In this document: one piece after another, positions 1 through 64,000 of the stretch
Layout: each line of letters opens with the position of its first letter
Position numbering within the stretch: position 1 is the first letter of the stretch
NCBI GenBank assembly: GCA_029261895.1
Contig: JAJDAK010000064.1
Location: 18,582-82,581, forward strand
DNA from: Deltaproteobacteria bacterium
GTDB taxonomy: Bacteria > Myxococcota_A > UBA9160 > SZUA-336
Length of the DNA: 64,000 bases
Direction of reading: 5' to 3'
The notes under the pieces: model-generated
The model's input: the letters and a program-made list of their open reading frames with translations, nothing else
Database searches by the model: none
What the model was told of the DNA's origin: nothing
Translations under genes and position numbers: made by a program

Positions 1-3000
1 CGACCTTCCTATTGGGCGTGAGTGGGAGCGCTTCGAGAGAGATGAACTGCGACGGAATCATGTATGCGGGCAGGGCCTCTGCCAGATATCCACGCAACTC
101 GTCGGGTGCATCCAGTGTACCCACTACGTAGGCGACGAGCGCATCGGTCCCGGTCGAATCCTTTCTGCCGACAACAACAGCGTCGCGGATCTGATCGTGA
201 CGAAGCAGAAGCGATTCAATTTCCCCTAGCTCGATACGGTGACCTCTAATTTTTACCTGATGGTCGGTACGTCCCAGAAACTCGACTCCGCCGTCGTTCC
301 GAAGTCGGGCAAGGTCGCCGGTTCGGTAGAGGCGCTCCTTGCTATTCGGCTTAAACGGATGGGGAACGAACCGCTGTTGTGTAAGCTCGGGTTGTCCGCG
401 ATAGCCTCGCGCAAGCCCGGCACCGCCAATGTAGATTTCGCCGGTCGCGCCAACAGGTACCGGCTGTTGTTTGGGGCTCAAAATCAGAAGCTGCGTCTCC
501 GCGATGGGAGCGCCTAGCGAGATGTATGTGGATCCGGTTTCAACTCGTTTGACGGTAGACCAAATGGTCGTTTCAGTCGGGCCGTAGAGGTTCCAAACCT
601 CCCCGCAGTTCTGTGTCAACCACTCCGCGAGGTCCAGCGGGAGTGCTTCACCTCCACAGAGGACCCGCAGGCTCGGATGACCCGTCCAGCCAGAATCGAC
701 CAGCATTCGCCAAACGGAAGGGGTGGCTTGCATCACACTCACTCCGTGCTGGAGTAGCGCGCGTGCGAGTAGCTGCGGATCGCGAACGGTTTCGGAGTCA
801 GCGATCACCACCCGCGCTCCAGTGATCAACGGAAGGAATAGTTCCAAGCCCGATATATCAAACGAGAGCGAGGTAATGGCGAGTAGCGCGTCGTTATCTC
901 GAAGCCCGGGTTCTGCTTGCATGGAACGGAGAAAATTCAGTAGGGCGCGATGTTCTATTTCGACACCTTTCGGACGACCCGTAGAACCAGAGGTATAGAG
1001 CACGTAGGCTAGATTCTCTCCGCCAATCGATCGATGCGGGGCGGTGGTGGGAAAGTCCGCGGCGGCGAGCATGATGGCGTCAAGATCTAGGACTTCGCCA
1101 GCGGAACTCGAGGCGAATACTGCGCGGTTCTGTTTCTGAGTGATCAGAATCTCGGCGCCACAGTCTTTGACCATGAATGCGAGCCGATCGCTGGGGAAAC
1201 TCGGATCCAACGGCACATAGGCGCCGCCTGACTTAAGCACCGCAAGCAAAGCGACGAGCATGTCGACGGAGCGCTCTACACCGATTCCTACGGTTGTCTC
1301 CGTATCGATGCCCAACCGATCTAGATAATGTGCGACCGCGTTCGCGCGTCCGTCCAGCTCAGCGTAGGTTAAGCTCTGCGTCGCGTCCTCTACGGCGATC
1401 GCATCCGGGGCGGTTATGACCTGTTTTTCGAACGCATCGATCCATGTGGGTTCAGCGAGCGGCAGAGGGCGACCGTAAAGACTGGCAACGTGGCTGTTAC
1501 GTTCTGCTGACGTGAAGAGTTCGAGATCACTGAGCGCGCAGTCTGGCGCCGCGACGATGCTCTCAAGGAGCGTTTGGAAGTGCCGTGCCATGCGTTCAGC
1601 AGTCGCGTCCTCAAAGAGGTCTGTGCTGTACTCGAGCTTCCCCTGTAGCTCCCCGTTGTTTTCAAAGAATAGAAGGTTGAGATCGAAGATACAGCCACCT
1701 CCATCAACGAGGAGGCGGTCTGCAGCCAGTCCAAACCGATCGAAGTCCTGGCTGTCAAATGCGCGATTCATACCAACACCGACTCGGACTACGGGATCGC
1801 GCCCACCGTCATGGGCGCGCTGCAAATCCGCAACCAGGCGATCGATGGGTACGTCCTGATGCGCGTAGGCGTCGAGACAAGTTTCACGCACGCGCTCAAG
1901 CAAATCTCGGAAGCTCGGGTCGTTTGCAAGGTCTGTGCGAAGCACCAACGTATTAACAAAGAAGCCGACTGATTCACGAACCTCGGAATTCCGGCGCGTG
2001 GAAACAGGCGCGCCGATCGTGATATCGCACTGTCCCGAATATCGGTGCAGTAGGGTCTTGAGTGCAGCAACAACGCTCATGAATAGCGATACGCCTTGCT
2101 GCTTAGCAATCTCAGCTAAGCCCTCGCGTACATGGTTTGGAACTTCGAAGAAGACGGCTGCTCCGCCCAAGCTTTCGCCGGAAGCAGAAGGATAATCTGA
2201 AGGAAGCTCCAATGTTTCCATGCCGCTGAGCTTTTCTAGCCAGTACTCGCGCTGTGGCGCGATTAGATTATCCAGTCGCCCTTCATGCCAGCGGGCGAAG
2301 TCGGCATACTGGATTGGAAGAGCCTCGAGGTCATCCCCCGCATAGAGCTGGAAGAGCTCTCGAACGAGGACGTGCATCGATTCAGCATCGGAGACGATAT
2401 GGTGCATGGTCAATAGAAGCAGGTGATCGTCTTCGGCGAAACGCACGGCACGTACGCGTAACAACGGGGCTTGCCCGAGATCAAAGGGCGTACTGGATTC
2501 CTGTGCTGCGATGACGCGAGCGGTTTCATCTCGCTGATCGATATTTAGATTTTGAAGATCTTGGAAACCCAGTTCAAGTGTTGAAACCGATTCCACGATT
2601 TGCGCGTGCGTCGTGAGCTCCGATGCGAAACGCGTACGTGTCGTTTCGTGTCGCGAACCCAATTCGCGGACGGCAGCTTTGAGTTTGTCGAGATCGAGAG
2701 CGCCGTGCAGGCGAAATGCAATGGGTACGTTGTACGCGGCGGTATTGGAATGTAGCTGATCCAAGAACCAGAGACCCGCTTGTGCCGGAGCCAGCGGGAA
2801 CCGATGTACTTCTTCCGCGTCTCTCTGTAGGGGTGGGATCGGATCTGGCTCGATCATCCGGAATTCGTGTGATGAAACTTGAGCGCTGAGTGCGAGCGCG
2901 AGCGAACGCGGTGTGGGATGCTCCCAGGTGAGCCGGTTGCTTATACGTCGATTGAGCCAGTCACCCAGTTCGACCGCGAGACCGATTGCTCGCGCGGAAT

Positions 3001-4916
3001 CGAGTCCATAGGAATCGAATTGCTCGTCGGGATCGATTTCGTCAACGTCAAGACCACAGATACCCGCGAGTCGCTCGACCAGTAATGACTCAATGGCTGA
3101 GGTGTCCAGACCGCTGCTGTCTTGTTCAGTCGTTTGGTCGGCTGTGCTTGGTTCAGACCATTCAGCAACAATTGCCAGTTCGCTGCTGAGAAACTGGTTC
3201 CGACACAAGCGCCGTTGAATCTTGCCACTCGATGTCTTGGGAATACTGCGTGCTTTGACCAGGACGACGGCGTGGGGTGCAACGTCGTGCTCAGCGATAA
3301 TCTGCCGACGGATGAGTTGTAAAACCTCTTTGGGTTCTAATCCCTCAACGACGTTAACTTCCTGGACTACAACGAGCTTCTCTTCGTTATCGTGCTCGAT
3401 CGAAAATGTGGCACTGCAGCCTGGCCGAACTGCAGCGTGGACTGAGTCACAGCTGAATTCGATGTCTTGTGGATAGTGATTGCGCCCTCGGATGATGATT
3501 AGATCCTTGAGGCGACCTGTGATGTAGAGTTCGTCGTCGTGGAAGAATCCAAGATCGCCAGTGCGTAAAAACGTTTGGTGATTATCGGACGAAAGTCGGG
3601 CACCAAAAGTCTCTTGGCTCTCCTCGGGTCGATGCCAGTAGCCGGAAGAGACACTCGGTCCAGAAAGCCAAATCTCACCAATTCGGTCCGGCGCTACGGG
3701 TTCGTGAGATTCAGGGTCTACGACCTCCGCCCGCAGGTCGTCCCGCGGCTGACCTTGCCCAACAAGTACGCGAGCTACCGCATTCGCATCGGCGATCTTG
3801 ATCTCATTGTTCTCAAGCGCATCTGCGTCCAAGCGAGCAACACCGAGCGGGGCATCTAACTCGCCACCGGTCACCATGAGCGTCGCTTCGGCGAGTCCGT
3901 AGGCCGGTCGAAAGGCGTTTTGCCGAAAGCCACAATCTGCAAAGACGGAGGCAAAACGTTCAAGTGTTTGATGACGAACAGGCTCTGAACCCACCATCGC
4001 GACCTGCCAACTGCTCAAGTCCAATTTAGCGCGATCGTCCGCTCCAATTCGTCGTACGCAATAGTCGAACGCGAAGTTGGGGCCGCCGCTAAGGGTTCCA
4101 CGATAGTGTGAAATAGCGCGCAGCCAGCGTAGAGGTTCCTGTATGAAAGCCTCGGGTGGCATAAAGACCGAATGCCCGCCGCAATAGACCGTCTGAATCA
4201 CATTCCAGATCAAACCCAGATCATGAAAGAGGGGGACCCAGCTAACCATGACGGATCCCGGTATGCGTCCCCATGCATTTCGAAGCATCTCGGAGTTTGC
4301 AGTTAAATTGCCGTGGCTCACCACAACGCCCTTGGGTTCGCCCGTTGAGCCTGACGTGTACTGCAGGTAGGCAGGCGAGTCAGGCCGCGCTACGAAATCA
4401 AACGCATCAGCAAAGCCTTCGAGGAGGCTATCAGTGGGTAACCAAGTACAGCCTTTGAACTTAGGTGCGTTTGCTTCGATCTCATGGCTGCGAGCTGCAA
4501 GCTCCGCGTTCGTCAGGACTAGCCGTGCACCTGAGTCAACCAAGATGCTCTGCAACCGCGGCAAAGTACGCGCCGCTCGGGCCAGATTGGGAGCGGGCGT
4601 GGGTACCGCAATGGCACCGGCATAGAGACAGCCGTAGAGCGCCACGATGAACTCGATCCCCGACGGAAGGATTACTAAAACGGGTTTGCCCTGTGCCTCA
4701 TGCTTGCGCAGCTCAGCCGCAACCTGCCTGGCACGACGGTCAAGTTCCGAGTAGGAGAGATTTATTTCGCCAGTGTTGTTTTCACCGTTAGGTAGAAACG
4801 TAAACGCGATCTTATCTGCGTTCAACCGAGAGAACCTACGGAGCCTATCTACGATAGGTTCAGGATTCAGCTCTTGACCTTCCTGCTGGGGCAATTCAAA
4901 AACCTCGTCAGGCATG
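1..4916 (-). CDS. Non-ribosomal peptide synthetase, partial (C-terminal part runs off the window start). Domain order from the N-terminus is fatty acyl-AMP ligase (FAAL), carrier (T), condensation (C), adenylation (A).
   Basis: A continuous minus-strand frame with no stop between 4916 and 1 (absent from the ORF track because it is open at the window edge). The start is ATG at 4916-4914 (MPDEVFELPQQ). FAAL/AMP-binding motifs are YLQYTSGSTGEPKGVVVSHGNL and a later YTSGSTGRPKGV with GELYIGGAGLARGY and a TGDLARL-type core. The carrier motif is FDSYGLDSARAIGL. The condensation region has MHHIVSDAES (HHxxxDG-like). Confidence 0.85.
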
Positions 4917-4980
4917 TACCGTGGCAGTCAATGCGATGCGCAACATCACGTTAACTGAGTTGTTGCAACCTGATTCACCA

Positions 4981-4990
4981 CTATTATAAG
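4981..4990 (-). promoter_or_regulatory. Candidate -10 box (TATAAT on the minus strand) about 65 nt upstream of the NRPS start codon, in the AT-richer 4920-5120 intergenic region
   Basis: The minus strand reads ...cggaatctcttataatagtgg... The -35 is weak (atccac). Confidence 0.2.
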
Positions 4991-5304
4991 AGATTCCGCT
5001 ACGAGGTGGATTCCGATCGCAACCACGAACTATCATTTGAAATCATCCGCGCGTATTCCCCGATTATTGTGTCAATATTTGAGTAGGTTCGATCCCAAGC
5101 GCAATTTTACACCGACTCATTTAGCACTAGATACACGGGCAATATGAGGAGAGTGGTAAACCCAGCATATAGGTGTCGAGCGCGGATGCACGATGCGCAA
5201 CTGTCGCGCAGCGTCGTTGGGGGTTGCGCGTGTGGTGTGCAAAGTATCCGCGCTAAACACGCAGCTATGCAGCATGCTGCGTGCTTCTACGGCTGTTTGA
5301 TTTT

Positions 5305-6765
5305 CTAGATCAGCGTGAAGCTGTTCAGGTGAAGTTGAATACTGTGTCCGCAGGATTCTTTCGTTACAGCGTGTTGGGCGAGTTGCGGGTCGTTGGACGT
5401 GGCGATGGTTCGGCGGCCATCGGGAAGATCGCAGAGTGCGATCGTTGTTGCCGGTGCGTTGTTCATATACAACACGGTGTAGGTCGCGATCGTGGCCGGC
5501 CCCCTTGCTTCGTCTGCGAGTTCCAAGCGTGGAGTGTCGGCACAGGTGGCTTCCGTCACGTCGTCGAAATGGAATTTGCTGGTTCGCGGTTCGGTGGACC
5601 ATAGGCTTACGCCCTGTTTGGTCAGAATGCCGCTCACCGCGGTCGCCATACCCAAGCTTCCCGGATCCGCGCGTAGGACTTCGACCATTCGCGGGAGGGC
5701 TTGAAGTACGTAGTGGTTGAACGGTCCGCCTGCGAACGTCATTCCACCCGTTAGTGTCAGTGCGCGTGCCGCGGTCAGGCCGAGCTCCTGGAGTTGGACG
5801 CGAACGGCTGCAGGAAAGCAGCTATAGAGTTCGAGATGCTGGACCTCAGAGATTTCAGCAGAGATACGTCCTAACGCGGTCGTGGCCGCGTGTGCGAAAC
5901 CCGGGCATCGCTCGATTTGACGCCGGCGTGAAAGCGCACATACATCGTTGGAGTCTGCGATCGCCAGTGGAATGACCCAACGCTCGCGAGGAATACCAAA
6001 ACGCTGGGCTGTTGCGACCGAACACAGAATTAGTGCGGCGGCTTGGTTTACGTTCCATTGCGAAGCGAGCATTTTTGTATAGGGAAATGCAAGTTCGCCG
6101 CTACGCAGAATCATTTCCGCATCGACAGGTTCTTGGGTCCACGCCTGAGGGTTTGTTTGTGCGACGCGGCTATAGGCAGCCCATAGTCCGGCGAGTTCTT
6201 CCCGGTGGCGCCTTACGTCTTGGCCGGAGTTCGCACGGAGTGAGTTTTCGATCATTGCGTATTGCGTAACCGGTCCCGCCAAGCCCCTTTGAATCTCGAG
6301 CAGGTCGATCACCAGCGCGTCTGGTTTAATGAGCGAATCAGGTTTGCACGGAGCTTGCTCCGTGTTTTTCACGTTAATACCGAGACGTTTCGCTTGTTGC
6401 TCGCGATATTTCGCCTCTGCGCCAACGACGAGTGCAATCTCCGACTTACCGTTCGCAATGTCTCGAGCCGCGCGTCCGAGCAGCGTGGTCTGCAGAACGC
6501 CAACGTCTGCGATTTCTGTGCGCGCGCGAGTCGCGCCGAGTTGATCTGCGAGCAACCGACCCGGATCGGAATACGACCAGAGCCCACGTGGGATCCGGAT
6601 CGAATCCGCGTTCGTGATCAGTTCGTGAGACCCCGCATCTTTCGCGGCGGCGTCCAACGCGCTGAGCATTAACGCCAACGCTTCCCTGGCACGCGCCGGA
6701 TCGGCTTCGTACTCTTGAACGGCTGCGGCGCCCACCAGAACGGGCGTACTTGGGTCGATCGTCAT
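5305..6765 (-). CDS. Thiolase-fold (SCP-x / lipid-transfer-protein type) protein. The catalytic N-terminal Cys is not obvious.
   Basis: ORF 5305..6855 trimmed to ATG 6765 (MTIDPSTPVLVGAAAVQEY) with a GAGGGGG RBS. The N-terminus is thiolase-like, an IALVVGAEAK segment resembles the VGxEKM region, and the C-terminus has a GGMTFAGGPFNHY glycine-rich loop. No NxxCxSG motif was seen. Confidence 0.55.
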   Translation of the reverse strand: MTIDPSTPVLVGAAAVQEYEADPARAREALALMLSALDAAAKDAGSHELITNADSIRIPRGLWSYSDPGRLLADQLGATRARTEIADVGVLQTTLLGRAARDIANGKSEIALVVGAEAKYREQQAKRLGINVKNTEQAPCKPDSLIKPDALVIDLLEIQRGLAGPVTQYAMIENSLRANSGQDVRRHREELAGLWAAYSRVAQTNPQAWTQEPVDAEMILRSGELAFPYTKMLASQWNVNQAAALILCSVATAQRFGIPRERWVIPLAIADSNDVCALSRRRQIERCPGFAHAATTALGRISAEISEVQHLELYSCFPAAVRVQLQELGLTAARALTLTGGMTFAGGPFNHYVLQALPRMVEVLRADPGSLGMATAVSGILTKQGVSLWSTEPRTSKFHFDDVTEATCADTPRLELADEARGPATIATYTVLYMNNAPATTIALCDLPDGRRTIATSNDPQLAQHAVTKESCGHSIQLHLNSFTLI

Positions 6766-6888
6766 CGGGCCCCCTCGAGGTTGCGCTAGTTGGGTTCGCC
6801 ACGAAGGCGTCGATATCGATCGAGTGTACACGGCAGATAGCAGCGTTGACACCACGGTGATTCCGGCCGACCATCGCCAACCGATCGT

Positions 6889-6965
6889 GGCCCAGTAGCT
6901 CAGCTGGATAGAGTACTAGCCTCCGGAGCTAGGAGTCGCAGGTTCGAACCCTGCCTGGGTCACCA
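6889..6965 (+). tRNA. tRNA-Arg (anticodon CCG) with encoded CCA
   Basis: Cloverleaf: acceptor GGCCCAG/CTGGGTC, D-arm GCTCAGCTGGATAGAG, anticodon stem CTAGC / loop CTCCGGA / GCTAG, T-arm GCAGGTTCGAACCCTGC, discriminator A, CCA. Confidence 0.9.
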
Positions 6966-7014
6966 TCACCGTCGGATCCTGGTCGTACGGCTTGTGGAGG
7001 CGCTACGGGCTGCT

Positions 7015-10000
7015 TTAGGGAGTCTCGTCGAGCCGATCGATCAAATAGGCTCGGAGATTTTCGGGCGAAACAATCGCTTCCAATGAACCGACTTTGAGCG
7101 CGCGCTCTACTGTGTGTACGCGGTCAAATTCCGTCGCGACTTCGGCCTGCTTTTCTAGTCGTACGGCATGCTCGATAGAATCGAGTTCCTCACGCGAACT
7201 GAAAGCGCCATTAATCTTGGCCGTGCGCAGGTTTCGAATCCTCTGATCCGCGGCCATGCGTGCACGGACTTCGCGGTGAAAAACAACCGCCGCCGCAGGC
7301 CCGCCTCCGATCACCGATGCAAACGAGCCGGTGAGTGCGGTTGCACGAAGCTCGGAGTTGAGCTCGCGCGAAAACACGACGTAAGCGCCGCCGTGATAGC
7401 GGGACACTACAGTGAAGAGTAGGGGACCCTTGAAATTGACCACCGCGCGCGCGATTTCGGCACCGTACTCGAGCTGCAGCGCTCGCATGGATTCGGGCGA
7501 CCCGTCAAAGCCCGAGAGATTCGCAAGAATCACGGCAGGTCGATTACCGCTCGCAGCGTTGATCGCGCGTGCCAGTTTTTTGGAAGACAATGGGAACAGA
7601 GTGCCGCCTGACCAGGTCGACGGTCCGTCAGTGGATGCATAGCCCTCGCGTGGTAGAGGTTGACTCTCAATACCGATCAGTGAGATCGCATGTCCGCCGA
7701 GCCGTGTGTCCCAGACGATGGTGGTACCTGCGTCCTGCCAGCGGAGCCAACGTTCCAGGTAGCCTGCGTCTTGGTCCACAGTTGCGCGCATCACATCGCG
7801 CATCGCGAATGCGCATTTACGTTCCGGGTTTTTAGATGCACTGAATATATCGCCGACACGTTCAAAGCCATGGTCTGCATTAGGTTCGCACGCATACTCG
7901 GTGATGTTGCGGTCTCGAGGGTCGGCTGTTGCAGTCCGTGATGGTCGAGAGGTACCAGAAGCGACGTAGGTGAAGCGATAGTGTTCATAGAGCGTCTGAT
8001 ACGCATCGAATAAACTCCGCGCGTAGTACTGGGCTTCGCCGTTGGGGCCCATGACTCGCTCAAAACCGCCGATCGCAACCTCGTCCTCCGCCGAGACCGA
8101 TCCGGAAGCTTCCAGCGCCGCGCGTCCAGTGAGAACCATCGCACCCGCCGGCGTCATGATCAATGCGCCACGGGACCGAGAGTGCATGGTTGCGAGTGCA
8201 TTAAAGTAGCTTTGCGCGCCGACGTTCACTCCTGAAACCAAGATATGAATTGTTCCGCCAGCCTCTGTAAATTCGATGATTCGACGGACTACGCGTGCCG
8301 TCGCGTCTAAGTTTTCTGTGCCGCTATCCATAGCGATCCGAGCACCGCTGGAAATGGGCACCCATTCAACCGGCACCTCATTGCGCTCCGCCAGATCGAT
8401 TGCAGCCTGTATGCGATCGCATTCTCTTGCACTGAGCGCGCCCATGCCTTGGGTCGGATCGGAAAGGATCAGCATGCGACGAATTCCGCTGGGGAACTCC
8501 GGTGTTGGCGTGTTGATTAGTCCGACCACAACGCCTGCCGTGTTTTGCCCGTAGTTTCGATCCGCGACACTCATTAGCCGTGGCTCGGTGCTTTCAGGGT
8601 CCAGATCGTATTCCTGAAACTGGCCTGTAGGGAGGCGTACCGCGTCGGAATCCGAGCTCAACCCGTTGGCTCGTGCACCGCCCGTGAGCATACGAATGAT
8701 CTCGTAGGGATAGATGAGTCCGTGACGCCGCGCCCGAACCAATTTGCGTTCGTAATCTTGCGCAGGTTCCAAAGGCGCATGATGGACGGAGCGCGCGTAG
8801 ACCTCGGAGTGTGCGCCCGTAGGATCTGCAATGACCAATTCGATGGGACCGTCGGCCCCGTCTTGAATCGGTTGCTCGACCCGAACTACAACTTTTTCCA
8901 GCCCCAAATGACGAACCGCCGGTGCCAATCGATGGATCACCGGCTTGGTTGTTTCCGCGTCCACAGAAACCGGGGATGCAACCGCAAGAAAGATTCGGTT
9001 CCACTGCAATTGGCGACGGGGGTCTCGCTCGCCGATGACGTGGCGTAGGGTACGCGCAGCTTCAAAGAACGCGTGCTCGAACTCGGGAATCAGTAAGGTG
9101 TCGGGATCTGTCCCGCCGACGATATCCGCCAGAACAAAAATTCTTTCATCACTCGGTACCTCTTTGCTGCGTAGGTGGAAGCAGAAAAGGTCTTCGGGGG
9201 CGTCCAATCTTTCGAGGTCAAAGGCCTGTAACCGCTCGAGTCCTACGCGTGCTGCGGTTTCGGGATGTATTCCATGCAACTCCTTCTGGAGTACGACTTG
9301 TCCGTCACAGCACAAGAAGCTGAGATGTTGCGGCGCCAACTGCGCGCGCTGAAGCGTGATGCAAAGGCGTTTAAACGGGAATTCGCTATGAAGCTGATGT
9401 AGTACAGCGCTGGCGAGTTCGTCTTCTTTGATATCATGCTCGCAGTCAACGAAGAGTTCCAATGCGGTCGGTTGGATGGATTGGGCCAAGCGTCCGATCT
9501 GATTCAAGCAAGAGCTTAGTTCATCGAGTCTGGTTCGGGTCGCCCAGACCGTGCGACCATCGTCGAACTCAAAGCATTCGATGGTGGGATGAGTGTTTGC
9601 TAACAGGCTGGGACCATTGGATACGTGCGGTACATAGAGTCGGGCAACGATAGCTTCGATGGAATCCGGTCGATCGGCTCTACCCATGGCATTCTTCTCT
9701 AGCACGGGTCGATTGAAAATCGTGTATGCGGTCTCGATCGCGAGATCTGCAACAGAATCGGACACGAGGCCTCGGAGTCCAGCGATCGCGATCAACGACG
9801 CGTGGAAAGCCTGGTCGGCTTCAAGGTTGAGCCCGCTCGCCGCAAGCGCACCGAGAAGCTTGGTGATTCCTAGCACCAGACGCAGCCGCCGGTCACGGGA
9901 TTGCTGTGACGCGAGCAGGCGCAACAAACCGCGCTCTAGGCCGGCACTGGGTTCTAGTCGGGTGACGCCGTAGTGCGCAAGCGCGTGTTCAAGGAGAATC

Positions 10001-12444
10001 CGAAAGTTTGGTGAAACTCCTTCGCCAGCCGCACCGATCCGCCGCATGTACTTACGTAGATGCGCGTGGTTGGAGAAGCCCAATTCACCCTCGATCGAGG
10101 CTTGTGGGCGTTTGACGAAAAGGCGTTCGATATCGACGAATGTTTGGAGTTCATGTCGGAGTTCAGAAAGTTCCAAGCGAAATGTTTCAGGCAAGTCGTC
10201 TGGAACCTCTGCGTTCAGGATCGCGAGCAGCAGGTCGCACCGTTGGGGATTAAGATCGTATCCCATCAACACACGACGAATTTCATTTCGTGCACCATCG
10301 ATTGCGTTTAATCGATGTTCCCTTGTGTCTCCCGCCGCAGAACTGAGGTCGGGGACCAGGTCTGCGGCTTCGTCAGTGGAGCGAAAAAAAGTCTCCAGTG
10401 GATCAGGCTCCGCCGGAAATTCGATGCGTAGTTTTGAAGCTGGTTCACTGACCTCGAGAGAGTCGGTAGCATCTGGTTCGATGATTACGAGGAGATCAGT
10501 ATCGCTCACCTGTTGACCCATCTGCACGCGAACTTCTTTGACTTGACCGGCTATGGGTGACTGAACCGCAATTTCCATCTTCATGGCTTCCAAAAGACCC
10601 AATGATTGGCCAGGGACTACGTGGTCGCCCTTAGCGATATGTATTGCGGTCACGCGTGCAGGTGCTTGCGCACGGACGTAGCCCGCAAGGTCACTACCAA
10701 AACGATAGGGATGGCTTTCGACTTCTATGCGAATGCCTTGTTCAGATACGTCGTGAAGCACTCGCAGTGCACGCCCTTCACGTTCCAGTGATGCGACATT
10801 CAAATCCCGTGCAAGGAGGGTCGCGTGTACGACTTTTCCATCGAGGTATACACGGTATTTCCAGGCGCCAACTGCGAATACATCAAGCCGATATTCCTCA
10901 AGACTGTGCGTGAGCTGAATCTGTTGTCCTGTTGACGCAGGGATCCAGTTCGGGGAGAGATTGCCTGGGTCGGTAAGAAACTTTCGGCGTGCCGCGTCTC
11001 GATTTCGCTGATACGAGAGAATCGCCGCCGCGATCAGGGCATCGCTAAGGTAGCGATCGGACCCGTCTCGAAGCGCGGGATTCTGGTCCAGCCACTCCGT
11101 GTCAAACCGACCTGCACGAAAGGTCGGATGATCAAGTAAATGGATCAAAAACCCCTTGTTACTTGTGCCGCCCTGAACCACGAGTTCGAAGTCTTTCAGT
11201 CCAGCGAGCAAGCGTGCGTGCGCTTCCTCGCGTGTTTGTCCGCTGGCAATGACTTTGGCGATCAGCGAATCGAATGCTGCGGGTATCTCGGCACCACCGA
11301 CGATGTCGGTGTCAATGCGTATCCCGGGACCGTGGCACGGTGCGAAGTGAACGATCCGGCCGGGTGAAGGTTGAAATCCCGTGGCCGGGTCCTCTGCGCA
11401 GACTCGAGCTTCCAGCGCGAATTTTCCAGGCGCGTTAGGTTGAATCGAAAGCACTTCGCCTTGTGCAATACGAATCTGTTGATGGATCAGGTCGATGCCC
11501 GTAACGGCTTCGGTGATTCCGTGTTCAACTTGGAGTCGTGGATTGACTTCGAGGAAGTAGATGTGGTTTTCAGAGACCAGGAATTCAACGGTTCCAACGC
11601 CGCGGTACTCTGCCTGGGTTGCGAGTCGAACAGCGAGATCTTCGATCTCCTGTAGCAGTTCAGTGGGTAGATTAGGAGGCGGAGTTTCTTCCAATACCTT
11701 CTGATGTCGTCGTTGAACCGAGCAGTCCCGGCAACCGAGTGCGATCACGTGGCCATACATATCCGCCACGATTTGCACTTCGATATGTCGACCGTGTGGA
11801 AGTTTCTTCTCGATAAAGAGCGTATCGTCGCCGAACGCTGACTTGGCTTCAGCGGCGGCGGAGCGAAACGCATCGGGGAGTTCTGCGGGCGTCTCCACAA
11901 TGCGGATGCCGCGACCGCCACCGCCCGCGCTTGCTTTGACGACCAACGGAAAGCCCACGCGTTTTGCGCAATCTCGAGCCGCATCCAGGGTATCAACGCG
12001 ACTACCGCTCCAGGGAATGACTGGAACGCCAGCGGCTACAGCGAGTTGCTTCGCACAGATTTTGTCACCGAGGCTGCGCATTACATCAGCGGGAGGCCCT
12101 AAAAAACAAATGCCAGTCTGGTCCAGGCGGGAGACAAACTCTGGATCTTCGGATAGAAATCCCCAACCAGGCCATACGGAATCTGCACCGACGTCTTGGA
12201 TGGCGCGAATCAAACCGTCGTAGTCGAGGTAGGCTTGAACGGGTCCGTCTGGGGAGGGGAGTCGTACGGCCCGATCCGCATGACGCACAAAGCTCGCGTC
12301 GCGGTCGACGTCGGTATAGAACGCAACGCACTCGAGCTCCACGTTTTCCAGTTCGCGAAACGTTTTGACCGCACGGATACAGCGCATCGCGGGCTCGCTA
12401 CGATTGACAATCGCCAGACGTCTTAAGTTACGACGATGTGTCAT
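7015..12444 (-). CDS. Single-polypeptide multidomain acyl-CoA carboxylase (biotin carboxylase, biotin carboxyl carrier and carboxyltransferase domains), about 1809 aa
   Basis: ORF 7015..12525 trimmed to ATG 12444 (MTHRRNLRRLAIVNRSEPAMRCIRA). BC domain: ATP-grasp with EVNPRLQVEH. Biotinyl-lysine motif: EAMKMEI. C-terminal half: carboxyltransferase N and C subdomains (SGGARI, LIMTPAGAMVLTG). Confidence 0.85.
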   Translation of the reverse strand: MTHRRNLRRLAIVNRSEPAMRCIRAVKTFRELENVELECVAFYTDVDRDASFVRHADRAVRLPSPDGPVQAYLDYDGLIRAIQDVGADSVWPGWGFLSEDPEFVSRLDQTGICFLGPPADVMRSLGDKICAKQLAVAAGVPVIPWSGSRVDTLDAARDCAKRVGFPLVVKASAGGGGRGIRIVETPAELPDAFRSAAAEAKSAFGDDTLFIEKKLPHGRHIEVQIVADMYGHVIALGCRDCSVQRRHQKVLEETPPPNLPTELLQEIEDLAVRLATQAEYRGVGTVEFLVSENHIYFLEVNPRLQVEHGITEAVTGIDLIHQQIRIAQGEVLSIQPNAPGKFALEARVCAEDPATGFQPSPGRIVHFAPCHGPGIRIDTDIVGGAEIPAAFDSLIAKVIASGQTREEAHARLLAGLKDFELVVQGGTSNKGFLIHLLDHPTFRAGRFDTEWLDQNPALRDGSDRYLSDALIAAAILSYQRNRDAARRKFLTDPGNLSPNWIPASTGQQIQLTHSLEEYRLDVFAVGAWKYRVYLDGKVVHATLLARDLNVASLEREGRALRVLHDVSEQGIRIEVESHPYRFGSDLAGYVRAQAPARVTAIHIAKGDHVVPGQSLGLLEAMKMEIAVQSPIAGQVKEVRVQMGQQVSDTDLLVIIEPDATDSLEVSEPASKLRIEFPAEPDPLETFFRSTDEAADLVPDLSSAAGDTREHRLNAIDGARNEIRRVLMGYDLNPQRCDLLLAILNAEVPDDLPETFRLELSELRHELQTFVDIERLFVKRPQASIEGELGFSNHAHLRKYMRRIGAAGEGVSPNFRILLEHALAHYGVTRLEPSAGLERGLLRLLASQQSRDRRLRLVLGITKLLGALAASGLNLEADQAFHASLIAIAGLRGLVSDSVADLAIETAYTIFNRPVLEKNAMGRADRPDSIEAIVARLYVPHVSNGPSLLANTHPTIECFEFDDGRTVWATRTRLDELSSCLNQIGRLAQSIQPTALELFVDCEHDIKEDELASAVLHQLHSEFPFKRLCITLQRAQLAPQHLSFLCCDGQVVLQKELHGIHPETAARVGLERLQAFDLERLDAPEDLFCFHLRSKEVPSDERIFVLADIVGGTDPDTLLIPEFEHAFFEAARTLRHVIGERDPRRQLQWNRIFLAVASPVSVDAETTKPVIHRLAPAVRHLGLEKVVVRVEQPIQDGADGPIELVIADPTGAHSEVYARSVHHAPLEPAQDYERKLVRARRHGLIYPYEIIRMLTGGARANGLSSDSDAVRLPTGQFQEYDLDPESTEPRLMSVADRNYGQNTAGVVVGLINTPTPEFPSGIRRMLILSDPTQGMGALSARECDRIQAAIDLAERNEVPVEWVPISSGARIAMDSGTENLDATARVVRRIIEFTEAGGTIHILVSGVNVGAQSYFNALATMHSRSRGALIMTPAGAMVLTGRAALEASGSVSAEDEVAIGGFERVMGPNGEAQYYARSLFDAYQTLYEHYRFTYVASGTSRPSRTATADPRDRNITEYACEPNADHGFERVGDIFSASKNPERKCAFAMRDVMRATVDQDAGYLERWLRWQDAGTTIVWDTRLGGHAISLIGIESQPLPREGYASTDGPSTWSGGTLFPLSSKKLARAINAASGNRPAVILANLSGFDGSPESMRALQLEYGAEIARAVVNFKGPLLFTVVSRYHGGAYVVFSRELNSELRATALTGSFASVIGGGPAAAVVFHREVRARMAADQRIRNLRTAKINGAFSSREELDSIEHAVRLEKQAEVATEFDRVHTVERALKVGSLEAIVSPENLRAYLIDRLDETP

Positions 12445-13004
12445 GCACAGGCAAAAGCCACGAAGCGGCCGTGATGGGAAAGAGAAACGGGAAGACCGCG
12501 CTGTAGATCGCCAATGTGTAGCCACGGCATCCGGCGCTTTCGCTCGATCGTGATATTCGAAGCAGCGATGCCCCAGCGCTTGGCCAGCTGTTCGCGGACG
12601 AGACGGCGTACCTCGATACTCTGGGCATCGCTGTCGAGTGCGAAGTCAAAACAACGCAGAGCATGGAAGGGTTCGGTTTCAGACCGCGTCTGGGCAATCG
12701 CGTGAACGTAGTCCGGTCCGTTAAAAAAATGGACGGTGAGGTCGTGTTGCTGATGGATTAGGTTTGCCTTATGGCCGCGGATGGGTCCGCAGACGAAACA
12801 GCGCGGAGAAAATGGCAGTCGTGAGTCCATACGGCGTAATGCTTTGAATGCGGCTTCCTTGGCTGCCCAAAACATCCACCGGGCACGCATGGGGTCGGTC
12901 GACTGTTCAATCATGTCCCGCTCCGAATCTGCGAATACCCGCGAGTCGAATCTCGGATGCGTCTGTTTCGCGCTGGATAGGTCGACCAGGTCATTACCGA
13001 TCAT
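12441..13004 (-). CDS. 4-prime-phosphopantetheinyl transferase, Sfp/EntD type
   Basis: Motifs GNDLVDL and WAAKEAAFKA (PPTase motifs 2 and 3). Start chosen at MIGNDLVDL. Overlaps the carboxylase start by 4 nt and the upstream acyltransferase stop. Confidence 0.75.
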   Translation of the reverse strand: MIGNDLVDLSSAKQTHPRFDSRVFADSERDMIEQSTDPMRARWMFWAAKEAAFKALRRMDSRLPFSPRCFVCGPIRGHKANLIHQQHDLTVHFFNGPDYVHAIAQTRSETEPFHALRCFDFALDSDAQSIEVRRLVREQLAKRWGIAASNITIERKRRMPWLHIGDLQRGLPVSLSHHGRFVAFACA

Positions 13005-13737
13005 CGAAGTATTCTCGCTCCATGTGTGCAAGCCGCCCCACGATTTGCTGGGAGATATCCCGTGCCGCGCGCAGGCCACTACTTTCTGTTTTAGGGTCGA
13101 AGAGTTCTATTATGACTGAGAAGCGTTCATTTCGGTGCGGCAGGTTGGAATAGGTTCCCTGTCCATCGCCGCGTAAATAGACACAAAGCACGCGACAGCG
13201 GGGAATTGAATCGATCAAGCCGCCGACGCCGTAGGCAGCGTTCGTTACGTCTATGCGACCGCTGCGGCTGCGTCCCCCTTCGGGGAATACCATGCCGACC
13301 TCACCGTTTTCGACGCAGAAACCAAATCGACTCATCGTGGCCTGAACTTCCTTTCGAGGCCCGCCACGTTGAATGGGTATGCACTTGAATAGGTAGGATA
13401 GGACGCGAAGCGCGATGCCGTGAGAGAAGTTTGTGCGCTCTGGAACGTTCCATGGCAACGCATGGAAGTTCCTGAGGTACCATCCCGGAGACCCTAGAGC
13501 CCAAGCGATGATGGCGGAATCCACCATCGTCAAATGATTCGGGCAGATCATCAACGGAGCGTCATTGGAGTCGAGGATCCGCCGATATTCGCGTCGCAGG
13601 TGGACTTGATCCCGAATCTGATATCCGAAGCCAAAACGCATGAGCATGATTACCGAAGGAACCGTCAGCGGTGCGAATATTAGGCTGATCCAACGCTGGA
13701 GTTGTATGCGTAGATATGTGCCTGCAGAAACGTTCAC
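12994..13737 (-). CDS. PlsC-family (lysophospholipid/glycerol-3-phosphate-type) acyltransferase
   Basis: HxxxxD motif NHLTMVD and acceptor-binding motif VFPEGGRS. GTG start forms a GTGA overlap with the ACP stop. Confidence 0.8.
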   Translation of the reverse strand: MNVSAGTYLRIQLQRWISLIFAPLTVPSVIMLMRFGFGYQIRDQVHLRREYRRILDSNDAPLMICPNHLTMVDSAIIAWALGSPGWYLRNFHALPWNVPERTNFSHGIALRVLSYLFKCIPIQRGGPRKEVQATMSRFGFCVENGEVGMVFPEGGRSRSGRIDVTNAAYGVGGLIDSIPRCRVLCVYLRGDGQGTYSNLPHRNERFSVIIELFDPKTESSGLRAARDISQQIVGRLAHMEREYFDDR

Positions 13738-13985
13738 GCGCCGAGCTTCGACTCGATCAGTTGTACCGCATTCTCGACGGTTTCCACGAGATCGATGTCT
13801 TCATCCTCGATCTGGATGTCGAACACATCTTCAAACTCGAGGATGATGTCTACGAGTCGTGCGGAGTTTATTTTTAGGTCATCGAGCAAGTGCGTCTTGA
13901 GGGAAATCTTATCGCGCGCGTCTTCGTTTCGAATAAACGGCGCAAGGATGGAAATGATTTTGTCAAAGATATCTTGTCGATTCAT
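13734..13985 (-). CDS. Acyl carrier protein
   Basis: 83 aa, acidic, with DDLKINSARLVDII (DSL-type phosphopantetheine attachment Ser). RBS AAGGAGG lies 7 nt upstream. Confidence 0.85.
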   Translation of the reverse strand: MNRQDIFDKIISILAPFIRNEDARDKISLKTHLLDDLKINSARLVDIILEFEDVFDIQIEDEDIDLVETVENAVQLIESKLGA

Positions 13986-14012
13986 GAATGGCCTCCTTAG
14001 GGTGAAGTGAAT

Positions 14013-15293
14013 CTAGGCGTTCTGCCAATTACCGATCATCAAACACGCATTCACATCGCCGAATCCGAACCCAGCTTTCGCTGCGATCCGTAGTTCGGGT
14101 GCGTCGCGCGTCGTACGGGGTATTGAATGCGAATACCTTTCGATCTCAGGATGAACATCCTCGCAGTTGATCGAAGGATGAATGAAACCTTCGTAGAGCA
14201 TTTGGACGGTAGCAATCGATTCAATCGCACCCGCCGCCCCGAGACTGTGACCGATCATCGATTTGGTGGAGGTGATCGGAGGCAGGTGATCGGGCGTCTG
14301 CTCCAACGCTGTCGCCCAAGCCGCGACTTCCTTTGGATCTGCTCCCGTGGCGGTGAGGTGACCGTTGATGAGACCTACTTCCGATCCGCTGATTCCCGCA
14401 TCTTGCAATGCTGCACGGATACAACGCACAACACCGTTGGGATTAGGTGCGCTCATACTGCCGCCACCACGGTGTCCACCACAGTTGAGCGCGGTTCCTA
14501 GGATCTCCGCGTAGATTCGTGCACCGCGTTGAACCGCGCTCTCGTAGGACTCGAGCAAGAGTACTCCGGCGCCCGCGCTGGGGACGAATCCACCCGCGGA
14601 AGCACTCATGGGTCGGGAAGCTTCTTCTGGGCGATCGTTGAATCCTCGACAGAGCACACGCATGGAATCAAAACCAGCATAGATGTAATGGCTTGCAGCT
14701 TCGGCGCCGCCGCAGAGCATGCGTTCCGCGAGTCCCTGGCGAATTCGATTCGTGCCTTCGGCGATAGCTTCGGTACCTGTGCTACACGCGCTCGAATTGG
14801 TGGTGACTTGGTTCCCGAGTGCAAGCAACCCGGAGATCCGTGCGGAGATACCACTTGCCATGACCTGTTCGACGACGGTACTTCCGAGACGACGAATCTT
14901 GCCCGCATTCGTGAGGGGTACGATGCGTTCGGCGATCGTGTCCATGCCACCAATGCCTGTTCCCAAAATGGCACCTGTATCCCAGTCGACGCGGTCGCTT
15001 TCGGCCTCAGGTCGTTTGAATCCCGCATCTTCCCAGGCATCCACCGCTGCGATACTTGCCAGACGATGACTTGAATTCATGGCGAGCAACTGCTCGCGAC
15101 TGAAATAACGTGATGCGATCTCATCGACACCTTGAGGAATGCCTGCGACCTGGCAACCGAAGCCGAGTTCAGCCATGATAGGATTGAGTCGAATTCCTGA
15201 CTTGCCTTCGCGGAGTGACTGCGTAAACGCGTGTAGATCGGATCCGTTGGCCGCGACGACGCCCATACCCGTGATGACGACCCGCCGTCTCAT
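14013..15293 (-). CDS. Beta-ketoacyl-ACP synthase I/II (FabB/FabF family)
   Basis: N-terminal VVITGMGVV. An internal segment reads TNSSACSTGTEAIAEG in the supplied translation, and the text Cys-His-His triad is HLTATGADPKE ... IGHSLGAAG. 426 aa. Confidence 0.85.
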   Translation of the reverse strand: MRRRVVITGMGVVAANGSDLHAFTQSLREGKSGIRLNPIMAELGFGCQVAGIPQGVDEIASRYFSREQLLAMNSSHRLASIAAVDAWEDAGFKRPEAESDRVDWDTGAILGTGIGGMDTIAERIVPLTNAGKIRRLGSTVVEQVMASGISARISGLLALGNQVTTNSSACSTGTEAIAEGTNRIRQGLAERMLCGGAEAASHYIYAGFDSMRVLCRGFNDRPEEASRPMSASAGGFVPSAGAGVLLLESYESAVQRGARIYAEILGTALNCGGHRGGGSMSAPNPNGVVRCIRAALQDAGISGSEVGLINGHLTATGADPKEVAAWATALEQTPDHLPPITSTKSMIGHSLGAAGAIESIATVQMLYEGFIHPSINCEDVHPEIERYSHSIPRTTRDAPELRIAAKAGFGFGDVNACLMIGNWQNA

Positions 15294-15727
15294 AGGGGAA
15301 CTCCGGTTCCAGAAAGCGTACCTGCACAGACCAGCGAACCACCGGGGAGGCGCATTTCGGCTGAGACGCGGAGCGTCCGCCGTCGATAAAAGACCTTCTT
15401 CGCCGAGGTCGTGACCTCAGTGCCGGGTAGCACGATTCCTGCGAACTCTACGTCCGCATGGGAGAAGAGGGTTGTAATCTTGGCGTCGGGATCCTCACGG
15501 TGCAATAGATAGAGTCCGAGCGCGACCACTGCCGCTTGCGCCATGGTTTCAATGAGAATGACGCCGGGTGTAATCGGCCGACTTGGGAAATGTCCGCGAT
15601 AGAAATCGGCATCTTCACGATAGCGATAAGTAGCGACGACATGATCTTCGTCGAGTTCTAGGATGCGATCGATAAAGCGAAACGGTTCTTGCTGTGGGAT
15701 CGCGGCCAGTATTTCTTCTTTTGTCAT
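15290..15727 (-). CDS. fabZ: 3-hydroxyacyl-ACP dehydratase, FabZ-like hotdog
   Basis: GHFPSRPITPGVILIETMAQ motif. ATGA overlaps on both flanks. Confidence 0.8.
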   Translation of the reverse strand: MTKEEILAAIPQQEPFRFIDRILELDEDHVVATYRYREDADFYRGHFPSRPITPGVILIETMAQAAVVALGLYLLHREDPDAKITTLFSHADVEFAGIVLPGTEVTTSAKKVFYRRRTLRVSAEMRLPGGSLVCAGTLSGTGVPL

Positions 15728-16320
15728 GACTCTCGCACGAGCCTCCCGCCGCGAGAATGTTTTGAAGGCCGTGGATAGTCGGGATAATCGATATTTCGAA
15801 ACGTTCCGACCTTGGCACGTTGAACGCTGTAAATCGGTTCGTCATCGACAAAGAGGGTCGCGTCGCCAAGAACCACTGACGCTCCGACGTTCGTCAGCTC
15901 GGTATAGCGCCGCACATCGACTTCGTAACGTATGAGTCGATCGTGCGGACGAACCTGTCCAAAGAATTCAACCTCGCCACAGCCCAACGCACGTCCTGCC
16001 CCAAGACCACCGCTCCAAGCACAGAAGAAACCAAGCAGTTGCCAGATTCCATCGACGCCCAAGCAACCCGGCTGGACAGGATCGCTCGCAAAGTGACATT
16101 GAAAGAACCAATCATCGAGCCTGACGTCGTACTCGGCGACGATTCGACCGCGTGTTTTCTGTCGATCGATCTCTAAGATGCGGTGAATCATCAGCATCGG
16201 AGGTAAGGGGAGGCGCGCTTTGAATTCGGCAGGAGCGTCAGAGATGAGCGTCCCATTTGCGAAGGCAAGCAGTTCCAATTGCGTGAAACTTTTGCGGTCT
16301 CGAAATTCGACGTAGTTCAT
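15724..16320 (-). CDS. fabA: 3-hydroxydecanoyl-ACP dehydratase/isomerase, FabA-like
   Basis: FFQCHFASDPVQPGCLGVDG matches the FabA active-site region. Start chosen at MNYVEF (ATGA overlap with the KAS III stop). The ORF extends to 16356 if the first Met is used. Confidence 0.75.
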   Translation of the reverse strand: MNYVEFRDRKSFTQLELLAFANGTLISDAPAEFKARLPLPPMLMIHRILEIDRQKTRGRIVAEYDVRLDDWFFQCHFASDPVQPGCLGVDGIWQLLGFFCAWSGGLGAGRALGCGEVEFFGQVRPHDRLIRYEVDVRRYTELTNVGASVVLGDATLFVDDEPIYSVQRAKVGTFRNIDYPDYPRPSKHSRGGRLVRES

Positions 16321-17312
16321 CGCGAATCCTCGGAACGGAGTAGGTAACTTGCCCAAGTCAAGCCTGCGCCTACGCCTGCGACGGCAATATCATCGATGGT
16401 GTCCCATTTTTCCCAACGCATCGAGATGACCGATGCGGAGCTGGCGCAGCCGGTGTTACCGAAAAACTCGACATTGCTGTGATGCTGTGACGTTGAAACT
16501 CCGGCAGCATGGCAAACGGATTCGAGCATACGTAGGTTGGCCTGGTGTCCGACGAAGTGGAAAGATCGGCCGGCGGTCTCATGCTGCTCGCGCAATGAAC
16601 GCACCGCTTGACTCATACGCCTGATTCCGAATGCCTGAACGGTTCGGCCTTCTTGATAGAAGTGGCCGATACGCGGCACGACCACTTTATCTGCGGCGCT
16701 GGGCTTAGATTGGAGCGACGGATTGAGCACACGAAATCGACCGGGGCGCCGGGTAGAGATCACCGCGGCCGCGGCACCATCGCCCCAGAGTACAGACGAC
16801 GAGCGATCCGCGTAGTCGACGGTCTTGGTGAGGGTATCGACTGCGACCAATAGGAGATACTCGGGAAGTGCATCGCTGCGCATCATCGACAGGAGATATA
16901 GCTGGGCGTAGAAACTGGTGCAGGCTGACCGTACGTCAAAACTCGGTACGTCGAGCCCTAGGGCTTGCGCGATATTGCAGGCTTCAGCGGGAGAGGCGGT
17001 ATCTGTCGCAGAGCTACCAGCGATGACCATGCCGATGGCTTCTTTCGGAACGGCTGCCCGTCGGAGCGCGTGCTCCGCGGCCCGTGCGCCAAGTTCTGCG
17101 TTCGATAGCGTCGCAGCTTCAATCGCTGCGCGTGGGTTTTGGTTTCGCGTTTCCCGAATGTAGTCGAGAGGCAAAACAGTTCGGCGTGAGCGTATCCCAA
17201 CGCGTTCGAGGATCCACTCATTCGAAGTTCCAATATCGAGCGATTCGAGGAAGGCGTTGGTTATTTCGTTTTCAGGATGGCAATGGCCGAGGCCGTGAAT
17301 GAAGGTATTCAA
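16317..17312 (-). CDS. fabH: 3-oxoacyl-ACP synthase III (FabH-like)
   Basis: Thiolase-fold KAS III with GNTGCASSA and C/H/N-type residues. Probable TTG start (MNTFIHGLGH) overlapping the upstream stop as TTGA. The alternative is ATG at 17372, which overlaps by 64 nt. Confidence 0.7.
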   Translation of the reverse strand: MNTFIHGLGHCHPENEITNAFLESLDIGTSNEWILERVGIRSRRTVLPLDYIRETRNQNPRAAIEAATLSNAELGARAAEHALRRAAVPKEAIGMVIAGSSATDTASPAEACNIAQALGLDVPSFDVRSACTSFYAQLYLLSMMRSDALPEYLLLVAVDTLTKTVDYADRSSSVLWGDGAAAAVISTRRPGRFRVLNPSLQSKPSAADKVVVPRIGHFYQEGRTVQAFGIRRMSQAVRSLREQHETAGRSFHFVGHQANLRMLESVCHAAGVSTSQHHSNVEFFGNTGCASSASVISMRWEKWDTIDDIAVAGVGAGLTWASYLLRSEDSR

Positions 17313-18256
17313 CGGGTCGCTCCGGAAATATGTTCGCCGCCGTCGACCCGGATGATTTCGCCGTTGATCCATGCGGCGTCATCCTGAGCGAGCAAGTGGA
17401 TTACGTTTGCAACATCGCGCGTCGTCGTGAGTCGACCGAATGGATTACGCGTCCTGGCTTGCGCTTTGAGGTGGTCGCTCCCCGGGATGGCTTTCAGTGC
17501 AGGTGTCTCCGTAATACCTGCTTGAATAATGTTGGTTCGGATACCGTATGGCGCAAATTCAAGCGCCATTGAGCGCGCAAGTGCTTCGAGCGCGACTTTG
17601 GCAGCCGATACTGCGGCATAGCCTTTCCAGGCGACCTTGTTTCCCTCGCTCGTAAGTCCGAAGACCCGTGCGTCGTCTGCAAAGAGATTCCTCGCGTGGA
17701 GACTTTGCACCCAACCCAACAAACTTGTTCCCATACTGTGGATGGTGCGACCGAAGTCTTCCTCGTCGAGAAACGAACGGGTTGGGTATTCGGGGGCTGT
17801 GGCCAAAGCATGTAGCCCGTCATGTCCTGCATTGAAAGATTCGTTGGCGAGGTCTTCCAGTCGGGAGGGCTCAACTCCGAGCCGTTGGGCCAGTTCATTT
17901 CGACTCGTATTGAGACGGGGTTTCTCTGCGACCAGCAGCTTCAAGTTTCCAAATGCGATTGAGTGCAGGAACAGCCTCACCCGACCCTGCGATCCGAGCT
18001 CAGACGTCAATTGATCCAGCACTTCTTCACGCTTCTCGGGGTTGAGTGCGTCGAGGTTAAGACAGAGAACTCGATGGCCGTGGCTGCGAACCTTTTCAAA
18101 CTCCGGTTCGATCTGTGCCATTGCGCCACGACGATCGCGGTGAATCAGGCAAAGATTCATGCCGTTTTCAGCCAGTTTATGCGCGGTCGCCAGGCCAAAG
18201 CCGCTCGAGCCGCCAAGGATCAACGCCCATTGATTCGGACCAAAGCGATCTACCAC
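17309..18256 (-). CDS. Enoyl-ACP reductase of the FabI/FabL/FabV SDR lineage
   Basis: GGSSGFGLATA nucleotide-binding loop, Y-x6-K catalytic motif (YAAVSAAK) and GIRTNIIQAG. GTG start. Confidence 0.7.
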   Translation of the reverse strand: MVDRFGPNQWALILGGSSGFGLATAHKLAENGMNLCLIHRDRRGAMAQIEPEFEKVRSHGHRVLCLNLDALNPEKREEVLDQLTSELGSQGRVRLFLHSIAFGNLKLLVAEKPRLNTSRNELAQRLGVEPSRLEDLANESFNAGHDGLHALATAPEYPTRSFLDEEDFGRTIHSMGTSLLGWVQSLHARNLFADDARVFGLTSEGNKVAWKGYAAVSAAKVALEALARSMALEFAPYGIRTNIIQAGITETPALKAIPGSDHLKAQARTRNPFGRLTTTRDVANVIHLLAQDDAAWINGEIIRVDGGEHISGATR

Positions 18257-18299
18257 TGCTCCCCCCCTGCCTACTGAGACCGTTCGTAGACGTAATTAA

Positions 18300-18343
18300 T
18301 GACTCTCAGTCACATCGGTGGCTGAGAATATGACTCAGAGTCA
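18300..18343. promoter_or_regulatory. Two 13-bp palindromes, TGACTCTCAGTCA (18300-18312) and TGACTCAGAGTCA (18331-18343), 31 bp centre to centre. Putative operator pair.
   Basis: Both are perfect TGACT-N3-AGTCA dyads. One lies in the promoter spacer and one at about +5 to +17. Confidence 0.45.
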
Positions 18344-18354
18344 TGGAGAGTCAA
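18325..18354 (-). promoter_or_regulatory. Sigma70-like promoter for the lipid cassette. On the minus strand it reads TTGACT-N18-TATTCT, and the spacer is occupied by a TGACT-N3-AGTCA palindrome.
   Basis: Minus strand: TTGACTctccatgactctgagtcaTATTCT. The -35 is plus 18349-18354 and the -10 is plus 18325-18330. Confidence 0.4.
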
Positions 18355-18547
18355 GTCCTGCTGTAGGTAATTGAAAAATATGAACTTTCTGGTACTCGAG
18401 GCGAGCAGATTTTTAATCAACCAGGAATCTGGGGGGTAAATGGGCTCCGAAGAATCTCATTTGAGCGGAATGTACTTGAGCGTGGAGGAGCGTGGCCTAA
18501 GTCGTTATACAGTGACCGCTTAGGGCTTGGGTATGTCACTTTGATAG

Positions 18548-18576
18548 CGCAGGTTCGAACCCTGCCTGGGTCACCA
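18548..18576 (+). repeat. 29-bp direct repeat identical to the 3-prime end of tRNA-Arg (6937-6965). Putative att-type island boundary.
   Basis: cgcaggttcgaaccctgcctgggtcacca occurs at both sites in the same orientation. The second copy has no D-arm or anticodon arm upstream. Confidence 0.7.
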
Positions 18577-18592
18577 CCTTGAAAGGTACGCC

Positions 18593-18886
18593 GTGTCGGA
18601 AGGATCAAAGCCAGCCAAAATAAACGTCAATATCGAGGACGAAATCGCGCAGGGCATGTACATCAACTTAGCGATGGTGCGTCATGCCGAAGCCGAATTC
18701 ATCATCGACTTGATGTACCTGCAACCGCAGCAACCCTCCGCGCGCGTGCGCGCGCGTGTTATTTCGAGTCCGAAGCACACCAAGCGTCTGATGTTGGCGC
18801 TGCAAGAAAATGTAAAACGCTTTGAAGAAAGATTTGGCGAGATCGAAGTTTCTGGTCCGAATCCGGCAGACGAACTCCTGCACTGA
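18593..18886 (+). CDS. Small conserved hypothetical protein (DUF3467-like)
   Basis: 97 aa (KINVNIEDEIAQGMYINLAMVRHAEAEFIIDL). No catalytic motifs. Confidence 0.5.
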   Translation: MSEGSKPAKINVNIEDEIAQGMYINLAMVRHAEAEFIIDLMYLQPQQPSARVRARVISSPKHTKRLMLALQENVKRFEERFGEIEVSGPNPADELLH

Positions 18887-19920
18887 TGCAACCAGCGCCT
18901 CCGCCACCACCGCTCCCCGGTCCGCTCGAACTTTCGAGTGAAAGCAGCGGGCCAAGTTGGCTCGTCGGTTGTGCAATCGGCTGCGGCACCATTCTGCTGG
19001 TTGGGCTGTTGTTGCTGGCGGGCTTCGCCTATTGGTTATTTACTACAGGTGATCAGCAACCGACACTGCGCATTGTCCAAGCCAATTCGCTGGGACATGC
19101 ACACGTTGCAGACCTTGCTGAAGACAAAGAGTTTCGCGAGATGGTCGAGCTCTTGGCAGTCGAGTTTAAAAAGACGCAGGGGCAGTCGGGCGTCGGATTT
19201 TCTCAAGGCGGGTCGAGCGATCGTTACTTGGTTCCTCGCGACGCGACATTCGCGTTGGATCGCAATGCGGAAGGTCAACTCGAGTTGATCCACGCGATCA
19301 ACCTGAAAATGTTTACCCGCGTAATTTCGTTCTATTTGAAAGTAGTCGCGCAAGGAGAACAGGCGGAGCGACCCGAGGTTACGGAAGAAAACGGTGATCA
19401 GATCTACTTCGGTGGCCTACTCGGTGAGCTGGCCATTGGACTGCACGAAGGCACAATCGTGCTCGCGAGTAGCGTCGATGCCGCGCGACGCGGTCTGATC
19501 CGATTGACCGATCCCACGCAAGCGATCGTGATCGACCCCCCTGCTGATCCTTGGGATGCCAGTGGTGCGCTCACGATCCAACCACAGGTCAGCGAGTGGT
19601 TGAAGGGTATTGGGTTGCAGGAGGCTGCACTTCGAGGCGCCGAAAGAATGGACGCCAATCTCGATATAGCCTCGACCGATCAGCTGACCGTGGAGCTCAG
19701 GATTCAGTATTTGGGTCCCACAGAAGCGGTCGCGGCCCGTTCCCCGCTCGAAGCAGCAGTCGCCCGGCTAGGAACGCGCCTCCAAGAATACGGATTTGCC
19801 CTCGACCATCAGGTTTCGATCGCCGGAAGTGAAGCAATAATACCCTTTAAAATTCAAGGGTTTAGGGCGAAAATTGCGAGCTGGGCGCAGCGTCTTGCGG
19901 ACCTCGCTGCACAGCGATAA
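18886..19920 (+). CDS. Membrane-anchored hypothetical protein (Pro-rich N-terminus, one TM helix)
   Basis: N-terminal PPPPPLPGP is followed by a hydrophobic stretch LVGLLLLAGFAYWLF. The start overlaps the upstream stop (TGATG). Confidence 0.5.
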   Translation: MQPAPPPPPLPGPLELSSESSGPSWLVGCAIGCGTILLVGLLLLAGFAYWLFTTGDQQPTLRIVQANSLGHAHVADLAEDKEFREMVELLAVEFKKTQGQSGVGFSQGGSSDRYLVPRDATFALDRNAEGQLELIHAINLKMFTRVISFYLKVVAQGEQAERPEVTEENGDQIYFGGLLGELAIGLHEGTIVLASSVDAARRGLIRLTDPTQAIVIDPPADPWDASGALTIQPQVSEWLKGIGLQEAALRGAERMDANLDIASTDQLTVELRIQYLGPTEAVAARSPLEAAVARLGTRLQEYGFALDHQVSIAGSEAIIPFKIQGFRAKIASWAQRLADLAAQR

Positions 19921-20115
19921 TTATTTTCGTCACCTCACGCGGTAATTGACGACTCCTCTATCAACGAATCCTGGTGCGCTTGGACCAGGTTTGGTCGAGA
20001 TTCACCAGCTTTTGCAGTGACTTAGTGCTGGGACTATTTGGCCTTTTGGGCTGAATATTCATTGCCGGATCGAACTGTGGCGTTTTAGTATGGTGAGTCG
20101 GGGTCGATTGGCCCC

Positions 20116-20814
20116 ATGAAGGAGGGATGGATGCGCTCTCGGAAGCTCACAAGTTGGGTAGTTGTTGCCGCTGTTGCGATGATGATGTCGTTGTCCACGA
20201 CGGCCGATGCGACCGCGATTTTAGGCGTTCAGGTCGGTGATTCATTCACGGTTGATAACGGTTCGGGACTCACCCTTTCGATGCAGTTTTTAGGTTTAGG
20301 CACGGGCACGCCTGCCGGCGGGCAGCAGGTGGGTGCAACCGCATTGCCAGGTGCGAGCGACCTGACTTTTCAGTTCGCACTCGAAGTGCTGACCGGTACG
20401 CTGACAAATCTGAGTGTAGGTGCTGTGCACTGCGCGCCGGGTCCGTTTAACGGAAACGCGCCGGGTGATTGTGGAACGTCGTTCCCTGCAGACTTCGGCC
20501 GTAGCTCGACGGGCGCTGGCACGGTTCCAGGTGCAGGTTCCGATGTGCAGGGTATTTCGGGTACCAGCTCGACACGTGTTTTTGAGTTCGGTTCTTTAAT
20601 TGCCGGAGCTAACTCTGACGCTTTCTTTTTGTCGTTCGCGCCGGGAGACCTTGGCTTCAACGGCAACACCTTCATCAATTTCGCCACAACCCCAAGCGGC
20701 AGTGCGGACCAGACGAGTATTCAGCTGGTCCCCGAGCCGTCGACCTGGGCTTTGCTCGGTCTTGGGTTGGGTGGCCTCGGTTTATCGGCGCGGCGAAGGA
20801 AGCGGCGCCCGTAA
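20116..20814 (+). CDS. PEP-CTERM sorting-domain secreted protein
   Basis: N-terminal signal peptide. The C-terminus is VPEPSTWALLGLGLGGLGLSARRRKRRP (PEP motif, TM helix, basic tail). Confidence 0.8.
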   Translation: MKEGWMRSRKLTSWVVVAAVAMMMSLSTTADATAILGVQVGDSFTVDNGSGLTLSMQFLGLGTGTPAGGQQVGATALPGASDLTFQFALEVLTGTLTNLSVGAVHCAPGPFNGNAPGDCGTSFPADFGRSSTGAGTVPGAGSDVQGISGTSSTRVFEFGSLIAGANSDAFFLSFAPGDLGFNGNTFINFATTPSGSADQTSIQLVPEPSTWALLGLGLGGLGLSARRRKRRP

Positions 20815-20963
20815 ATAGCCCTACGGGTCGAAAGACAGGGCGTTAGAGCTGAATGCTGGGGACGAACCAGAATCGGCCGATAGAAGCTATCGGCGAATAG
20901 AGTCGATTAGGGATAAGCCCATCGTCCCGGGCGCAGTCTCTAAGTTACGGAGGAACGCTGGCT

Positions 20964-22145
20964 ATGAAACCGAATCTTTTATCTTTGGCGGCTGTAGTGC
21001 TCGCCCTTTCTTTTGCGCCGACCGCATCGTTTGCGGTAATTGGCGACGTGGCATCGAGCGAGTGCAGCGTGGATATCGAGCTGGATCTCGGTATTCTCAA
21101 TGCGCTGGTTAACTGCGAAGTATTTTCCGGACCTTCACCAAACAACCCGATGCCGGTCGCTGGAAACTTCACCTACGTTTACACGGTGACCAATGATGCG
21201 AATTCAGATTTTAATCTTGAAGCATTCGCAGCGGACTTTGTCGACGGCGCAGTGACGAACGCGAGTCAGGTTGGCGCATTCGTGACGTCCGACGTCACAC
21301 CATCGGCGATCGATATCATCGATACGCCGACCGAAAAGGAAGTGCGTTGGCGTTTTGAAAGTCCGTCGGTCGCACCTGGTCAAATGGTGGAGCTTTTCAT
21401 CATTAGTGAATTCGCACCGGGTACGACGCAAATTACCGCGACCGGAGAGTTTGCTGTGCAGGGTTCGGGTGACGGTTGTCTTGGACCCGTCAATGATCCG
21501 CCCGCACCGTCAGAGATTCAGCTCCAGGGGCAGGCCGATACCTTTCTTCGTGCCGGTGTGCGCAACACCAACGAGGGGAAGAACGAGATCCTTCGACTGC
21601 GGTCGGATGGAAACAACCGGGTGTTGGTGAACTTCGACCTAAGTGAAGTTCCGCCCAGCGCCAGCTTGTCCCGTGCGACGTTGGTACTGCATATCAACGG
21701 CGAAAAGAGCCCGAGCAGCTGGGGCAAGGATTTTGACCGCACGGTAGAAGCTCATCTGCTGAACGAGCCTTTTGCGGAAGGAAACGGCAAGAATGCCGAA
21801 CTTCCAGGATCCCAGAAGACGCGCGGTAGCGGTGCCGCTGCAACCTGGAACTGCGGCATCGATACGGTGATCCAGGACCAGAACAGCGACTGCGCTACGA
21901 AATGGGCCGGTGGGAACTTCGCGCCCGCGACCGCGCCGCCCGTGGTTCATTTCAACGATCGCGCCGGGGATGTCGAATGGGATGTCACCGATGACATCGA
22001 AGCCGTGTTAGGCGGCGAGCCCTTCTACGGATTCCTGATCAAGAAGACGAATGAAGGCAAGGGCGGCAATGTTCGATATTTCAGTCGCGAGGGCGCGGCT
22101 GGAGACACCAGCAAGGAGCCACGGTTGATCCTCGAGTTCAACTAA
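20964..22145 (+). CDS. Secreted protein with a DNRLRE-like extracellular domain
   Basis: Signal peptide MKPNLLSLAAVVLALSFAPTASFA. Downstream is DTFLRAGVRNTNEGKNEILRLRSDGNNRVLVNFDLSEVP..ASLSRATLVLHI ... WDVTDDIEAVLGGEPFYGFLIKK. Family call from motif arrangement. Confidence 0.55.
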   Translation: MKPNLLSLAAVVLALSFAPTASFAVIGDVASSECSVDIELDLGILNALVNCEVFSGPSPNNPMPVAGNFTYVYTVTNDANSDFNLEAFAADFVDGAVTNASQVGAFVTSDVTPSAIDIIDTPTEKEVRWRFESPSVAPGQMVELFIISEFAPGTTQITATGEFAVQGSGDGCLGPVNDPPAPSEIQLQGQADTFLRAGVRNTNEGKNEILRLRSDGNNRVLVNFDLSEVPPSASLSRATLVLHINGEKSPSSWGKDFDRTVEAHLLNEPFAEGNGKNAELPGSQKTRGSGAAATWNCGIDTVIQDQNSDCATKWAGGNFAPATAPPVVHFNDRAGDVEWDVTDDIEAVLGGEPFYGFLIKKTNEGKGGNVRYFSREGAAGDTSKEPRLILEFN

Positions 22146-22164
22146 GCTCGAAACAGAGCTCATT

Positions 22165-22200
22165 TAAGGCCCCTTTCTGCGGAAAGGGGCCTTTTCTTTG
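22165..22200 (+). terminator. Rho-independent terminator
   Basis: AAGGCCCCTTTC-tgcg-GAAAGGGGCCTT followed by TTCTTTGT. Confidence 0.8.
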
Positions 22201-22243
22201 TGCTATCGTGGAATATGACGGACCGTCAGATAGGAGTTCCGCG

Positions 22244-23500
22244 ATGCGTACCGATGACATGATTCTCGTGAGTGTGGACGATCACGTCGTTGAGCCGCCC
22301 GACCTGTTTAAGCATCATCTCGCACCCGAGGAACTCGATCAGGCGCCAAAGGTCATTCGTCGCGATGATGGGAGTGACGTTTGGGTCTACGACGGCAAGC
22401 AAATCCCTAACATTGCGTTGAATGCTGTAGCGGGCCGGCCGCCGGATGAGTACGGGGTGGAGCCGACTTCCTTTGACGATATTCGCAAGGGTTGTTACGA
22501 CGTGCACGCGCGCATCGACGACATGAATGTAAACGGTGTTCTCGGTGCAATGTGCTTTCCTTCGTTTCCTCAGTTCTGCGGTCAGCTCTTTGCCACCTCG
22601 AGTGACCGCGAAACCGGTCTGCGTATGCTTCGTGCCTATAACGATTGGCATGTCGACGAATGGTGTGGCAGCTACCCGGGTCGTTTTATCCCGCTCACGT
22701 TGCCGCCGCTCTGGGATCCGCTGTTGATGGCTGAAGAGGTGCGGCGTGTGGCGAAGAAGGGTTGCCATGCGATCAGTTTTTCGGAAAATCCATCTAAGCT
22801 GGGCTATCCGAGTTTTCACAGCGATCACTGGGATCCATTTTTCGCCGCGTGTTCGGACGAAGGCACGATTCTTTGCCTGCACATCGGTTCATCTTCCCAT
22901 CTCATCATGACCGCACCCGATGCCCCGATTGACGCCATGATTACACTGCAACCGATCAATATCATTCAAGCTGCGACCGACCTGCTCTGGTCACCGGTAT
23001 TGCGCAAGTTTCCGACACTCAAGTTCGCAATGTCCGAAGGGGGAATCGGTTGGATCCCATACTTCTTGGAGCGAGTTGACTACGTCTACGACCATCACAG
23101 GCAATGGACTGGACAAGATTTCGGTACCCAACGACCGAGCGAGGTATTTCAAGATCGAATCATCACGTGCTTCATTGACGACAGAACTGGAATCGAACTT
23201 CGTGACCGTGTTGGAATCGACAACATCACTTGGGAATGTGACTACCCCCATTCTGATTCCACATGGCCGCATGCACCTGAGACACTCGCGAGTTCACTCA
23301 ACGGTGTCTCGGATGTACATATCAATCAGATCACGCATGAAAATGCCATGCGCCACTTCCGGTTGGATTCGTTTAGACATCGACCGCGTGAGAAATGTAC
23401 GGTCGGTGCCTTGCGCGCGGAAGCGAAGCACGTAGATGTCACGCCCCATAGTCGCGGTAAAAAGTCGGGCGACCCTATGTTGCCGTTCAGGACCAACTAG
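22244..23500 (+). CDS. Amidohydrolase-2 family (TIM-barrel metal-dependent hydrolase/decarboxylase-like) protein
   Basis: The ILVSVDDHVVEP N-terminus and overall length fit the amidohydrolase_2 fold. Start at MRTDDM with an AGGAG RBS. Confidence 0.65.
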   Translation: MRTDDMILVSVDDHVVEPPDLFKHHLAPEELDQAPKVIRRDDGSDVWVYDGKQIPNIALNAVAGRPPDEYGVEPTSFDDIRKGCYDVHARIDDMNVNGVLGAMCFPSFPQFCGQLFATSSDRETGLRMLRAYNDWHVDEWCGSYPGRFIPLTLPPLWDPLLMAEEVRRVAKKGCHAISFSENPSKLGYPSFHSDHWDPFFAACSDEGTILCLHIGSSSHLIMTAPDAPIDAMITLQPINIIQAATDLLWSPVLRKFPTLKFAMSEGGIGWIPYFLERVDYVYDHHRQWTGQDFGTQRPSEVFQDRIITCFIDDRTGIELRDRVGIDNITWECDYPHSDSTWPHAPETLASSLNGVSDVHINQITHENAMRHFRLDSFRHRPREKCTVGALRAEAKHVDVTPHSRGKKSGDPMLPFRTN

Positions 23501-23535
23501 CGCTGAGAGGCCAGTTGTCGTGATAGGATTTGAAT

Positions 23536-24687
23536 ATGGATCTTTCGTACACAGCGGATGAAGAAGCGTTTCGCTCGCGCGTTCGTAGCTTTCTGGATGA
23601 GAACTGTCCTGCGAAAGGCTTTGGCGAGATGTCGCTCGAGGAGGGTCGAGCGTGGCAGCAACGGCTCTTTCGTGCGGGTCTCTTGGGGGCAGCGTGGCCC
23701 AAAGAGCATGGGGGTGCGGGTCTCACCGAAATGGAACAAGCGATTCTCAATGAGGAATTCGCGCGCGCAAACGCACCGGGGGTGCCTGGGCAAATGGGAA
23801 TTTGGTGGGTCGGCCCAGCGATTCTGAAGCACGGCACAGCAGAACAGAAAGAGACTTGGGTTAGCCAGATTCTTTCTGGCGAGCATATTTGGGCAACGGG
23901 GTACTCCGAGCCTGCTGCGGGCAGTGACATGTTCAACACGCAGACCCGCGCAGAACCCGATGGTGATCATTACGTCGTGAATGGCCAAAAGGTCTGGACC
24001 ACTTTGGCACATCTTTCGAATTGGTTCTTCTGTCTGGTACGCGTTCCGCAGGAGAACCCCAAATCAAAATATGACGGCTTGACGGTCTTGCTCATCGAAA
24101 TGAATTCGCCCGGTCTCGAAGTGAAACCAATTCGACAAATTACCGGTGGCTCAGAATTCAATGAAGTGTTCATGACGGATGTTCGCGTGCCGATCTCGCA
24201 TCGCCTGGGTGCAGAGGGCGAGGGATGGAAGATTATTTCGGGTGCGTTGGTGAACGAGCGCAGCGGTATCGCATCAGGAATGCGTTTCGAACAATCACTT
24301 CATAAATTGGTTGGTATCGCGAAGCGCCGGCAGAAGGTCCAAGATCCGATTTGGCGCCAGCGGATTGCCGATCTTGCGATTTCTACTGCGATCAGCAAGT
24401 ACTCCGGGTATCGAAGCACATCAGATGGTATTGCCGGTAGGCTCAATCCTCATCTTTCGGCCGCGATGAAACTGCATGGCACAACGCTGTCTCAAAATTT
24501 TTCCTCCACCATTTCTGCGCTTCTAGGTGCGTACGGACAGCTTTATCAAAGCCATGCCGAGGTACCAGAAGCGCGTCAGGTTTCGGAGCGTCTTCTGGGG
24601 GAGCGCGCGATGACGATTGCCGGGGGTACCAGTGAGATTCAAAAGAATATTGTCGCGGAGCGAATTCTCGGTCTACCCCGGCGCTAA
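23536..24687 (+). CDS. Acyl-CoA dehydrogenase
   Basis: ACAD N, middle and C-terminal domains (YSEPAAGSD, GGTSEIQKNIVAE). Confidence 0.85.
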   Translation: MDLSYTADEEAFRSRVRSFLDENCPAKGFGEMSLEEGRAWQQRLFRAGLLGAAWPKEHGGAGLTEMEQAILNEEFARANAPGVPGQMGIWWVGPAILKHGTAEQKETWVSQILSGEHIWATGYSEPAAGSDMFNTQTRAEPDGDHYVVNGQKVWTTLAHLSNWFFCLVRVPQENPKSKYDGLTVLLIEMNSPGLEVKPIRQITGGSEFNEVFMTDVRVPISHRLGAEGEGWKIISGALVNERSGIASGMRFEQSLHKLVGIAKRRQKVQDPIWRQRIADLAISTAISKYSGYRSTSDGIAGRLNPHLSAAMKLHGTTLSQNFSSTISALLGAYGQLYQSHAEVPEARQVSERLLGERAMTIAGGTSEIQKNIVAERILGLPRR

Positions 24688-27453
24688 TATCTTTTTCTCT
24701 TCGAGGTAGCGGCCGATCATGTCGAGTAGTTGATCGCGGTCTACTGGTTTCGTGAGATAGTCATCACAGCCCGCTGACAGGCATCGTTCTCGGTCGCCCG
24801 CCAGCGCATGCGCGGTAAAGGCGATGATGGGACCCTCGAATCCGTGTTCGCGCAGCCAACGAGTTGCTTCGTAGCCATCCATCACGGGCATATCTATGTC
24901 CATAAGAATTAGGTCGAACGCAGCATCGATATCCTCTGCTGCGCAAACCGCATCCGTTGCGGCTTGGCCGTTCTCAGCGATTTCAACTTGAAAGCCCGCT
25001 TTCTTGAGCAGCATTCTTACCAGACGTTGATTGTCGATCCCGTCTTCGGCCACGAGAACTTTTCCTGAAAAGCGTCGCGTCACGGCGACGGTGGATTTAG
25101 TTTGGCCATCGATCAACCGCGCGGGTGGCGTTGCTGCAATGTTCGCTACATCGTCCAATGGCCCAGTGGGTAAGTACACCGTAAACGTGCTTCCGTTACT
25201 CGGAATACTGTGTACCCGAACCTCTCCGTTAAGTACGTCCAGAAGGCGTCTTGTGATCGCAAGCCCGAGCCCGGTTCCGCCGAATTGTCGTGTAGAAGAT
25301 GTATCGACTTGGACGAAGGGCTCAAAGATTCGAAGCAGTGCTTCTTCCGTCATCCCGACGCCTGTATCTACGACTTCGAATTGTAATTGAGGATTGGCGG
25401 TGTCGGCATCGATCGTCCGAATCCGTACTTGAACGCTCCCGCGTTCCGTGAACTTGATCGCATTGCCGATGACGTGCATGAGAATTTGCCGTAAGCGAAT
25501 CGGGTCGGTTTCAATCGTCTCAGGAATGAGGCCGATATACTCGACGTGAAAATCCAGCTGCTTGTTGACGGCTTTGCTCTGGAGTAGAAGTGTGACATCG
25601 TTCACGATGTCTACCGCGCGAACCTTGGTGAGTCCCAGTGATATTTGACCTGATTCGATCTGGGAAAGATCCAGAATGTCGTTGATAATCTGCAGAAGTT
25701 GGGCTCCGTTGCGATGGATCGCTTCGCGATAAGAGGCGCGGGCTTCAGGCGGCTCGTCGAGTTCTTCAATGAGGTTGACGTAGCCGAGGATTGCGTTCAT
25801 TGGTGTGCGGATCTCATGGCTCATGTTGGCAAGAAATTCACCCTTCGCACGGCTTGCGGCTTCTGCCAGATATTTCTCCCGGCGCAGCCCCTCGATCAAG
25901 CGTTGGTTTGACAGTGCCAGAGACAGTTGGGCGCCCACAGTGACGATGGTTCGAAGTTGGATATCGTCTAGGCGGGTTCTTTCTTTGCGCTCGACCACCA
26001 ATACGCCGACGGGTACGTCTGCTGCATAGAGCGGATTGTAGAGCGCGAAGCCACCGCGTTTCTCTCTTCCAGGAATATTACCTTGAAACTCGCAAATGGC
26101 GCGCTCTTTCAGCGTGGCGCGCGCGGTCTTCATATCGACGGTCCGCGTTTTCTCGGCGCGCGACCATTGAACGGGTTCGCGGGTGATGCGTCCATCTTCG
26201 TCCGCGATGGCCAAAGCGACCGAAGTCGCATCGACGACGTCTCCGAGAAGCGCCAAGCTGAGCTGAATTCCGTTCTGATCGGTTGGACCGACTGCGGTTT
26301 CTCCAACGCGAAACAATGTAGATAGGGAATGTTCGCGTTCGGTGAGTCCGTCGCGAAAGCGCGCGCGCACGGTTTCGGAACTCAGCACGTATTGCGCAGC
26401 GACTGCGACGAACGGTGCGACGGGATCGATCAAAATACCGAATACGATCGGAAACCCGATCGCGGAACTCGCGATCGTTACTAAAATACCCAGGAGCCCC
26501 AGCGCACGGTTCGCCTCAAAAACACCTGCAAACAACGCAACCAGCCCCGATAGTGCGAAGATGAGCGCGATTTGCAGCGGTATGGACTCGTCTTGAAAAC
26601 TGCTCTCGCCAGCGTGTTCTGCGAGCAGCGTTCGAGCGATCAATGCATGGATGTGCACGCCGGGCATGTTTTTTGAAATAGGTGTGGGCCACAAATCATG
26701 GTGTTCAGGCGTGGTAGAACCAACAAGGACGATGCGATCTTTTACAAGTGCATGGTCGAAGCTGTCGTCAATAACCTTATAGTACGGAATCGTCGGGATC
26801 GGCGGATTCCATCGACGATAGTCGATGGAAAGCTCGTGGTGCTTGTGTTCCTCCTGCAGTACCAAGTTGACCGACGCGTACGCGAGCAATGGCACGCGAA
26901 CGGCCCACATTTCTACGGTCCGTGGCGCGTGACGCACGACTCCGTCGTCATCTTGGAATACGTTTCCATTACCCAGTGCGGCTGCTGCTTCCATGAAATT
27001 CGGAGGTGGCATTACGGAGAACTCGACGGGTTCGTCGACGCCGTCAATCTGGCTGAACTGCCGGAATCCACCCAGGACAACATTGTTTGTTTCCTCGAGG
27101 GCTCGGACGAAGGTCTCATCGTCGGCCGCGTCCATTTCGGTTGCAAAGGCCACATCGAAACCAATGACCCTAGCGCCCGCACGATTTAGATTTCGTACGA
27201 GCTTCGCGTGTTGGCTGCGAGGAAAGGGCCATTCATGACCGATCTCGCGTGCACTTTGAGTATCAATCGCAACAACCGCGACATCTGGGTAGTTGTCGGG
27301 GTACGCGGGAGGGTACGTGGATGCGATTTTTGTCACCGCGTCGCGTACTACACGTTGCATCGGTGAAAACACGCCCAGTACTAGACCGGCACTGATCGTC
27401 ATCGCAACCAAGGTTGCGAGTGTAAGCGTGCGGATCCAGCGGGAGTCGGGCAT
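24673..27453 (-). CDS. Hybrid sensor histidine kinase with CHASE2 extracytoplasmic sensor, TM segments, HisKA, HATPase_c and a C-terminal receiver domain
   Basis: H-box SHEIRTPMNAI. G-boxes DTGVGM and GGTGLGL. Receiver LILMDIDMPVMDG. The N-terminal region has the CHASE2 pattern. The start is uncertain (TTG 27474 or ATG 27453). Confidence 0.8.
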   Translation of the reverse strand: MPDSRWIRTLTLATLVAMTISAGLVLGVFSPMQRVVRDAVTKIASTYPPAYPDNYPDVAVVAIDTQSAREIGHEWPFPRSQHAKLVRNLNRAGARVIGFDVAFATEMDAADDETFVRALEETNNVVLGGFRQFSQIDGVDEPVEFSVMPPPNFMEAAAALGNGNVFQDDDGVVRHAPRTVEMWAVRVPLLAYASVNLVLQEEHKHHELSIDYRRWNPPIPTIPYYKVIDDSFDHALVKDRIVLVGSTTPEHHDLWPTPISKNMPGVHIHALIARTLLAEHAGESSFQDESIPLQIALIFALSGLVALFAGVFEANRALGLLGILVTIASSAIGFPIVFGILIDPVAPFVAVAAQYVLSSETVRARFRDGLTEREHSLSTLFRVGETAVGPTDQNGIQLSLALLGDVVDATSVALAIADEDGRITREPVQWSRAEKTRTVDMKTARATLKERAICEFQGNIPGREKRGGFALYNPLYAADVPVGVLVVERKERTRLDDIQLRTIVTVGAQLSLALSNQRLIEGLRREKYLAEAASRAKGEFLANMSHEIRTPMNAILGYVNLIEELDEPPEARASYREAIHRNGAQLLQIINDILDLSQIESGQISLGLTKVRAVDIVNDVTLLLQSKAVNKQLDFHVEYIGLIPETIETDPIRLRQILMHVIGNAIKFTERGSVQVRIRTIDADTANPQLQFEVVDTGVGMTEEALLRIFEPFVQVDTSSTRQFGGTGLGLAITRRLLDVLNGEVRVHSIPSNGSTFTVYLPTGPLDDVANIAATPPARLIDGQTKSTVAVTRRFSGKVLVAEDGIDNQRLVRMLLKKAGFQVEIAENGQAATDAVCAAEDIDAAFDLILMDIDMPVMDGYEATRWLREHGFEGPIIAFTAHALAGDRERCLSAGCDDYLTKPVDRDQLLDMIGRYLEEKKILAPG

Positions 27454-27534
27454 GCCATACGCATCGGAATTCAAGCCTTTGGAGCTGTAGCTGCTTGCAA
27501 AGATCGCGTGGCGGCGTTGGCGTAGAAGAGGGCT

Positions 27535-29424
27535 CTAGGGTGTCATCAGCACTGCACCGCAGGATGTGCCCAGAGGCGGGCCGTATCCGTTCAGCGCGCG
27601 TTGGAGTAATGCGGCATCTTCGATGCCGCATTCGCCAGCGGGATCGAGTGGGTTGGTGATGGTTGGGTCTTGTGGACCATTGATATTGCAGAGCGCAGGC
27701 GTGGCCAAGCCCGCAGAAAGACCGATGAGGGCTGCTTTGAGTTCGATCAGATCGTCGGTCCAAACGCGACCGTCGTCGTTGACGTCCCCGCATTGACATA
27801 GGTCGCCGATGCCGTCTGGATCCAAAGCAAAACCGAAGCCACCGCGATCGAGTTGGTCAGGATTGACCACATGCCGACAGTTGTCTTCAAAGTTGAACAC
27901 GCCATCATCATCGGTGTCGCAGTTGAAGACCGTCGGGTCGAACGCGAGGCTCAACGTCGAAATCGGTGTGAACGTCGACCCACTGAGGATCGGTGCGGTG
28001 TCTACATCGCCATAGCGAAGTTGGATGGATCCGAATACCGCGTCGGTTTCAAGTGTGCTGTCGGTGATCGAAAGCTGGCGCGATGCTGCGATATCGATAT
28101 CACCCAGAAAGACCTTCGTGTCGATGATTGAACCCGGTCGAATATCGACGGTGCAACCGACAATGTCCACGTCGCCGCCGAAACCATCATTGTCCGAGGC
28201 GCCCGACGCGAAGATATTGGCATCGATCACCACAGGCCCGAGCGCGTCGAGTGAGACCGCTCCGCCAGAACCTGCCTCTCCCTTGCCATCGGCTTGGATC
28301 GGACCCAAGAGATCGATGGTGCCGAACGAAGATAGGTCGATGGTGGACTCACCGTTCGAACCGCCCTCTGCGAGCATCGCTCCCGTCGAACTCAATAGAA
28401 TTGATTCGTCCGCGCGAATTTCGATCGTTCCACCACAACCGGTCAGCGTCGTAGCTTGGATTTCGAGGTCACCAAAGATTTCGACGCTATGGCAGCCCAG
28501 TAGTATCGACCCACCACAGCTCTCGGCACCCCGGCCTTGAACGCGCAGATGATCGTTGATTCTAACCGAGCTACCTTCGAAACCAACGATCGATATGGTT
28601 CCCGCAGTGCCGTTCAGGTTGGTGCCATCGGCACCTCGGAGCAGTCCGTTGACCGTGATATTTCCGACCGCGGTAACGGTGAACTCTCCACCATCCCCGT
28701 CCCCGCCGCCGCGAAAATCGACGGTGTCGATGACAACGTTCCGACCCGCATTGATTTCAAACGATCCACCACCGCCCTCACCGCCGCTCACGTCCAGGTC
28801 ATTCAACGTTACATCTCGACCCGCAGTAATACCGAGGCCAACAGAGGAGTCGCTGCCTCGACCAAAACTTCCGCCTTGGCCCAAAACAGGACCGAACAAG
28901 TCGACGTCGAGCGCGGCCACGAAGTCCATCGTGCCAGCATCGGCGGCAATGACCGAGTTGGATACGGAGATCTTACTGATGCTCAGGATCGAACCCGTGA
29001 ATGCATCGAGTGCGAGCTCGCCGCCGGGGTTGCCCGTGAGGGAAACGGGGGCAGGACTCAGACTCGAGTTGTTAAAGAAGATACTCTCGTCTGCGTCGAC
29101 AGAAATATTGCCGCCAGAGTTGACCGAATCACCGTTCGCTCGTAGCCGACCCGAACCCGAAAGTGTGAAGTTCCGAGCGTGAATACTCATGGTATTGGAG
29201 CCGACGTCGAGTGTACCGTGCAAAATGACGTCGCGATCGCCGAAATCCAAGTTTGCAAAGTCATCGATCACGTACGTTCCACTTGGAATGGTGCACGGAT
29301 CTTGGTTGGCCGGGCAGAGCAGGTTGGGATCGTTGATTCCGTAGGCGGTGTTTCCAATCCCGACGAGGCCGAACACGCATGCGCTGAGCCAGACCCGGAA
29401 CAGGCGCCGGGATTGAGACTTCAT
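27535..29424 (-). CDS. Secreted Gly-rich beta-helix repeat protein with C-terminal TSP3-like and dockerin/EF-hand-like calcium-binding repeats (paralog B)
   Basis: Signal peptide, then DPNLLCPANQDPCTIPSGT, then degenerate G/D/S/T-rich repeats. The C-terminus is CDTDDDGVFNFEDNCRHVVNPDQLD ... CQCGDVNDDGRVWTDD. Confidence 0.7.
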   Translation of the reverse strand: MKSQSRRLFRVWLSACVFGLVGIGNTAYGINDPNLLCPANQDPCTIPSGTYVIDDFANLDFGDRDVILHGTLDVGSNTMSIHARNFTLSGSGRLRANGDSVNSGGNISVDADESIFFNNSSLSPAPVSLTGNPGGELALDAFTGSILSISKISVSNSVIAADAGTMDFVAALDVDLFGPVLGQGGSFGRGSDSSVGLGITAGRDVTLNDLDVSGGEGGGGSFEINAGRNVVIDTVDFRGGGDGDGGEFTVTAVGNITVNGLLRGADGTNLNGTAGTISIVGFEGSSVRINDHLRVQGRGAESCGGSILLGCHSVEIFGDLEIQATTLTGCGGTIEIRADESILLSSTGAMLAEGGSNGESTIDLSSFGTIDLLGPIQADGKGEAGSGGAVSLDALGPVVIDANIFASGASDNDGFGGDVDIVGCTVDIRPGSIIDTKVFLGDIDIAASRQLSITDSTLETDAVFGSIQLRYGDVDTAPILSGSTFTPISTLSLAFDPTVFNCDTDDDGVFNFEDNCRHVVNPDQLDRGGFGFALDPDGIGDLCQCGDVNDDGRVWTDDLIELKAALIGLSAGLATPALCNINGPQDPTITNPLDPAGECGIEDAALLQRALNGYGPPLGTSCGAVLMTP

Positions 29425-31287
29425 CTAGGGGACCGCGTTCCGGCAGCTCTGAGGAATGAAAGGGATGAGGCCGTTTGCATTGCGCTCGAGAACCGCCCAA
29501 TCGTCGACCTTGCAGTCGGGTGCGATATTAAACACATCCCAAGTATCCCCATCGACGGGTCCGGTGACGTTGCACTTCCGCGGCCCGGCGATTGAGGACA
29601 CCTGTGCGAGGGCCAGTTTAACCCCATCTGCGTCTGTTTGATTGACGAAACCGTCGCCGTTCACGTCGCCGCATTGGCAGACGGTACCGATACCGTCGCC
29701 GTTTGAGTCGGCCTGGCCGGCATTCGCGAAGAAAGGACAGTTGTCATCAAAGTTCAAGATGCCATCGTTGTCGTCGTCGCAGCTAGGAATATTTGGATTC
29801 AGAATCAGATTGGGCGCGGGCGTGATCGTGCTGCCGGTGAGATCGGGTGCGGTGTTTCGATAGAAGATGTTGACCATGCCACTTGTCGGATCTGCAGTAA
29901 TGGATCCCGCGATGGAACCATCTTCGCGGATCGTGAGATCAAATAGTCCGATCGCGTTGGGCTCGGTCATCAAAATCGAGGAGGCCGCGGCCATGTCGAC
30001 AAGACAGGCGGACATCGTAATATTGCCTGGTCTGCCGCCGTTCGATCCACGTACGTCGATCGAACCGCCCACACTGAGAGTATTTTCTGCATCGAGAGAG
30101 ATATCGGCCCCGATGCCCAGAATTCCGGTGGCGTCACCGTCAATGGTTCCGTTCATCGCAATCGATCCGTCGGCAGTAAAATCAATACTTCCTCCGCCTC
30201 CGGTACCGGGTTCGATTAAAATGCGTCCGTTGGTCGTGAGGTTAATGTCCCGCGTAGCAAAGATGTCTACGCTTCCCGCGGTACCATCGGGGGTGGTGCG
30301 TCCCATTTGGATATCATTTTGAATGTTCACCGTGTCACCGCTGATATCGACCGTACCCGCTGCCGCGCCCGCGCCACGTCCTTGCAATTGCAACTCATCG
30401 AAGATGAAGACGGTACTGTTTTCTTCGGTGATCACTTCGAGAGACCCGGCAAGGCCGCCATCGGCCTGACCGTCCATGGTGCGGAGTATGCCGGTGAAGA
30501 TCACATCGGCTTCGGCGGTTACCGTCAAGTCGCCACCGTCGCCCAAGCCCGTAGCAGACAGGTCGATCAGTCCAAGTGTGACGCTGCCGCTACCGCTACA
30601 CGTAACGTCGAGAAAACCGCCGCCGTCTTCGCCGCCTGAAAAATCCACGTCGTTTACAAAAATCGGCCCCGCGGTCGCATCGAGACCGTCCGGAAGCGAC
30701 GATTCACTTCCAGCGCCCGCGCTGCCGCCGTGACCGTCGACTTTGCCATTGAGTTGAATCTCGCCTGCGGCCACAACGGTGAGTGTTCCGCCCGACTCGT
30801 CCGAAGAGATCGAGCTCACGTCAATCTTGCCTTCGACGAAGACTGAACCGGATCCGGATTCGAGCGATATTGAGCCGCCCGGTGCACCGGACGCTTGTAA
30901 GGGTGGTGGAACGTTGTCGTTATTCGTCACGTTGATATCGTCGTCGGTAAAGATATCGATGGTGCCACCCTCGAGTGTGGATGATCCTTGCGCATCGATC
31001 CGACCCCCAAGTCCGAACGTCATCGATTTCGCGAAAATATTGATCGTGCCTGCGTCGACGACGATCATCATGGCGTTCACGGAATCCACGGTGCGGAGCG
31101 TGCCTTCGAGTATGACGTCACGCGCTCCGAAATCTAGAATTGCACTATCGGCGATCAGAAATGTGCCGCTGGGAATGATGCAGGGGTCCCCGGTGCACAG
31201 ATCGTTTGGATCTGAAATAATTTGCGCTTCGACCTGTACTGCCGCCAGCAAAAACAGGGACGCCGCGAAGATAACCAAACTGCGCAT
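29425..31287 (-). CDS. Secreted Gly-rich beta-helix repeat protein with C-terminal TSP3-like and dockerin-like repeats (paralog A)
   Basis: Start at MRSLVIFAASLFLLAAVQVEAQ (signal peptide). DPNDLCTGDPCIIPSGT ... CDDDNDGILNFDDNCPF ... CQCGDVNGDGFVNQTDADGVKLAL. The stop abuts the start of paralog B with zero spacing. Confidence 0.7.
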   Translation of the reverse strand: MRSLVIFAASLFLLAAVQVEAQIISDPNDLCTGDPCIIPSGTFLIADSAILDFGARDVILEGTLRTVDSVNAMMIVVDAGTINIFAKSMTFGLGGRIDAQGSSTLEGGTIDIFTDDDINVTNNDNVPPPLQASGAPGGSISLESGSGSVFVEGKIDVSSISSDESGGTLTVVAAGEIQLNGKVDGHGGSAGAGSESSLPDGLDATAGPIFVNDVDFSGGEDGGGFLDVTCSGSGSVTLGLIDLSATGLGDGGDLTVTAEADVIFTGILRTMDGQADGGLAGSLEVITEENSTVFIFDELQLQGRGAGAAAGTVDISGDTVNIQNDIQMGRTTPDGTAGSVDIFATRDINLTTNGRILIEPGTGGGGSIDFTADGSIAMNGTIDGDATGILGIGADISLDAENTLSVGGSIDVRGSNGGRPGNITMSACLVDMAAASSILMTEPNAIGLFDLTIREDGSIAGSITADPTSGMVNIFYRNTAPDLTGSTITPAPNLILNPNIPSCDDDNDGILNFDDNCPFFANAGQADSNGDGIGTVCQCGDVNGDGFVNQTDADGVKLALAQVSSIAGPRKCNVTGPVDGDTWDVFNIAPDCKVDDWAVLERNANGLIPFIPQSCRNAVP

Positions 31288-31466
31288 GGATCTATTCGAC
31301 TCGCTTCCTTGATTGTTGTATTTTACCCTCACTGTAACTGTACCTTGAGACTTTGAGACCTGACAACATAAATGTGGGAAATCAGCGTGTTCGGTGGCAA
31401 TATCGGTGCGCTAAATGGGAATTCGATCGAAGCTGTAGGTGTAACCCCGCAGTAGGAGGGTCAGGG

Positions 31467-32075
31467 ATGGATTGTCGGAACCACGTCTTAGTCGGTATGT
31501 CTGCACTTGCGTTGCTATGTAACGCTTGTAGCGGTGGGGACCCGCCAGGTTCCGATGCCGAAACAGCCGAGCCCGCGACCGTACCTGCATCGCCCACGCC
31601 TGGACCGTCCACCAAAACGGTGCCGCAGCCCGTGCTCGATGTTGTCCAAATTCCAGCAAATGTAGAGGATCCTGAAGAAGCGCTTCGCCAGCTTGAGGTC
31701 GCGATGGCGAGCGAGGATAGAGAGATTAGGGAAGCCGCAATTCTGGCGATTTGGGAGATTGAGTCCGATCGATCGAACGATGTTCTTGCCTCGGCCGCAA
31801 AGGCGGAGAAAGATACGGAGCTGCGCAGCTATTTGATGGAAGAGTTGCTGGATCGTGAAGCCCCGCAAGCATTCGATACGGCTCTTTTGTATTTGCAGGA
31901 TTCGACGCCCGATTTGCGGGAAGAAGCTGCGGAAGCGCTGGAGTCTTTAGAAAATTCAGCGGCAGCGCCATCGCTCTTGGCCGCGCTCAAATCCGAACAG
32001 GACGAAGATGTCCGCGACGCATTGATATCGGCGCTCGAGGAATTGGATCCAAGTTTCGAGGCGCCCGAGGAGTAG
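31467..32075 (+). CDS. HEAT-repeat (PBS-lyase-like) protein, probably exported
   Basis: Start at MDCRNHVLVGMSALALLCNACSGG with an AGGAGGG RBS. Acidic EExxR HEAT-like repeats follow. Confidence 0.6.
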   Translation: MDCRNHVLVGMSALALLCNACSGGDPPGSDAETAEPATVPASPTPGPSTKTVPQPVLDVVQIPANVEDPEEALRQLEVAMASEDREIREAAILAIWEIESDRSNDVLASAAKAEKDTELRSYLMEELLDREAPQAFDTALLYLQDSTPDLREEAAEALESLENSAAAPSLLAALKSEQDEDVRDALISALEELDPSFEAPEE

Positions 32076-32077
32076 TC

Positions 32078-33115
32078 TCAGTTATCGAGATTATCGATCG
32101 CGGTTTCGGCGGCTTCCTGGACGGAGCGGTCCGTATCGCGTTTCCAAATTTCGACCAGCGCTTCTCTATCTTCCGCATCACCCAACGCTTCAACTGCGGT
32201 GATCCGAATCTCAGCATCTTTGTCTTTAGCCGCGGCTTTGAGTGCATTGGTGACCACAGGATCGGTGCCGTCGCTGGTGGCGAGCGCACTCAGCGCTTCG
32301 AGTGCGACAATTCTGACCTGCTTGCTGCTATCGCGAAGGGCAGTCGCGAGAACTTTGCGCGAAGTGGGATCGTCTTCTGCCCACTCCGCGAACCCCTCTT
32401 CGATCGCATGCAGGCGGACGCCGGCGTCTTTATCGTTGAGCGCCGCCTCACGCAGTGGACCCTTCGGTGTGTTTTCCTCGTACCAAAGTAGGTTTTCTAC
32501 GGCCGCCTCGCGTACCCGCGGATCCCTATCTTGTCCGAGCACCTGAACCAAAATGTCCTTGGCTAATTCCTCGTCCAGGCCGACGAGTTGTTCGACCGCG
32601 TCGATTCGTTGGCTTGCCTTTTTGCTCCGCAGCGCGCGTTTCGTGACGTTTTCGAAGCTATCCTCGTCGACATCCTCTTTGGGTAGAGCTTGAAGTGCAG
32701 ATGGGATCCGTTTTGCGCCACTGCCTGCGAGCTTGCTTACTCCGTCCAAAATCCAAACCTCTGTCAATATTGTATGTAAGGCGTCGGCGTTCGGACCGGG
32801 CCCGTATACCGCGACCACATTTCGGTCGCCGAGTAAGCGGTTGAGCGCTTTTTCCATCGGCAAGGGTCCGACATCCAGATGAATCGAGTCTCTCGGCGGC
32901 TCCGCGGCGATGAATTGGACACCCGTCAGTTCGCTGATTCCCGCGAGCAGCTGATCGATCGGTGCTCCCGCCGAATTGATTGAAAGCCGATTGTTTTCAT
33001 GTAGTTCAAGCTGATATTGCGGTCCGCGTTTGGACTTCGTGGCCGCTTCCTCTGCACGCGACTCCGGCGCAGGGAGGAGTGCTATGCAAATGATGACCGA
33101 CATCAGCAGTTTCAA
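32078..33115 (-). CDS. HEAT-repeat (PBS-lyase-like) secreted protein
   Basis: Signal peptide MKLLMSVIICIALLPAPESRA. Repeated DPRVREAAVENL / DAGVRLHAIE / SKQVRIVALEAL / DAEIRITAVEAL units. Confidence 0.65.
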   Translation of the reverse strand: MKLLMSVIICIALLPAPESRAEEAATKSKRGPQYQLELHENNRLSINSAGAPIDQLLAGISELTGVQFIAAEPPRDSIHLDVGPLPMEKALNRLLGDRNVVAVYGPGPNADALHTILTEVWILDGVSKLAGSGAKRIPSALQALPKEDVDEDSFENVTKRALRSKKASQRIDAVEQLVGLDEELAKDILVQVLGQDRDPRVREAAVENLLWYEENTPKGPLREAALNDKDAGVRLHAIEEGFAEWAEDDPTSRKVLATALRDSSKQVRIVALEALSALATSDGTDPVVTNALKAAAKDKDAEIRITAVEALGDAEDREALVEIWKRDTDRSVQEAAETAIDNLDN

Positions 33116-33130
33116 AGGCTCGTTTTCTCC

Positions 33131-33155
33131 AATCCGAATGACTCTTTTTCGGATT
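33131..33155. promoter_or_regulatory. Hairpin (8-bp stem AATCCGAA/TTCGGATT, 9-nt loop) in the 5-prime leader of the minus-strand HEAT-repeat gene
   Basis: Lies 16-40 nt upstream of the ATG at 33115, immediately before the GGAGAAAA RBS. Confidence 0.3.
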
Positions 33156-33364
33156 CTAGGACACTTAAACCATAGCCCTTCATAGGGTGGCGGTACCGGT
33201 GAAAAGAGAGCGGATTCCAGGCATGAGAATACTTGTATCCATGGGGTTTAGGACCCGGATGGATCTTGACATCTCCCCACAGTCCGCGTTTCATAACTCA
33301 CTCGTTCTGTTTGGGACGGCTAGGGCTGTAGTGTGCTTCAAAAGAGGCGTAAGGAGGGACTGGG

Positions 33365-35254
33365 ATGAACTGTAAGCGGAATGGACTCGCCGCGTTCATG
33401 GTGCTGGCGATCGCAACGTTTTGGGTGGGCGCCGCAGAGGTGCACGCAGTAGGCGGTGACGACGTAAATACCGCGAAGAAAGTGTCTAAGGACACCGAGA
33501 AATGTGGAAAGGCCATCGCAGATAAGGGCAACCAGTACATCCAGAAACGCGCCAAGGCGATCAACAGTTGTTTGGATACGGTTCTGAAATGCGATGAGCA
33601 AGCCGACGCGGTCAAGGCGGCGGCGTGTCGTGCCAAGGCAGTTGATCCAGGCAAGGGAAAGTGCTCGGTTGGTAAGTTGGACGGCGGCGCCACCACGATT
33701 GGTGCCGGCGCGAGTAACGGCGTTAATAAGACCAACAAGCCCACGCTTGATAAGGAACTCGCGAAGTATCGCGATGCGATTCAAAAAGCATGCTTCACCC
33801 CGGGCAAGCTAGCCGACGTTACAAGCATTCTGACCGGTATGGGTTTCAATCCCTTAGAAAACCCCACCGATGCCGACTCTCTAATGGATCAGATCAATAA
33901 TGATGATGACGGCGTAAGTTGTTTGGCAAATCAACTGGTGCTCGAGACGACACCGCTCGCGAACGAAATCGTCGCGTTGCTTGATCCCAACAATAATTCC
34001 AACGTCGCGTTCGCGCTACGAGAAGAGGGCGGCAGTATTTCGAGCTGCCCGCGACCATTGTTTACGGGAGCGAATCTCGAATGTCGTTTTGATCGACAGG
34101 GGATTTGTTTTGGCGGTACCACACCCGGCATTCCGTGTGCTCCGCTCGGTAGTCTCGCTTGCCCGGATGATCCGCTGGTTCCGTCGAATCGCGGTGCATG
34201 CCTAGCGAAGAGCCGGATCTTGGTCTTCGCGCCCGAATCCAGTCCGGGTGCAGGGATCACGACGCTGCCGATTTCGGTGATCGGCTCGATCGGTGTGAAC
34301 TGCGATCCCGAAGATCCCAACACCAATGGCTCGTCGTGTACCTGTGATTTCTTAGCGTCGGGCAGCATCTTCATCCCTGGAATCGGGGTCGCTTGTCTTG
34401 AGGCGTTCTCCGGTTGCCCCGCGGGTGAGCTGACCTGTGACGCCGGTGCGCGCGTGGATACCAAGGCGATTATGGATCATGACATTGGTTTCTGCTCGGG
34501 TACCTGCACGGGTGGTACACAGGACGGTAAGCTCTGTGCGGCTTCGGTGCAGCTTGGCTCCGACTTTGATCAGTGCAATCCATTCATTGGTGACCCGACT
34601 AGCTGTACGACGCCGTCGAATTGTACAACTGGCGGTGGTACCTGTGGTGGGGGGCAAGCGGATTGTGCAACCCAATGCGATGCATATTGCGATGCGTTGG
34701 GTCCCGACTATGAGTTCTTTGAGCAGGGCTGCGAAAACTTCTGCTTCCTGGGCGATACCCCGGATGTGTCATGCAACGTTGAGGGAGATTGCCCCAACGG
34801 AAGTTGCAGTGGAAAAGACGCTCAGTCGCCGAAGCAGCCTTTTTGCCAATGTAAGTGCCTCCAAGTGGGCGGTGCCGAATCCGCCGTTGCGGATGAGGGT
34901 TCACTGACTTGCAGCATCGGTATCCAGATCACGGTATTTGACACGGCAGACCCAAATGCGAAGTGTGAGGATCAGACCGACAATAAACTTTTGGAACTCC
35001 CCGACACTTGCATACCGATCACCACGGGGGCATCCGAAGCCTCGATCACGAATTTCGAACGCCACCAAGGAAGTGGGGTTAGTTTCGGTCCGTTCGGTAC
35101 GCAGGGTGCGAGCGTGACATGTCATGACCTAAACGAGGAGTCGATTCGACGGCTCCAGCTCGGTGGTACATTGACGTTCGGTGATTCGAATATCGGTGAT
35201 CTCGTGATCCCGCTCACGCTTGACTGCGCGGACGATCCAAGCGTCGCCGACTAG
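33365..35254 (+). CDS. Large Cys-rich secreted protein, hypothetical
   Basis: Signal peptide MNCKRNGLAAFMVLAIATFWVGAAEVHA. More than 45 Cys in clustered CxxC / CxC patterns (CTTPSNCTTGGGTCGGGQADCATQCDAYCDALG...). Confidence 0.6.
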   Translation: MNCKRNGLAAFMVLAIATFWVGAAEVHAVGGDDVNTAKKVSKDTEKCGKAIADKGNQYIQKRAKAINSCLDTVLKCDEQADAVKAAACRAKAVDPGKGKCSVGKLDGGATTIGAGASNGVNKTNKPTLDKELAKYRDAIQKACFTPGKLADVTSILTGMGFNPLENPTDADSLMDQINNDDDGVSCLANQLVLETTPLANEIVALLDPNNNSNVAFALREEGGSISSCPRPLFTGANLECRFDRQGICFGGTTPGIPCAPLGSLACPDDPLVPSNRGACLAKSRILVFAPESSPGAGITTLPISVIGSIGVNCDPEDPNTNGSSCTCDFLASGSIFIPGIGVACLEAFSGCPAGELTCDAGARVDTKAIMDHDIGFCSGTCTGGTQDGKLCAASVQLGSDFDQCNPFIGDPTSCTTPSNCTTGGGTCGGGQADCATQCDAYCDALGPDYEFFEQGCENFCFLGDTPDVSCNVEGDCPNGSCSGKDAQSPKQPFCQCKCLQVGGAESAVADEGSLTCSIGIQITVFDTADPNAKCEDQTDNKLLELPDTCIPITTGASEASITNFERHQGSGVSFGPFGTQGASVTCHDLNEESIRRLQLGGTLTFGDSNIGDLVIPLTLDCADDPSVAD

Positions 35255-35277
35255 TCAAAGCGGAAGCCTTAAACAGA

Positions 35278-35318
35278 AACGGCCACCGGCGCGTAGCGCG
35301 GGTGGCCGTTTTCTTTCT
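35278..35318. terminator. Bidirectional hairpin terminator between convergent genes
   Basis: AACGGCCACC-ggcgcgtagcgcg-GGTGGCCGTT followed by TTCTTTCT. Confidence 0.65.
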
Positions 35319-35326
35319 GCAGCGAC

Positions 35327-35848
35327 CTAGTAGACCAGGCCGAAAGAATCGAAGAACGCTTCGGCTGCCGCTGGGTCTTCTTGGCCGGCCGGTGTGGTGA
35401 CTTTCAACTCGTAGATGCGGTCATCGATGAAATAGATTCGTACGTAGACGACTTGATCGTCGTCGGTTTCTACCACGAATTTTTGCCCTGGTTGTTCATC
35501 GCCGAGTTCGATGACTTCATGCGTATCGCGAATCTTACCCTTCAGATCGGCTTTGACCTGTGCGCGTCGCGCATCGAGCAACTGCCATCGCTCACCCAAC
35601 ATGAAGATGGTGGGCGGATACTCGTGGTAAGTGAGTTGATGCGTGATCGAACCGCCCTCAGGGGCAAGTGTAAACCTGCGCATCTTTACTTCGCCGAAAC
35701 CCGAGGCCTCGGTTTCCGTTTCGTCCTGCGGCGCCGCGGGGAAGACGATTTGAAAATCCTCGTCTTCGGGCGAAACGCGCACGCTCTGGTCACCCGCGCT
35801 ACAAGAACCCAGGAACAGAATTCCGAGAGTCCAGACTATTGCTTTCAT
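35327..35848 (-). CDS. Lipoprotein, hypothetical
   Basis: MKAIVWTLGILFLGSCSAG signal with lipobox Cys. Confidence 0.6.
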   Translation of the reverse strand: MKAIVWTLGILFLGSCSAGDQSVRVSPEDEDFQIVFPAAPQDETETEASGFGEVKMRRFTLAPEGGSITHQLTYHEYPPTIFMLGERWQLLDARRAQVKADLKGKIRDTHEVIELGDEQPGQKFVVETDDDQVVYVRIYFIDDRIYELKVTTPAGQEDPAAAEAFFDSFGLVY

Positions 35849-35920
35849 TGAGTGGTTCCTCCCGTGCTGCGAAACCGGGGAGGATGCTAGGCCTCGAGAG
35901 CTGGGTTGTCGACCGCCCGG

Positions 35921-37108
35921 TTATGCGTCGAGTTCGACCGGAAGATGTGTGACCAGACGGAAGAACGGACTCGAGTGGTATTCGAGCCGCTCGTGCTGGA
36001 GGACGCAAAATCCGCGGGTGCGCCGCAGCAGGGTGCGGAGTGCGATCAGAGCCTCAAGGCGTACAAGTCGTGCACCCAGGCAGTAATGGGGTCCGATTCC
36101 GAAGGCGATGTGTCGATTGTCAGTTCGGGTGCAGTCGAATTGCTCTGCATTCGGGAATACGTTTTCGTCGCGATTCGCGGAACCGAGCCAGAGCAGAACG
36201 GTCTTTCCTTCTTTGACGAGCGTATCGGCGAGCACATGGTCCCGTCGTGCGAGGCGCAGGGTTAGTTGCGCGGGCGAGGTGTAACGCAGTACTTCTTCGA
36301 TCGCTTGGGGAATGGCCTCAGGATGTTGGCGAAGGAAACCCTGTTGATCCGGATGTCGGGAGAGTTCGATGACCGCGTTCCCGATCAGCCCGCCCGTGGT
36401 CTCGGTGGAGGCCATCACGATTAGCATGAGCATCTGTAGGAGTTCTTTTTCGTTGAGCTGGTCTCCCGCTGCGTTGGGGTTCGCCAATTCAGAGAGTAGG
36501 TCGTTCCGAGGCTGCCCACGTCGTTCATCCAACAACGCAGTAAAGTACTGATTCATTTCCTGAAGAACGCGTAGCTCTTTTTCGTATGCGTCGTTATTGG
36601 GATTGTCGCGTGCGAGACGAGCGCCAAGTCGATCACTGAGTATGTCGGCCCACGTTCGAAGTCGCGTCCAGTCCTCGTCCGGAACACCGAGGATGGATCC
36701 GATCACGATCACGGGGAGTGGGTGGGCGACGGTATCCGCGAAGTCGACTCGGCCCTTCGGTATCGCGTCGTCGAGCAAGCGTTGAACGATGCTTTCGACG
36801 CGACCGCCCAGGGTTCGGACAACCCGCGGCATGAACTGATCACGTATGAAGCCGCGCAGGCGCTGATGTTCGGGCGGGTCCTGGGACAACATATTGGGCG
36901 GGAGGTCGGGATGTGAGGAAATTTCAGGCACTCGGACGCCGTCAGATGCCCAGCCCGACCAATCCTTGAGCACCGAGATGATATCTTCGTAGCGGAAGAT
37001 CGAGCGATACCCGGTGTTTTCATGGTAGATGAAGGGGTGATGTCGACGCGCTTGCGCGTAAAACGGATACGGATTCCGCCGAATCTCTGGATCGAATGGG
37101 CCGACCAA
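35921..37108 (-). CDS. Cytochrome P450
   Basis: Heme-binding loop FGIGPHYCLGARL, ETLR-like ExxR (EVLRY), 395 aa. Confidence 0.85.
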   Translation of the reverse strand: MVGPFDPEIRRNPYPFYAQARRHHPFIYHENTGYRSIFRYEDIISVLKDWSGWASDGVRVPEISSHPDLPPNMLSQDPPEHQRLRGFIRDQFMPRVVRTLGGRVESIVQRLLDDAIPKGRVDFADTVAHPLPVIVIGSILGVPDEDWTRLRTWADILSDRLGARLARDNPNNDAYEKELRVLQEMNQYFTALLDERRGQPRNDLLSELANPNAAGDQLNEKELLQMLMLIVMASTETTGGLIGNAVIELSRHPDQQGFLRQHPEAIPQAIEEVLRYTSPAQLTLRLARRDHVLADTLVKEGKTVLLWLGSANRDENVFPNAEQFDCTRTDNRHIAFGIGPHYCLGARLVRLEALIALRTLLRRTRGFCVLQHERLEYHSSPFFRLVTHLPVELDA

Positions 37109-37229
37109 AGACGTCCCCCCCTGAGTCGTAGCGCGGACAGTATTCCATAGATTTCCGACCGCACAATCTTCTTCGGGGTGGAAGTCCCTCGCTCAGATAC
37201 AATTCGCGGAAGCTTGAAAGGAAATGCTC

Positions 37230-37925
37230 ATGTCGGATCGAAACAAGCATGTGATTGTTACCGGTGGGACGGGCGCGCTCGGGCGCGCGGTGGTGCAGCG
37301 GTTTCTGGCGGCAGGCGATCAGGTATGGGTGCCTTGGATCGAGAAGCGCGAGCGTGACGAAGTATTGGAGCTGTGCGCCGCAGAGATTGAATCCAAAAAG
37401 CTCATTTTGACCGAGGCTGATATTACGGATGACGCGGCAGCGCTTGCGTTGGTGGCATCCGTCGGCGACGTCGACGTGTTGATCCATGGGGTCGGTGGCT
37501 TCGGCGGCGGTTCACCGCTGCATGAAACCGGGCCAGAGCTTTGGAAACACATGTTTCGAATCAACCTGGAGACGGTTCTCTGTATGAGCCGCGCGGTAAT
37601 TCCCGGAATGATCCAACGGCGTGCCGGTGCGATTGTCGGCGTGAGTTCGGTCGCGGTTGAGAATGCTCCCGCAGGACTTTCGGCTTACGCCTGTTCAAAA
37701 GCCGCGGTGGCGACGTTGCTTCGCACGCTACAGCATGAAGTTGCGAACGCCGGAGTGCGCGTCAATGCCGTAGTTCCGACGACAATCGACACGCCGGCAA
37801 ACCGTGCCGCGATGCCGGATGCTGATTTCAGCAGCTGGACATCGTCGGACGCAATCGCATCAACCATCTACTGGTTGAGCAGCGATGCAGCACGAGCGGT
37901 CCGAGGCGCGTTCGTACCCGTCTAA
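37230..37925 (+). CDS. Short-chain dehydrogenase/reductase (SDR)
   Basis: TGGTGALG Rossmann loop, SSVAV..........YACSKAAV (Y-x3-K). Start at MSDRNKHV. Confidence 0.8.
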   Translation: MSDRNKHVIVTGGTGALGRAVVQRFLAAGDQVWVPWIEKRERDEVLELCAAEIESKKLILTEADITDDAAALALVASVGDVDVLIHGVGGFGGGSPLHETGPELWKHMFRINLETVLCMSRAVIPGMIQRRAGAIVGVSSVAVENAPAGLSAYACSKAAVATLLRTLQHEVANAGVRVNAVVPTTIDTPANRAAMPDADFSSWTSSDAIASTIYWLSSDAARAVRGAFVPV

Positions 37926-39130
37926 AGTGTTGCCAACAGTGTTTTGCAGGTCTCCCAAGTTCGTTCAACCGCCTCATGCATGCGTTCCGTTGGTCGATCC
38001 AATTCGGTTTGCAACCAGCGTGCTTCCAGCGGATCAAATGCGGCGCGTACGCGCGGTAAATGATTCGCGAAATCGGATTCGACGACCGTTTGGAGACGCT
38101 TGAGATGCCACCAGAGCGATCGTTCGCGATCTTCGAATTCACCCAGCGCTGCCGGTAGCTCACCGTCTATAAACAAGGGTAGATAGACGCTGCTGCACGG
38201 CGTAGTAAGCGCGAAGAACGAAACCCTGCGGTCGAGCGGAGCCACCATCGAAGCCGTCGTGTGTTGCTGGATTTCATTATGCGCGCAGATCGTGAAATAG
38301 CGCGGGTCTTCGCGATCATCCGTGCATGGATGATCGTTTTGGGATCCGTGATCACGTAGGATCGCCATGAATGTTTCGGAATCGAACGGCCCCTCAGTTT
38401 TTTCGAGCATCTCGCGTGCGCGCGTCTGACGTGAGTCGGAAAAAGCGCGCGTTACCAATTTTGTTGAGCGATAGGCTGCCGCGAAGTCAAAACGGGTACC
38501 GTCGGCTTTCCACCAGCCACGCTGGATGGCAAACACTTCGGCATCATCACTGAGTAAATCCCAGTCGGTCCCGATGCACGGGTGATTAGAGATCGCATCG
38601 AATGCGCCGACCCGTTTGGCCGCCCAGCGTCGGGACGAGGTTTGTAGGATCCAACTTTCTGCCGGGTCGGCGATCAAAAACCCGTTGGAATAGCCGAGGC
38701 GCAAATGCACCCAACCGGGTCCGCCTTGTCCGTATGTCTCGATCAAGCCCGTGATAACTTCCACCGCTTCACGCGCACTCCGCGCGCGTTCAAGTCCGAG
38801 TCGCACGAGATCCATCCCCAAAAGTCCGCGGTCAGGCAATTCGAGCTCCTCATGGGTGAAAACGGTTTCATTGCCAATCGCGACCCCGTGCTCGTTTACG
38901 CCTTGCTCAAATCCCCAGGTCCAGTACGGGCCGCTGCCCAAAACGCGCGCGGTCTGCGGCACCTGGGGGATCTCGAGATAGGTGGTTTGGAGGGAGCTTT
39001 GCCGGGGGTGGGCCAGCCCTGGAACGAGCTGGATCGGCTGGGGCTCGTCCTTCTCGCGGTCGCTGTTCTTGCCGAGGATTGTCGCGCCGCGCGCGGTATT
39101 GGGTCCTAGAGCCACGAGGCAGTCGCACAT
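37922..39130 (-). CDS. Ntn-hydrolase, peptidase C69 / secernin-like (N-terminal Cys nucleophile)
   Basis: MCDCLVALGP...ATILGKNSDREKDE parallels the C69/secernin N-terminus (Cys after the initiator Met, then GKNS-R). Confidence 0.6.
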   Translation of the reverse strand: MCDCLVALGPNTARGATILGKNSDREKDEPQPIQLVPGLAHPRQSSLQTTYLEIPQVPQTARVLGSGPYWTWGFEQGVNEHGVAIGNETVFTHEELELPDRGLLGMDLVRLGLERARSAREAVEVITGLIETYGQGGPGWVHLRLGYSNGFLIADPAESWILQTSSRRWAAKRVGAFDAISNHPCIGTDWDLLSDDAEVFAIQRGWWKADGTRFDFAAAYRSTKLVTRAFSDSRQTRAREMLEKTEGPFDSETFMAILRDHGSQNDHPCTDDREDPRYFTICAHNEIQQHTTASMVAPLDRRVSFFALTTPCSSVYLPLFIDGELPAALGEFEDRERSLWWHLKRLQTVVESDFANHLPRVRAAFDPLEARWLQTELDRPTERMHEAVERTWETCKTLLATL

Positions 39131-39233
39131 GCATCAAATCTTGCCAAGAAATGAAAGTTTATGAAAATGGATGCACTGTCCGATCAGTCTTAGACAGCAA
39201 CGGCCGGTTCTGCCGTCCGAAAGGAAAACCTGC

Positions 39234-39503
39234 ATGCGCATCTGTGTACTCATCTTGGCTCTCGGGCTGCTGATTCCCGTGGAAGCTGAGGCCGCGGAGT
39301 ACAATTCACGCCAAGCGGGCCATCCGCTGCGCGTGGCGGCGTATTTGCTGCATCCCGTGGGTGTGGTGCTGGATTGGGTGATCTTTCGCCCGGCGTGGCA
39401 CCTGGCCCAGTACGAGCCTGTTGCAACGTTGGTGGGAATGGATACTGGCGGGACTACCGAAGCGGATGAGGATGAGATTCCTAACCCGTTCATTGAGCCT
39501 TAG
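39234..39503 (+). CDS. Small secreted hypothetical protein
   Basis: MRICVLILALGLLIPVEAEA signal peptide. AAGGAAAA RBS. Confidence 0.45.
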   Translation: MRICVLILALGLLIPVEAEAAEYNSRQAGHPLRVAAYLLHPVGVVLDWVIFRPAWHLAQYEPVATLVGMDTGGTTEADEDEIPNPFIEP

Positions 39504-39577
39504 CCCGAGACCCCATAAATTCTTGATTCCTCAATAAACTTGCGGCTTTAGCAGCTGGAACGGTATGTTTCTTGCTA

Positions 39578-40111
39578 ATGCTTTATAGGAATCAATATGG
39601 TGCCGCCGCCTTTGTGGCTGTGATCCTCTGGATCGGTTGTGCGGAGCCCGCCGAGGTTGGATCGCCTCCGCCGCGGATTACTGCACCCCCCGCGGAGCTG
39701 GAGGGCGTGGAGTTCCAAGGCTACCGCCGCGGCGATAGCGACATCGAAGTCCTGGCGAAGCGCGCCACGGTGAACAACGAGGACCGTGTCGTCGACCTCG
39801 AAGCGGTTCGGATCCAATTCCGAGATCCGTATAACGGCTCGGTCGAAGTCAGAGCGAAGACCGCCAAGCTAGAAATGGACACGGACGATTTCGTATTGAG
39901 CGGAGGGGTGACGGGAACCACCGCGGACGGTGCGAAGTTCGAAACCGCGGAAATTCATTTTGACCAAGCGCGAAATCGAATGCATTCCACACATCCAGTG
40001 CGCTTCTACCGCGGTCAGACCATTTTACGTGGTCAGCGCATGGAGTTTGATGTTCCTACGCATACCTTGCGGCTCACGGGTGGCGTTTCCGTGCGGGCGG
40101 AGGGTGGATGA
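39578..40111 (+). CDS. lptC: LPS export protein LptC
   Basis: Single N-terminal TM then a periplasmic beta-jellyroll. Sits directly upstream of lptA-lptB-rpoN. The start is ambiguous (TTG 39572 or ATG 39578). Confidence 0.65.
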   Translation: MLYRNQYGAAAFVAVILWIGCAEPAEVGSPPPRITAPPAELEGVEFQGYRRGDSDIEVLAKRATVNNEDRVVDLEAVRIQFRDPYNGSVEVRAKTAKLEMDTDDFVLSGGVTGTTADGAKFETAEIHFDQARNRMHSTHPVRFYRGQTILRGQRMEFDVPTHTLRLTGGVSVRAEGG

Positions 40112-40635
40112 GTCGAAGGCGCAGTGCGCAATGGATAATGTTTCTCTGTCTGCTACCGGCAATGGGTTCTGCGGAAGGGGACCCGAAGGCTGCGGCAACG
40201 CGGTTTGGCTTTGAGTTCGAGGAAGGCGTTCCAATGAAGATCGACGCCGACGAACTCGAAGCGAGGCGGGATGAGAAGACCGGTCGCGAACGCGTGGAGT
40301 TTACCGGCAACGTGCGCGTAGAGCAGGGCGATCTTCGGATTCAATGCAATTGGCTCGAAGCCATTTATCCCAAGGGTGGCGGTGGCAAGCCGTCGCGGAT
40401 TACTGCGCGTGGAGCTGTGCGCATCAAACAATTGAACAACGAAGCGCAATGTACGGAAGCGATTTTGAACAATGACCGTTGCACTGCGCGTTGCATCAGC
40501 GATGACGGACCTGCGGTACTCAAGAGGGGGGAAGAGGTTGTGAAGGGCGAGCAGATCCTGATGGATATGTGTAAAGGCGTGCTCAAGGTGAAGGGTGCGA
40601 AGGTTCAGTTTGGCGCGGAAAAGGCGAAGCCGTGA
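40108..40635 (+). CDS. lptA: LPS transport periplasmic protein LptA (OstA-N family)
   Basis: Signal peptide, [21 protein letters not shown] OstA-like repeat. ATGA overlap with lptC. Confidence 0.7.
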
Positions 40636-41357
40636 GCCAGACGCTACATGCACGCAACCTAGTCAAACGCTACGGCGCCAAAGAAGCGGTTCGGGATATT
40701 CGGCTGGCTGTCGCACCTGGCGAGATCGTGGGATTGCTGGGGCCAAACGGCGCAGGAAAGACCACAACGTTCAATATGGTCGTGGGCCGAATTCGTCCAA
40801 GTGAAGGTCAGGTGTATCTGGGTGATGAAGAAATCACCAATCTGCCGATGTATCAGAGAGCGCGGCGTGGCATCACGTATTTGCCACAGGAGCCGTCGAT
40901 TTTCAGGAAGCTTTCAGTAGAGGACAATATTCTCGCAATTCTGGAGACGTTACCGATGTCGCGTAGACAGCGTCGGGAGCGATTGGACCAGTTGCTGGCG
41001 GAATTGGATCTTCAAGCGAAGGCGAAACAGAAAGGCGCAACGTTATCGGGCGGTGAACGGCGCCGGGTAGAAATTACTCGGGCGCTGGTATTAGATCCGC
41101 GCTTCATGTTGCTCGATGAACCGTTTTCAGGGATTGATCCAATCGCGGTGATTGAAATTCAAAAAATAATCGCGCAGTTGCGGGAACGGGGCATTGGGAT
41201 CGTAATTACGGATCACAACGTGCGTGAAACACTTACGATTTGTGATCGCGCATATATTATCAAGGACGGCCGCATTATCCGCGAAGGCTCGCCAAGCGAA
41301 ATCACCGAAGATCCGACGGTACGTGAAATCTATTTAGGGCAGAACTTCTCGTTGTAG
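40632..41357 (+). CDS. lptB: LPS export ABC transporter ATPase LptB
   Basis: Walker [10 protein letters not shown], signature LSGGERRR, Walker B LLDEP. GTGA overlap. Confidence 0.9.
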
Positions 41358-41365
41358 TTGAAACA

Positions 41366-42814
41366 ATGGCACTTGAACTAAAACAACAGATAAAGCTTTC
41401 GCAGTCACTCGTGATGACGCCACAGCTGCAGCAAGCGATTAAGCTGCTGCAACTTTCAAGGCTCGAGCTCACGAACACGGTTCAGCAAGAGCTGGTGGAG
41501 AACCCGGTTCTCGAAGAGGTCCAAGAGGACGAAGTGACGCCGTCCCCCACTGAAACGGGCGCCGAAGAGACTCAGGCGCCGGAACCGGAAATCAATCCGG
41601 ACGACCTGCAGGCGCCCGAACCGACAGCAGAAGAATTGGTCAGTGATCTGGACTGGGACAACTACATGGAATCGAGTCCTCAGACCAGCATGGCGAACAA
41701 CGACGACCAGCGCATGACCGCTGAGGATAATCTGACGCTATCGACATCGCTCGCAGATCATTTGCTCTGGCAGCTCAGTCTCAGCGATCTAAACGATGAA
41801 TCGAAACAGATCGGTGTCACGATCATTGGTAACGTCGATGATAATGGCTATCTCGTTGAGGAACTCGACACGATCGCAGCGCATCATGAGGTGGAGCTGA
41901 AAGAGATAGAAGCCGTATTGTATCGCGTTCAAAAATTCGATCCGGTCGGTGTCGCTGCACGAAACCTGGTCGAATGCCTGTTGGTGCAGATCGAACTGTT
42001 GGGCGTGAAAGATCCGTTGGTTCAATCCGTGATTGAGAAACATCTCGATCTGCTGCAACGCAAAGACTATAAGGGCGTCGCGAAACTCGAAGGAAAGACG
42101 GTCGAGGAAGTCGCTGTAGCGGCTGGCGTCATTGGAAGTTTAGAGCCGCGGCCTGGCCGTCTATTTAATGAGGAGGATCCGGTCTACATCACACCGGATA
42201 TCTACGTTCACAAAGTAGCCGACGAATATCACGTGGTTCTGAATGAAGATGGCATGCCAAAGTTGCGCGTGAGTCCGGCCTATCGAAGTGTCCTCATCAA
42301 GGGTAGCGACGAGCCCAAGGAAACACGTACCTATGTGCGAGAAAAATTGCGCTCTGCGGTTTGGCTAATCAAGTCGATTCATCAACGTCAGCGTACGATC
42401 GTCAAAGTGATGCAGTCGATCATTCGATTTCAGCGCGACTTCTTCGACAACGGCACTGAGCATTTGCGACCACTCAATCTCCGCGATGTCGCGGAAGATA
42501 TTGAGATGCATGAGTCCACCGTGAGTCGCGTCACGACCAATAAGTATGCCCAGACGCCGCATGGTATTTTTGAACTCAAATTCTTTTTCAACTCGAGCAT
42601 TCGGACCCGCGATGGCGAATCGATCGCGTCTGAGTCCGTAAAAGAAAAGATTCGAGAGATCATTCGTAATGAGAATGATCGATCACCGCTCTCTGACCAG
42701 CGGATCGCTGAGGTATTACGCGATTCGGATATTCGTATAGCCAGACGTACGGTTACGAAGTACCGCGAGGGTATGCGGATCCTCTCTTCGACACGACGCC
42801 GAAAAGTCGGTTAG
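41366..42814 (+). CDS. rpoN: RNA polymerase sigma-54 factor RpoN
   Basis: The N-terminal MALELKQQIKLSQSLVMTPQLQQAIKLLQLSRLEL is region I. The C-terminal RpoN box ARRTVTKYRE is also present. Confidence 0.95.
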   Translation: MALELKQQIKLSQSLVMTPQLQQAIKLLQLSRLELTNTVQQELVENPVLEEVQEDEVTPSPTETGAEETQAPEPEINPDDLQAPEPTAEELVSDLDWDNYMESSPQTSMANNDDQRMTAEDNLTLSTSLADHLLWQLSLSDLNDESKQIGVTIIGNVDDNGYLVEELDTIAAHHEVELKEIEAVLYRVQKFDPVGVAARNLVECLLVQIELLGVKDPLVQSVIEKHLDLLQRKDYKGVAKLEGKTVEEVAVAAGVIGSLEPRPGRLFNEEDPVYITPDIYVHKVADEYHVVLNEDGMPKLRVSPAYRSVLIKGSDEPKETRTYVREKLRSAVWLIKSIHQRQRTIVKVMQSIIRFQRDFFDNGTEHLRPLNLRDVAEDIEMHESTVSRVTTNKYAQTPHGIFELKFFFNSSIRTRDGESIASESVKEKIREIIRNENDRSPLSDQRIAEVLRDSDIRIARRTVTKYREGMRILSSTRRRKVG

Positions 42815-42844
42815 ACTGCCCCGCAATACGTAGGGACGGACCCG

Positions 42845-43306
42845 ATGAAGCTCACAGACATCCTGATTCAAGACGCGTGCATAATCGATCTCGAAGCGCG
42901 CACAAAAAAGGAAGCGCTTCGTGAGCTCGCCGAGCGACTCACGGCGAACATCGATGAGCTCGACACCATGGAGCTTCTCGACCTGCTGCTAGAGCGCGAA
43001 AAGCTCGGTACCACGGCGATGGGCGATGGCATCGCAATTCCGCACGCGCGGATTGAATCGATTGATCGTTTGGTGGCGAGTTTCGGCCGTAGCCGTCACG
43101 GCGTCGACTTCGACGCGATCGATGGCAAACTCACCCAGCTATTTTTTCTCCTGGTCGCACCGGGTAAAGAGGGAAGCGCGCATCTGCTGACCCTGGCCAA
43201 GCTTTCTCGCTATTTGGCACTTCCTGAATTTCGCACCAAATTGATCGATGTTGAATCCGAGGAGGAACTCTTCCGCATCTTTGAAGAAGAGGAATCTCGG
43301 CACTGA
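42845..43306 (+). CDS. ptsN: Nitrogen-regulatory PTS EIIA(Ntr), PtsN
   Basis: PTS EIIA type-2 fold with the phosphorylatable His in GIAIPHARIE. Confidence 0.85.
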   Translation: MKLTDILIQDACIIDLEARTKKEALRELAERLTANIDELDTMELLDLLLEREKLGTTAMGDGIAIPHARIESIDRLVASFGRSRHGVDFDAIDGKLTQLFFLLVAPGKEGSAHLLTLAKLSRYLALPEFRTKLIDVESEEELFRIFEEEESRH

Positions 43307-43315
43307 GCCGGCGCC

Positions 43316-43855
43316 ATGGCGGACGCCAAGGCAAATCGGGTGCACGGTACGCTGGTCGAGGTTGCAAGCGTTGGCGTGCTTGTATTCGGGCGCAGCGGGA
43401 TCGGAAAGAGTGAGTGTGCACTTGAGCTCGTGATGCGGGGCCATCGCCTCGTTGCCGACGACGTGGTGCTTATCGATGTCGACGCTGATGATCGGCTGAT
43501 TGGTACGAGTCCAGAATTGGTTCGGCACTACATGGAGCTGCGCGGAATCGGCATCGTTCACGTTCCGAGTGTGTTTGGGCCAAATTCTGTGGTGGATGCG
43601 GCTACGATCGACTTGGTGGTTCAGCTCTGGGAATGGGGTTCGGGTGATGTGGATCGAACGGGATTGGATCGTCGCACAACCCAGTTGGTGGGATTCGAAA
43701 TCGACGCATTGTATCTACCCGTCGCTCCGGGCCGAAATGTCGCGAGTCTGGTTGAAGTCGCCGCACGCAATCATCTCCTGCGCAAAAGAGGACGCAGTGG
43801 TGCAGCCGACTTAGAAACGCGTGTCGCTGCAACGTTGCGCGACGGTTCGTCATGA
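43316..43855 (+). CDS. hprK: HPr kinase/phosphorylase, short form (C-terminal kinase domain only)
   Basis: P-loop GRSGIGKSE, then LVADD and ELRGIGI motifs. At 179 aa it lacks the N-terminal domain of long HprK. Confidence 0.85.
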   Translation: MADAKANRVHGTLVEVASVGVLVFGRSGIGKSECALELVMRGHRLVADDVVLIDVDADDRLIGTSPELVRHYMELRGIGIVHVPSVFGPNSVVDAATIDLVVQLWEWGSGDVDRTGLDRRTTQLVGFEIDALYLPVAPGRNVASLVEVAARNHLLRKRGRSGAADLETRVAATLRDGSS

Positions 43856-43877
43856 TGAAAAAAAGGAGGGTGAAGCC

Positions 43878-44300
43878 TTGATCGGAGTCGTCATCGTAAC
43901 GCACTACCACCTGGCGGAGGAATTCCTGCGAGCGCTGCAGTTGATCGTGGGTGAGCTAGATCACTTTCGCGCGATCGGGCTGGATCCGTCGTTCACGCCC
44001 GAAGACATGCGGGCACGCATCGACAAGGCGGTTCACGAAGTGGATACAGGTGCGGGCGTACTGCTCGTCGTTGATATGTTTGGCGGTACGCCATCGAATA
44101 TCTGTCTGAGTTTTCTCGATGCAGGTCGCGTTGAGGTCGTCACCGGGCTCAATCTGCCGATGATTGTCAAGATCGCCCGACTGAGAGACCCCATGCCCGT
44201 TCATGAAGTGGCCGAGATCGCACGCGACTACGGTCAGAAAAATATTTCCGTCGCTAGCGATATCCTTTCCAACAACAGCGATGGAGGGAGCGGATCGTGA
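43878..44300 (+). CDS. PTS EIIA, mannose/fructose family
   Basis: IGVVIVTHYHLAEE (EIIA-Man phospho-His region). TTG start with an AAGGAGG RBS 8 nt upstream. The ORF-track GTG at 43821 overlaps hprK. Confidence 0.75.
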   Translation: MIGVVIVTHYHLAEEFLRALQLIVGELDHFRAIGLDPSFTPEDMRARIDKAVHEVDTGAGVLLVVDMFGGTPSNICLSFLDAGRVEVVTGLNLPMIVKIARLRDPMPVHEVAEIARDYGQKNISVASDILSNNSDGGSGS

Positions 44301-44572
44301 GCCAGATCGAGGCCGAATGCGTGATTTGCAACCGACTGGGGCTGCACCTCCGCGCTGCCGCGGAATTCGTAAAGCTGGCCGAGCGATTCGAGAGTGAAAT
44401 CAGCTTGATTCGAGGCGGAGCATCTGCCAATGGCAAGAGCATCATCTCGCTGGTGACGTTGGCGGCGGCGCAGGGTACCGCGGTTCGCGTGGTTGCGGAC
44501 GGAGAAGATGCCGAGCAGGCTGTCGCGGCTTTGCAGGGGCTTATCGAGAATCGTTTCGGGGAGGATGCGTGA
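44297..44572 (+). CDS. ptsH: Phosphocarrier protein HPr
   Basis: GLHLRAA (His-15 region) and GKSIISL (Ser-46 region for HprK). Confidence 0.9.
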   Translation: MSQIEAECVICNRLGLHLRAAAEFVKLAERFESEISLIRGGASANGKSIISLVTLAAAQGTAVRVVADGEDAEQAVAALQGLIENRFGEDA

Positions 44573-46338
44573 GTTCCACGTCTCCAGAACGCTGGGGTGT
44601 CGCGGCTTCGCCGGGAATCGCGATCGGCCCCGCCTACGTGCTGCGGCGCGAGCGGTTGGTGATTCCGGAATACCGCATCGAAGCCAGCCAAGCGGACGCT
44701 GAAGTTACGCGACTCGAAAAAGCGTTCACCGACACCACATCGCGTTTGCAGGAGATTCGCGATGGCATGGAGAGCACGGGTCTCGTCGGCGATATTTTCG
44801 ATTCGCAGTTCCTATTTTTGAAGGACCCGACGCTGCTCGAACACGCCAAGCGCAATATTCGTGAGCTGTCGCTGAACGCTGAGTGGGCATTGCAACGTGA
44901 GCTGTCCCGTTTGCGTGCTGTATTTGAATCCATCGCTGATCCGTACATTCGTGAGCGCAGCAGCGATGTGGGATTCGTGGTGCGTCGCGTGCTTGAAGCC
45001 CTGATGGGCCGTGAGCCGGAAGGCTTGGGTAATGCGCCTGCCGGAGTTGTTGTTGTCGCAGAAGATATTTCGCCGGCGGAGCTCGCGCAGGTGACACGGG
45101 AGAGCATCGCGGGTTTCGTGACCGAAAGTGGTTCACGCACGGGTCATGTGACCATCATGGCACGAAGTCTCGAGATTCCAGCTGTGGTGGGAGCGGGTAC
45201 GGGGTTTGTGCGCAATATCACCGATGGCGATCCGATGATCGTCGACGGTCGTACCGGTCGCTTATTGGTAAACCCTGGCAAAGAGACCGTCGAGGACTAT
45301 CGGCATCGACGCGAGGACTACCAGACGCTGACACGCCAGCTGATGCGCTACGTCGATCTGCCGGCAGAAACGCGAGATGGCGTGAGCGTGCGCATGTGCG
45401 CAAACGTCGATTTGCTCGAAGAAGTCGAAGACGCCCGACGTTACGGCGCGGAGGGGATCGGCCTTTATCGAACCGAATTCATGTTCATGAACCGTCGCGA
45501 TCTACCCAACGAAGACGAGCAGTACCTTGCCTATAAATCGATTCTTGAAGCGGTCGCACCGCAGTCCGCAGTGATTCGTACGCTCGACTTGGGTGGAGAA
45601 AAGATCCCGTCGGGGCTTGATTTGGCGGAGGAGCCAAATCCTGCGCTCGGCCTCCGCGGGGTTCGCATGTCGTATTCAAGACCTGAAGTGTTTCGAACCC
45701 AGCTTCGCGCGCTGCTTCGCGCCAGTGCGCATGGCCGGTTGAAGATTCTCCTTCCCATGGTTTCGAATCGGTCGGAGGTCGATTTCGCGCGCTCGGTGCT
45801 CGATCGTGTGAAGACGGAGCTCGAAGCGGAGGGCATCAAGATCGATCATCAGGTTCAATTCGGCGTGATGATTGAAACGCCGGCCGCGGCAATGATCGCG
45901 GATTTGATCGCACCCCAAGCCGATTTCCTATCAATTGGTACCAATGATTTGCTTCAGTACACGCTGGCGGTCGATCGCACCAACGAACAGGTCGCCTATC
46001 TATATGAACCGCTCCATCCGGCGCATCTGCGGCTGGTTCAGCAGATTTGCCAGGCCGGCCGCCGTGCTGGAATCGTGGTGGGGATGTGCGGCGAGATGGC
46101 GGGCGATCCGCTGCATTGCTGGATTTTACTGGCACTCGGGATCGGAGAGCTCAGCATGGCGCCTTTCGCGATCCCTTTACTGAAGAAGATCCTGCGGGAT
46201 TCGACCATCGCAGAAGCTCGGGCACTGCTTGCGGAGGTGATCCAGCTCTCATCGGCCCTCGAGATTCGTGAGCGGGTCGAACGCACCATGCGCCAGCGTT
46301 TTCCGGTCGAATTCGAGCGCATCGTCGCCACCGGTTAG
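44569..46338 (+). CDS. ptsI: PEP-protein phosphotransferase, Enzyme I
   Basis: GSRTGHVTIMARSLEIPAVVG (phospho-His domain), C-terminal PEP-utilising TIM barrel. Confidence 0.9.
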   Translation: MSSTSPERWGVAASPGIAIGPAYVLRRERLVIPEYRIEASQADAEVTRLEKAFTDTTSRLQEIRDGMESTGLVGDIFDSQFLFLKDPTLLEHAKRNIRELSLNAEWALQRELSRLRAVFESIADPYIRERSSDVGFVVRRVLEALMGREPEGLGNAPAGVVVVAEDISPAELAQVTRESIAGFVTESGSRTGHVTIMARSLEIPAVVGAGTGFVRNITDGDPMIVDGRTGRLLVNPGKETVEDYRHRREDYQTLTRQLMRYVDLPAETRDGVSVRMCANVDLLEEVEDARRYGAEGIGLYRTEFMFMNRRDLPNEDEQYLAYKSILEAVAPQSAVIRTLDLGGEKIPSGLDLAEEPNPALGLRGVRMSYSRPEVFRTQLRALLRASAHGRLKILLPMVSNRSEVDFARSVLDRVKTELEAEGIKIDHQVQFGVMIETPAAAMIADLIAPQADFLSIGTNDLLQYTLAVDRTNEQVAYLYEPLHPAHLRLVQQICQAGRRAGIVVGMCGEMAGDPLHCWILLALGIGELSMAPFAIPLLKKILRDSTIAEARALLAEVIQLSSALEIRERVERTMRQRFPVEFERIVATG

Positions 46339-46444
46339 GGCCTTCCGGAAGGAAGCTCGTTTTCCGGGGGCGTCTTCTGAGCTGTATTGCTAGGATTCGT
46401 CGCCACGACGTCGGCCATAGGGGCCGAGGGGAAGGGGTGCGGAT

Positions 46445-47608
46445 ATGGCGCGAAGGCTTTTCACGTCCGAATCGGTGTCTATGGGGCATCCGGACAAGTT
46501 GGCAGATCAGATTTCAGACTCGATTTTGGACGCGTTCCTCACCCAGGATCCCGAAAGTCGTGTCGCCTGTGAAACCTTGATTAAAACCGGTTTCGTAGTG
46601 GTTGCGGGCGAAGTCACGACCAATGGTTTCGTTGATATTCCCAAGCACGTGCGCGAGGCGATTCTCGATGTGGGGTATGACGATGCCGCGATGGGGATCG
46701 ATGGCGCGAGCTGCGGCGTGCTGGTCGCGATCGAAGAGCAATCTCCCGATATCTCACAGGGCGTGACCGAGGGCGAAGGCCTGTACAAGGAACAGGGCGC
46801 CGGCGATCAAGGCATGATGTTTGGCTTCGCCTGTGACGAGACCCCGGAACTGATGCCCCTCCCGATTATGCTGGCGCATCAGCTGATGAAAAAGCACGCC
46901 GAGATTCGTTTCTCCGGTGAGCTCGACTTTTTACGACCCGATGCCAAATCCCAGGTGACGGTGGAGTATGCGGGTGATCGTCCCGCGCGGATAGATGCGG
47001 TCGTACTTTCGACCCAGCACGCACCCACAGTGAGTCACGATGACCTCAAGGCCGCGGTGCTGGAAAAGATTATTTACCCGGTGATTCCCAAAGAGTTGAT
47101 CGACAACGAAACACGACTTTTCGTAAACCCGACGGGTCGCTTTGTTGTCGGGGGGCCAGCGGGCGATGCAGGTTTGACGGGTCGCAAGATCATCGTGGAT
47201 ACCTATGGTGGCATGGGTCGTCATGGTGGGGGTGCTTTCTCCGGCAAGGATCCATCGAAGGTGGATCGGTCCGCGGCCTATGCGTCGCGCTGGGTCGCGA
47301 AGAACTTGGTGGCGGCCGGTGCCGCGACGCGCCTTGAACTTCAGGTTTCCTACGCGATCGGTGTTGCTGAACCGGTTTCAATTTTGGTGGATACTTTTGG
47401 TACCGGCCGTGTGAGCGATGAAGACATCGTGCGCGCAGTCCGCAAGCGTTTCGACCTAACACCCAAAGGCATTATCGACTCGCTCGATTTGCGTCGGCCC
47501 ATCTATCGCCAGACCGCGTGTCATGGTCACTTTGGTCGCAGCGAATCGGACTTCTCGTGGGAAGACATCAGTAAAGCGGATGAGTTACGCCGCGATCTCA
47601 GCCTCTGA
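46445..47608 (+). CDS. metK: S-adenosylmethionine synthetase
   Basis: [20 protein letters not shown] and [19 protein letters not shown]. Confidence 0.95.
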
Positions 47609-47623
47609 TTCAGGAGCAAATAA

Positions 47624-49069
47624 ATGGATTCAACAGAACGCTACCGTGTAGCGAATATCAACGAGAACGACTTCGGTCGTAAAGAAATACTGCTTGCCGA
47701 GAAAGAGATGCCGGGATTGATGTCCCTGCGCGAGCGCTTTGGCGGCAACAAACCACTCCAGGATGTTCGGATCATGGGCAGTTTGCATATGACGGTGCAG
47801 ACTGCGGTGCTGATCGAGACGCTGGTTGAGTTGGGCGCCGATGTTCGCTGGGTGAGCTGCAATATTTTTTCGACGCAGGATCATGCCGCGGCCGCGGTTG
47901 CGGTTGGGCCCAAGGGCACGATCAAGCAGCCGGACGGTGTCGTGATCTTCGCGTGGAAAGGCGAATCACTCGAAGACTATTGGTGGTGCACGCAGGAAGC
48001 GCTGCGTTGGCCCGATGGCGGTGGACCCGACTTGATCGTCGATGATGGTGGGGACGCTACCATGCTCATTCACAAGGGCGTCGAGTTTGAGAAGACGGGC
48101 AGTGTTCCCGATTTCGATCCGGAAAAGGACTCAGAAGAGTGGGGCGTCTTCCTCGAGCTCCTGCGCCGCGAACTCAAGGAAAATCCAAAGCGTTGGCACG
48201 AAACCGCCGAACGCTGTCGTGGCGTGAGCGAGGAAACAACGACGGGTGTGCATCGCCTGTATCAAATGGAGCAGGCGGAAACGCTGCTCTTCGCGGCGAT
48301 CAACGTCAATGACTCGGTAACCAAGAGCAAGTTCGATAATGTTTACGGCTGCCGACACTCACTTCCCGATGGGCTCTGCCGCGCGACGGACGTGATGTTG
48401 GGTGGCAAGGTCGCCGTTATTGTTGGTTATGGCGAAGTTGGCAAAGGGTGTTCCCAAGCGCTCCGGGGCCAGGGCACCCGCGTTATTATCGCGGAGATCG
48501 ATCCGATTTGTGCGCTACAAGCGGCGATGGATGGTTTCCAGGTGGATGTCTTGGAAGACGTGGTGGGTACCGCAGATCTCTTCATCACCACGACAGGCAA
48601 TAAAGACATCATTTGTGTCGAGCATATGCTGAAGATGAAAGACGGCGCGATCATCGGCAACATCGGCCACTTTGATAACGAGATCGATATGGCCGGACTG
48701 AAGAAAATTCCGGGTGTGCGGAATATCAACATCAAGCCGCAATACGATCAGTGGGTCTTCCCAGATGGCCGCAGCATTATGATTCTGGCGGAAGGTCGAC
48801 TCCTGAACCTGGGTTGTGCCACTGGACATCCGAGTTTCGTCATGTCGGCGTCGTTTACCAATCAGGTGCTTGCTCAGCTGGAGCTTTGGCAGAACTCGGA
48901 ACAATACGAGCGCAAGGTTTACATGCTGCCGAAAACACTGGATGAGGAAGTTGCACGACTGCATCTCGATCATCTGGGTGTGAAGTTGACCAAGCTCACG
49001 CCGGATCAAGCGGAGTACATCGGTGTTCCCGTCGAAGGCCCGTACAAGCCGAGTCACTATCGCTATTAG
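47624..49069 (+). CDS. ahcY: Adenosylhomocysteinase
   Basis: NAD-binding GYGEVGKGC and the C-terminal KPSHYRY. Confidence 0.95.
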
Positions 49070-49085
49070 CGGCGAGGAGAGCGCC

Positions 49086-50198
49086 TTGCTTCGTTGGTTC
49101 TGCTGCCTCGCGATGCTCCTGTCTGGGAGCATTTCGCAGTCCGTCTACGCGGACGGCGTACGTGTACGCGTCGGCCGCGAGCTTCTGGAAGCGACCGTGG
49201 CAGGCTCGGGGCTGCGGGTTGGGACCCAAGCCATGAGCGCGGGTTCGGTAAAAGTTAGCTCAGTCTCTGGTTCGGTTCGGGTGGATGGTGCTGAATACCA
49301 ACGCCCGGTGGCGGTCACGGCGAACGGCTCCGTCCGCCTGAACGGTCGCAGGTATCCAGGCGAATTCGTCATTGTTGCCAGGGAAGGCAATCGGATCGAC
49401 GTGATCAATCATGTTCCACTTGAAGACTATGTGGCGCGCTCCGTCAGCGCCGAAGTTTATTCAGGTTGGCCCGAAGAAGTGTTGAAGGCCCAAGCGGTAC
49501 TCGCCCGAACGTACGCGTTGCATGAGCGACACCGCTTGAGCAACAAGTCGTTTGAGCTCGAGGCATCTACGGTTTCGCAGGCCTATAGCACGGCCAAAGT
49601 TCCGGCGAGCGTACGCGATGCGACACGAAAGACCCGCGGCGAGGTTTTGCTTCACGCTGGCGAACCGATTCTGGCGGTTTATCATTCCAATGCGGGAGGG
49701 CAGACCGCGGCATCCGAAGAAGTTTGGTCATCCGCACTGCCTTACCTGCGACCGGTCCTGTCGCCGGACGATGCCGCACCCGACTATTTCTGGTCGTACG
49801 AAATTCAGGATCATGATTTGGCTGAGGCGCTGTACGATGCGGGTTTGGAGCGACGCGCAGATGCGGATGAAGTGAAGATTCTGCAGCGATCGGACAGCGG
49901 TCGAGTGAGCCGCATCCGTTTACTCGGAATCGAGTTGAGTGGGCGGCAGCTGCGGCAGGTACTCGGTGGACGCGCGATTCGCAGCGCGCTTTTCGATGTG
50001 CGATATGAGGATGGCGTCGTACGCTTTCTCGGCAGTGGATCGGGTCACGGGGTTGGCTTGAGCCAGTGGGGGGCGCGTGAACTGGCGCGCAAAGGTCGCA
50101 ATTACAAGGCGATCCTTTCGCACTACTATCCCCAAACCAAACTGAGACAGGTGCGTGAGTTGCCGCCCGTCTCCTACGGTGGGAGCACAGCGCGATGA
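49086..50198 (+). CDS. SpoIID/LytB-domain protein (amidase enhancer-like), secreted
   Basis: AVLARTYALHERHR, HSNAGGQTAASEEVW, YLRPVLSPDD. Probable TTG start with a GAGGAG RBS, giving signal peptide MLRWFCCLAMLLSGSISQSVYA. The ORF-track start at 49023 overlaps ahcY. Confidence 0.7.
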   Translation: MLRWFCCLAMLLSGSISQSVYADGVRVRVGRELLEATVAGSGLRVGTQAMSAGSVKVSSVSGSVRVDGAEYQRPVAVTANGSVRLNGRRYPGEFVIVAREGNRIDVINHVPLEDYVARSVSAEVYSGWPEEVLKAQAVLARTYALHERHRLSNKSFELEASTVSQAYSTAKVPASVRDATRKTRGEVLLHAGEPILAVYHSNAGGQTAASEEVWSSALPYLRPVLSPDDAAPDYFWSYEIQDHDLAEALYDAGLERRADADEVKILQRSDSGRVSRIRLLGIELSGRQLRQVLGGRAIRSALFDVRYEDGVVRFLGSGSGHGVGLSQWGARELARKGRNYKAILSHYYPQTKLRQVRELPPVSYGGSTAR

Positions 50199-50539
50199 AA
50201 ACACATGCGGAAATTCAAGTCGCTCAGGCGATACCCAGTCCCGAAGGGGGGGGGCCTCCGGGTGCGGGTCTCAATATGTTCTTCCTGCTGGGAGCCATGG
50301 TGCTCTTCATGTATGCATTGATCATTCGCCCGGAACAGCGCCGCCGTAAAGAACATAAGACGATGCTTTCGGAGATGCAGCGTGGCGATATGATCGTGAC
50401 CACGGGTGGGCTTCACGGAAAGGTGACAGGTATTTCTGACGAGATCCTGACTGTGGAGATTGCCGATCGCGTCAAGGTCAAGGTCAGCGCATCGGCCGTG
50501 ACCGCGCGCGTTCCCGTGAAAGGGGGAGAGTCAAGTTGA
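50195..50539 (+). CDS. yajC: Preprotein translocase subunit YajC
   Basis: LIIRPEQRRRKEHKTMLSEMQRGDMIVTTGGLHGKVTGI. Confidence 0.85.
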   Translation: MKTHAEIQVAQAIPSPEGGGPPGAGLNMFFLLGAMVLFMYALIIRPEQRRRKEHKTMLSEMQRGDMIVTTGGLHGKVTGISDEILTVEIADRVKVKVSASAVTARVPVKGGESS

Positions 50540-52095
50540 GTCTACGTGGGCGGATCATTTGGGTTTTTGTCCCGGTCATTCTTTTCGGTTATATCGCGGC
50601 CTCGAGCTTCTTTACAGATGAAGAGCGGGAGGCGAGTCCATGGATTTCGAACCAAGGCATTAATCTCGGTCTCGATCTCCAGGGCGGCATTCACTGGTTG
50701 CTTGGCATCGACCAAGCCGCGGCGATCCAGCAGGAGCTCGATCGTTATCGCGATGTGATCGAAGAGGAGGCGGAGGCGCAGGGTCTCGAAATCACCAACA
50801 CCGAAATATTGGACGACGGAGACGTCCTTCTCTATGGCGATGTCTCGTTGCTCAAGGGTTTGATCGAAGAAGAGCTCGAGACCGTGGAAGTCGAGGAGCG
50901 CGGGGATCACGTCGCTTTCCGGCTCACGGAAGCGCAGGTGGTTGCTGTCACCGAACGTGGCGTCCGCCAGGCGATCGAGGTGCTTCAGCGGCGCATCGAT
51001 GAGCACGGCGTTCGCGAGCCGGTGATCGCATCCCAGGGCAAGGGCCGTATTTTGGTGCAGCTACCGGGCGAGATTGATCCCAAACGCGCGCGAAAATTCA
51101 TCGAGGGCACCACCTTCTTGGAGTTCAAACACGTGGAGGCCTCCGCACCGAGCGAGGAAATTTTGACCGCAAGCTTGCCAGATGGTGTGCCAGAAGATCA
51201 GCAAATTGTCTTCGCAACCGACGACGATGGCGTTCAGACCGAAGCGCTGCTGGTTTCCAAAACCCCACTTCTCACGGGCGATTTACTGGAAGACGCGCGA
51301 CTGGGCTTTGACAATCGCAATCAACCCATCGTGCTGTTTTATTGGAATACCGCGGGTGCAAAGGTTTTTCGTGACTACACGACGGATCACATCGGCCAAC
51401 GCATGGCGGCGATTATCGACAACAACGTGATTACCGCGCCGACGATTCAAAGCACGATCGGTCGTCAGGGGCAGATCTCCGGTTCGTTTTCCCAGCAGGA
51501 AGCGGCCGACCTGGCGATCTCACTGCGCTCGGGCGCGTTGCCGATTCCATTGATCATTGAGGAAGAACGCGCCGTGGGCCCGGCTCTGGGCGCGGATTCA
51601 ATTCGGCAGGGATTGCGTTCGATTCTGATTGGCGGGGTCTTGGTCATCCTTTTCATGTTGTTCTACTACCGCACTGCCGGTTTGCTCGCCGACGTGACGT
51701 TGGTGGTCAACATTATTTTGATTCTGGGAATGATGGGTTTCGCGGAAGCGACGCTGACGCTGCCTGGGATCGCGGGTCTGGTGCTCACGATTGGTATGGC
51801 GGTGGATGCCAACGTGATCATCTTTGAGCGCATACGCGAAGAACTACGTGCGGGGAAGAGTATGAAGAACGCGATCCAGATTGGCTTCAAGCGCTCGTCT
51901 CTAACGATTCTTGACGCAAACGTCACGACGATGATCGTGGCGCTGATTCTCATTAGTTATGGCCGCGGTCCGGTGCAGGGCTTCGGTGTAACGCTCTCCA
52001 TCGGTATTGTTTCGAGCGTGTTCACGGCATTGATCGTGACACGACTTCTCGTCGATATCTGGACTCGCGGGAATCCGGAAAGGCTTAAGGTCTAA
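50536..52095 (+). CDS. secD: Protein translocase subunit SecD
   Basis: Large periplasmic loop then 6 TM. Conserved VDANVIIFERIREE. Confidence 0.9.
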   Translation: MSLRGRIIWVFVPVILFGYIAASSFFTDEEREASPWISNQGINLGLDLQGGIHWLLGIDQAAAIQQELDRYRDVIEEEAEAQGLEITNTEILDDGDVLLYGDVSLLKGLIEEELETVEVEERGDHVAFRLTEAQVVAVTERGVRQAIEVLQRRIDEHGVREPVIASQGKGRILVQLPGEIDPKRARKFIEGTTFLEFKHVEASAPSEEILTASLPDGVPEDQQIVFATDDDGVQTEALLVSKTPLLTGDLLEDARLGFDNRNQPIVLFYWNTAGAKVFRDYTTDHIGQRMAAIIDNNVITAPTIQSTIGRQGQISGSFSQQEAADLAISLRSGALPIPLIIEEERAVGPALGADSIRQGLRSILIGGVLVILFMLFYYRTAGLLADVTLVVNIILILGMMGFAEATLTLPGIAGLVLTIGMAVDANVIIFERIREELRAGKSMKNAIQIGFKRSSLTILDANVTTMIVALILISYGRGPVQGFGVTLSIGIVSSVFTALIVTRLLVDIWTRGNPERLKV

Positions 52096-52099
52096 AGCG

Positions 52100-53008
52100 A
52101 TGCAACTCATCCGATCTGATACCAATATCAATTTCGTGGGGCAGTCCCGCGTGTTTTCCATCGTTTCCTTAATCATGATCATCACGGCCGTCGGGCTGAT
52201 GTTCTTCAAAGGTTTGAACCTCGGCATCGATTTCGCTGGCGGCACCGTGTTGCAGGTTCAACTTCCCGAAGATGCGACTTCGATCGACGAGGGACCGATC
52301 CGTGCCGCGCTAGCGGACCTTGGATACGGAGACGCCGTCGTGGTGCGGTTTGGCGAGATCTCGGAGCGTATGTTCCGGCTCAATGTCGCTGCATCTCAGG
52401 ATGAAAATCGCGATCTATCCATTCAGATCGTCGAGGGGCTCAGCGAAAAGCTGGGCCATCCTGTCGTCGCGCAGGGTGTTGAATCCATCGGGGCGCGTGT
52501 GAGTGCCGAGCAGAGCGAGCAGGGCTTCTACGCGCTGCTCATCTCCTGGGGTTTGATTCTGCTGTATGTCTGGTTTCGATTCGATCTACGCTACGCACCC
52601 GGCGCCGTGCTGGCCTTGGTACACGATGTGCTGTTCACCATCGGAGTCTTCGTACTCTTCGGCTTGGAGTTCAATCAGCAAGTCCTGGCGGCACTCTTGG
52701 TCGTGATCGGGTATTCGCTGAACGACACCATCGTGATCTATGACCGCATCCGTGAAAACATGGAGCTGCGTGGCACAACCCATTTGGAAGACGTCGTGAA
52801 TCAGAGCATCAATCAAACGCTCTCTCGAACCCTGCTCACATCACTCACGACGATCGGCGTCGTACTCGCACTGCTGATCTTTGGTGGCCCGGTGATCCAT
52901 GACTTCGCATTGGCGCTGCTGATCGGTGTCACGGTCGGCACGTATTCGACGGTTTACGTCGCGAGCGCGCTGTTGATCTTTCTCGAGCGCAGGTTGGCGA
53001 AGTCTTAG
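52100..53008 (+). CDS. secF: Protein translocase subunit SecF
   Basis: SecF TM core, DTIVIYDRIREN. Confidence 0.9.
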   Translation: MQLIRSDTNINFVGQSRVFSIVSLIMIITAVGLMFFKGLNLGIDFAGGTVLQVQLPEDATSIDEGPIRAALADLGYGDAVVVRFGEISERMFRLNVAASQDENRDLSIQIVEGLSEKLGHPVVAQGVESIGARVSAEQSEQGFYALLISWGLILLYVWFRFDLRYAPGAVLALVHDVLFTIGVFVLFGLEFNQQVLAALLVVIGYSLNDTIVIYDRIRENMELRGTTHLEDVVNQSINQTLSRTLLTSLTTIGVVLALLIFGGPVIHDFALALLIGVTVGTYSTVYVASALLIFLERRLAKS

Positions 53009-53021
53009 AGGAGCGCGGAGC

Positions 53022-53047
53022 ACCAGGTGCTCCGCGCCTCAGTTCCT
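53022..53047. terminator. GC-rich hairpin between convergent secF and the bactofilin gene
   Basis: GCGCGGAGCA-ccagg-TGCTCCGCGC. No T-tract. Confidence 0.4.
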
Positions 53048-53064
53048 CTGAGCCTCTCAGTCTC

Positions 53065-53562
53065 TTAGGATGCGGCGGCGGTCGGTGCCTTTTCAGGCCG
53101 CTTCGGAGGCATCCCCAGAGCGCCGGTGGCTGGGGTCTGCATCTTGATCGTGCCATTGATCTGCGCGCCTTCCTGGACCAGTAGTTTCGGTGTCATCAAG
53201 TCACCGTCGACCCGGCCAGATTCGCGGAGTTCAATACGCTCGGTCGAAACCACGTTGCCAGCGACGACTCCGACAACCGTTACCTGCTTCGCAGAAATCT
53301 CACCTTGTACATCGCCGTTCGGTCCTACCGTCAGGTGATGATTCTTTAATTCGATTCGGCCTTCGACCTTGCCCTCAATCACGGTGTCTTCGTCACCGAT
53401 GACATCGCCCTTGATCGTGATCGACTTTCCAATATTCGCCATCTGACTCTCTTCCCCCTCGTCGCGGCGGAACGCCGGTTGGGATTCTGAGCTAGATCCA
53501 ATCACGGGTGACTCTCCCCCCAAGGATCCACTCTCACCATCCGGATTCTTCCACAAACTCAT
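53065..53562 (-). CDS. Bactofilin (CcmA-like) with N-terminal low-complexity extension
   Basis: Repetitive beta-helical core KSITIKGDVIGDEDTVIEGKVEGRIEL...VTVVGVVAGNV. Alternative start at MANIGKS (53442). Confidence 0.75.
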   Translation of the reverse strand: MSLWKNPDGESGSLGGESPVIGSSSESQPAFRRDEGEESQMANIGKSITIKGDVIGDEDTVIEGKVEGRIELKNHHLTVGPNGDVQGEISAKQVTVVGVVAGNVVSTERIELRESGRVDGDLMTPKLLVQEGAQINGTIKMQTPATGALGMPPKRPEKAPTAAAS

Positions 53563-53691
53563 GCATGCCTTTCCTGGGACCGGGCCCGCGTCTCTTAATC
53601 ATGCGGTTTTCGACGCCCTACGTAACGTGAGGGATATCACAGCCGGCAGGGGACGTGAACCCTTTTTGCGCATGCGCGTTAAAAATGCGCA

Positions 53692-55254
53692 CTAACGCGA
53701 TATCTCGTCGGTAATCGAGATATCACGACTGGCCAGAAGTGTGCCCTGCGACTTTTCGATCGCGGTGATCGCGGTGCGGTAACTCTGCAGGGCTCTGATT
53801 TCCTGTTGCTCCGCTTCGGCGAGGTCTTCCTCGAATTCCAAGACCTGGAACGGCGTTGAATCGCCCAGCCGCAGCCTTTCCTGTTCGGCACGGAGGGTTT
53901 CGAGTTGTGCGGCCTTGCGGCGCTTTGCAGCTTCAACCGCGTCGACGGCATCGTGCAGACCCCGGACTGCCCGTCTGACGCCTAGCACGACATTCTGTTC
54001 GGTGCGGCGCAATTCCGCGCGTACACGACGCAGCTCGATACGCCGCTGGGCCACCCGGGCCTTCGCGGTTCGATTGCCGAACGGAACCTCGAAATTGGCC
54101 TTAACCGACCAGCTGTGAGTGCCGTCCGAGCGAAAGAACGCGTTATCGGCGTCGTCACTGTTGCTGAGATTCGGGATGGTGCCCGCGAACGCTGGCTTTG
54201 GTTGGCCCGCAAGGCCGCTCGGGGTGAATGATCCCACCACGTCGAATGTCGGCAGTCGCTGATTCAATGCGTGGTCGAGCTGGGCTTCAGCATCCTTGAC
54301 CCGATTCTGTGATGCGAGAATTTCTGGCCGGCGTTCCATCGCGGTACGGAGCGAGTCGCTGAGATTCGCCAGATAGTCGGTGTAACTCGGGGGTTCCGGT
54401 TTTAGGACCGTTCGTGCAAACGCCGCGATGTCGGGTGCGAGGATGAGATTGAGCAAGTCGTCTTGTGCATTGTCCGAGCGGTTCCGCGCCGATACGAAAT
54501 CGAAGTCGCGCTCCGCGACACCGGCTTCGGCTTGGGTGACCGCCACGCGGGAAACCACGCCTACGTCGTATTGCACTTTTGTCTGCTCGAGCAGATCGGT
54601 GGCAGTTCTAAGGCTCTTTTCTGCGACGTTCTGCTCTGCGCGCGCGGCGGAAAGCTCCCAGTAGGCGGTGTCGACGTTTTCAATGATGTCACTCATCACG
54701 CGCCGAAACTCTTCATCCGAGAAATCCTTGCTGAGCCGGCTTCGTTTCACCGCCAGTCGCGTGTCGTTATTGTGAAGATCTCGAAGCAGTGGCAATCGAA
54801 TTTCGTTTGCCCAGCTGGCGCGCCATTCGCGTTCCAACAGAATGATCGGCGAGTTGGATTCTAGACGCCGCATATTGTACGTCGATGAATACTCGACCCC
54901 CCAGGGTAGGACACCACGAAAGCCGCCGCCGTAGTTCCGCTCATCGTCTTCAGCGTTGGGGTTCGCGATTGAGTTTGCGGTGGAACTCTCACTATGTTCG
55001 AAATCGTATTTGGCGAAGATCGTCGGGTCGTAACCACCGAGGGCTTCGCGCACGCCCTGACGGGCGATTTGTGGATCTGTTCGCGCGATCGCGATATCGA
55101 GATTGTTTTGAAGTGCCATGCGCTCCGCCGCGCGAAGGTTCAAGATGGTTTCTTCAGTGATGACGACCCTATTGGGTTCGCTGAGAAGCAGCCGATCTCC
55201 CGCAGTGGCGGTGCTCGCGAGAGCGACCCCTATCAAAATCAGTATTCGTTTCAT
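53692..55254 (-). CDS. TolC-family outer-membrane efflux protein
   Basis: Signal peptide [18 protein letters not shown]. Two OEP repeats. ATGA overlap with the upstream TetR gene. Confidence 0.8.
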
Positions 55255-55874
55255 GAGTTATCTCCTGCACTGATGCCGTGAAAGAAAAAATGCACGACAT
55301 CGTCAATCTCTTGGCGTTGTTGACTTCGAGACTCTCGAAGGCCATCGCTAAGCGAGCCGCGTACCAATGCCAGCAAATGGCGTGCGGACCGCCGCGCATT
55401 TATCCGGCGAAACGCAGTCCCACGTGTGCCTTGCGCAATGGTTTTAGAGACACTGTTTAGGTAGCGATCCAGATCTCGCTGAACCGGAGCCAAATGGATC
55501 AACGTTGGATCGGCGCGCAGGATCTCGATCAGCGCGTGATTCTTTGTCGCATGCTCCATCGCGGTGGCAACGATTGCGCGGACACGTGACTCAAACACCG
55601 TGGTTTCCTGCGTCGCTTGGGTGGTGCTCGTCTCAAGTTCCACCAACGCATGTTCAAAAACACGTTGCAGTAAGCTTTCCTTGTTCTTGAAGTAGAGGTA
55701 GAGCGTTCCCTTGGATAGGCCCGCGACCTGGGCGATTCGTTCCATGGAAACGTCTTTCCATCCCTGTTCCGCAATCACTTCGTTCGCGGCGTCGAGGATC
55801 CCTGACGTACGGAAATCACGGACAACTTCGTCCTTGGTTTTGCTCGGTTGCACCGTAGACATGGCAGCTTCCAT
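55251..55874 (-). CDS. TetR-family transcriptional regulator
   Basis: [26 protein letters not shown]. Confidence 0.8.
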
Positions 55875-55981
55875 CAAATGACTGATGGGTTAGTCTACTG
55901 AATCATGGGTCAGTAATGGAAGCCCCGTCCGTGGACGCACGGTCGTGGTACGATCAAGTCGCCGTGAAGGCAGGGGGGGCG

Positions 55982-56494
55982 ATGCAGACTCAGGATCTCG
56001 ACTGGGCGACGCGACTCGGGGAGTTGGCAGTCTATCCAGGTTATGGCGTCGTGCGCTTGGAAGCGATCGACGTCCAAGAAGTCGGCGGGGCGCGTCAGGA
56101 ATTTCTAGTCCTACGACGCATGGAAGACGGTGCGCGGATCCTTATTCCTCGCTCCAAGTCCGAGTTGGCGGGGTTACGCGGCATTGTCGAGCCCAAAGAA
56201 GCCAATCGTGCGTGGGAGGTCCTGCAGCCCTCGGCGGGACCCGGTAGCCGCTCTAGTCTTCCATGGAGTCGGCAATTCAAAGTCTATCAGGAGACATTGC
56301 GCACCGGTGTGTTCCTCGAAATTGCAGGCGTATTGCGAGACTTGCTGCAGCTGCAGAGATCCAAAGAGCTGAGCTTCGCCGAACATAAAGTCTTGGACGA
56401 TGCTCGCTCGCAAATCGTGCAGGAGCTCGCCGCATCTCAAGGCACCGAGGCGGAGAGCGTCGAAGCCAAGATCCGCGCGTCGTTCCGAGACTAG
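55982..56494 (+). CDS. CarD/CdnL-family RNA-polymerase-interacting regulator
   Basis: VYPGYGVVRLEAIDVQEVGGARQEFLVLR matches the CarD_CdnL_TRCF N-domain. G7 RBS, then ATG. Confidence 0.8.
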   Translation: MQTQDLDWATRLGELAVYPGYGVVRLEAIDVQEVGGARQEFLVLRRMEDGARILIPRSKSELAGLRGIVEPKEANRAWEVLQPSAGPGSRSSLPWSRQFKVYQETLRTGVFLEIAGVLRDLLQLQRSKELSFAEHKVLDDARSQIVQELAASQGTEAESVEAKIRASFRD

Positions 56495-56516
56495 CGACTC
56501 ACGCTATAGTTCCCGT

Positions 56517-57215
56517 ATGGAACGAGTCGCAATCGTACTGGCGGCGGGTCGCGGTGAGCGTCTGGGATCCTCGGAACCCAAGGCCTTCGTCGAAGTGGCA
56601 GGCCACCCCGTATTGGAGCACAGCGCGCGAGCGCTGGCGGCTGCGCCCTCGGTTGATGCGGTTTTACCCGTTTTACCTGCTGGAATGTTGGACGGGGCCG
56701 AGTCGCTTCGGGCCGCCTGGGATCTCGATACGGTGCTCCTGGATCCCATCAACGGGGGTAAGACACGCCAGCAATCCGTTTACAACGCAGTTCGTTGGTT
56801 GCTGGAATATCAGCCGGCGGTGTGCTGGGTCTGGGTGCACGATGCGGCGCGTTGTTTCGTGAGCGCCGAAGACGCGGAGCGTGTACTGGCGGCGGCCGCG
56901 AAGACGGGCGCCGCGCTCCCGGTGATTCCGATACACGAGACCGTGAAACGCGTGGTATCGGGTCACGTATCCCAAACGGAGGATCGGCGCGAATTGTTTC
57001 TGGCCCAGACCCCGCAGGTATTTCGTCTCGAGATCCTGCGCGAAGCGCTGGATAAAGCCGCACGTGATCATGTGCAGGGCACCGACTGTGCAAGTTTGGT
57101 GGAACGCCTGGGCGTTGAGGTCAATGTGGTGGACGGCCGCCGCGAGAACTGGAAGCTCACCGAGGCCGGCGACCTGGACCGCGCCGAGCGTCAGTTTGCG
57201 GAGTCTCGCCAATGA
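56517..57215 (+). CDS. ispD: 2-C-methyl-D-erythritol 4-phosphate cytidylyltransferase
   Basis: VAIVLAAGRGERLG..PKAF. Separate from ispF (ATGA overlap). Confidence 0.85.
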   Translation: MERVAIVLAAGRGERLGSSEPKAFVEVAGHPVLEHSARALAAAPSVDAVLPVLPAGMLDGAESLRAAWDLDTVLLDPINGGKTRQQSVYNAVRWLLEYQPAVCWVWVHDAARCFVSAEDAERVLAAAAKTGAALPVIPIHETVKRVVSGHVSQTEDRRELFLAQTPQVFRLEILREALDKAARDHVQGTDCASLVERLGVEVNVVDGRRENWKLTEAGDLDRAERQFAESRQ

Positions 57216-57694
57216 ATCTACGCATTGGACAAGGCTTCGACACCCACCGTCTCGTGCGGGGGCGAAAGTTGATGTTGGGCGGGGTGGAGATCGAATCCGA
57301 ATTCGGGCTCGACGGTCATTCCGACGCAGACGTCCTGGCGCACGCGGTGGCGAGCGCGGTACTTGGTGCATGCGGTGCGGGTGATTTGGGTACGCATTTC
57401 CCGAGTCGCGATGAGCGTTGGCGGGGCGCGTCGGGTGAAGACTTGATCGTCGAAGTTCTGCGCGTGATGAAATCGAAGGCCTATGCGATCGTCAACTTGG
57501 ACACGACGCTGATCGCGCAGCGGCCTCGCCTCGGCAGCCATCGTGAGGCGATCCAACGAAGTCTGACGAAGATTCTCGGTCTTGCAGAAGGACAGGTGAA
57601 TCTGAAGATCACCAGTACGGATGAGTTGGGCGCGATCGGGCGGGGCGAAGGTATTGCGGCGATGGCGGTGGTTTTGTTGGAGGGATCCTCTTGA
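57212..57694 (+). CDS. ispF: 2-C-methyl-D-erythritol 2,4-cyclodiphosphate synthase
   Basis: IGQGFDTHRL, HSDADVLAHA. Confidence 0.9.
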   Translation: MNLRIGQGFDTHRLVRGRKLMLGGVEIESEFGLDGHSDADVLAHAVASAVLGACGAGDLGTHFPSRDERWRGASGEDLIVEVLRVMKSKAYAIVNLDTTLIAQRPRLGSHREAIQRSLTKILGLAEGQVNLKITSTDELGAIGRGEGIAAMAVVLLEGSS

Positions 57695-59094
57695 GCGAGC
57701 TCATGCTGTACAACACATTGACGCGTCGCAAAGAACGCTTTGAGCCTCTGGGCCCCGGTGCGGTGGGGATGTACAGCTGCGGACCGACGGTCTACAGCCA
57801 TCAACATCTGGGAAATATGCGCGCCTACGTATTCGCAGATTTGGTGAAGCGCGTCTTGGGGTATTTCGGTCACGACGTAAATCACATTGTGAACATTACC
57901 GATGTCGGCCACCTGACCGACGACGCCGACGCCGGTGAAGACAAAATGGAAGAGGCCGCGCGCCGTGAAGGCATGACGGCTTGGGAGGTCGCGGCAAAGT
58001 GGACCGCCGTTTTCGAAGAAGACCTGAAACGCCTTCACGTGCTCGAACCCTCGCGTTGGTGCAAGGCGACTGATCACATTCCAGAGCAAATCGAAATGAT
58101 TGCGACGCTCGAAGCCAAGGGCTTTACGTATACGAACCGCGATGGGGTCTACTTCGACACCTCGAAAGAGCCGCACTACGGCGAACTCGCGCGCTTGGAT
58201 CTGGAATCTCAAGAGACGCAGGAACGCATCGAAGGGGTGGGGGATAAGCGCAATCCGTCCGATTTCGCGTTATGGAAGCTTTCCAAAGCCGACGGCAACA
58301 AGCGTCAGATGGAATGGGAAAGCCCCTGGGGCAATGGGTTCCCAGGTTGGCATATCGAGTGCTCGGCGATGAGCTCCAAATACCTCGGTGAAACGTTTGA
58401 TATCCACACCGGAGGTGTTGACCATATTCCGGTTCATCACACCAATGAAATCGCGCAGTCGGAGAACGCATTTGGCGTACGTCCGTGGGTACGCTACTGG
58501 CTGCACGGCGCGTGGCTAATGTTCGACAATGAAAAGATGTCTAAGTCGAAGGGCACGACGGTAACTTTGGATGACATCGTCGAACATGGCATCGACAGTT
58601 TGGCGTACCGCTACTTTCTATTGACCGCGCACTACCGTCAGCAGATGAGTCTTTCGGATGCGGCATTGGATGGCGCACAGGCTTCGTATCAGCGACTCGT
58701 TCGACACGCGATCGAGCTGCGCGATTCGGACGAGAGCCAAGGCGCTGCAGCGATGGAAGGTTTCAAGTCGCGTTTTGATAGGGCACTCGCCGACGATCTC
58801 AACACGCCGCAAGCGCTAGCCGTGGTCTGGGAAGCGGTTCGCTCGAACGATCTTGGCGCGGTTGAAAAATGGCAGCTTCTTTCGGGCTTCGACGTGGTTC
58901 TCGGCCTGGGCTTGGCGGATGCGAATCTGCTGGTTCCGACGATCGATGCCGAGATTGAAGCGAAGATTCAGGAACGTGAAGCCGCCCGCGCGGCGAAAGA
59001 TTACGCCCGATCCGACGAGATTCGTGATGAGCTCATCGCCGACGGGATTGTGCTGGAGGACACGCCGGAAGGCGTGCGCTGGCGTCGTGGCTGA
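57691..59094 (+). CDS. cysS: Cysteinyl-tRNA synthetase
   Basis: [13 protein letters not shown] (HIGH-type) and KMSKS. Confidence 0.95.
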
Positions 59095-61135
59095 TTTCGA
59101 GGTCGTCAGCGACTATCGGCCGGCGGGCGATCAACCCGCGGCCATCGAAGCCCTGGTCGCCGGGGTTGAACGCGGCGAGGCACATCAGACTCTGCTCGGA
59201 ATTACCGGAAGTGGAAAAACCGCGACCGTGTCGTGGGTTATTGAAAAGCTGCAGCGGCCAGCGCTGATCATTGCACCCAATAAGACCCTGGCCGGACAGC
59301 TCTACGGCGAGTTCAAAAAGCTGTTTCCCAAGAACGCGGTTGAGTACTTTGTTTCGTACTATGATTACTATCAACCAGAAGCCTATCTACCGACGACCGA
59401 TACGTTCATCGAAAAAGATTCTTCGATAAACGACGATATCGATAAGCTTCGTCACTCCGCTACGCGATCCATTCTTTCGCGCCGGGACGTGATCGTGGTT
59501 GCGAGTGTTTCATGCATTTACGGGCTCGGTTCGCCGGAAACCTACGGTCAGATGCACGTGTTTGTAGAGCGCGGCGTAGAGCTGAATCGTGATGAGTTTC
59601 TGAAAAAACTTGTTGAGATGCTCTACAAGCGAAACGACTACGATTTCCATCGCGGTACATTTCGCGTGCGTGGAGATGTCGTCGAGATTTTTCCCGCCTA
59701 TGAAGACGATCGCGCGATACGCGTGGAGTTCTTCGGTGACGAGGTGGAATCGATTACCGAAATGGACCCGTTGCGCGGCCACGTGATCGCGCGTCCCCGC
59801 CAGGCGATTATTTTTCCAAATAGCCACTACGTATCGACGCAAGAACGCATCCGGAACGCGATCGAAGGGATCCGCGAAGAACTCCGGGACCGCATTCAGG
59901 TGCTCAAAGGCGGCGACAAATTGCTTGAGGCGCAACGGATTGAGCAGCGCACGATGTATGACATCGAAATGATGGCTGAGATGGGTTTCTGTACCGGGGT
60001 TGAGAATTATTCGCGCTGGCTCGATGGCCGGAGCGAAGGAGACCCGCCGTACACGCTTCTCGACTACTTCGAAAAGGATTTCTTGGTTTTCGTAGATGAG
60101 AGCCACGTCACCGTGCCTCAAATCGGCGGCATGTACCGCGGCGATCGACGGCGCAAGGAAACGCTGGTCGACTTCGGCTTTCGCTTACCCTCCGCACTTG
60201 ATAATCGCCCGCTGCAGTTCGAAGAGTGGACAAAACGCTGTCGGCAGCTGGTCTATGTTTCTGCAACTCCGGGTGATTACGAGTTAGAAAAAAGCCAGGG
60301 CGTTATCGTCGAACAGATCATTCGCCCGACGGGGTTGATGGACCCCGAGATCGAGGTTCGGCCTGCGACGAACCAAGTAGAAGATCTGTTGGGCGAGATC
60401 AGAGAGCGCGTCGCGATGGGCGATCGTGTCCTGGTCACAACGCTGACCAAGCGCATGTCAGAGGAGCTGACGAAGTACTACGAAGAACTCGGTCTTCGCG
60501 TTCGCTATTTGCATTCGGAGATTAAGACGATCGAACGCTCGGAGATCCTACGTGACTTGAGGCAAGGTGTTTTTGATGTCTTGGTGGGGATCAACCTGCT
60601 TCGCGAAGGCTTGGATCTGCCGGAAGTCTCTCTGGTCGGGATCTTGGATGCGGATAAAGAGGGCTTCCTACGCTCGGCGCGCTCGTTGATTCAGACCATG
60701 GGTCGTGCGGCACGAAACGAGCGAGGCAAGGTCATTCTGTACGCGGATCGCGAGACGAACTCGATGCGCGAAGCGATCAATGAAACCCAGCGCAGGCGAA
60801 AAGTACAGGAACAGCACAACGCGAAGCACGGTATTACGCCGAAAACCATCCAGTCAACAATCTCCAGTTTGCGCGACAGTCTGTACGAGGCGGATTACCA
60901 CGATGTGCCGATGGTCGCCGACGCTGACCTGGCCCTGGAACAAATTCCCAAGGAGATCAACAAGCTCAAGCAGGAGATGAAGAAGGCTGCAGCGGATCTC
61001 GATTTCGAACGTGCAGCTTCGCTTCGAGATCGAATACGCGAACTGTCAGACAGCATGGTGTTCGGGGCGTGGGATACGCCGTCGGAGGAGCGTTCGAGCG
61101 AACGCGGGTCGCGAGGCGGCCGCAAGAAGCGGTGA
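59087..61135 (+). CDS. uvrB: Excinuclease ABC subunit B
   Basis: [22 protein letters not shown] start overlaps the cysS stop. The ORF-track extension to 58853 is unlikely. Confidence 0.9.
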
Positions 61136-63066
61136 GCGACGAACTTCAGCAAAAAGTTCGTAATCTGCCCACGCAGCCGGGCGTGTATCTCTTCATGGAC
61201 GGCGAAGGCACGGTGCTCTACGTCGGTAAAGCGAAGAGCCTACGAGCGCGGGTCCGCACCTACTTCGTTCAAGGTGGCGATGGTCGTTTTAGTATGCACC
61301 GATTGGTTCCACGCATTCGCGATGTCGAAATCGTCGTAACGGGCAACGTGAAAGAGGCGCTGCTGCTTGAAAACCAGCTCATCAAGAAACATCGTCCCCG
61401 CTACAACGTTCGGCTGCGAGATGATAAGAACTATCTGTCCTTGAGAATCGATCCCAAGGAGCCGTTCCCCCGATTTACGCAGACTCGAGGTTTCGCGCAG
61501 GACGGCGCAGCCCATTTTGGCCCGTACACCTCAAGCCTGTCACTTCGCGAAACGCTGAGCACGCTGCAGGGGATTTTCCCGCTCCGAACCTGCTCGGATG
61601 CCGTGATGCGAAGCTACGGCCGTCGCGGTCGACCGTGCATCGAACACGCGATGGGACGTTGTTCGGCACCGTGTTGCGATCGCGTTGACGAAGCCACCTA
61701 TGCATCGTTGGTTCAGGGCGCGATGCTTTTTCTCAAGGGAAAATCTTCCAATCTGTTGAGCGAGATGCGTGGAGCGATGCAAGAAGCATCCGCGGAAGAG
61801 CGATACGAGGATGCCTCCCGCTTGCGTGACCGAATTCGTGCGATCGAGCGCACGATGGAACAGCAATCGATGATTTCAACGGGTTTCGAGGACCGCGACG
61901 TCATCGCGCTCGCGCGTGAAGCTGGCGAGGTCGAGTTCCAGGTGATGCACGTGCGCCAAGGAAAACTGATCGGGGGCGATGGCCACGCGTTTCGAAACGT
62001 GCAGATGGCTGATTCCGATTTGATGAGTTCGTTTCTGGCGCAGTTCTACGATGCGGAGCGGGAATTGCCGCCGGAGGTGCTGGTTTCGGTCGAAGTCGAG
62101 AACGCGGATGCGTTCGAAGAGCTTTGGCGTGAGCGCGTCGGTAAGCGGGTAACGCTTGCGACCCCTCAACGCGGCGAGCGTCGTCGACTTGCAGACTTGG
62201 CGCTGCGGAATGCGCGGCTTACGTTGATGGAGCGCAGTCGCAGCGAACGGTCCGTCATGGAGGCGCTCGAGGAGCTTCAAGCTAAGTTGCGGCTCCCTGA
62301 ACTTCCCGCGCATATCGAATGTTATGACGTGAGTCATCTCAGCGGGCAGCAACATGTTGCGTCACGCGTGGTGTTCGTGGACGGCGTTCCGAATAAGCAG
62401 AAGTACCGACGTTACAAACTGCGCGCTGTAACACCGGGGGACGACTACGGTGCGCTTCGTGAGGTGCTCACGCGGCGGCTTTCGAAGTTGGATCGTGACG
62501 AGGCACCCGATTTGATTTTGATCGATGGGGGGAAGGGGCAACTTAATACAGTTCGGGTGGTGGCCAAGGACCTGGGTGTTGAAGAGATTCCGCTGGCGTC
62601 GATCGCGAAGAATCGTGATCCCGAAAGCGCGTCGGGACGTGTGCAAAGACACGGAGGTGCTAAACCGGAACGTATCTTCCTACCCAATGTCAAAGACCCG
62701 ATCATGCTCGTGGCGGATTCGGCCGCGCTGCTCTTGGTGCAGCGTCTTCGTGATGAGTCGCATCGATTCGCGATCGAGTATCATCGTAAATTGCGGCAGA
62801 AGAGTGGCTTGCGATCGTCGCTGGAGGACGTGCCTGGAATCGGCCCCGCGAAACGGAAGGCGCTGTTGAAACACTTCGGTGGTTTGGCGGGAATTCGGAA
62901 CGCCGCTGAATCCGAACTGCTCGCCGTGCCGAAGCTGAATCAGCAAGATGCCGAAAACCTGCGGCTCTTTTTCCGGTCAAGCGATACGCCCAGTGAGATC
63001 CCGCAGGGGGTCAAGCCCGTCGTTCAAACGTCCGATTCTTCTACGGATGGTGAAGATCAGTCGTAA
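61132..63066 (+). CDS. uvrC: Excinuclease ABC subunit C
   Basis: GIY-YIG N-terminus ([20 protein letters not shown]), UvrC homology region, C-terminal HhH. GTG start overlaps the uvrB stop. Confidence 0.9.
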
Positions 63067-63958
63067 AACCCTTTTTGCCCGAAACTCCGCTGTGATTCTG
63101 GTGATTTGTGCGGGGATTTGCGTCTGGCCTGCGTCGCTACGAGCGGAACTCTATCAATGGACCGACCCCCAGGGGCGAGTTCATTTCACCGATGACTTGA
63201 GCCAGGTTCCCGCTAGCCAGCGCGCGAAGGCCGCGAGATCGGATGCGGAAGATACCGCGACGCGCCGCCATCGCTGGAACGCGGTCGAGGTGCCGAGTTC
63301 TGTGCACCGTGCAGCAGAGCCGCGAGATACCGCGGCCAAGCCGGGGCAGCGACATGTTCTTCGTGTGGAGCGTGGCGGCGAGAGCATGGTGGTGATCGCG
63401 CGATTAAACGGCGAGGTGAATGTTCCGTTTGTTGCGGATACGGGCGCGATGGGTTGTACCGTTCCGCTTGCGGCGGTTGAGGCCGCGGGGATTCGGATTG
63501 ATGAGGCGACGCCTCGGAAGTACGTGACAGGAATTTCGGGCCAGCCGATGTCGGTTCCCGTCGTGACCTTCGACGAAGTACGCGTTGGAACCGCGATGGT
63601 ACGTAACGTCGAGATGGCCGTGCTGGATACGATGCAGGAAGGGCTCCTCGGCATGACGTTCTTCAATCACTTTAAGGTAGAGACGGACCCGATGAGCGGG
63701 ACGCTGACTTTGGAGGAGATTGATGTTAACGCGATTGACGGTATCTACGGCGGACACAGTCGCTCTTATTGGCAGCGTCGGTTCCGCGCACTTGAAGGCC
63801 AACTTACACGCGTGCGGCAGCTCCGCAAGGAAACGCCGAGCTCCCGGATATCGGAACACGAACGCCTCGATCGGGCTGAAGCCAGCCTGGTTCAGCAGAA
63901 TGATGACCTGCACATGCGAGCGTCAGCGGCCGGGGTGCCGCGCGAGTGGCGTGAGTAA
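63047..63958 (+). CDS. DUF4124-like N-terminal domain fused to a retropepsin-type (clan AA) aspartic protease
   Basis: LYQWTDPQGRVHFTD (DUF4124-like), FVADTGA (D-T/S-G active site). Start at [10 protein letters not shown] overlaps the uvrC end by 20 nt. Confidence 0.65.
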   Translation: MVKISRKTLFARNSAVILVICAGICVWPASLRAELYQWTDPQGRVHFTDDLSQVPASQRAKAARSDAEDTATRRHRWNAVEVPSSVHRAAEPRDTAAKPGQRHVLRVERGGESMVVIARLNGEVNVPFVADTGAMGCTVPLAAVEAAGIRIDEATPRKYVTGISGQPMSVPVVTFDEVRVGTAMVRNVEMAVLDTMQEGLLGMTFFNHFKVETDPMSGTLTLEEIDVNAIDGIYGGHSRSYWQRRFRALEGQLTRVRQLRKETPSSRISEHERLDRAEASLVQQNDDLHMRASAAGVPREWRE

Positions 63959-64000
63959 TCCATTTCCGGTCCCCGGTAACGTACTTCCTCCTTTGCCGTC

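What the first reader, a model, noticed from the sequence alone, without database searches (positions are those of the whole stretch)
1..18576. Self-contained lipid/lipopeptide biosynthetic locus built around a FAAL-NRPS and a dedicated fatty-acid synthase cassette
All eleven genes are co-oriented on the minus strand, and most junctions are 4-nt ATGA/GTGA/TTGA overlaps. The genes are a FAAL-T-C-A NRPS start module, a thiolase-fold protein, a 1.8k-aa single-chain acyl-CoA carboxylase, Sfp-type PPTase, PlsC acyltransferase, ACP, KAS I/II, FabZ, FabA, KAS III and a FabI/FabL-type reductase. This is not the housekeeping fab cluster (fabH-fabD-fabG-acpP-fabF). It contains its own carboxylase, PPTase and acyltransferase, which implies a dedicated acyl chain, possibly unsaturated because both FabA and FabZ are present. 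That chain would be handed to the FAAL-NRPS to give a lipopeptide or lipoamino acid, or esterified by PlsC. The combination of a long-chain-type carboxylase with a FAAL is also reminiscent of mycolate-type Claisen chemistry, but that is speculation.
Basis: partly seen in the sequence, partly recalled or inferred. Interest (0 to 1): 0.75.

Follow-up and report, generated by a model that had tools for sequence, protein, structure and literature searches.

The report
Accessory fatty-acid cassette beside unrelated NRPS
The eleven genes are real, but nine of them form a stand-alone fatty-acid-synthesis cassette found without the peptide synthetase in about 50 uncultured Myxococcota-like genomes, so its adjacency to the synthetase here looks like juxtaposition, not one lipopeptide pathway.

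Summary
The gene content is confirmed. On the minus strand lie FAAL-T-C-A NRPS (truncated at base 1), TLP1-type thiolase-like protein, 1809-aa BC-BCCP-CT carboxylase, PPTase, PlsC-family acyltransferase, ACP, KAS I/II, FabZ, FabA, KAS III and a FabL-type enoyl reductase.

The region is not one operon. Only the nine genes from 18256 to 7015 are tightly coupled, with six 4-nt overlaps. A plus-strand tRNA-Arg (6889-6965) and a 249-nt gap separate them from the thiolase. A further 389-nt gap precedes the NRPS.

The nine-gene cassette recurs as a unit in 51 loci from Myxococcota, "Deltaproteobacteria" and Binatia MAGs. None of these has the thiolase or an NRPS downstream. None of 81 NRPS-anchored loci has the cassette.

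In this window the cassette is bracketed exactly by a 29-nt direct repeat of the tRNA-Arg 3' end, which resembles island att sites, but no integrase is present.

The carboxylase is a eukaryote-type multidomain ACC, not an LCC, so the mycolate idea fails. The cassette lacks FabD and FabG, and its ACP is unlike AcpP. I read it as an accessory FAS that off-loads through its own acyltransferase.

The NRPS A domain is predicted to activate glycine. The rest of that cluster lies off-window and could not be recovered.

The parts
1..4915 (-). NRPS start module FAAL-T-C-A(Gly), C-terminally cut by the window edge. Approximate domain spans: FAAL 3167-4864, T 2894-3085, C 1499-2800, A 1-1432.
   Evidence: Pfam and NCBIfam. 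Start codon and intact frame. Core motifs. Stachelhaus code DILQLGLIWK, read from an alignment to GrsA-PheA with one register corrected by hand.
5305..6765 (-). Thiolase-like protein type 1 (TLP1 / PRK08257 family), a stand-alone gene
   Evidence: PF18313 at 30.6 bits. PRK08257 models. PDB 4egv at E=7e-47. The nearest relatives are 56% identical and sit in unrelated contexts.
6889..6965 (+). tRNA-Arg(CCG) gene, opposite in orientation to all eleven protein genes. Its last 29 nt (6937-6965) are copy 1 of the direct repeat.
   Evidence: ARAGORN. Rfam RF00005 at 62.9 bits. Repeat D2.
7015..12444 (-). Single-chain eukaryote-type multidomain acetyl/acyl-CoA carboxylase (BC, BCCP, ~600-aa central region, CT). 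Last gene of the cassette.
   Evidence: Pfam. Biotin motif at K622. The CT and central part match yeast and Chaetomium ACC best. Homologues of about 1860 aa at 50-57% identity.
12441..13004 (-). 4'-phosphopantetheinyl transferase, subtype unresolved (alternative GTG start at 13079)
   Evidence: PF01648 at 41 bits. Weak TIGR00556 and TIGR00516 hits. No PDB hit. Conserved in position in relatives.
12994..13737 (-). PlsC/LPLAT-family acyltransferase with HX4D and FPEGG motifs (alternative ATG start at 13641). Proposed off-loading enzyme.
   Evidence: PF01553 at 39 bits. Weak match to the Aas acyltransferase domain. Motifs.
13734..13985 (-). Dedicated ACP (Ser in ...KINSARL...), not AcpP-type
   Evidence: PF00550. 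Below all NCBIfam ACP cut-offs. E. coli AcpP gives no tblastn hit at E<=1e-3 to this or any of the cassette ACPs.
14013..15293 (-). Elongating ketosynthase KAS I/II (Cys-His-His), intermediate between FabF and FabB
   Evidence: Pfam. FabF and FabB models below cut-off. Best PDB hits are FabF and FabB.
15290..15727 (-). FabZ-type dehydratase (His/Glu)
   Evidence: PF07977. FabZ models below cut-off. Precomputed ApeI/ApeP-like Pfam hits. Motifs.
15724..16320 (-). FabA-type dehydratase/isomerase (His/Asp)
   Evidence: PF07977 at 134.6 bits. NF003509 at 200 bits, above the cut-off of 124. Motifs.
16317..17312 (-). KAS III / FabH-like initiating ketosynthase (Cys-His-Asn), TTG start
   Evidence: PF08545 and PF08541. 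FabH models below cut-off. Triad.
17309..18256 (-). FabL-type enoyl-ACP reductase (Y213-x6-K220) with an insertion of about 50 aa. First gene of the cassette.
   Evidence: Pfam. FabL is the best NCBIfam model. PDB 3oic FabL alignment. Motif.
18300..18344 (.). Two operator-like palindromes upstream of the cassette: ATGACTCAGAGTCAT at 18330-18344 and TGACTCTCAGTCA at 18300-18312. The ATGAC-N5-GTCAT form is also found upstream of the cassette in L002, L003, L052 and L058.
   Evidence: It occurs nowhere else in the 64-kb window.
18489..18576 (+). tRNA-like remnant. Copy 2 of the 29-nt repeat lies at 18548-18576, preceded by a matching 5' acceptor strand but a different body.
   Evidence: Rfam tRNA scores only 12.9 bits, E=8. 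The fold has an acceptor stem, a T arm and one long hairpin, with a non-significant z-score.

Best explanation
The 18.6-kb region is a juxtaposition of three independent units.

(A) Cassette, 7015-18256. This is a nine-gene, translationally coupled accessory type II fatty-acid-synthase cassette. Its order is FabL-type ER, FabH-like KAS III, FabA, FabZ, KAS I/II, dedicated ACP, PlsC-family acyltransferase, PPTase and eukaryote-type multidomain ACC.

Inferred working:
1. The ACC makes malonyl-CoA.
2. The PPTase activates the cassette ACP.
3. The host FabD loads malonate onto the ACP.
4. KAS III primes and KAS I/II elongates.
5. The host FabG reduces. Half of the related cassettes carry their own FabG.
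6. FabZ and FabA dehydrate, with FabA able to set a cis double bond.
7. The FabL-type enzyme reduces the enoyl intermediate.
8. The finished acyl-ACP is consumed directly by the cassette's LPLAT acyltransferase to acylate a lyso- or glycerolipid-type acceptor.

The product would be a specialised, probably monounsaturated, membrane lipid rather than a free acid. Expression is governed from a conserved ATGAC-N5-GTCAT operator. The TetR regulator that follows the ACC in the nearest relatives is missing here. The cassette is bracketed by a 29-nt direct repeat of the tRNA-Arg 3' end, so it probably reached this site by tRNA-targeted integration or recombination.

(B) A stand-alone TLP1-type thiolase-like gene of unknown role.

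(C) The first gene of a lipopeptide NRPS cluster. A FAAL loads a free fatty acid, and the first amino acid is predicted to be glycine. The cluster continues leftwards off the window and does not depend on the cassette.

Shown: gene content, coupling, conservation of the cassette as a unit, absence of NRPS and thiolase from related loci, the tRNA and its repeat, and the family assignment of the ACC.
Inferred: the product, the acceptor, the borrowing of FabD and FabG, and the integration event.
For: Domain and motif assignments.

Coupling: six 4-nt overlaps occur only inside the cassette, against gaps of 249 nt and 389 nt outside it. An opposite-strand tRNA-Arg lies between ACC and thiolase.

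Conservation: 51 cassette loci among 75 ACC-anchored loci scored by tblastn (83 fetched). Of these, 24 have FabA+FabG, 19 have FabA only (as here) and 8 have FabG only. None has FabD, TLP or NRPS. A reduced KAS III-acyltransferase-ACC form sits behind the same operator in L058.

Reciprocal test: 0 of 81 NRPS-anchored loci carry cassette genes. The closest NRPS relative heads an NRPS-PKS cluster without fab genes. TLP relatives lie in unrelated contexts.

Not housekeeping: the ACP, KAS, FabZ and FabH all score below the NCBIfam equivalog cut-offs. E. coli AcpP has no significant match to any cassette ACP. The flanks are not shared with other cassette loci, and M18-ACAD lies on the opposite side of the cassette in L004 and L059 compared with L002.

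Operator: conserved upstream of the cassette only. TetR follows the ACC in L002-L010 and L059 but is absent from the whole window.

Island signature: an exact 29-nt direct repeat at 6937-6965 and 18548-18576, the only long exact repeat in 26 kb.

ACC family: and PMC6491548.
Against: - No experiment or lipid data exists for any member, and no literature on this cassette was found.
- Adjacency and co-orientation of the NRPS with the cassette are real. Cassette and NRPS have the most similar codon usage of the gene sets compared (JS 0.085; GC3 0.58 for both, against 0.645 for housekeeping genes). They could therefore share a history.
- No integrase lies between the repeats, and base composition does not mark the cassette as foreign.
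- I could not inspect the rest of this genome or any related genome for a second fab, acpP or acc set. 'Accessory' therefore rests on sequence divergence and patchy distribution, not on a direct count.
- The acceptor of the acyltransferase is unknown. The acyltransferase and the PPTase have no detectable solved-structure relatives.
Confidence: 0.55

Rival explanations
1. The cassette, thiolase and FAAL-NRPS form one lipopeptide or lipoamino-acid gene cluster. The cassette builds a special acyl chain, which the FAAL activates and the NRPS couples to glycine and further residues.
For: - All eleven genes are co-oriented and adjacent.
- Cassette and NRPS have the most similar codon usage.
- The FAAL needs a fatty acid.
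- From my own knowledge, some lipopeptide clusters do carry dedicated fab genes, for example fabH4, fabF3 and an ACP in the CDA cluster.
- The TetR found in relatives is missing here, so regulation has changed.
Against: - 0 of 51 cassette loci have an NRPS or thiolase, and 0 of 81 NRPS-anchored loci have the cassette.
- The closest NRPS relative has no fab genes.
- An opposite-strand tRNA and gaps of 249 nt and 389 nt separate the units.
- The operator is not shared.
- No thioesterase is present to release a free acid for the FAAL. The cassette's own acyltransferase is the evident outlet.
- The cassette is bracketed by att-like repeats that exclude the NRPS.
Confidence: 0.15
2. The cassette is the organism's primary (housekeeping) fatty-acid and phospholipid operon in this lineage. 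It would combine ACC, FabH, FabA/Z, FabB/F, FabL, ACP, AcpS-like PPTase and PlsC, with fabD and fabG encoded elsewhere.
For: - It unites essential functions: ACC, initiation, elongation, holo-ACP synthesis and PlsC.
- Multidomain ACC is the essential ACC in S. erythraea (PMC6491548).
- A reduced FabH-PlsC-ACC operon exists in L058.
- No other fab genes were seen in the 64-kb window.
Against: - The ACP is far from AcpP: about 39-50 bits against cut-offs of 66-70, and no tblastn hit from E. coli AcpP.
- KAS, FabH, FabZ and PlsC are all well below the equivalog scores.
- Gene content varies (FabA and/or FabG, with or without the ER, and a three-gene form), and genomic contexts vary.
- 24 of the 75 ACC-anchored loci scored lack a complete cassette. 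Several of these are merely cut by a contig end. Others, such as the Polyangiaceae loci L024 and L040, have a full 10-kb upstream flank and no cassette genes.
- Att-like repeats flank it here.
Confidence: 0.15
3. Mycolate-like chemistry. A long-chain acyl-CoA carboxylase makes an alkylmalonyl unit, which is Claisen-condensed with a FAAL-activated chain.
For: The FAAL domain resembles FadD32-type FAALs (453 bits). A carboxylase and a thiolase-fold protein are nearby.
Against: - The FadD32 score is far below its cut-off of 975.
- There is no Pks13-like condensing enzyme.
- The carboxylase CT groups with eukaryotic ACC CT, not with the LCC, AccD4 or AccD5 types.
- The FAAL is fused to an NRPS T-C-A module with a Gly-type A domain.
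Confidence: 0.03

Closest known systems
Rhizobial acpXL-fabZXL-fabF2XL-fabF1XL-lpxXL cluster, an accessory FAS for the very-long-chain acyl group of lipid A (from my own knowledge)
   Same: A dedicated ACP, a dedicated ketosynthase and dehydratase, and a dedicated acyltransferase that takes the product straight from the special ACP. It relies on housekeeping enzymes for the missing steps.
   Different: It has no ACC, PPTase, FabH, FabA or enoyl reductase. Its acyltransferase belongs to the LpxL family, not the PlsC family. It occurs in a different phylum, and its product is known.
Mycobacterial FAS-II operon fabD-acpM-kasA-kasB-accD6 (from my own knowledge)
   Same: A type II FAS operon with a specialised ACP and elongating KAS enzymes, plus a carboxylase component in the same operon to supply malonyl-CoA.
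   Different: It carries FabD and only a CT subunit (AccD6). It has no acyltransferase, PPTase or FabA, and it elongates FAS-I products.
SACE_4237, the ~200-kDa multidomain ACC of Saccharopolyspora erythraea (PMC6491548)
   Same: A single chain of about 200 kDa with BC, BCCP, central region and CT. Its CT is related to eukaryotic ACC CT, and it is a proposed malonyl-CoA supplier for fatty-acid synthesis.
   Different: It is actinobacterial and essential, and it is not reported inside a fab cassette.
Single-chain long-chain acyl-CoA carboxylase, LCC (Tran et al. 2015, cited from my own knowledge; group III in PMC6491548)
   Same: A single polypeptide carrying BC, BCCP and CT.
   Different: LCC is about 120 kDa and has a different CT clade. 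The window protein is 1809 aa, has a ~600-aa central region, and its CT is most similar to eukaryotic ACC.
FAAL-initiated lipopeptide NRPS start modules of about 2850 aa (FAAL-T-C-A-T-C-A-T) in Acidobacteria, cyanobacteria and myxobacteria
   Same: The domain order is FAAL-T-C-A, and the protein is the first gene of an NRPS(-PKS) cluster.
   Different: At most 43% identity. The downstream modules of the window protein are unknown because the window cuts them off.
E. coli fabA/fabB unsaturated fatty-acid pathway with the TetR-family regulator FabR, and Pseudomonas DesT (from my own knowledge)
   Same: A FabA-type dehydratase/isomerase next to a FabB/F-like KAS. In relatives there is a TetR-family regulator and a palindromic operator.
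   Different: The genes here sit in a single large cassette with their own ACP, ACC and acyltransferase. The operator sequence is different, and TetR is absent from this window.

Membership tests
Canonical housekeeping type II FAS cluster (plsX-fabH-fabD-fabG-acpP-fabF) | AcpP-type ACP (highly conserved, DSLD motif) | tested here: not met
   The ACP scores 38.9 bits against a cut-off of 70.45 on TIGR00517. Its motif is INSA. E. coli AcpP gives no tblastn hit at E<=1e-3 to any cassette ACP.
Canonical housekeeping type II FAS cluster (plsX-fabH-fabD-fabG-acpP-fabF) | FabD and FabG present in the cluster | tested here: not met
   There is no MCAT and no YxxxK ketoreductase among the nine genes. 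FabG is present in 32 of 51 related cassettes, and FabD in none.
Canonical housekeeping type II FAS cluster (plsX-fabH-fabD-fabG-acpP-fabF) | It is the only fab/acc set in the genome | not testable with these tools
   The source genome was not retrievable. No whole-genome access is available for relatives.
Long-chain acyl-CoA carboxylase (LCC) | A single chain of ~120 kDa with an LCC-clade CT domain | tested here: not met
   The protein is 1809 aa (~200 kDa). The best CT hits are yeast ACC CT domains (3tv5, 1od2, 5csk) at E about 1e-17. AccD5/6-type CTs reach only about 1e-4, and no LCC entry appears in the list.
Eukaryote-type multidomain ACC (group V of PMC6491548) | ~200 kDa, BC-BCCP-central-CT, with CT closest to eukaryotic ACC | tested here: met
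   Pfam finds BC, BCCP and CT. Biotinyl-Lys motif. The central and CT parts align to fungal ACC fragments 5i6g and 5i6i and to yeast CT. Several homologues hit PF08326 ACC_central.
Eukaryote-type multidomain ACC (group V of PMC6491548) | Acetyl-CoA (or propionyl-CoA) carboxylase activity | not testable with these tools
   This needs an enzyme assay.
FAAL-initiated NRPS lipopeptide cluster | FAAL-T loading didomain followed by C-A with intact core motifs | tested here: met
   The A-domain code DILQLGLIWK indicates Gly (register corrected by hand).
FAAL-initiated NRPS lipopeptide cluster | A complete assembly line with a terminating TE or R domain | not testable with these tools
   The gene runs off base 1. 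The Logan contig adds only about 1 kb that I could not read. The source was not found in either collection.
FAAL-initiated NRPS lipopeptide cluster | Cassette genes belong to the cluster (recurrent co-occurrence) | tested here: not met
   0 of 51 cassette loci have an NRPS or TLP. 0 of 81 NRPS loci have the cassette. L087 has none.
tRNA-targeted genomic island | An intact tRNA at one end and a direct repeat of its 3' end at the other | tested here: met
   tRNA-Arg lies at 6889-6965. An exact 29-nt repeat lies at 18548-18576 and brackets exactly the nine genes.
tRNA-targeted genomic island | An integrase or recombinase inside the island | tested here: not met
   All coding capacity between the repeats is taken by the nine cassette genes.
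tRNA-targeted genomic island | Atypical composition, or an empty site in relatives | tested here: inconclusive
   GC3 is 0.58 in the cassette against 0.645 in housekeeping genes, but the NRPS and the flank are similar to the cassette. There are no close relatives of the host for inspecting an empty site. Other cassette loci lack flanking repeats and tRNAs, except for a tRNA-Leu after the ACC in L035.
Mycolate-type condensation system (FadD32-Pks13-AccD4) | A FadD32 equivalog plus a Pks13-type condensing PKS | tested here: not met
   The FadD32 model scores 453 bits against a cut-off of 975. The FAAL is fused to NRPS domains, and there is no PKS in the region.
Thiolase-like protein type 1 (TLP1) | A thiolase fold with the TLP1 C-terminal extra domain | tested here: met
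   PF18313 scores 30.6 bits, above the cut-off of 26.1. M. smegmatis TLP1 (4egv) matches at E=7e-47 over residues 3-464. Catalytic residues were not examined.

The most novel reading that the evidence does not exclude
The nine-gene unit is a horizontally mobile 'lipid-synthesis island'. It would be a nearly complete type II FAS with its own ACP, PPTase, eukaryote-type single-chain ACC and off-loading acyltransferase. It would move between Myxococcota-like lineages, here by tRNA-Arg-targeted integration, and install a specialised (unsaturated) membrane lipid. Its widespread, uncharacterised ACC would also be a bacterial relative of the eukaryotic cytosolic ACC outside the Actinobacteria.
Probability: 0.3. 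Interest if true: 0.6.

Novelty: new variant of a known kind. Interest (0 to 1): 0.4.

Why it matters
If the reading is right, genome-mining tools and human readers would wrongly merge this cassette with the neighbouring NRPS into one 'lipopeptide BGC with its own FAS'.

The more interesting object is the cassette itself. It is a conserved, uncharacterised accessory fatty-acid synthase coupled to a eukaryote-type multidomain ACC and a dedicated acyltransferase. It is present in dozens of uncultured Myxococcota, Binatia and 'Deltaproteobacteria' genomes in at least four gene-content variants.

It predicts a specific, testable lipid phenotype in a group with no cultured representatives carrying it. 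It also extends the known bacterial distribution of eukaryote-like ACC. The att-like tRNA repeats suggest that a whole FAS module can be moved as a unit.

Tried and rejected
1. Recovering the rest of the NRPS and the source genome.
- Exact look-ups of the thiolase and the ACC were 'not on record'.
- The KAS look-up gave only a 26.9-kb Logan contig identical to the window. It would add about 1 kb to the left, which lay outside the 10-kb flank.
- All four proteins I looked up (thiolase, KAS, ACC, reductase) are nameless singletons on a 101,752-bp NCBI contig.
- The genome-contig scan and the metagenome-contig scan (best hit 56%) did not return the source.
- The NRPS homologue search did not return the self protein.

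2. Naming the organism. No source names were available. Only the relatives' record titles were (Myxococcota, Deltaproteobacteria, Binatia, and some records titled 'uncultured Spirochaetales').

3. Consensus promoter and terminator scan of 4600-7300. Nothing was found.

4. PDB sequence searches for the PPTase and the acyltransferase gave no hits.

5. Five of the ten allowed literature searches. Only the S. erythraea ACC paper was relevant.

6. A link between the cassette and exosortase/PEP-CTERM genes. The adjacency holds only in the L002 clade, so I rejected it as a general association.

7. A link between the thiolase and either the cassette or the NRPS. Relatives sit in unrelated contexts.

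8. Flanking direct repeats around the cassette in L002 and L003. None were found.

9. Reading the second repeat copy as a real tRNA. I rejected this: ARAGORN does not call it and Rfam gives 12.9 bits.

10. Codon usage as evidence of foreign origin. Inconclusive.

Full report
**Observation**

Six-frame ORF listing and profile searches confirm eleven co-oriented minus-strand genes between bases 1 and 18256. Read 5'->3' on the minus strand they are:
- an SDR at 17309-18256 whose only catalytic motif is Y213-x6-K220, and whose best solved relative is B. subtilis FabL;
- a FabH-like KAS III with a Cys-His-Asn triad;
- a FabA that passes the NCBIfam FabA cut-off;
- a FabZ;
- a Cys-His-His KAS I/II;
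- an 83-aa ACP;
- a PlsC-family acyltransferase with HX4D and FPEGG motifs;
- a PPTase;
- an 1809-aa BC-BCCP-CT carboxylase with an EAMKM biotin site;
- a TLP1-type thiolase-like protein (PDB 4egv, E=7e-47);
- an NRPS that starts at ATG 4915, reads FAAL-T-C-A, and runs off base 1 with no stop and intact core motifs.

Six of the ten junctions are 4-nt start/stop overlaps.

**What the description missed**

All six overlaps lie inside the nine-gene block 18256->7015. Between the carboxylase stop (7015) and the thiolase start (6765) there are 249 nt. That gap contains a plus-strand tRNA-Arg(CCG) gene at 6889-6965 (ARAGORN; Rfam 62.9 bits). Between the thiolase and the NRPS there are 389 nt.

The last 29 nt of the tRNA (6937-6965) recur exactly at 18548-18576, about 290 nt upstream of the first cassette gene. 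This is the only long exact repeat in the first 26 kb.

The second copy keeps the 5' acceptor strand but has a different body. It is not a tRNA by ARAGORN, and Rfam gives only 12.9 bits. The nine genes are thus bracketed precisely by a direct repeat of a tRNA 3' end, the classical attL/attR signature of tRNA-targeted islands. There is no integrase between the repeats, and base composition is not distinctive.

**The cassette is an autonomous, conserved unit**

Homologues of the carboxylase at about 50-57% identity are numerous. Two were looked up, L002 and L003. Both show the same order, ER-KAS III-FabA-FabZ-KAS-ACP-acyltransferase-PPTase-ACC, followed by a TetR gene rather than a thiolase and NRPS.

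A scan of one genome per GTDB species with an alignment of the CT domain returned 80 loci, all from MAGs titled Myxococcota, Myxococcales, Deltaproteobacteria or Binatia, plus some titled 'uncultured Spirochaetales'. tblastn with the window's proteins gave these results:

| Cassette type | Loci |
|---|---|
| FabA + FabG (a ketoreductase inserted between FabA and FabZ; Pfam) | 24 |
| FabA only, as in this window | 19 |
| FabG only | 8 |
| Total with a cassette | 51 |

- No locus has a FabD.
- No locus has a thiolase or NRPS homologue within the 10 kb downstream.
- A reduced KAS III-acyltransferase-ACC form exists in L058.

The flanks of the window's cassette are not shared with any other cassette locus. 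Within the closest clade the cassette even lies on opposite sides of the same neighbours.

**Regulation**

An ATGAC-N5-GTCAT palindrome lies upstream of the cassette in the window (18330-18344), with a second imperfect copy at 18300-18312. The same palindrome form lies upstream of the cassette in L002, L003, L052 and L058. In L002 and L003 it sits next to a TTGACA -35-like hexamer. It occurs nowhere else in the 64-kb window, including upstream of the thiolase or NRPS.

The TetR gene that overlaps the ACC stop in the closest relatives (L002-L010, L059) has no homologue anywhere in the window. I infer that the palindrome is the TetR operator, and that this copy of the cassette has lost its cis-encoded repressor at the tRNA junction.

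**The carboxylase**

The C-terminal 861 aa match eukaryotic ACC carboxyltransferase domains best. Yeast 3tv5, 1od2 and 5csk score E about 1e-17, and Chaetomium ACC fragments 5i6g-5i6i also cover part of the central region. AccD5/AccD6-type CTs reach only about 1e-4.

Size (~200 kDa) and architecture match the multidomain ACC SACE_4237 of S. erythraea. Its authors place that enzyme with eukaryotic ACCs and separate it from the LCC group. They also show that it supplies malonyl-CoA for fatty-acid synthesis (PMC6491548). The FAAL scores far below the FadD32 cut-off and is fused to NRPS domains. The LCC/mycolate idea is therefore not supported.

**Housekeeping or accessory?**

The indirect evidence favours 'accessory':
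- The ACP is far from AcpP. It falls below every NCBIfam ACP cut-off, and E. coli AcpP gives no tblastn hit at E<=1e-3 to any of the cassette ACPs.
- KAS, FabH, FabZ and the acyltransferase are all well below the equivalog or typical scores.
- FabD is always missing, and FabG is missing here, which implies a second FAS to borrow from.
- Gene content and genomic context vary between carriers.
- Among the 24 ACC-anchored loci without a complete cassette, some are merely cut by a contig end. Others, such as the Polyangiaceae loci L024 and L040, have full upstream flanks and no cassette genes.

The rest of the window (39-64 kb) is ordinary chromosome: lptCAB, rpoN, ptsI, metK, ahcY, secDF, cysS and uvrBC, with no further fab genes.

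**The NRPS and the thiolase**

The nearest NRPS relatives are only 35-43% identical. They are ~2850-aa FAAL-T-C-A-T-C-A-T proteins from Acidobacteria, cyanobacteria, myxobacteria and Tumebacillus. The best one is the first gene of an NRPS-PKS cluster with no fab genes upstream.

A scan of JGI metagenomes with the window's A domain found 80 loci at no more than 56% identity. None of them, nor L087, carries cassette genes.

I aligned the A domain to GrsA-PheA, whose sequence I recalled from memory and checked against its residue numbering. After placing one gap so that GGE aligns, the specificity code reads DILQLGLIWK, the canonical glycine code. The product would therefore begin as an N-acyl-glycine.

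Thiolase relatives (55-56% identity) sit in unrelated contexts. The role of the thiolase here is unknown.

**Mechanism proposed (inferred)**

1. The ACC makes malonyl-CoA.
2. The PPTase converts the cassette ACP to its holo form.
3. The housekeeping FabD loads malonate.
4. KAS III primes and KAS I/II elongates.
5. The housekeeping FabG reduces.
6. FabZ and FabA dehydrate, with FabA able to isomerise at C10 and the FabB/F-like KAS able to carry the cis chain on.
7. The FabL-type enzyme reduces the enoyl intermediate.
8. The acyl-ACP is used directly by the PlsC-family acyltransferase, whose weak best NCBIfam match is the acyl-ACP-dependent Aas acyltransferase domain, to acylate a lysolipid-type acceptor.

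No thioesterase is present, so release of a free acid for the FAAL is not provided for. This logic parallels the rhizobial AcpXL/LpxXL system and the mycobacterial acpM-kasA-kasB-accD6 operon (both from my own knowledge). It differs from both in composition.

**Verdict**

- Observation: confirmed.
- Interpretation: partly supported. A dedicated, non-canonical FAS cassette is supported. A single lipopeptide locus built around the NRPS is not, and the LCC/mycolate idea is not.
- Best explanation: three juxtaposed units, with confidence 0.55. The integrated-BGC and housekeeping readings each get about 0.15.
- Novelty: the cassette is an uncharacterised variant of known accessory-FAS logic, and the NRPS is an ordinary new member of FAAL-initiated assembly lines.
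- Interest: 0.4.

The most novel reading not excluded is a mobile lipid-synthesis island carrying a eukaryote-type ACC.

Noticed in passing
window 6889-6965 (+), with repeats at 6937-6965 and 18548-18576: tRNA-Arg(CCG) lies antisense between the carboxylase and the thiolase. Its 3' 29 nt are repeated exactly just upstream of the cassette, so the repeat brackets the nine genes like att sites. No integrase is present.
   Followed up: yes
window 18489-18576 (+): The second repeat copy is part of an 88-nt tRNA-like element with an acceptor stem, a T arm and one long hairpin in place of the D and anticodon arms. It is not called as a tRNA, and its origin is unexplained.
   Followed up: partly
window 18300-18344; L002 ~3735; L003 ~3793; L052 ~1448; L058 ~4126: A conserved ATGAC-N5-GTCAT palindrome lies upstream of the cassette in five genomes and is probably a TetR operator. 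The TetR gene that follows the ACC in the closest relatives is absent from the whole window.
   Followed up: partly
L011-L083: The cassette exists in at least four gene-content variants: FabA+FabG, FabA only, FabG only, and a reduced KAS III-acyltransferase-ACC form in L058 (L072 looks similar by tblastn only). The enoyl reductase is also not universal: L052 starts at KAS III directly behind the operator.
   Followed up: partly
L024, L040 (Polyangiaceae MAGs; full 10-kb upstream flank) and some other ACC-anchored loci: The eukaryote-type ~1850-aa ACC also occurs without any fab cassette. This enzyme class is therefore widespread in Myxococcota-like genomes beyond the Actinobacteria described in PMC6491548.
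   Followed up: no
L035 11627-11713: A tRNA-Leu gene lies immediately after the ACC stop in one other cassette locus. The upstream end of that cassette was outside the fetched DNA, so a flanking repeat could not be checked.
   Followed up: no
L002 and L003 16.3-21 kb; window 20116-20814: Exosortase (EpsH/EpsI) and several small PEP-CTERM/TSP_3 proteins follow the cassette in the L002 clade, and a PEP-CTERM protein lies 2 kb upstream in the window. The adjacency is clade-specific.
   Followed up: yes
L034 13865-15406: A radical-SAM protein of the CofH/MqnC type lies about 2 kb downstream of the ACC in a FabA+FabG-type locus. I did not check whether this recurs.
   Followed up: no
L084 6794-11124: The closest named-context thiolase relative sits in an Amidohydro_2 - TLP - AMP-binding ligase row. 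The window also has an Amidohydro_2 (22208-23500) and an acyl-CoA dehydrogenase (23530-24687) on the far side of the cassette. These would be only about 5 kb from the thiolase if the cassette were removed.
   Followed up: no
record titles of L009, L013, L014, L015, L022 and others: Several MAGs titled 'uncultured Spirochaetales/Spirochaetaceae' carry cassettes of the same gene order as those in Myxococcota- and Deltaproteobacteria-labelled MAGs, with similar identity to the window's proteins. Those taxonomic labels look unreliable.
   Followed up: no
window 24673-31332 and 31353-33115: This stretch holds a CHASE2-GAF histidine kinase/response-regulator hybrid, two ~630-aa proteins without Pfam matches (one with a weak TSP_3 hit) and two HEAT-repeat proteins. 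None was examined further.
   Followed up: no
window 5240-5300 (minus strand, just after the thiolase stop): A hairpin CACGCAGC-N10-GCTGCGTG followed by TTTAG looks like a weak terminator between the thiolase and the NRPS. The consensus scan did not flag it, because its loop exceeds 8 nt and it has few T residues.
   Followed up: no

What the first reader, a model, noticed from the sequence alone, without database searches (positions are those of the whole stretch)
1..4916. NRPS initiates with a fatty acyl-AMP ligase domain (lipoinitiation) and continues beyond the window
The first adenylating domain ends in ...SSGKIQRR without the CoA-binding features of acyl-CoA synthetases, and it is followed directly by a carrier domain and a C domain. 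This FAAL-T-C arrangement is typical of lipopeptide starter modules. The window captures only module 1 (FAAL-T-C-A), so the peptide length and any terminal TE/R domain are unknown. All plus-strand ORFs in the track across this region are antisense artefacts.
Basis: partly seen in the sequence, partly recalled or inferred. Interest (0 to 1): 0.5.

Follow-up and report, generated by a model that had tools for sequence, protein, structure and literature searches.

The report
Lipopeptide synthetase start: fatty-acid loader plus glycine module
The first 4.9 kb of the window encode the intact start of a non-ribosomal peptide synthetase that most likely loads a fatty acid and joins it to glycine; this is a well-known way to begin a lipopeptide, so it is a new member of a known kind.

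Summary
A minus-strand frame is open from ATG 4915 to base 2 (1638 codons) and runs off the window.

Domains are FAAL (residues ~18-586), carrier (611-674, Ser in GLDS 637-640), condensation (706-1139, HHIVSD 838-843) and adenylation (1162-1638, cut at motif A10).

The first domain is a fatty acyl-AMP ligase, not a CoA ligase:
- Its 15 best solved relatives are all FAALs.
- It carries the ~26-residue FAAL-specific insertion.
- A carrier domain follows it directly.

New here:
- The A domain reads as glycine-specific. Its code DILQLGLIWK matches DhbF-Gly.
- The C domain resembles ordinary LCL elongation domains, not starter-C domains.
- An identical SRA-derived contig shows the gene continues at least 348 residues further.

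The upstream fatty-acid-synthesis-like cassette with a single-chain carboxylase is conserved in two relatives that have no NRPS next to it. In the window an opposite-strand tRNA-Arg gene separates it from the NRPS, so it is probably not a dedicated tail factory.

The closest NRPS homologue is 43% identical.

The parts
2..4915 (-). 5' part of an NRPS gene: 1638 codons, start ATG at 4915, 3' end outside the window
   Evidence: The frame is open throughout. Pfam domain order is FAAL-T-C-A. The same gene start is called on the identical Logan contig, where the product is 1986 aa and is cut by the contig end.
3158..4864 (-). Fatty acyl-AMP ligase (FAAL) loading domain, residues ~18-586. Motifs: A3 TSGSTGEPKG (187-196), A5 YGLAE, A7 RTGDLG, A8 GRLKDLIIIRGRNHYPQDIE, A10 PKTSSGKIQRR (SGKIQRR = 563-569).
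   Evidence: Best PDB matches are FAALs: 7r7e 8.7e-147, 3kxw 2.2e-123, FadD32/FadD23/FadD28 and EcFAAL 1e-96 to 1e-70. FadD13 (a CoA ligase) scores 2e-25. NCBIfam FAAL models score 450-500 bits. Pfam finds the PF23024 DIP2-like C-terminal subdomain.
3773..3859 (-). FAAL-specific insertion, approximately residues 353-381: ...LDAPLGVARLDADALENNEIKIADANAVA...
   Evidence: The A5-to-A6 distance is 74 aa here, against 48 aa in this protein's own A domain and a median of 49.5 in 172 homologue A domains. A MAFFT alignment shows the extra block only in FAAL domains. The block aligns with only 1-3 short gaps to 3kxw, 5hm3 and 7r7e, whereas the best CoA-ligase alignment (3g7s) stops just after A5, before the insertion.
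2894..3085 (-). Carrier (T/ACP) domain 1, residues 611-674. The phosphopantetheine-attachment Ser is in GLDS (637-640, window 2996-3007).
   Evidence: Pfam PP-binding 2.5e-12; motif located.
1499..2800 (-). Condensation domain, residues 706-1139. Active-site motif HHIVSD (838-843, window 2387-2404). LCL-like.
   Evidence: Pfam Condensation 4.6e-97. PDB scores: TycC6 PCP-C 2jgp 240 bits, Txo2 233, fuscachelin PCP-C 218; PvdL C1 147; surfactin starter C 98; CDA C1 47.
2..1432 (-). Adenylation domain of module 1, residues 1162-1638, predicted Gly. It is cut by the window edge at the A10 motif (…PLTPNRKV).
   Evidence: Pfam AMP-binding plus AMP-binding_C. The specificity segment is closest to the Gly-activating A domains AB3403 (4zxh, 3.1e-33) and DhbF (5u89, 1.7e-32), with the next match at 4.9e-24 and then 1e-15. 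The code residues read DILQLGLIWK, as in DhbF.
4916..5304 (.). 389-bp intergenic region upstream of the NRPS start
   Evidence: Sequence read. The consensus scan found no sigma-70-like promoter and no intrinsic terminator. Rfam found nothing here.
5305..6765 (-). Thiolase-like protein type 1 (TLP1-like, 486 aa), immediately upstream on the same strand. A possible but unproven member of the cluster.
   Evidence: Pfam TLP1_add_C 3.4e-07. NCBIfam PRK08257-type 'acetyl-CoA acetyltransferase' 339 bits, below its cut-off. It is absent downstream of the conserved cassette in L004 and L005.
6889..6965 (+). tRNA-Arg(CCG) gene on the opposite strand. It separates the TLP1-NRPS unit from the upstream fatty-acid-synthesis cassette.
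   Evidence: Rfam tRNA 62.9 bits; ARAGORN.

Best explanation
This is the N-terminal part of a lipopeptide NRPS that starts by FAAL-mediated lipoinitiation.

Proposed mechanism:
1. The FAAL domain adenylates a free carboxylic acid, most likely a medium- or long-chain fatty acid, with ATP.
2. The FAAL-specific insertion and the obstructed canonical pocket prevent use of CoA. The acyl group therefore goes to the phosphopantetheine arm on Ser-640 of the fused carrier domain.
3. The A domain activates glycine and loads it on the next carrier domain, which lies just beyond the window.
4. The LCL-like C domain (HHIVSD) joins acyl-S-T1 to Gly-S-T2, giving N-acyl-Gly-S-T2.
5. Further modules outside the window extend this intermediate.

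Shown here: an intact ORF, the domain order, the FAAL-type sequence features, catalytic motifs present in the FAAL, T and C domains, in the A domain's A3-A5 and the Lys of its truncated A10, the glycine-type specificity code, and continuation of the gene.

Inferred: the identity and chain length of the acid, actual rejection of CoA, peptide length, and the release mechanism.
For: ORF and domains:
- The frame is open over 1638 codons and the domain order is FAAL-T-C-A.

FAAL identity:
- PDB matches: 7r7e 8.7e-147, 3kxw 2.2e-123, FadD32, FadD23, FadD28 and EcFAAL. CoA ligases score no better than 1e-29.
- In the A3-A6 segment, all 15 hits with E<=6e-38 are FAALs.
- The ~26-aa insertion is supported.
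- SWVPLFHDLGL and PNFAF correspond by register to EcFAAL W224, M231 (Leu here) and F279. The segment PPEAFIQEPLRWL corresponds to the FAAL-specific helix region described in PMC8460268.
- The C-terminal subdomain hits PF23024 (DIP2/FAAL-like). The true A domain instead hits PF13193.

Glycine assignment:
- The specificity segment matches AB3403 (4zxh) and DhbF (5u89), with code residues identical to DhbF.

C domain:
- The catalytic motif is intact and the best matches are LCL-type.

Continuation:
- The Logan contig carries the same gene with a 1986-aa product.

Precedents:
- Homologues at up to 43% identity are FAAL-T-C-A-T-C-A-T proteins sitting in NRPS/PKS clusters.
- PvdL module 1 loads myristate ahead of its first amino acid (PMC6206403).
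- FAALs fused to NRPS or PKS are reviewed in PMC11837247.
Against: - There is no biochemical evidence. FAAL-like domains can accept non-fatty carboxylic acids; AmbG is an example (PMC11837247).
- EcFAAL M231 is Leu here. The pocket mapping rests on motif register, not on a structure.
- The A10 motif of the A domain reads NRK, whereas the matched A10 motif reads GK in all 111 homologues where it was found. The effect on activity is unknown, and this base is not covered by the second contig.
- No Shine-Dalgarno-like sequence or consensus promoter was seen upstream of ATG 4915.
- The carrier domain that should receive glycine, and everything after it, was not seen.
Confidence: 0.85

Rival explanations
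1. The adjacent upstream genes are a dedicated tail factory. A type II FAS/PKS-like set (SDR, KASIII, two FabA-like dehydratases, KS, ACP, PlsC-like acyltransferase, PPTase), the 1809-aa single-chain carboxylase and the TLP1-like protein would make a special, perhaps unsaturated, acyl chain. The FAAL would then load that chain, and the whole 18-kb minus-strand block would be one biosynthetic cluster.
For: All of these genes are on the same strand and contiguous with the NRPS, spanning window 18256 down to 2. One dehydratase hits the ApeP/ApeI-like families associated with polyene lipids.
Against: - The nine-gene cassette occurs in the same order in two relatives, L004 (JGI 3300022562) and L005 (GCA_964494795.1). 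There it is followed by a TetR gene, with no TLP1 or NRPS within the 10 kb fetched on either side.
- In the window, an opposite-strand tRNA-Arg gene (6889-6965) lies between the carboxylase and TLP1, so they are not one operon.
- The cassette contains AcpS-type PPTase and PlsC-like genes. That fits a conserved lipid-synthesis operon of the lineage.
- The closest-homologue NRPS locus examined (P0002, L003) has no such cassette.
- A FAAL needs a free acid, and no thioesterase is present in the cassette.
Confidence: 0.12
2. The first domain is an acyl-CoA synthetase-type (FACL) or generic acyl ligase. It would make an acyl-CoA that is used in trans, rather than loading the fused carrier.
For: Some NCBIfam models named 'long-chain-fatty-acid--CoA ligase' also score well, for example PRK07768 at 406 bits. 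The Met of the pocket-blocking triad is Leu here.
Against: - FAAL models and FAAL structures score higher.
- The FAAL-specific insertion is present and aligns with only 1-3 short gaps to three FAAL structures, while the best CoA-ligase alignment (3g7s) stops just after A5, before the insertion.
- A carrier domain is fused directly downstream.
Confidence: 0.03
3. It is a PvdL-type siderophore-chromophore synthetase, that is, an acylated ferribactin starter.
For: The best NCBIfam model is PRK05691. Its 4334-position length suggested the Pseudomonas PvdL-type NRPS, although the model's own description is only 'non-ribosomal peptide synthase/polyketide synthase'. It aligns over residues 18-1638 to profile positions 8-1617 at 1332 bits. 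PvdL has the same acyl-ligase-T-C-A start (PMC6206403).
Against: - The first amino acid of PvdL is L-Glu (PMC6206403). Here the code is the glycine code.
- PvdL's C1 and A1 are only distant matches, at 147 and 266 bits, well behind other NRPS structures.
- No pvd-type neighbours are present.
- The score is below the model's cut-off of 4090, although only 38% of the profile could be tested.
Confidence: 0.02
4. The FAAL-like domain loads a short or functionalised non-fatty carboxylic acid, such as a hydroxy, branched, aromatic or polyketide-derived acid. The product would then be an N-capped peptide rather than a true lipopeptide.
For: FAAL domains show broad and sometimes non-fatty substrate ranges. 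Table 2 of PMC11837247 lists C4-C6 starters, and AmbG is another example. No specificity prediction could be run here.
Against: The closest characterised relatives act on C12-C18 fatty acids: LpFAAL, EcFAAL and FadD32 (Table 1 of PMC11837247). The Ols FAAL is in that table with substrate unknown; that it acts on long chains is my own knowledge.
Confidence: 0.2

Closest known systems
PvdL of Pseudomonas: acyl-ligase-T-C-A(Glu)-T... start of pyoverdine/ferribactin synthesis (PDB 9lco and 9up2; NCBIfam PRK05691)
   Same: Same N-terminal architecture and logic. An adenylating acyl ligase is fused to a carrier, followed by C and A domains, so that the first amino acid is N-acylated (PMC6206403).
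   Different: The first amino acid here is predicted to be Gly, not Glu. Sequence similarity is only moderate: C1 147 bits, A1 266 bits. There are no pvd neighbours, and the model score is below its cut-off.
FAAL domain of the Picosynechococcus sp. PCC 7002 olefin-synthase PKS (PDB 7r7e); Legionella FAAL (3kxw); Mtb FadD32/FadD28/FadD23; EcFAAL (3pbk)
   Same: These are the closest solved relatives of the first domain, at E 1e-147 to 1e-70. They share the core motifs, the FAAL-specific insertion, and the SWxPxxHDxGL and PNFA(F/Y) motifs.
   Different: Those FAALs hand the acyl chain to PKS modules or to stand-alone ACPs. Here the carrier feeds an NRPS condensation domain. EcFAAL Met231 is Leu here.
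Uncharacterised FAAL-T-C-A-T-C-A-T proteins of about 2850 aa from Acidobacteriota (Pyrinomonadaceae, Blastocatellia), Nostoc/Anabaena, myxobacteria and Tumebacillus
   Same: These are the best full-length homologues, at 37-43% identity over 98-100% of the fragment. In the three scanned (P0001, P0083, P0096) the domain counts and positions fit the same FAAL-T-C-A start; the rest have the same length and Pfam sets. One of them sits in an NRPS/PKS cluster.
   Different: Identity is only 43% at best. Their first A domains mostly carry other specificity codes (DAW.., DVW.., DLF..), so they are not orthologous pathways.
Gly-activating A domains: DhbF module 1 (PDB 5u89) and AB3403 (PDB 4zxh)
   Same: The specificity-conferring segment is closest to these two (1.7e-32 and 3.1e-33). 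The code DILQLGLIWK is the same as in DhbF.
   Different: Their module context differs: a siderophore synthetase and a stand-alone four-domain NRPS. The A10 motif here is NRK rather than NGK.
Starter-C-domain lipoinitiation (surfactin SrfAA, CDA, daptomycin type)
   Same: Same outcome: N-acylation of the first amino acid (PMC8949500, PMC7804268).
   Different: In those systems the C domain is the first domain and takes acyl-CoA or acyl-ACP in trans. Here the C domain is internal, follows a cis FAAL-T pair, and is LCL-like by similarity.

Membership tests
Fatty acyl-AMP ligase (FAAL) | ANL adenylation core motifs, including the A10 catalytic Lys | tested here: met
   A3 TSGSTGEPKG, A5 YGLAE, A7 RTGDLG, A8 GRLKDLIIIRGRNHYPQDIE and A10 PKTSSGKIQRR are all present.
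Fatty acyl-AMP ligase (FAAL) | FAAL-specific insertion of about 20 residues between A5 and A6, absent from CoA ligases and from amino-acid A domains | tested here: met
   The spacing is 74 aa against 48 aa. The segment aligns with only 1-3 short gaps to 3kxw, 5hm3 and 7r7e. The best CoA-ligase alignment (3g7s) ends just after A5, before the insertion.
Fatty acyl-AMP ligase (FAAL) | Closest characterised relatives are FAALs rather than FACLs | tested here: met
   The top 15 PDB sequences are all FAALs, with E from 1e-147 to 1e-70. FACLs score no better than 1e-29. NCBIfam FAAL models score 450-500 bits but lie below their equivalog cut-offs.
Fatty acyl-AMP ligase (FAAL) | Obstructed canonical CoA pocket: EcFAAL W224, M231, F279 and the FAAL-specific helix (PMC8460268) | tested here: inconclusive
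   By motif register, Trp (SWVP) and Phe (PNFAF) are present, Met is replaced by Leu (HDLGL), and the helix-region motif PPEAFIQEPLRWL is conserved with 7r7e and 3kxw. No structure or direct alignment to EcFAAL was made.
Fatty acyl-AMP ligase (FAAL) | Cognate carrier protein or domain as the acyl acceptor | tested here: met
   A PP-binding domain begins 25 residues after the FAAL and has the GLDS serine.
Fatty acyl-AMP ligase (FAAL) | Forms acyl-AMP and acyl-S-carrier but not acyl-CoA | not testable with these tools
   Requires a radio-TLC or mass-spectrometry assay of the purified FAAL-T didomain.
NRPS elongation module (C-A-T) | Condensation domain with an HHxxxD active site | tested here: met
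   Pfam Condensation 4.6e-97 and HHIVSD at residues 838-843.
NRPS elongation module (C-A-T) | Amino-acid adenylation domain with Asp235 and Lys517 | tested here: met
   TIGR01733 at 626 bits, above its cut-off of 317. FDIS carries the Asp and A10 carries the Lys (NRK).
NRPS elongation module (C-A-T) | Carrier domain after the A domain | not testable with these tools
   It lies beyond window base 1. The Logan contig shows at least 348 further residues in frame, but their sequence could not be fetched.
Glycine-activating A domain | Specificity code DILQLGLIWK, or closest similarity to proven Gly A domains | tested here: met
   The code read by motif anchors equals that of DhbF-Gly in the printed alignment. 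AB3403 and DhbF are the top two matches, with the third at 4.9e-24 and the rest at 1e-15 or weaker.
Starter condensation (Cs) domain | First domain of the synthetase; clusters by sequence with Cs domains | tested here: not met
   The C domain is internal, following FAAL-T. Scores are 240 bits to LCL TycC6, 98 bits to surfactin Cs and 47 bits to CDA C1.
PvdL (pyoverdine chromophore NRPS) | First amino acid L-Glu; pvd gene context; score above the PRK05691 cut-off | tested here: not met
   The code is the Gly code. No pvd genes are present in the window. The score is 1332 bits against a cut-off of 4090, with only 38% of the profile available.

The most novel reading that the evidence does not exclude
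The NRPS, from an uncultivated Gram-negative lineage, has no relative above 43% identity among 5.8 billion proteins. It might draw its acyl starter from the neighbouring conserved FAS-II-like cassette with its single-chain 1809-aa carboxylase, with the TLP1-like protein acting as the link. One possibility is that TLP1 releases or remodels an ACP- or CoA-bound chain to give the free acid that the FAAL needs. That would be a previously undescribed coupling between a lineage-conserved lipid operon and a lipopeptide assembly line, yielding an unusual N-acyl-Gly lipopeptide.
Probability: 0.08. Interest if true: 0.55.

Novelty: new member of a known kind. Interest (0 to 1): 0.25.

Why it matters
It marks one end of a lipopeptide biosynthetic gene cluster in a poorly sampled bacterial lineage, and it already fixes the first two building blocks: an acyl chain and glycine. 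That is useful for genome mining and for matching the cluster to a product. It does not change how lipoinitiation is understood, because FAAL-fused NRPS and PKS lines are already catalogued in the thousands (PMC12820801, PMC11837247). The practical value depends on recovering the rest of the gene cluster.

Tried and rejected
Attempts to extend the gene beyond window base 1 all failed:
- The search for related loci in genome contigs returned only a 33%-identical Kordia locus.
- An exact 50-mer from the window start had no hit in JGI metagenome contigs.
- Look-ups of the two genes close enough to the window edge, TLP1 and the carboxylase, were 'not on record', although both sequences are in the protein collection.
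- The KS gene look-up did find an identical Logan contig. The locus fetched stops at window 4013, and only the gene table shows the 1986-aa product.

Taxonomy remains unresolved:
- The best AhcY hits apart from the window's own protein are 75-81% identical. The named ones come from several phyla, so they are uninformative.
- The carboxylase's nearest named relatives are Myxococcota, 'Deltaproteobacteria' and Binatia MAGs at 52-57% identity. That is only a weak hint.

Other checks that led nowhere:
- A literature search for the string DILQLGLIWK found nothing.
- No consensus promoter, terminator or Rfam element lies in the 389-bp upstream spacer.

Readings considered and rejected:
- PvdL orthologue: the code is Gly and there is no pvd context.
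- CoA-ligase reading: rejected on the FAAL evidence.
- Starter-C domain: rejected on position and similarity.
- Single operon with the upstream FAS-like cassette: rejected because of the intervening tRNA gene and the non-conserved adjacency.

I did not run a structure prediction, because the sequence evidence for FAAL identity was already decisive.

Full report
**Observation**

Translating the minus strand of window 1-5200 gives one frame that is open from 4927 to base 2. The first ATG is at 4915, which gives 1638 codons. The other two frames are full of stops. The frame runs off the window, so the ORF listing does not report it.

Pfam places these domains in order:
- AMP-binding with a DIP2-like C-terminal subdomain (PF23024), residues ~18-586
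- PP-binding, 611-674
- Condensation, 706-1139
- AMP-binding, 1162-1505, plus AMP-binding_C, 1565-1637

Position-specific GC content (0.67/0.44/0.58) matches that of neighbouring genes.

Seven plus-strand ORFs and three off-frame minus-strand ORFs inside the region have no Pfam match. The one exception is a sub-threshold chance hit. The observation and its coordinates are therefore confirmed.

**Is the first domain a FAAL?**

Against all PDB sequences, the 15 best matches are fatty acyl-AMP ligases:
- the FAAL domain of the Picosynechococcus PCC 7002 PKS, 7r7e (8.7e-147)
- the Legionella FAAL, 3kxw (2.2e-123)
- FadD32, FadD23, FadD28 and E. coli FAAL

Acyl-CoA ligases are far weaker, for example FadD13 at 2e-25. 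NCBIfam FAAL models (PRK05850, PRK12476, FadD32) give 450-500 bits, although these are below their narrow equivalog cut-offs.

The defining FAAL-specific insertion (PMC11837247, PMC8460268) was tested in three ways.
- Spacing: the distance from motif A5 to A6 is 74 residues in this domain. It is 48 in the same protein's amino-acid A domain, and the median is 49.5 in 172 A domains of homologues.
- Alignment: a MAFFT alignment shows a block of about 26 residues (…LDAPLGVARLDADALENNEIKIADANAVA…) only in FAAL domains.
- Structures: the A3-A6 segment aligns with only 1-3 short gaps, through the insertion, to 7r7e, 3kxw and Mtb FadD32. The best CoA-ligase alignment (3g7s) stops just after A5, before the insertion.

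By motif register, the residues reported to obstruct the canonical CoA pocket of EcFAAL are W224, M231 and F279 (PMC8460268). Here they correspond to Trp in SWVP, Leu in HDLGL and Phe in PNFAF. The helix-region motif PPEAFIQEPLRWL is also conserved with the solved FAALs. This mapping is an inference, because no structure was built.

A carrier domain with the GLDS serine follows 25 residues later.

**The rest of the fragment**

The C domain has an intact HHIVSD motif. It is most similar to ordinary LCL elongation C domains: TycC6 PCP-C at 240 bits, Txo2 at 233 and fuscachelin PCP-C at 218. It is much less similar to PvdL C1 (147), the surfactin starter C (98) or CDA C1 (47). It therefore works like a normal elongation C domain whose donor is the cis acyl-S-T1. 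It is not a member of the starter-C subtype.

The A domain matches the general NRPS adenylation model TIGR01733 above its cut-off. Its specificity-conferring segment is closest to two glycine-activating domains, AB3403 (4zxh, 3.1e-33) and DhbF (5u89, 1.7e-32). The third match is at 4.9e-24 and the rest are at 1e-15 or weaker. That these two domains activate glycine is from my own knowledge of those structures.

Reading the code by the standard motif anchors gives DILQLGLIWK, the same residues as DhbF in the printed alignment. The anchors are FDxS for positions 235/236/239, QATP for 278, LxGGE for 299/301, and NxYGPTETTxx for 322/330/331.

The window cuts the domain at its A10 motif, which reads NRK. 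The matched A10 motif reads GK in all 111 homologues where it was found. The meaning of this single-base difference (AGG against GGN) is unknown.

**Continuation**

A Logan assembly contig, SRR15505518_49948 (26,877 bp), is 100% identical to window 4013-25293. It carries the same gene start, and the product is 1986 residues long, cut only by the contig end. The synthetase therefore continues for at least 348 residues beyond the window. I could not fetch that sequence.

**Surroundings**

The following genes lie upstream on the same strand:
- a TLP1-like thiolase-fold protein, 5305-6765
- an 1809-aa single-chain biotin carboxylase-BCCP-carboxyltransferase, 7015-12444
- an AcpS-family PPTase
- a PlsC-like acyltransferase
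- an ACP
- a FabF-like KS
- two FabA-like dehydratases
- a KASIII
- an SDR, the block ending at 18256

This looks at first like a dedicated lipid-tail factory. Two results argue against that.

First, the nine-gene cassette from SDR to carboxylase is conserved in the same order in two relatives. Their carboxylases are 56% identical to the window's. In both, the cassette is followed by a TetR gene, and no TLP1 or NRPS lies within the 10 kb fetched on either side (L004 and L005).

Second, a tRNA-Arg(CCG) gene on the opposite strand (6889-6965) lies between the carboxylase and TLP1 in the window. No tRNA gene lies within the flanks fetched from the two relatives.

The cassette is therefore best read as a lineage-conserved lipid-synthesis operon. 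The NRPS, perhaps together with TLP1, is a separate unit whose cluster extends out of the window.

The rest of the window holds housekeeping genes: lptC/lptA-like genes with an ABC ATPase in the lptB position, then rpoN, a PTS EIIA (ptsN-like) gene and hprK, and also ptsI, metK, ahcY, secDF, ispD and uvrBC.

**Relatives and novelty**

The best homologues among 5.8 billion proteins are only 37-43% identical. They are proteins of about 2850 aa from Acidobacteriota, Nostocales, myxobacteria and Tumebacillus. The three scanned with Pfam (P0001, P0083, P0096) have domain counts and positions that fit FAAL-T-C-A-T-C-A-T. One of them sits in an NRPS/PKS hybrid cluster without the FAS cassette. Their first A domains mostly carry other codes, so they are not orthologous pathways.

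The best NCBIfam model is PRK05691, which by its length I take to be the PvdL-type model. It aligns across the whole fragment, and PvdL uses the same acyl-ligase-T-C-A start to make a myristoylated precursor (PMC6206403). However, PvdL's first residue is Glu, and no pvd genes are present in the window.

FAALs embedded in NRPS or PKS megaenzymes are well documented and numerous (PMC11837247, PMC12820801).

**Verdict**

- The A domain is glycine-specific.
- The C domain is LCL-like.
- The neighbouring FAS-like cassette is probably not dedicated to the NRPS.
- Continuation of the gene is proven.

It is a new, divergent member of a known kind. Interest is modest (0.25). The remaining value lies in recovering the rest of the cluster and its product.

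Noticed in passing
window 7015-18256 (minus strand): Nine-gene cassette: SDR (FabL/FabI-like), KASIII, a FabA-like dehydratase, an ApeP/ApeI-like dehydratase, a FabF-like KS, ACP, a PlsC-like acyltransferase, an AcpS-family PPTase, and an 1809-aa single-chain BC-BCCP-CT carboxylase. The same order is conserved in two relatives (L004, L005). The carboxylase family of about 1860 aa is widespread in Myxococcota, 'Deltaproteobacteria' and Binatia MAGs at 52-57% identity. No source names a function beyond a generic annotation.
   Followed up: partly
window 6889-6965 (+): tRNA-Arg(CCG) gene lies between the carboxylase stop (7015) and the TLP1-like gene, on the opposite strand. No tRNA gene lies within the 10-kb flanks fetched from relatives L004 and L005, which marks a break in synteny where TLP1 and the NRPS begin.
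   Followed up: partly
window 5305-6765 (minus strand): Thiolase-like protein type 1 (TLP1_add_C domain; PRK08257-type, 339 bits, below its cut-off) sits directly upstream of the NRPS. Its role is unknown. It is a singleton cluster in the protein collection.
   Followed up: partly
window 5-13 (minus strand; residues 1635-1637): The A10 motif of the glycine A domain reads N-R-K (codon AGG) instead of the near-universal N-G-K. The matched A10 motif reads GK in all 111 homologues where it was found. It could be a real variant or an assembly or sequencing error at the contig or window edge.
   Followed up: partly
window 27535-31332 (minus strand): Two adjacent large ORFs of 629 and 635 aa have no or only faint Pfam matches (TSP_3/dockerin-like calcium-binding repeats). 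Nearby are PEP-CTERM and CBM96 proteins at 20116-22145. Relatives L004 and L005 also carry PEP-CTERM/TSP_3 small proteins and an exosortase near the cassette.
   Followed up: no
window 24673-27474 (minus strand): Hybrid CHASE2-GAF-histidine kinase-receiver protein of 933 aa.
   Followed up: no
window 33365-35254 (+) and 35327-37108 (minus strand): A 629-aa ORF and a 173-aa ORF without Pfam matches lie next to a cytochrome P450 (35921-37108) and an SDR (37224-37925).
   Followed up: no
window 39572-46338 (+): An lptC-like gene, an lptA-like gene, an ABC ATPase in the lptB position, rpoN, a PTS EIIA (ptsN-like) gene, a short C-terminal-only HPr kinase, and ptsI. This is a Gram-negative-type regulatory PTS cluster and gives a hint about the lineage.
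   Followed up: no
window 1414-1758 (minus strand, off-frame inside the NRPS gene): A 114-aa embedded ORF gives a weak HTH_63 hit (E 8e-4, 19.5 bits, below the cut-off of 23.9). I judge it a chance match.
   Followed up: yes

What the first reader, a model, noticed from the sequence alone, without database searches (positions are those of the whole stretch)
6889..18576. tRNA-Arg(CCG) plus a 29-bp direct repeat of its 3-prime end bracket the 11.6-kb carboxylase-to-enoyl-reductase block: integration signature without an integrase
The sequence cgcaggttcgaaccctgcctgggtcacca occurs at 6937-6965 (the 3-prime end of an intact tRNA-Arg) and again at 18548-18576 in the same orientation, with no tRNA body upstream of the second copy. 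This is the classical attL/attR footprint of a tRNA-targeted integrative element. Only the nine lipid-synthesis genes lie between the repeats, with no integrase, excisionase or mobility gene. The cassette is therefore likely horizontally acquired and since immobilised, or it was captured by site-specific recombination.
Basis: seen in the sequence. Interest (0 to 1): 0.65.

Follow-up and report, generated by a model that had tools for sequence, protein, structure and literature searches.

The report
Integrase-less tRNA-Arg repeat bracketing lipid operon
An exact 29-base copy of the end of a tRNA-Arg gene lies 11.6 kb downstream of that gene and brackets one complete lipid-synthesis operon with no mobility genes, which looks like the scar of a site-specific insertion, but the operon is native to this bacterial group, so this is a relocated or decayed element rather than a foreign import.

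Summary
tRNA-Arg(CCG) lies at 6889-6965, and its last 29 nt (tRNA positions 48-76) recur exactly, in the same orientation, at 18548-18576. Identity stops sharply at both edges and there is no tRNA body upstream of the second copy. The geometry passes every filter used to call tRNA-integrated islands except one: there is no integrase, either in the segment or anywhere in the 64-kb window. The 11,582 bp between the copies is exactly one nine-gene operon with its own promoter and operator.

The "horizontally acquired" reading is not supported. The segment's GC, tetranucleotide and codon usage match both flanks. The same operon, in the same gene order, is chromosomal in most of 80 Myxococcota-type species genomes. 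Its nearest homologue (57%) is as distant as that of the flanking thiolase-like gene (56%). It is never on viral contigs.

The position is unique, however. None of 75 other loci with readable sequence downstream of the carboxylase has a tRNA there. No empty site could be found, because the lineage has no close sampled relative.

Best reading (about 0.5): an integrase-less, CIME-like att-bracketed segment made by tRNA-site recombination of lineage-native DNA. It is a modest curiosity.

The parts
6889..6965 (+). Intact tRNA-Arg(CCG), 77 nt, with CCA encoded and a G2-U71 wobble in the acceptor stem
   Evidence: ARAGORN; sequence; stem mapping is my own reading of the sequence
6937..6965 (+). attL-type copy of the 29-nt core (tRNA positions 48-76)
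   Evidence: Exact match
6966..7014 (.). 49-bp spacer between the tRNA 3' end and the carboxylase stop codon. No coding relic and no terminator-like site
7015..12525 (-). Fused biotin carboxylase-BCCP-central region-carboxyltransferase (ORF 1836 aa). The database version is 1809 aa, so the start is probably at 12444, giving an ATGA overlap with the PPTase stop. The C-terminus is full length compared with homologues
   Evidence: Pfam; P0060; C-terminal comparison
12441..13079 (-). 4'-phosphopantetheinyl transferase
   Evidence: Pfam PF01648
12994..13737 (-). PlsC-type acyltransferase
   Evidence: Pfam PF01553
13734..13985 (-). Acyl carrier protein
   Evidence: Pfam PF00550
14013..15293 (-). Beta-ketoacyl synthase (KAS I/II type)
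   Evidence: Pfam PF00109/PF02801
15290..15727 (-). FabA-like dehydratase (ApeI/ApeP-like in homologues)
   Evidence: Pfam PF07977; homologue annotations
15724..16356 (-). FabA-like dehydratase
   Evidence: Pfam PF07977
16317..17372 (-). KAS III (FabH-like)
   Evidence: Pfam PF08545/PF08541
17309..18256 (-). Enoyl-ACP reductase (SDR type), first gene of the operon
   Evidence: Pfam PF13561
18300..18354 (-). Native operon promoter. The -35 box TTGACT is at 18354-18349. It is followed by the palindromic operator ATGACTCTGAGTCAT (18330-18344 on the + strand). A second palindrome, TGACTCTCAGTCA, is at 18300-18312. The arrangement is conserved in relatives L005, L006 and L007
18355..18547 (.). About 190-bp spacer between the promoter and the orphan copy. 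The whole 18257-18547 leader has GC 0.48. All frames are closed and there is no Rfam match. On the integration reading, this is the element-side arm of attR
18548..18576 (+). Orphan (attR-type) copy of the 29-nt tRNA 3' end. There is no tRNA body upstream. It ends 16 nt before the GTG start of the DUF3467 gene
5305..6855 (-). Left flank: thiolase-like (TLP1-type) gene. The database version is 486 aa, so the start is near 6765. Its conserved upstream Amidohydro_2 partner is absent from the window
2..4927 (-). Left flank: NRPS with a fatty-acyl-AMP-ligase-like A domain, then T, C and A domains. It runs off the window's left end
18593..18886 (+). Right flank: DUF3467 gene. In relatives it sits in a different, conserved neighbourhood

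Best explanation
The two 29-nt copies are a genuine attL/attR-type pair left by site-specific recombination, of the tyrosine-integrase type, at the T-arm/3' end of tRNA-Arg(CCG). A circular DNA carrying a copy of the tRNA's last 29 nt recombined with the tRNA gene. Its copy now completes the functional tRNA (6937-6965), and the displaced original end sits at 18548-18576.

The inserted DNA carried the lipid operon that is typical of this Myxococcota-type clade. It came from the same genome or from a compositionally indistinguishable relative, not from a distant donor. The recombination module was either deleted afterwards or was never on the segment and acted in trans. Selection to keep the tRNA on one side and the carboxylase on the other would have set the deletion limits. 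What remains is an integrase-less, CIME-like segment. It could still be excised or lost through its direct repeats if a cognate integrase exists elsewhere in the genome.

Shown here: the repeat and its geometry, the cargo being exactly one complete operon with its native promoter, the absence of mobility genes, the native composition, and the uniqueness of the position.

Inferred: integrase involvement, the direction and timing of the event, the source of the DNA, and any present-day mobility.
For: - The repeat is exact, not due to chance, and the only one of its kind.
- The orphan is a 3' fragment lying downstream of the tRNA in the same orientation. It starts at the T-stem region and ends exactly at CCA, with sharp edges and no decayed tRNA body. 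This is the configuration Islander uses to map tRNA islands. In Islander's census, 3760 of 3919 islands have a 3' fragment and 1836 use the T-stem/junction subsite.
- The interval is 11.6 kb, within the 2-200 kb range.
- The position is unique. Of 84 loci with this carboxylase family from other genomes, 75 include the carboxylase 3' end plus at least 500 bp downstream (median 7.2 kb), and none has a tRNA there.
- Gene pairs that are conserved in relatives are broken next to the tRNA on both sides. The carboxylase-TetR pair occurs in 10 loci, 9 of them among the 14 most similar, and no homologue of that TetR exists in the window. The Amidohydro_2-thiolase pair holds in L130-L132, and its orthologue is absent from the window.
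- 29/29 identity in a copy with no evident function suggests a fairly recent event.
- Native origin of the cargo: composition and codon usage match the flanks, the promoter/operator is the clade's own, and the best homologue is as distant (57%) as that of the flanking gene (56%).
- L123 shows that integrase-less att-like arrays do occur at a tRNA-Arg(CCG).
Against: - There is no integrase or excisionase, and no relic of one, in the segment or in the 64-kb window.
- Only 49 bp and about 290 bp of non-coding DNA remain at the ends, so any backbone deletion must have been remarkably clean.
- No empty site, attP-bearing element or second example of this operon as cargo was found.
- The relatives used for synteny are distant (52-57% on the carboxylase). 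The broken gene pairs could therefore come from unrelated older rearrangements, and the TetR argument is weak.
- The pre-insertion locus implied by the model, with the tRNA followed 16 nt later by the DUF3467 start codon, is unusual and is not seen in any DUF3467 relative.
- The junctions could not be verified in an independent assembly.
Confidence: 0.5

Rival explanations
1. Remnant of a second tRNA-Arg gene. The operon was once flanked by two direct copies of the tRNA gene, from a local duplication, and the 5' 47 nt of the right-hand copy were removed by a deletion or rearrangement. That leaves a 3' stump. No integrase is involved and nothing was inserted.
For: - It explains the absence of any integrase or relic.
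- It explains the native composition and the clade-native operon.
- Identity ending at CCA is expected for duplicated tRNA genes with diverged flanks.
- The neighbourhood is clearly rearranged.
Against: - No operon locus in 84 other genomes has even one flanking tRNA.
- The stump's left edge falls at the T-stem region, the commonest att subsite, rather than at a random position.
- No residual similarity to the tRNA body lies upstream.
- A non-functional stump that is still 29/29 identical requires a very recent truncation.
Confidence: 0.17
2. Classical horizontally acquired genomic island from a different lineage, since immobilised by loss of its integrase.
For: - The att-type geometry.
- The unique position of the operon at a tRNA.
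- The exact repeat suggests a recent event.
Against: - GC is 0.560 against 0.566 for the rest of the window. The tetranucleotide distance of 0.109 is mid-range among same-size segments (0.080-0.139).
- GC3 and RSCU match both immediate flanks, with r = 0.91 and 0.90.
- The operon is chromosomal and collinear across most of 80 species of the clade.
- The nearest homologue is only 57% identical, the same distance as for the flanking gene.
- The operon is absent from IMG/VR.
- The promoter/operator is shared with relatives.
Confidence: 0.1
3. Assembly artefact. The metagenome-assembled contig is chimeric or mis-joined at tRNA-derived sequence shared between strains or loci, so the bracket does not exist in any real chromosome.
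For: - The source is a MAG contig (101,752 bp) that could not be retrieved or cross-checked.
- tRNA genes are known points for strain-level mis-joins (my own knowledge).
Against: - A mis-join needs a shared k-mer already present on both partners, so it cannot create the orphan 29-mer next to the operon leader.
- 29 nt is shorter than the final k of common assemblers (my own knowledge).
- Composition is continuous across both junctions.
- The segment boundaries coincide with a complete operon.
Confidence: 0.07
4. The orphan copy is kept for a function of its own, for example as a tRNA-like leader or processing signal for the DUF3467 mRNA, or as a protein-binding site. It is not a recombination scar.
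For: - It lies 16 nt upstream of the DUF3467 start codon.
- It is perfectly conserved relative to the tRNA.
Against: - There is no tRNA-like or otherwise stable fold. The z-score is 0.22 and the T-arm is not formed in the MFE structure.
- There is no Rfam match.
- DUF3467 genes in relatives have no such element upstream; a glyoxalase gene sits there instead.
Confidence: 0.03

Closest known systems
tRNA/tmRNA-integrated genomic islands as defined by Islander (Hudson, Lau and Williams 2015, PMC4383910)
   Same: An intact tDNA plus a cognate 3' fragment downstream in the same orientation. The fragment starts in the T-stem/junction subsite and runs to the 3' end. The interval is within 2-200 kb, and the fragment does not overlap a conserved coding domain.
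   Different: There is no integrase gene in the interval, which is a required filter. The content has no anomalous composition, and it is a single conserved metabolic operon rather than phage, ICE or accessory genes.
CIMEs, cis-mobilizable elements (defined in Guedon et al. 2017, PMC5704250, as elements that lost integration and transfer genes but kept attL and attR)
   Same: Bracketed by direct att-type repeats at the 3' end of a target gene, with no integrase or transfer genes.
   Different: Described CIMEs derive visibly from ICEs or IMEs of Firmicutes and often sit in tandem with a functional element. Here there is no decayed backbone, no tandem partner within the window, and the cargo is clade-native. 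Mobilization is untested.
Metabolic-operon islands at a small-RNA gene, e.g. the Dehalococcoides vcrABC islands at ssrA (PMC3146451, abstract seen)
   Same: A catabolic or biosynthetic operon embedded in a segment integrated site-specifically at the end of a small stable-RNA gene.
   Different: Per that abstract, those islands are horizontally acquired. Here no integrase is present and acquisition from outside the lineage is not supported.
Myxophage Mx8-type site-specific integration in Myxococcota (PMC11610982; Islander notes that Mx8 Int extends across attP). That Mx8 attB lies in a tRNA-Asp 3' end is from my memory and was not verified here
   Same: It shows that site-specific integration by phage-encoded integrases operates in the phylum to which this window most likely belongs.
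   Different: No Mx8-like integrase or phage genes are present, and the target tRNA is different. This is only a lead for what enzyme might have acted.

Membership tests
Islander-type tDNA genomic island | Full-length tRNA/tmRNA gene plus a fragment of the same gene on the same replicon | tested here: met
   tRNA-Arg(CCG) at 6889-6965, and an exact 29-nt fragment at 18548-18576
Islander-type tDNA genomic island | Configuration and orientation: a 3' fragment lies downstream of the tDNA and in the same orientation | tested here: met
   Both copies are on the + strand, and the fragment is 11.6 kb downstream of the tRNA 3' end
Islander-type tDNA genomic island | The fragment begins at a known crossover subsite (anticodon loop, T loop or T/acceptor junction) and extends to the tRNA 3' end | tested here: met
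   The fragment covers tRNA positions 48-76, from the base before the T-stem to CCA (subsites)
Islander-type tDNA genomic island | Length of 2-200 kb, and the fragment does not overlap a conserved coding domain | tested here: met
   The interval is 11,582 bp. The fragment is intergenic, 16 nt upstream of the DUF3467 gene
Islander-type tDNA genomic island | A tyrosine integrase gene inside the interval | tested here: not met
   All nine ORFs are lipid-synthesis proteins. The non-coding ends have closed frames. No integrase domain was found in any sizeable ORF of the window
CIME (cis-mobilizable element) | Retains attL and attR | tested here: inconclusive
   Exact direct repeats with att geometry are present. 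Whether they are functional recombination sites cannot be shown from sequence
CIME (cis-mobilizable element) | Lacks integration and transfer genes | tested here: met
CIME (cis-mobilizable element) | Derived by decay of an ICE or IME (recognisable backbone remnants or a related intact element) | tested here: not met
   No coding relics were found. No related element was found in viral, genome or metagenome scans
CIME (cis-mobilizable element) | Excision or mobilization by an integrase supplied in cis or trans | not testable with these tools
   This needs the complete genome, read-level attB/attP detection, or experiment
Horizontally acquired (foreign) genomic island | Composition or codon usage deviating from the host | tested here: not met
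   GC is 0.560 against 0.566. Tetranucleotide distance is 0.109, within the range 0.080-0.139. GC3 and RSCU match both flanks
Horizontally acquired (foreign) genomic island | Sporadic distribution among relatives, or closest homologues in another lineage | tested here: not met
   The operon is collinear in 59 of 84 loci from Myxococcota-type genomes, many of the rest being truncated contigs. The best hit is 57%, against 56% for the flanking gene
Horizontally acquired (foreign) genomic island | Empty integration site in a related genome | tested here: inconclusive
   No relative is close enough. Relatives of DUF3467 and of the thiolase-like gene have different neighbourhoods, and tRNA orthologues share no flank genes

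The most novel reading that the evidence does not exclude
In this lineage a clade-conserved, chromosomal lipid-synthesis operon has been turned into a discrete att-bracketed cassette at a tRNA gene. An integrase encoded elsewhere in the genome can still excise and re-integrate it in trans. On this reading, tRNA-site integrases can capture and shuttle whole 'core' operons between related Myxococcota, or switch them off by excision, without leaving any compositional trace of transfer.
Probability: 0.15. Interest if true: 0.6.

Novelty: new member of a known kind. Interest (0 to 1): 0.3.

Why it matters
If the bracket is a real recombination scar, it shows that a tRNA-site integration signature can surround DNA that looks native by every compositional and phylogenetic measure. 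Island finders that require an integrase or anomalous composition would miss such a case. Readers who rely on the att signature alone would over-call it as foreign. It would also mark this lipid operon as potentially excisable in one lineage. The operon encodes a self-contained fatty-acid-type pathway with a eukaryote-like fused carboxylase and is widespread in uncultured Myxococcota. As it stands, this is a single, unverified example in a MAG with no close relatives, so its weight is modest.

Tried and rejected
1. Empty-site search through the right-flank DUF3467 gene. Relatives at 62-73% identity all show ABC-TPR-glyoxalase-DUF3467-fabH-gyrB and no tRNA, so they are not syntenic with the window.
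2. Empty-site search through the left-flank thiolase-like gene. Relatives show Amidohydro_2-thiolase with no tRNA.
3. Inversion hypothesis: the window's Amidohydro_2 (22208-23500) is the displaced partner of the thiolase-like gene. Rejected, because it is only 22-23% identical to the partner in relatives, while the thiolase-like gene is 55-56% identical.
4. The window's TetR (55251-55877) as the operon's left-behind regulator. Rejected, because it is 25-27% identical to the carboxylase-linked TetRs, it heads an efflux operon, and no operator lies near it.
5. Exact 29-mer or 25-mer scans of species genomes, JGI metagenomes and IMG/VR. All gave zero hits, so neither attP nor a sister locus was found.
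6. Scan with a tRNA anticodon-arm/T-arm pattern. It returned 39 contigs from diverse organisms, none sharing flank genes with the window. L125 has the same acceptor end but comes from an unrelated high-GC genome.
7. 'The tRNA sits inside one lipopeptide gene cluster.' The NRPS and thiolase-like genes are never next to the operon in 84 other loci, so the adjacency is specific to this genome and functional coupling is unproven.
8. Retrieval of the source contig or an independent assembly. This failed four times.
9. Structural-RNA role for the orphan copy. No fold and no Rfam hit.
10. Arm-type or terminal repeats shared by the two ends of the segment. Nothing rose above chance.
11. The tRNA-Ser call in L066 lies inside the carboxylase coding sequence and is a false positive.
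Full report
**Observation.** ARAGORN finds a single tRNA in the window, tRNA-Arg(CCG) at 6889-6965 on the + strand. The 29-mer CGCAGGTTCGAACCCTGCCTGGGTCACCA occurs at 6937-6965 and again at 18548-18576, both on the + strand. There is no third copy even at 3 mismatches, and no match in 100 shuffles. A 15-nt core at 2 mismatches gives the same two sites. It is the only exact long repeat in 6600-18900; every other repeat family there is 63-94% identical and short. Reading the tRNA from the sequence, the repeat covers tRNA positions 48-76: the last variable-loop base, the whole T-arm, the 3' acceptor strand, the discriminator and the encoded CCA. Identity stops abruptly on both sides. The 120 nt upstream of the second copy align to the tRNA 5' part no better than shuffled sequence (score 11 against 12.7 +/- 2.1), and the downstream flanks are unrelated. 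Rfam finds nothing tRNA-like there.

**What lies between the copies.** The 11,582 bp between the copies hold nine minus-strand genes:
- an enoyl-ACP reductase (17309-18256)
- KAS III (16317-17372)
- two FabA-like dehydratases (15724-16356 and 15290-15727)
- a KAS I/II (14013-15293)
- an ACP (13734-13985)
- a PlsC-type acyltransferase (12994-13737)
- a phosphopantetheinyl transferase (12441-13079)
- a fused biotin carboxylase-BCCP-central region-carboxyltransferase of 1836 aa (ORF 7015-12525; the database version is 1809 aa)

The carboxylase C-terminus is full length compared with homologues. Its stop codon is 49 bp from the tRNA end.

Upstream of the reductase is a 291-bp leader. Read on the operon strand, it contains TTGACTctccATGACTCTGAGTCAT. 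The same arrangement, a -35 box followed by the palindrome ATGAC-N5-GTCAT, sits upstream of the operon in relatives L005, L006 and L007. In the window, the palindrome type occurs only there. So the bracketed segment is exactly one complete operon with its own promoter and operator, plus about 190 bp and 49 bp of spacer. Both spacers have closed reading frames and no coding relic.

**Surroundings.** It holds a thiolase-like TLP1-type gene (5305-6855) and an NRPS that runs off the window's left end. The NRPS has a fatty-acyl-AMP-ligase-like adenylation domain followed by T, C and A domains. Both genes are on the same strand as the operon. The right flank holds DUF3467, an unknown 344-aa protein, PEP-CTERM and CBM96 proteins, an amidohydrolase, an acyl-CoA dehydrogenase and a hybrid histidine kinase. 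Beyond that lie core genes: lptB, rpoN, ptsI, metK, ahcY, secDF, carD, ispD, cysS, uvrB and uvrC. No integrase, excisionase or transposase domain was found in any sizeable ORF of the 64 kb.

**Composition.**
- GC is flat across both junctions.
- The segment's GC is 0.560, against 0.566 for the rest of the window.
- Its tetranucleotide-usage distance from the rest (0.109) is mid-range among all same-size segments (0.080-0.139). The NRPS end deviates most.
- GC3 is 0.579 for the operon, 0.590 for the left flank, 0.611 for the near right flank and 0.649 for distal housekeeping genes.
- RSCU correlates at 0.91 and 0.90 with the two immediate flanks.

There is no compositional step at the repeats.

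**The operon elsewhere.** The carboxylase's nearest homologue in 5.8 billion proteins is 57% identical. In four fetched loci the same genes occur in the same order. Their neighbours include PEP-CTERM/exosortase, TSP_3, HEAT, acyl-CoA dehydrogenase and PEPCK genes.

A scan of species-representative genomes with the family-specific central region of the carboxylase returned 80 loci, all from uncultured Myxococcota-type MAGs. Mapping the window's proteins onto all 84 loci gave these results:
- The order ER-KASIII-DH-(SDR)-DH-KAS-ACP-AT-PPTase-carboxylase is conserved.
- 59 loci have at least five of six core genes. Many of the others are truncated contigs.
- 75 loci include the carboxylase 3' end with at least 500 bp downstream (median 7.2 kb).

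None of these loci has a tRNA. The one call, in L066, lies inside the carboxylase coding sequence and is a false positive. None has the thiolase-like gene, the NRPS or DUF3467 next to the operon. The operon is absent from IMG/VR viral contigs. The window's carboxylase is about equally distant from all of them (52-56%), so this lineage is a deep branch.

The operon is therefore an ancestral, chromosomal trait of the clade. What is unusual here is its position, not its presence.

**Breakpoints.** In 10 loci a TetR gene follows the carboxylase within 8-21 bp of the ACC alignment end. Nine of these 10 are among the 14 loci most similar to the window. The window has no homologue of that TetR, although it keeps the operator. 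Because the window is nearly equidistant from all relatives, this is only weak evidence that a gene was lost at the tRNA-proximal junction.

On the other side, the thiolase-like gene is immediately preceded by an Amidohydro_2 gene in relatives L130-L132. The window's amidohydrolase at 22208-23500 is only 22-23% identical to that partner, whereas the thiolase-like gene is 55-56% identical. It is therefore a paralogue, the partner is missing, and an inversion model I considered is rejected. Conserved pairs are thus broken on both sides of the tRNA. At this evolutionary distance, though, the breaks need not belong to one event.

**Search for an empty site or an attP.**
- DUF3467 relatives at 62-73% identity all sit in ABC-TPR-glyoxalase-DUF3467-fabH-gyrB, with no tRNA.
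- The exact 29-mer is absent from 185,579 species genomes. A 25-nt core is absent from JGI metagenomes and IMG/VR. So it is not a dispersed repeat, and the lineage is essentially unsampled.
- A looser tRNA pattern retrieved 39 contigs from diverse organisms, none sharing flank genes with the window. L125 has the same unusual acceptor end but is an unrelated high-GC genome.
- L123 shows an intact tRNA-Arg(CCG) followed by two partial direct copies, with no integrase between them and an AAA_21/AAA_15 ATPase as cargo. It is a precedent for integrase-less att-like arrays at this tRNA type.
- The source contig could not be retrieved, so the junctions could not be checked in an independent assembly.

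**Interpretation.** The geometry is that of a regenerated tRNA gene plus its displaced 3' fragment. That is the principle Islander uses to map islands to single-nucleotide precision. In Islander's census, 3760 of 3919 islands have a 3' fragment and 1836 use the T-loop/junction subsite. This locus passes the fragment, configuration, orientation, subsite, length and CDS-overlap criteria. It fails only the requirement for an integrase gene.

[quoted passage not shown] No decayed backbone is visible here, however, and mobilization is untestable.

I therefore favour, at about 0.5 confidence, a real site-specific recombination scar whose cargo is lineage-native DNA. The recombination module was either deleted, within limits set by selection on the tRNA and the carboxylase, or supplied in trans.

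The rivals are:
- a truncated second tRNA-Arg gene (0.17)
- a MAG assembly artefact (0.07); a mis-join cannot by itself create the orphan copy
- a functional RNA or leader element (0.03); it has no fold (z = 0.22) and no Rfam hit

**Comparison and novelty.** This works like a tDNA-integrated island or CIME, but it cannot be filed as an Islander-type island because a defining feature was tested and not met. It meets the descriptive CIME definition only in part. It is best called a new member of a known kind: a decayed or integrase-less att-flanked segment. Its less common feature is that the cargo is exactly one clade-conserved operon with native composition. That is a caution for both directions of inference. 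The att signature alone over-calls horizontal transfer, and composition-based or integrase-based finders would miss the scar.

Interest is modest (0.3). The evidence rests on one MAG without close relatives, and no integrase, attP or empty site was found.

The most novel reading not excluded is that the operon is an actively excisable cassette moved by a trans-acting tRNA-Arg integrase (probability about 0.15).

**Side observations.** The fused carboxylase belongs to the rare bacterial multidomain type. A precedent is the *Saccharopolyspora erythraea* enzyme (PMC6491548). The BC part of the window's protein matches bacterial BC/MCC/PC structures, and the protein also hits yeast ACC 5csk. Several homologues carry the ACC_central Pfam domain. 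The window's copy lacks a segment of roughly 45 residues that is present in all eight aligned homologues.

Noticed in passing
window 2-6855 (minus strand): An NRPS whose first module starts with a fatty-acyl-AMP-ligase-like adenylation domain (A-T-C-A, running off the window's left end). It is preceded by a thiolase-like TLP1-type gene. Both are on the same strand as the lipid operon, separated from it only by the tRNA. This could be a lipopeptide cluster fed by the operon, but the adjacency is not seen in any of 84 other operon loci.
   Followed up: partly
window 7015-18256; loci L005-L008 and L011-L090: A self-contained nine- or ten-gene lipid operon (ER, KASIII, two FabA-like DH, KAS, ACP, PlsC-like AT, PPTase, roughly 1850-aa fused carboxylase) is conserved in order across dozens of uncultured Myxococcota-type MAGs. 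It is often near exosortase/PEP-CTERM genes. Most copies lack a ketoreductase and all lack a malonyl transferase. An SDR sits between the two dehydratases in L030, L059, L070, L079 and L086. Its product is unknown to me.
   Followed up: partly
window 7015-12525: The fused carboxylase is of the rare bacterial multidomain (eukaryote-like) type. Several homologues carry the ACC_central domain PF08326, and the protein hits yeast ACC 5csk. The window's copy lacks a segment of roughly 45 residues in the central region (consensus TTKEVE...VFDRVGRWL) that is present in all eight aligned homologues.
   Followed up: partly
window 18300-18354; L005 about 3727-3752; L006 about 3784-3808; L007 about 4619-4645: The operon promoter carries a conserved palindromic operator (ATGAC-N5-GTCAT) immediately after the -35 box, and the window has a second palindrome 18 bp away. 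In 10 relatives a TetR gene is translationally coupled to the carboxylase. The window keeps the operators but has no homologue of that TetR within 64 kb.
   Followed up: yes
L123 3448-6961: An unrelated metagenome contig has an intact tRNA-Arg(CCG) followed by two partial direct copies of it, about 1 kb and 3.4 kb downstream. No integrase lies between them. An AAA_21/AAA_15 ATPase (OLD/AbiEii-like, possibly a defence gene) lies in the second interval. This is a tandem integrase-less att-like array.
   Followed up: partly
window 6889-6965; L125 about 2149-2230: The tRNA-Arg(CCG) has a G2-U71 wobble pair in the acceptor stem. Its 3' end is found in no species-representative genome. Only one metagenome contig (L125, a high-GC organism) shares the same acceptor end, and there a second tRNA-like match lies immediately adjacent.
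   Followed up: partly
window 5305-6855 compared with L130-L132: In relatives the thiolase-like gene is the second gene of a tight Amidohydro_2-thiolase pair (8-13 bp apart), followed in L130 by an acyl-CoA-synthetase-type AMP-binding enzyme. In the window the amidohydrolase partner is missing and the downstream AMP-binding function is part of an NRPS.
   Followed up: yes
loci L031, L035, L052, L055, L063-L065, L073, L078, L079, L087, L089: Many MAGs carrying this Myxococcota-type operon are titled 'Spirochaetaceae' or 'Spirochaetales' in their NCBI records. One isolate name even contains 'MYXO'. This suggests systematic taxonomic mislabelling of a Myxococcota-related lineage.
   Followed up: no
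L066 3676-3764: ARAGORN calls a tRNA-Ser(CGA) on the minus strand inside the carboxylase coding sequence (2704-8265). It is almost certainly a false positive.
   Followed up: yes
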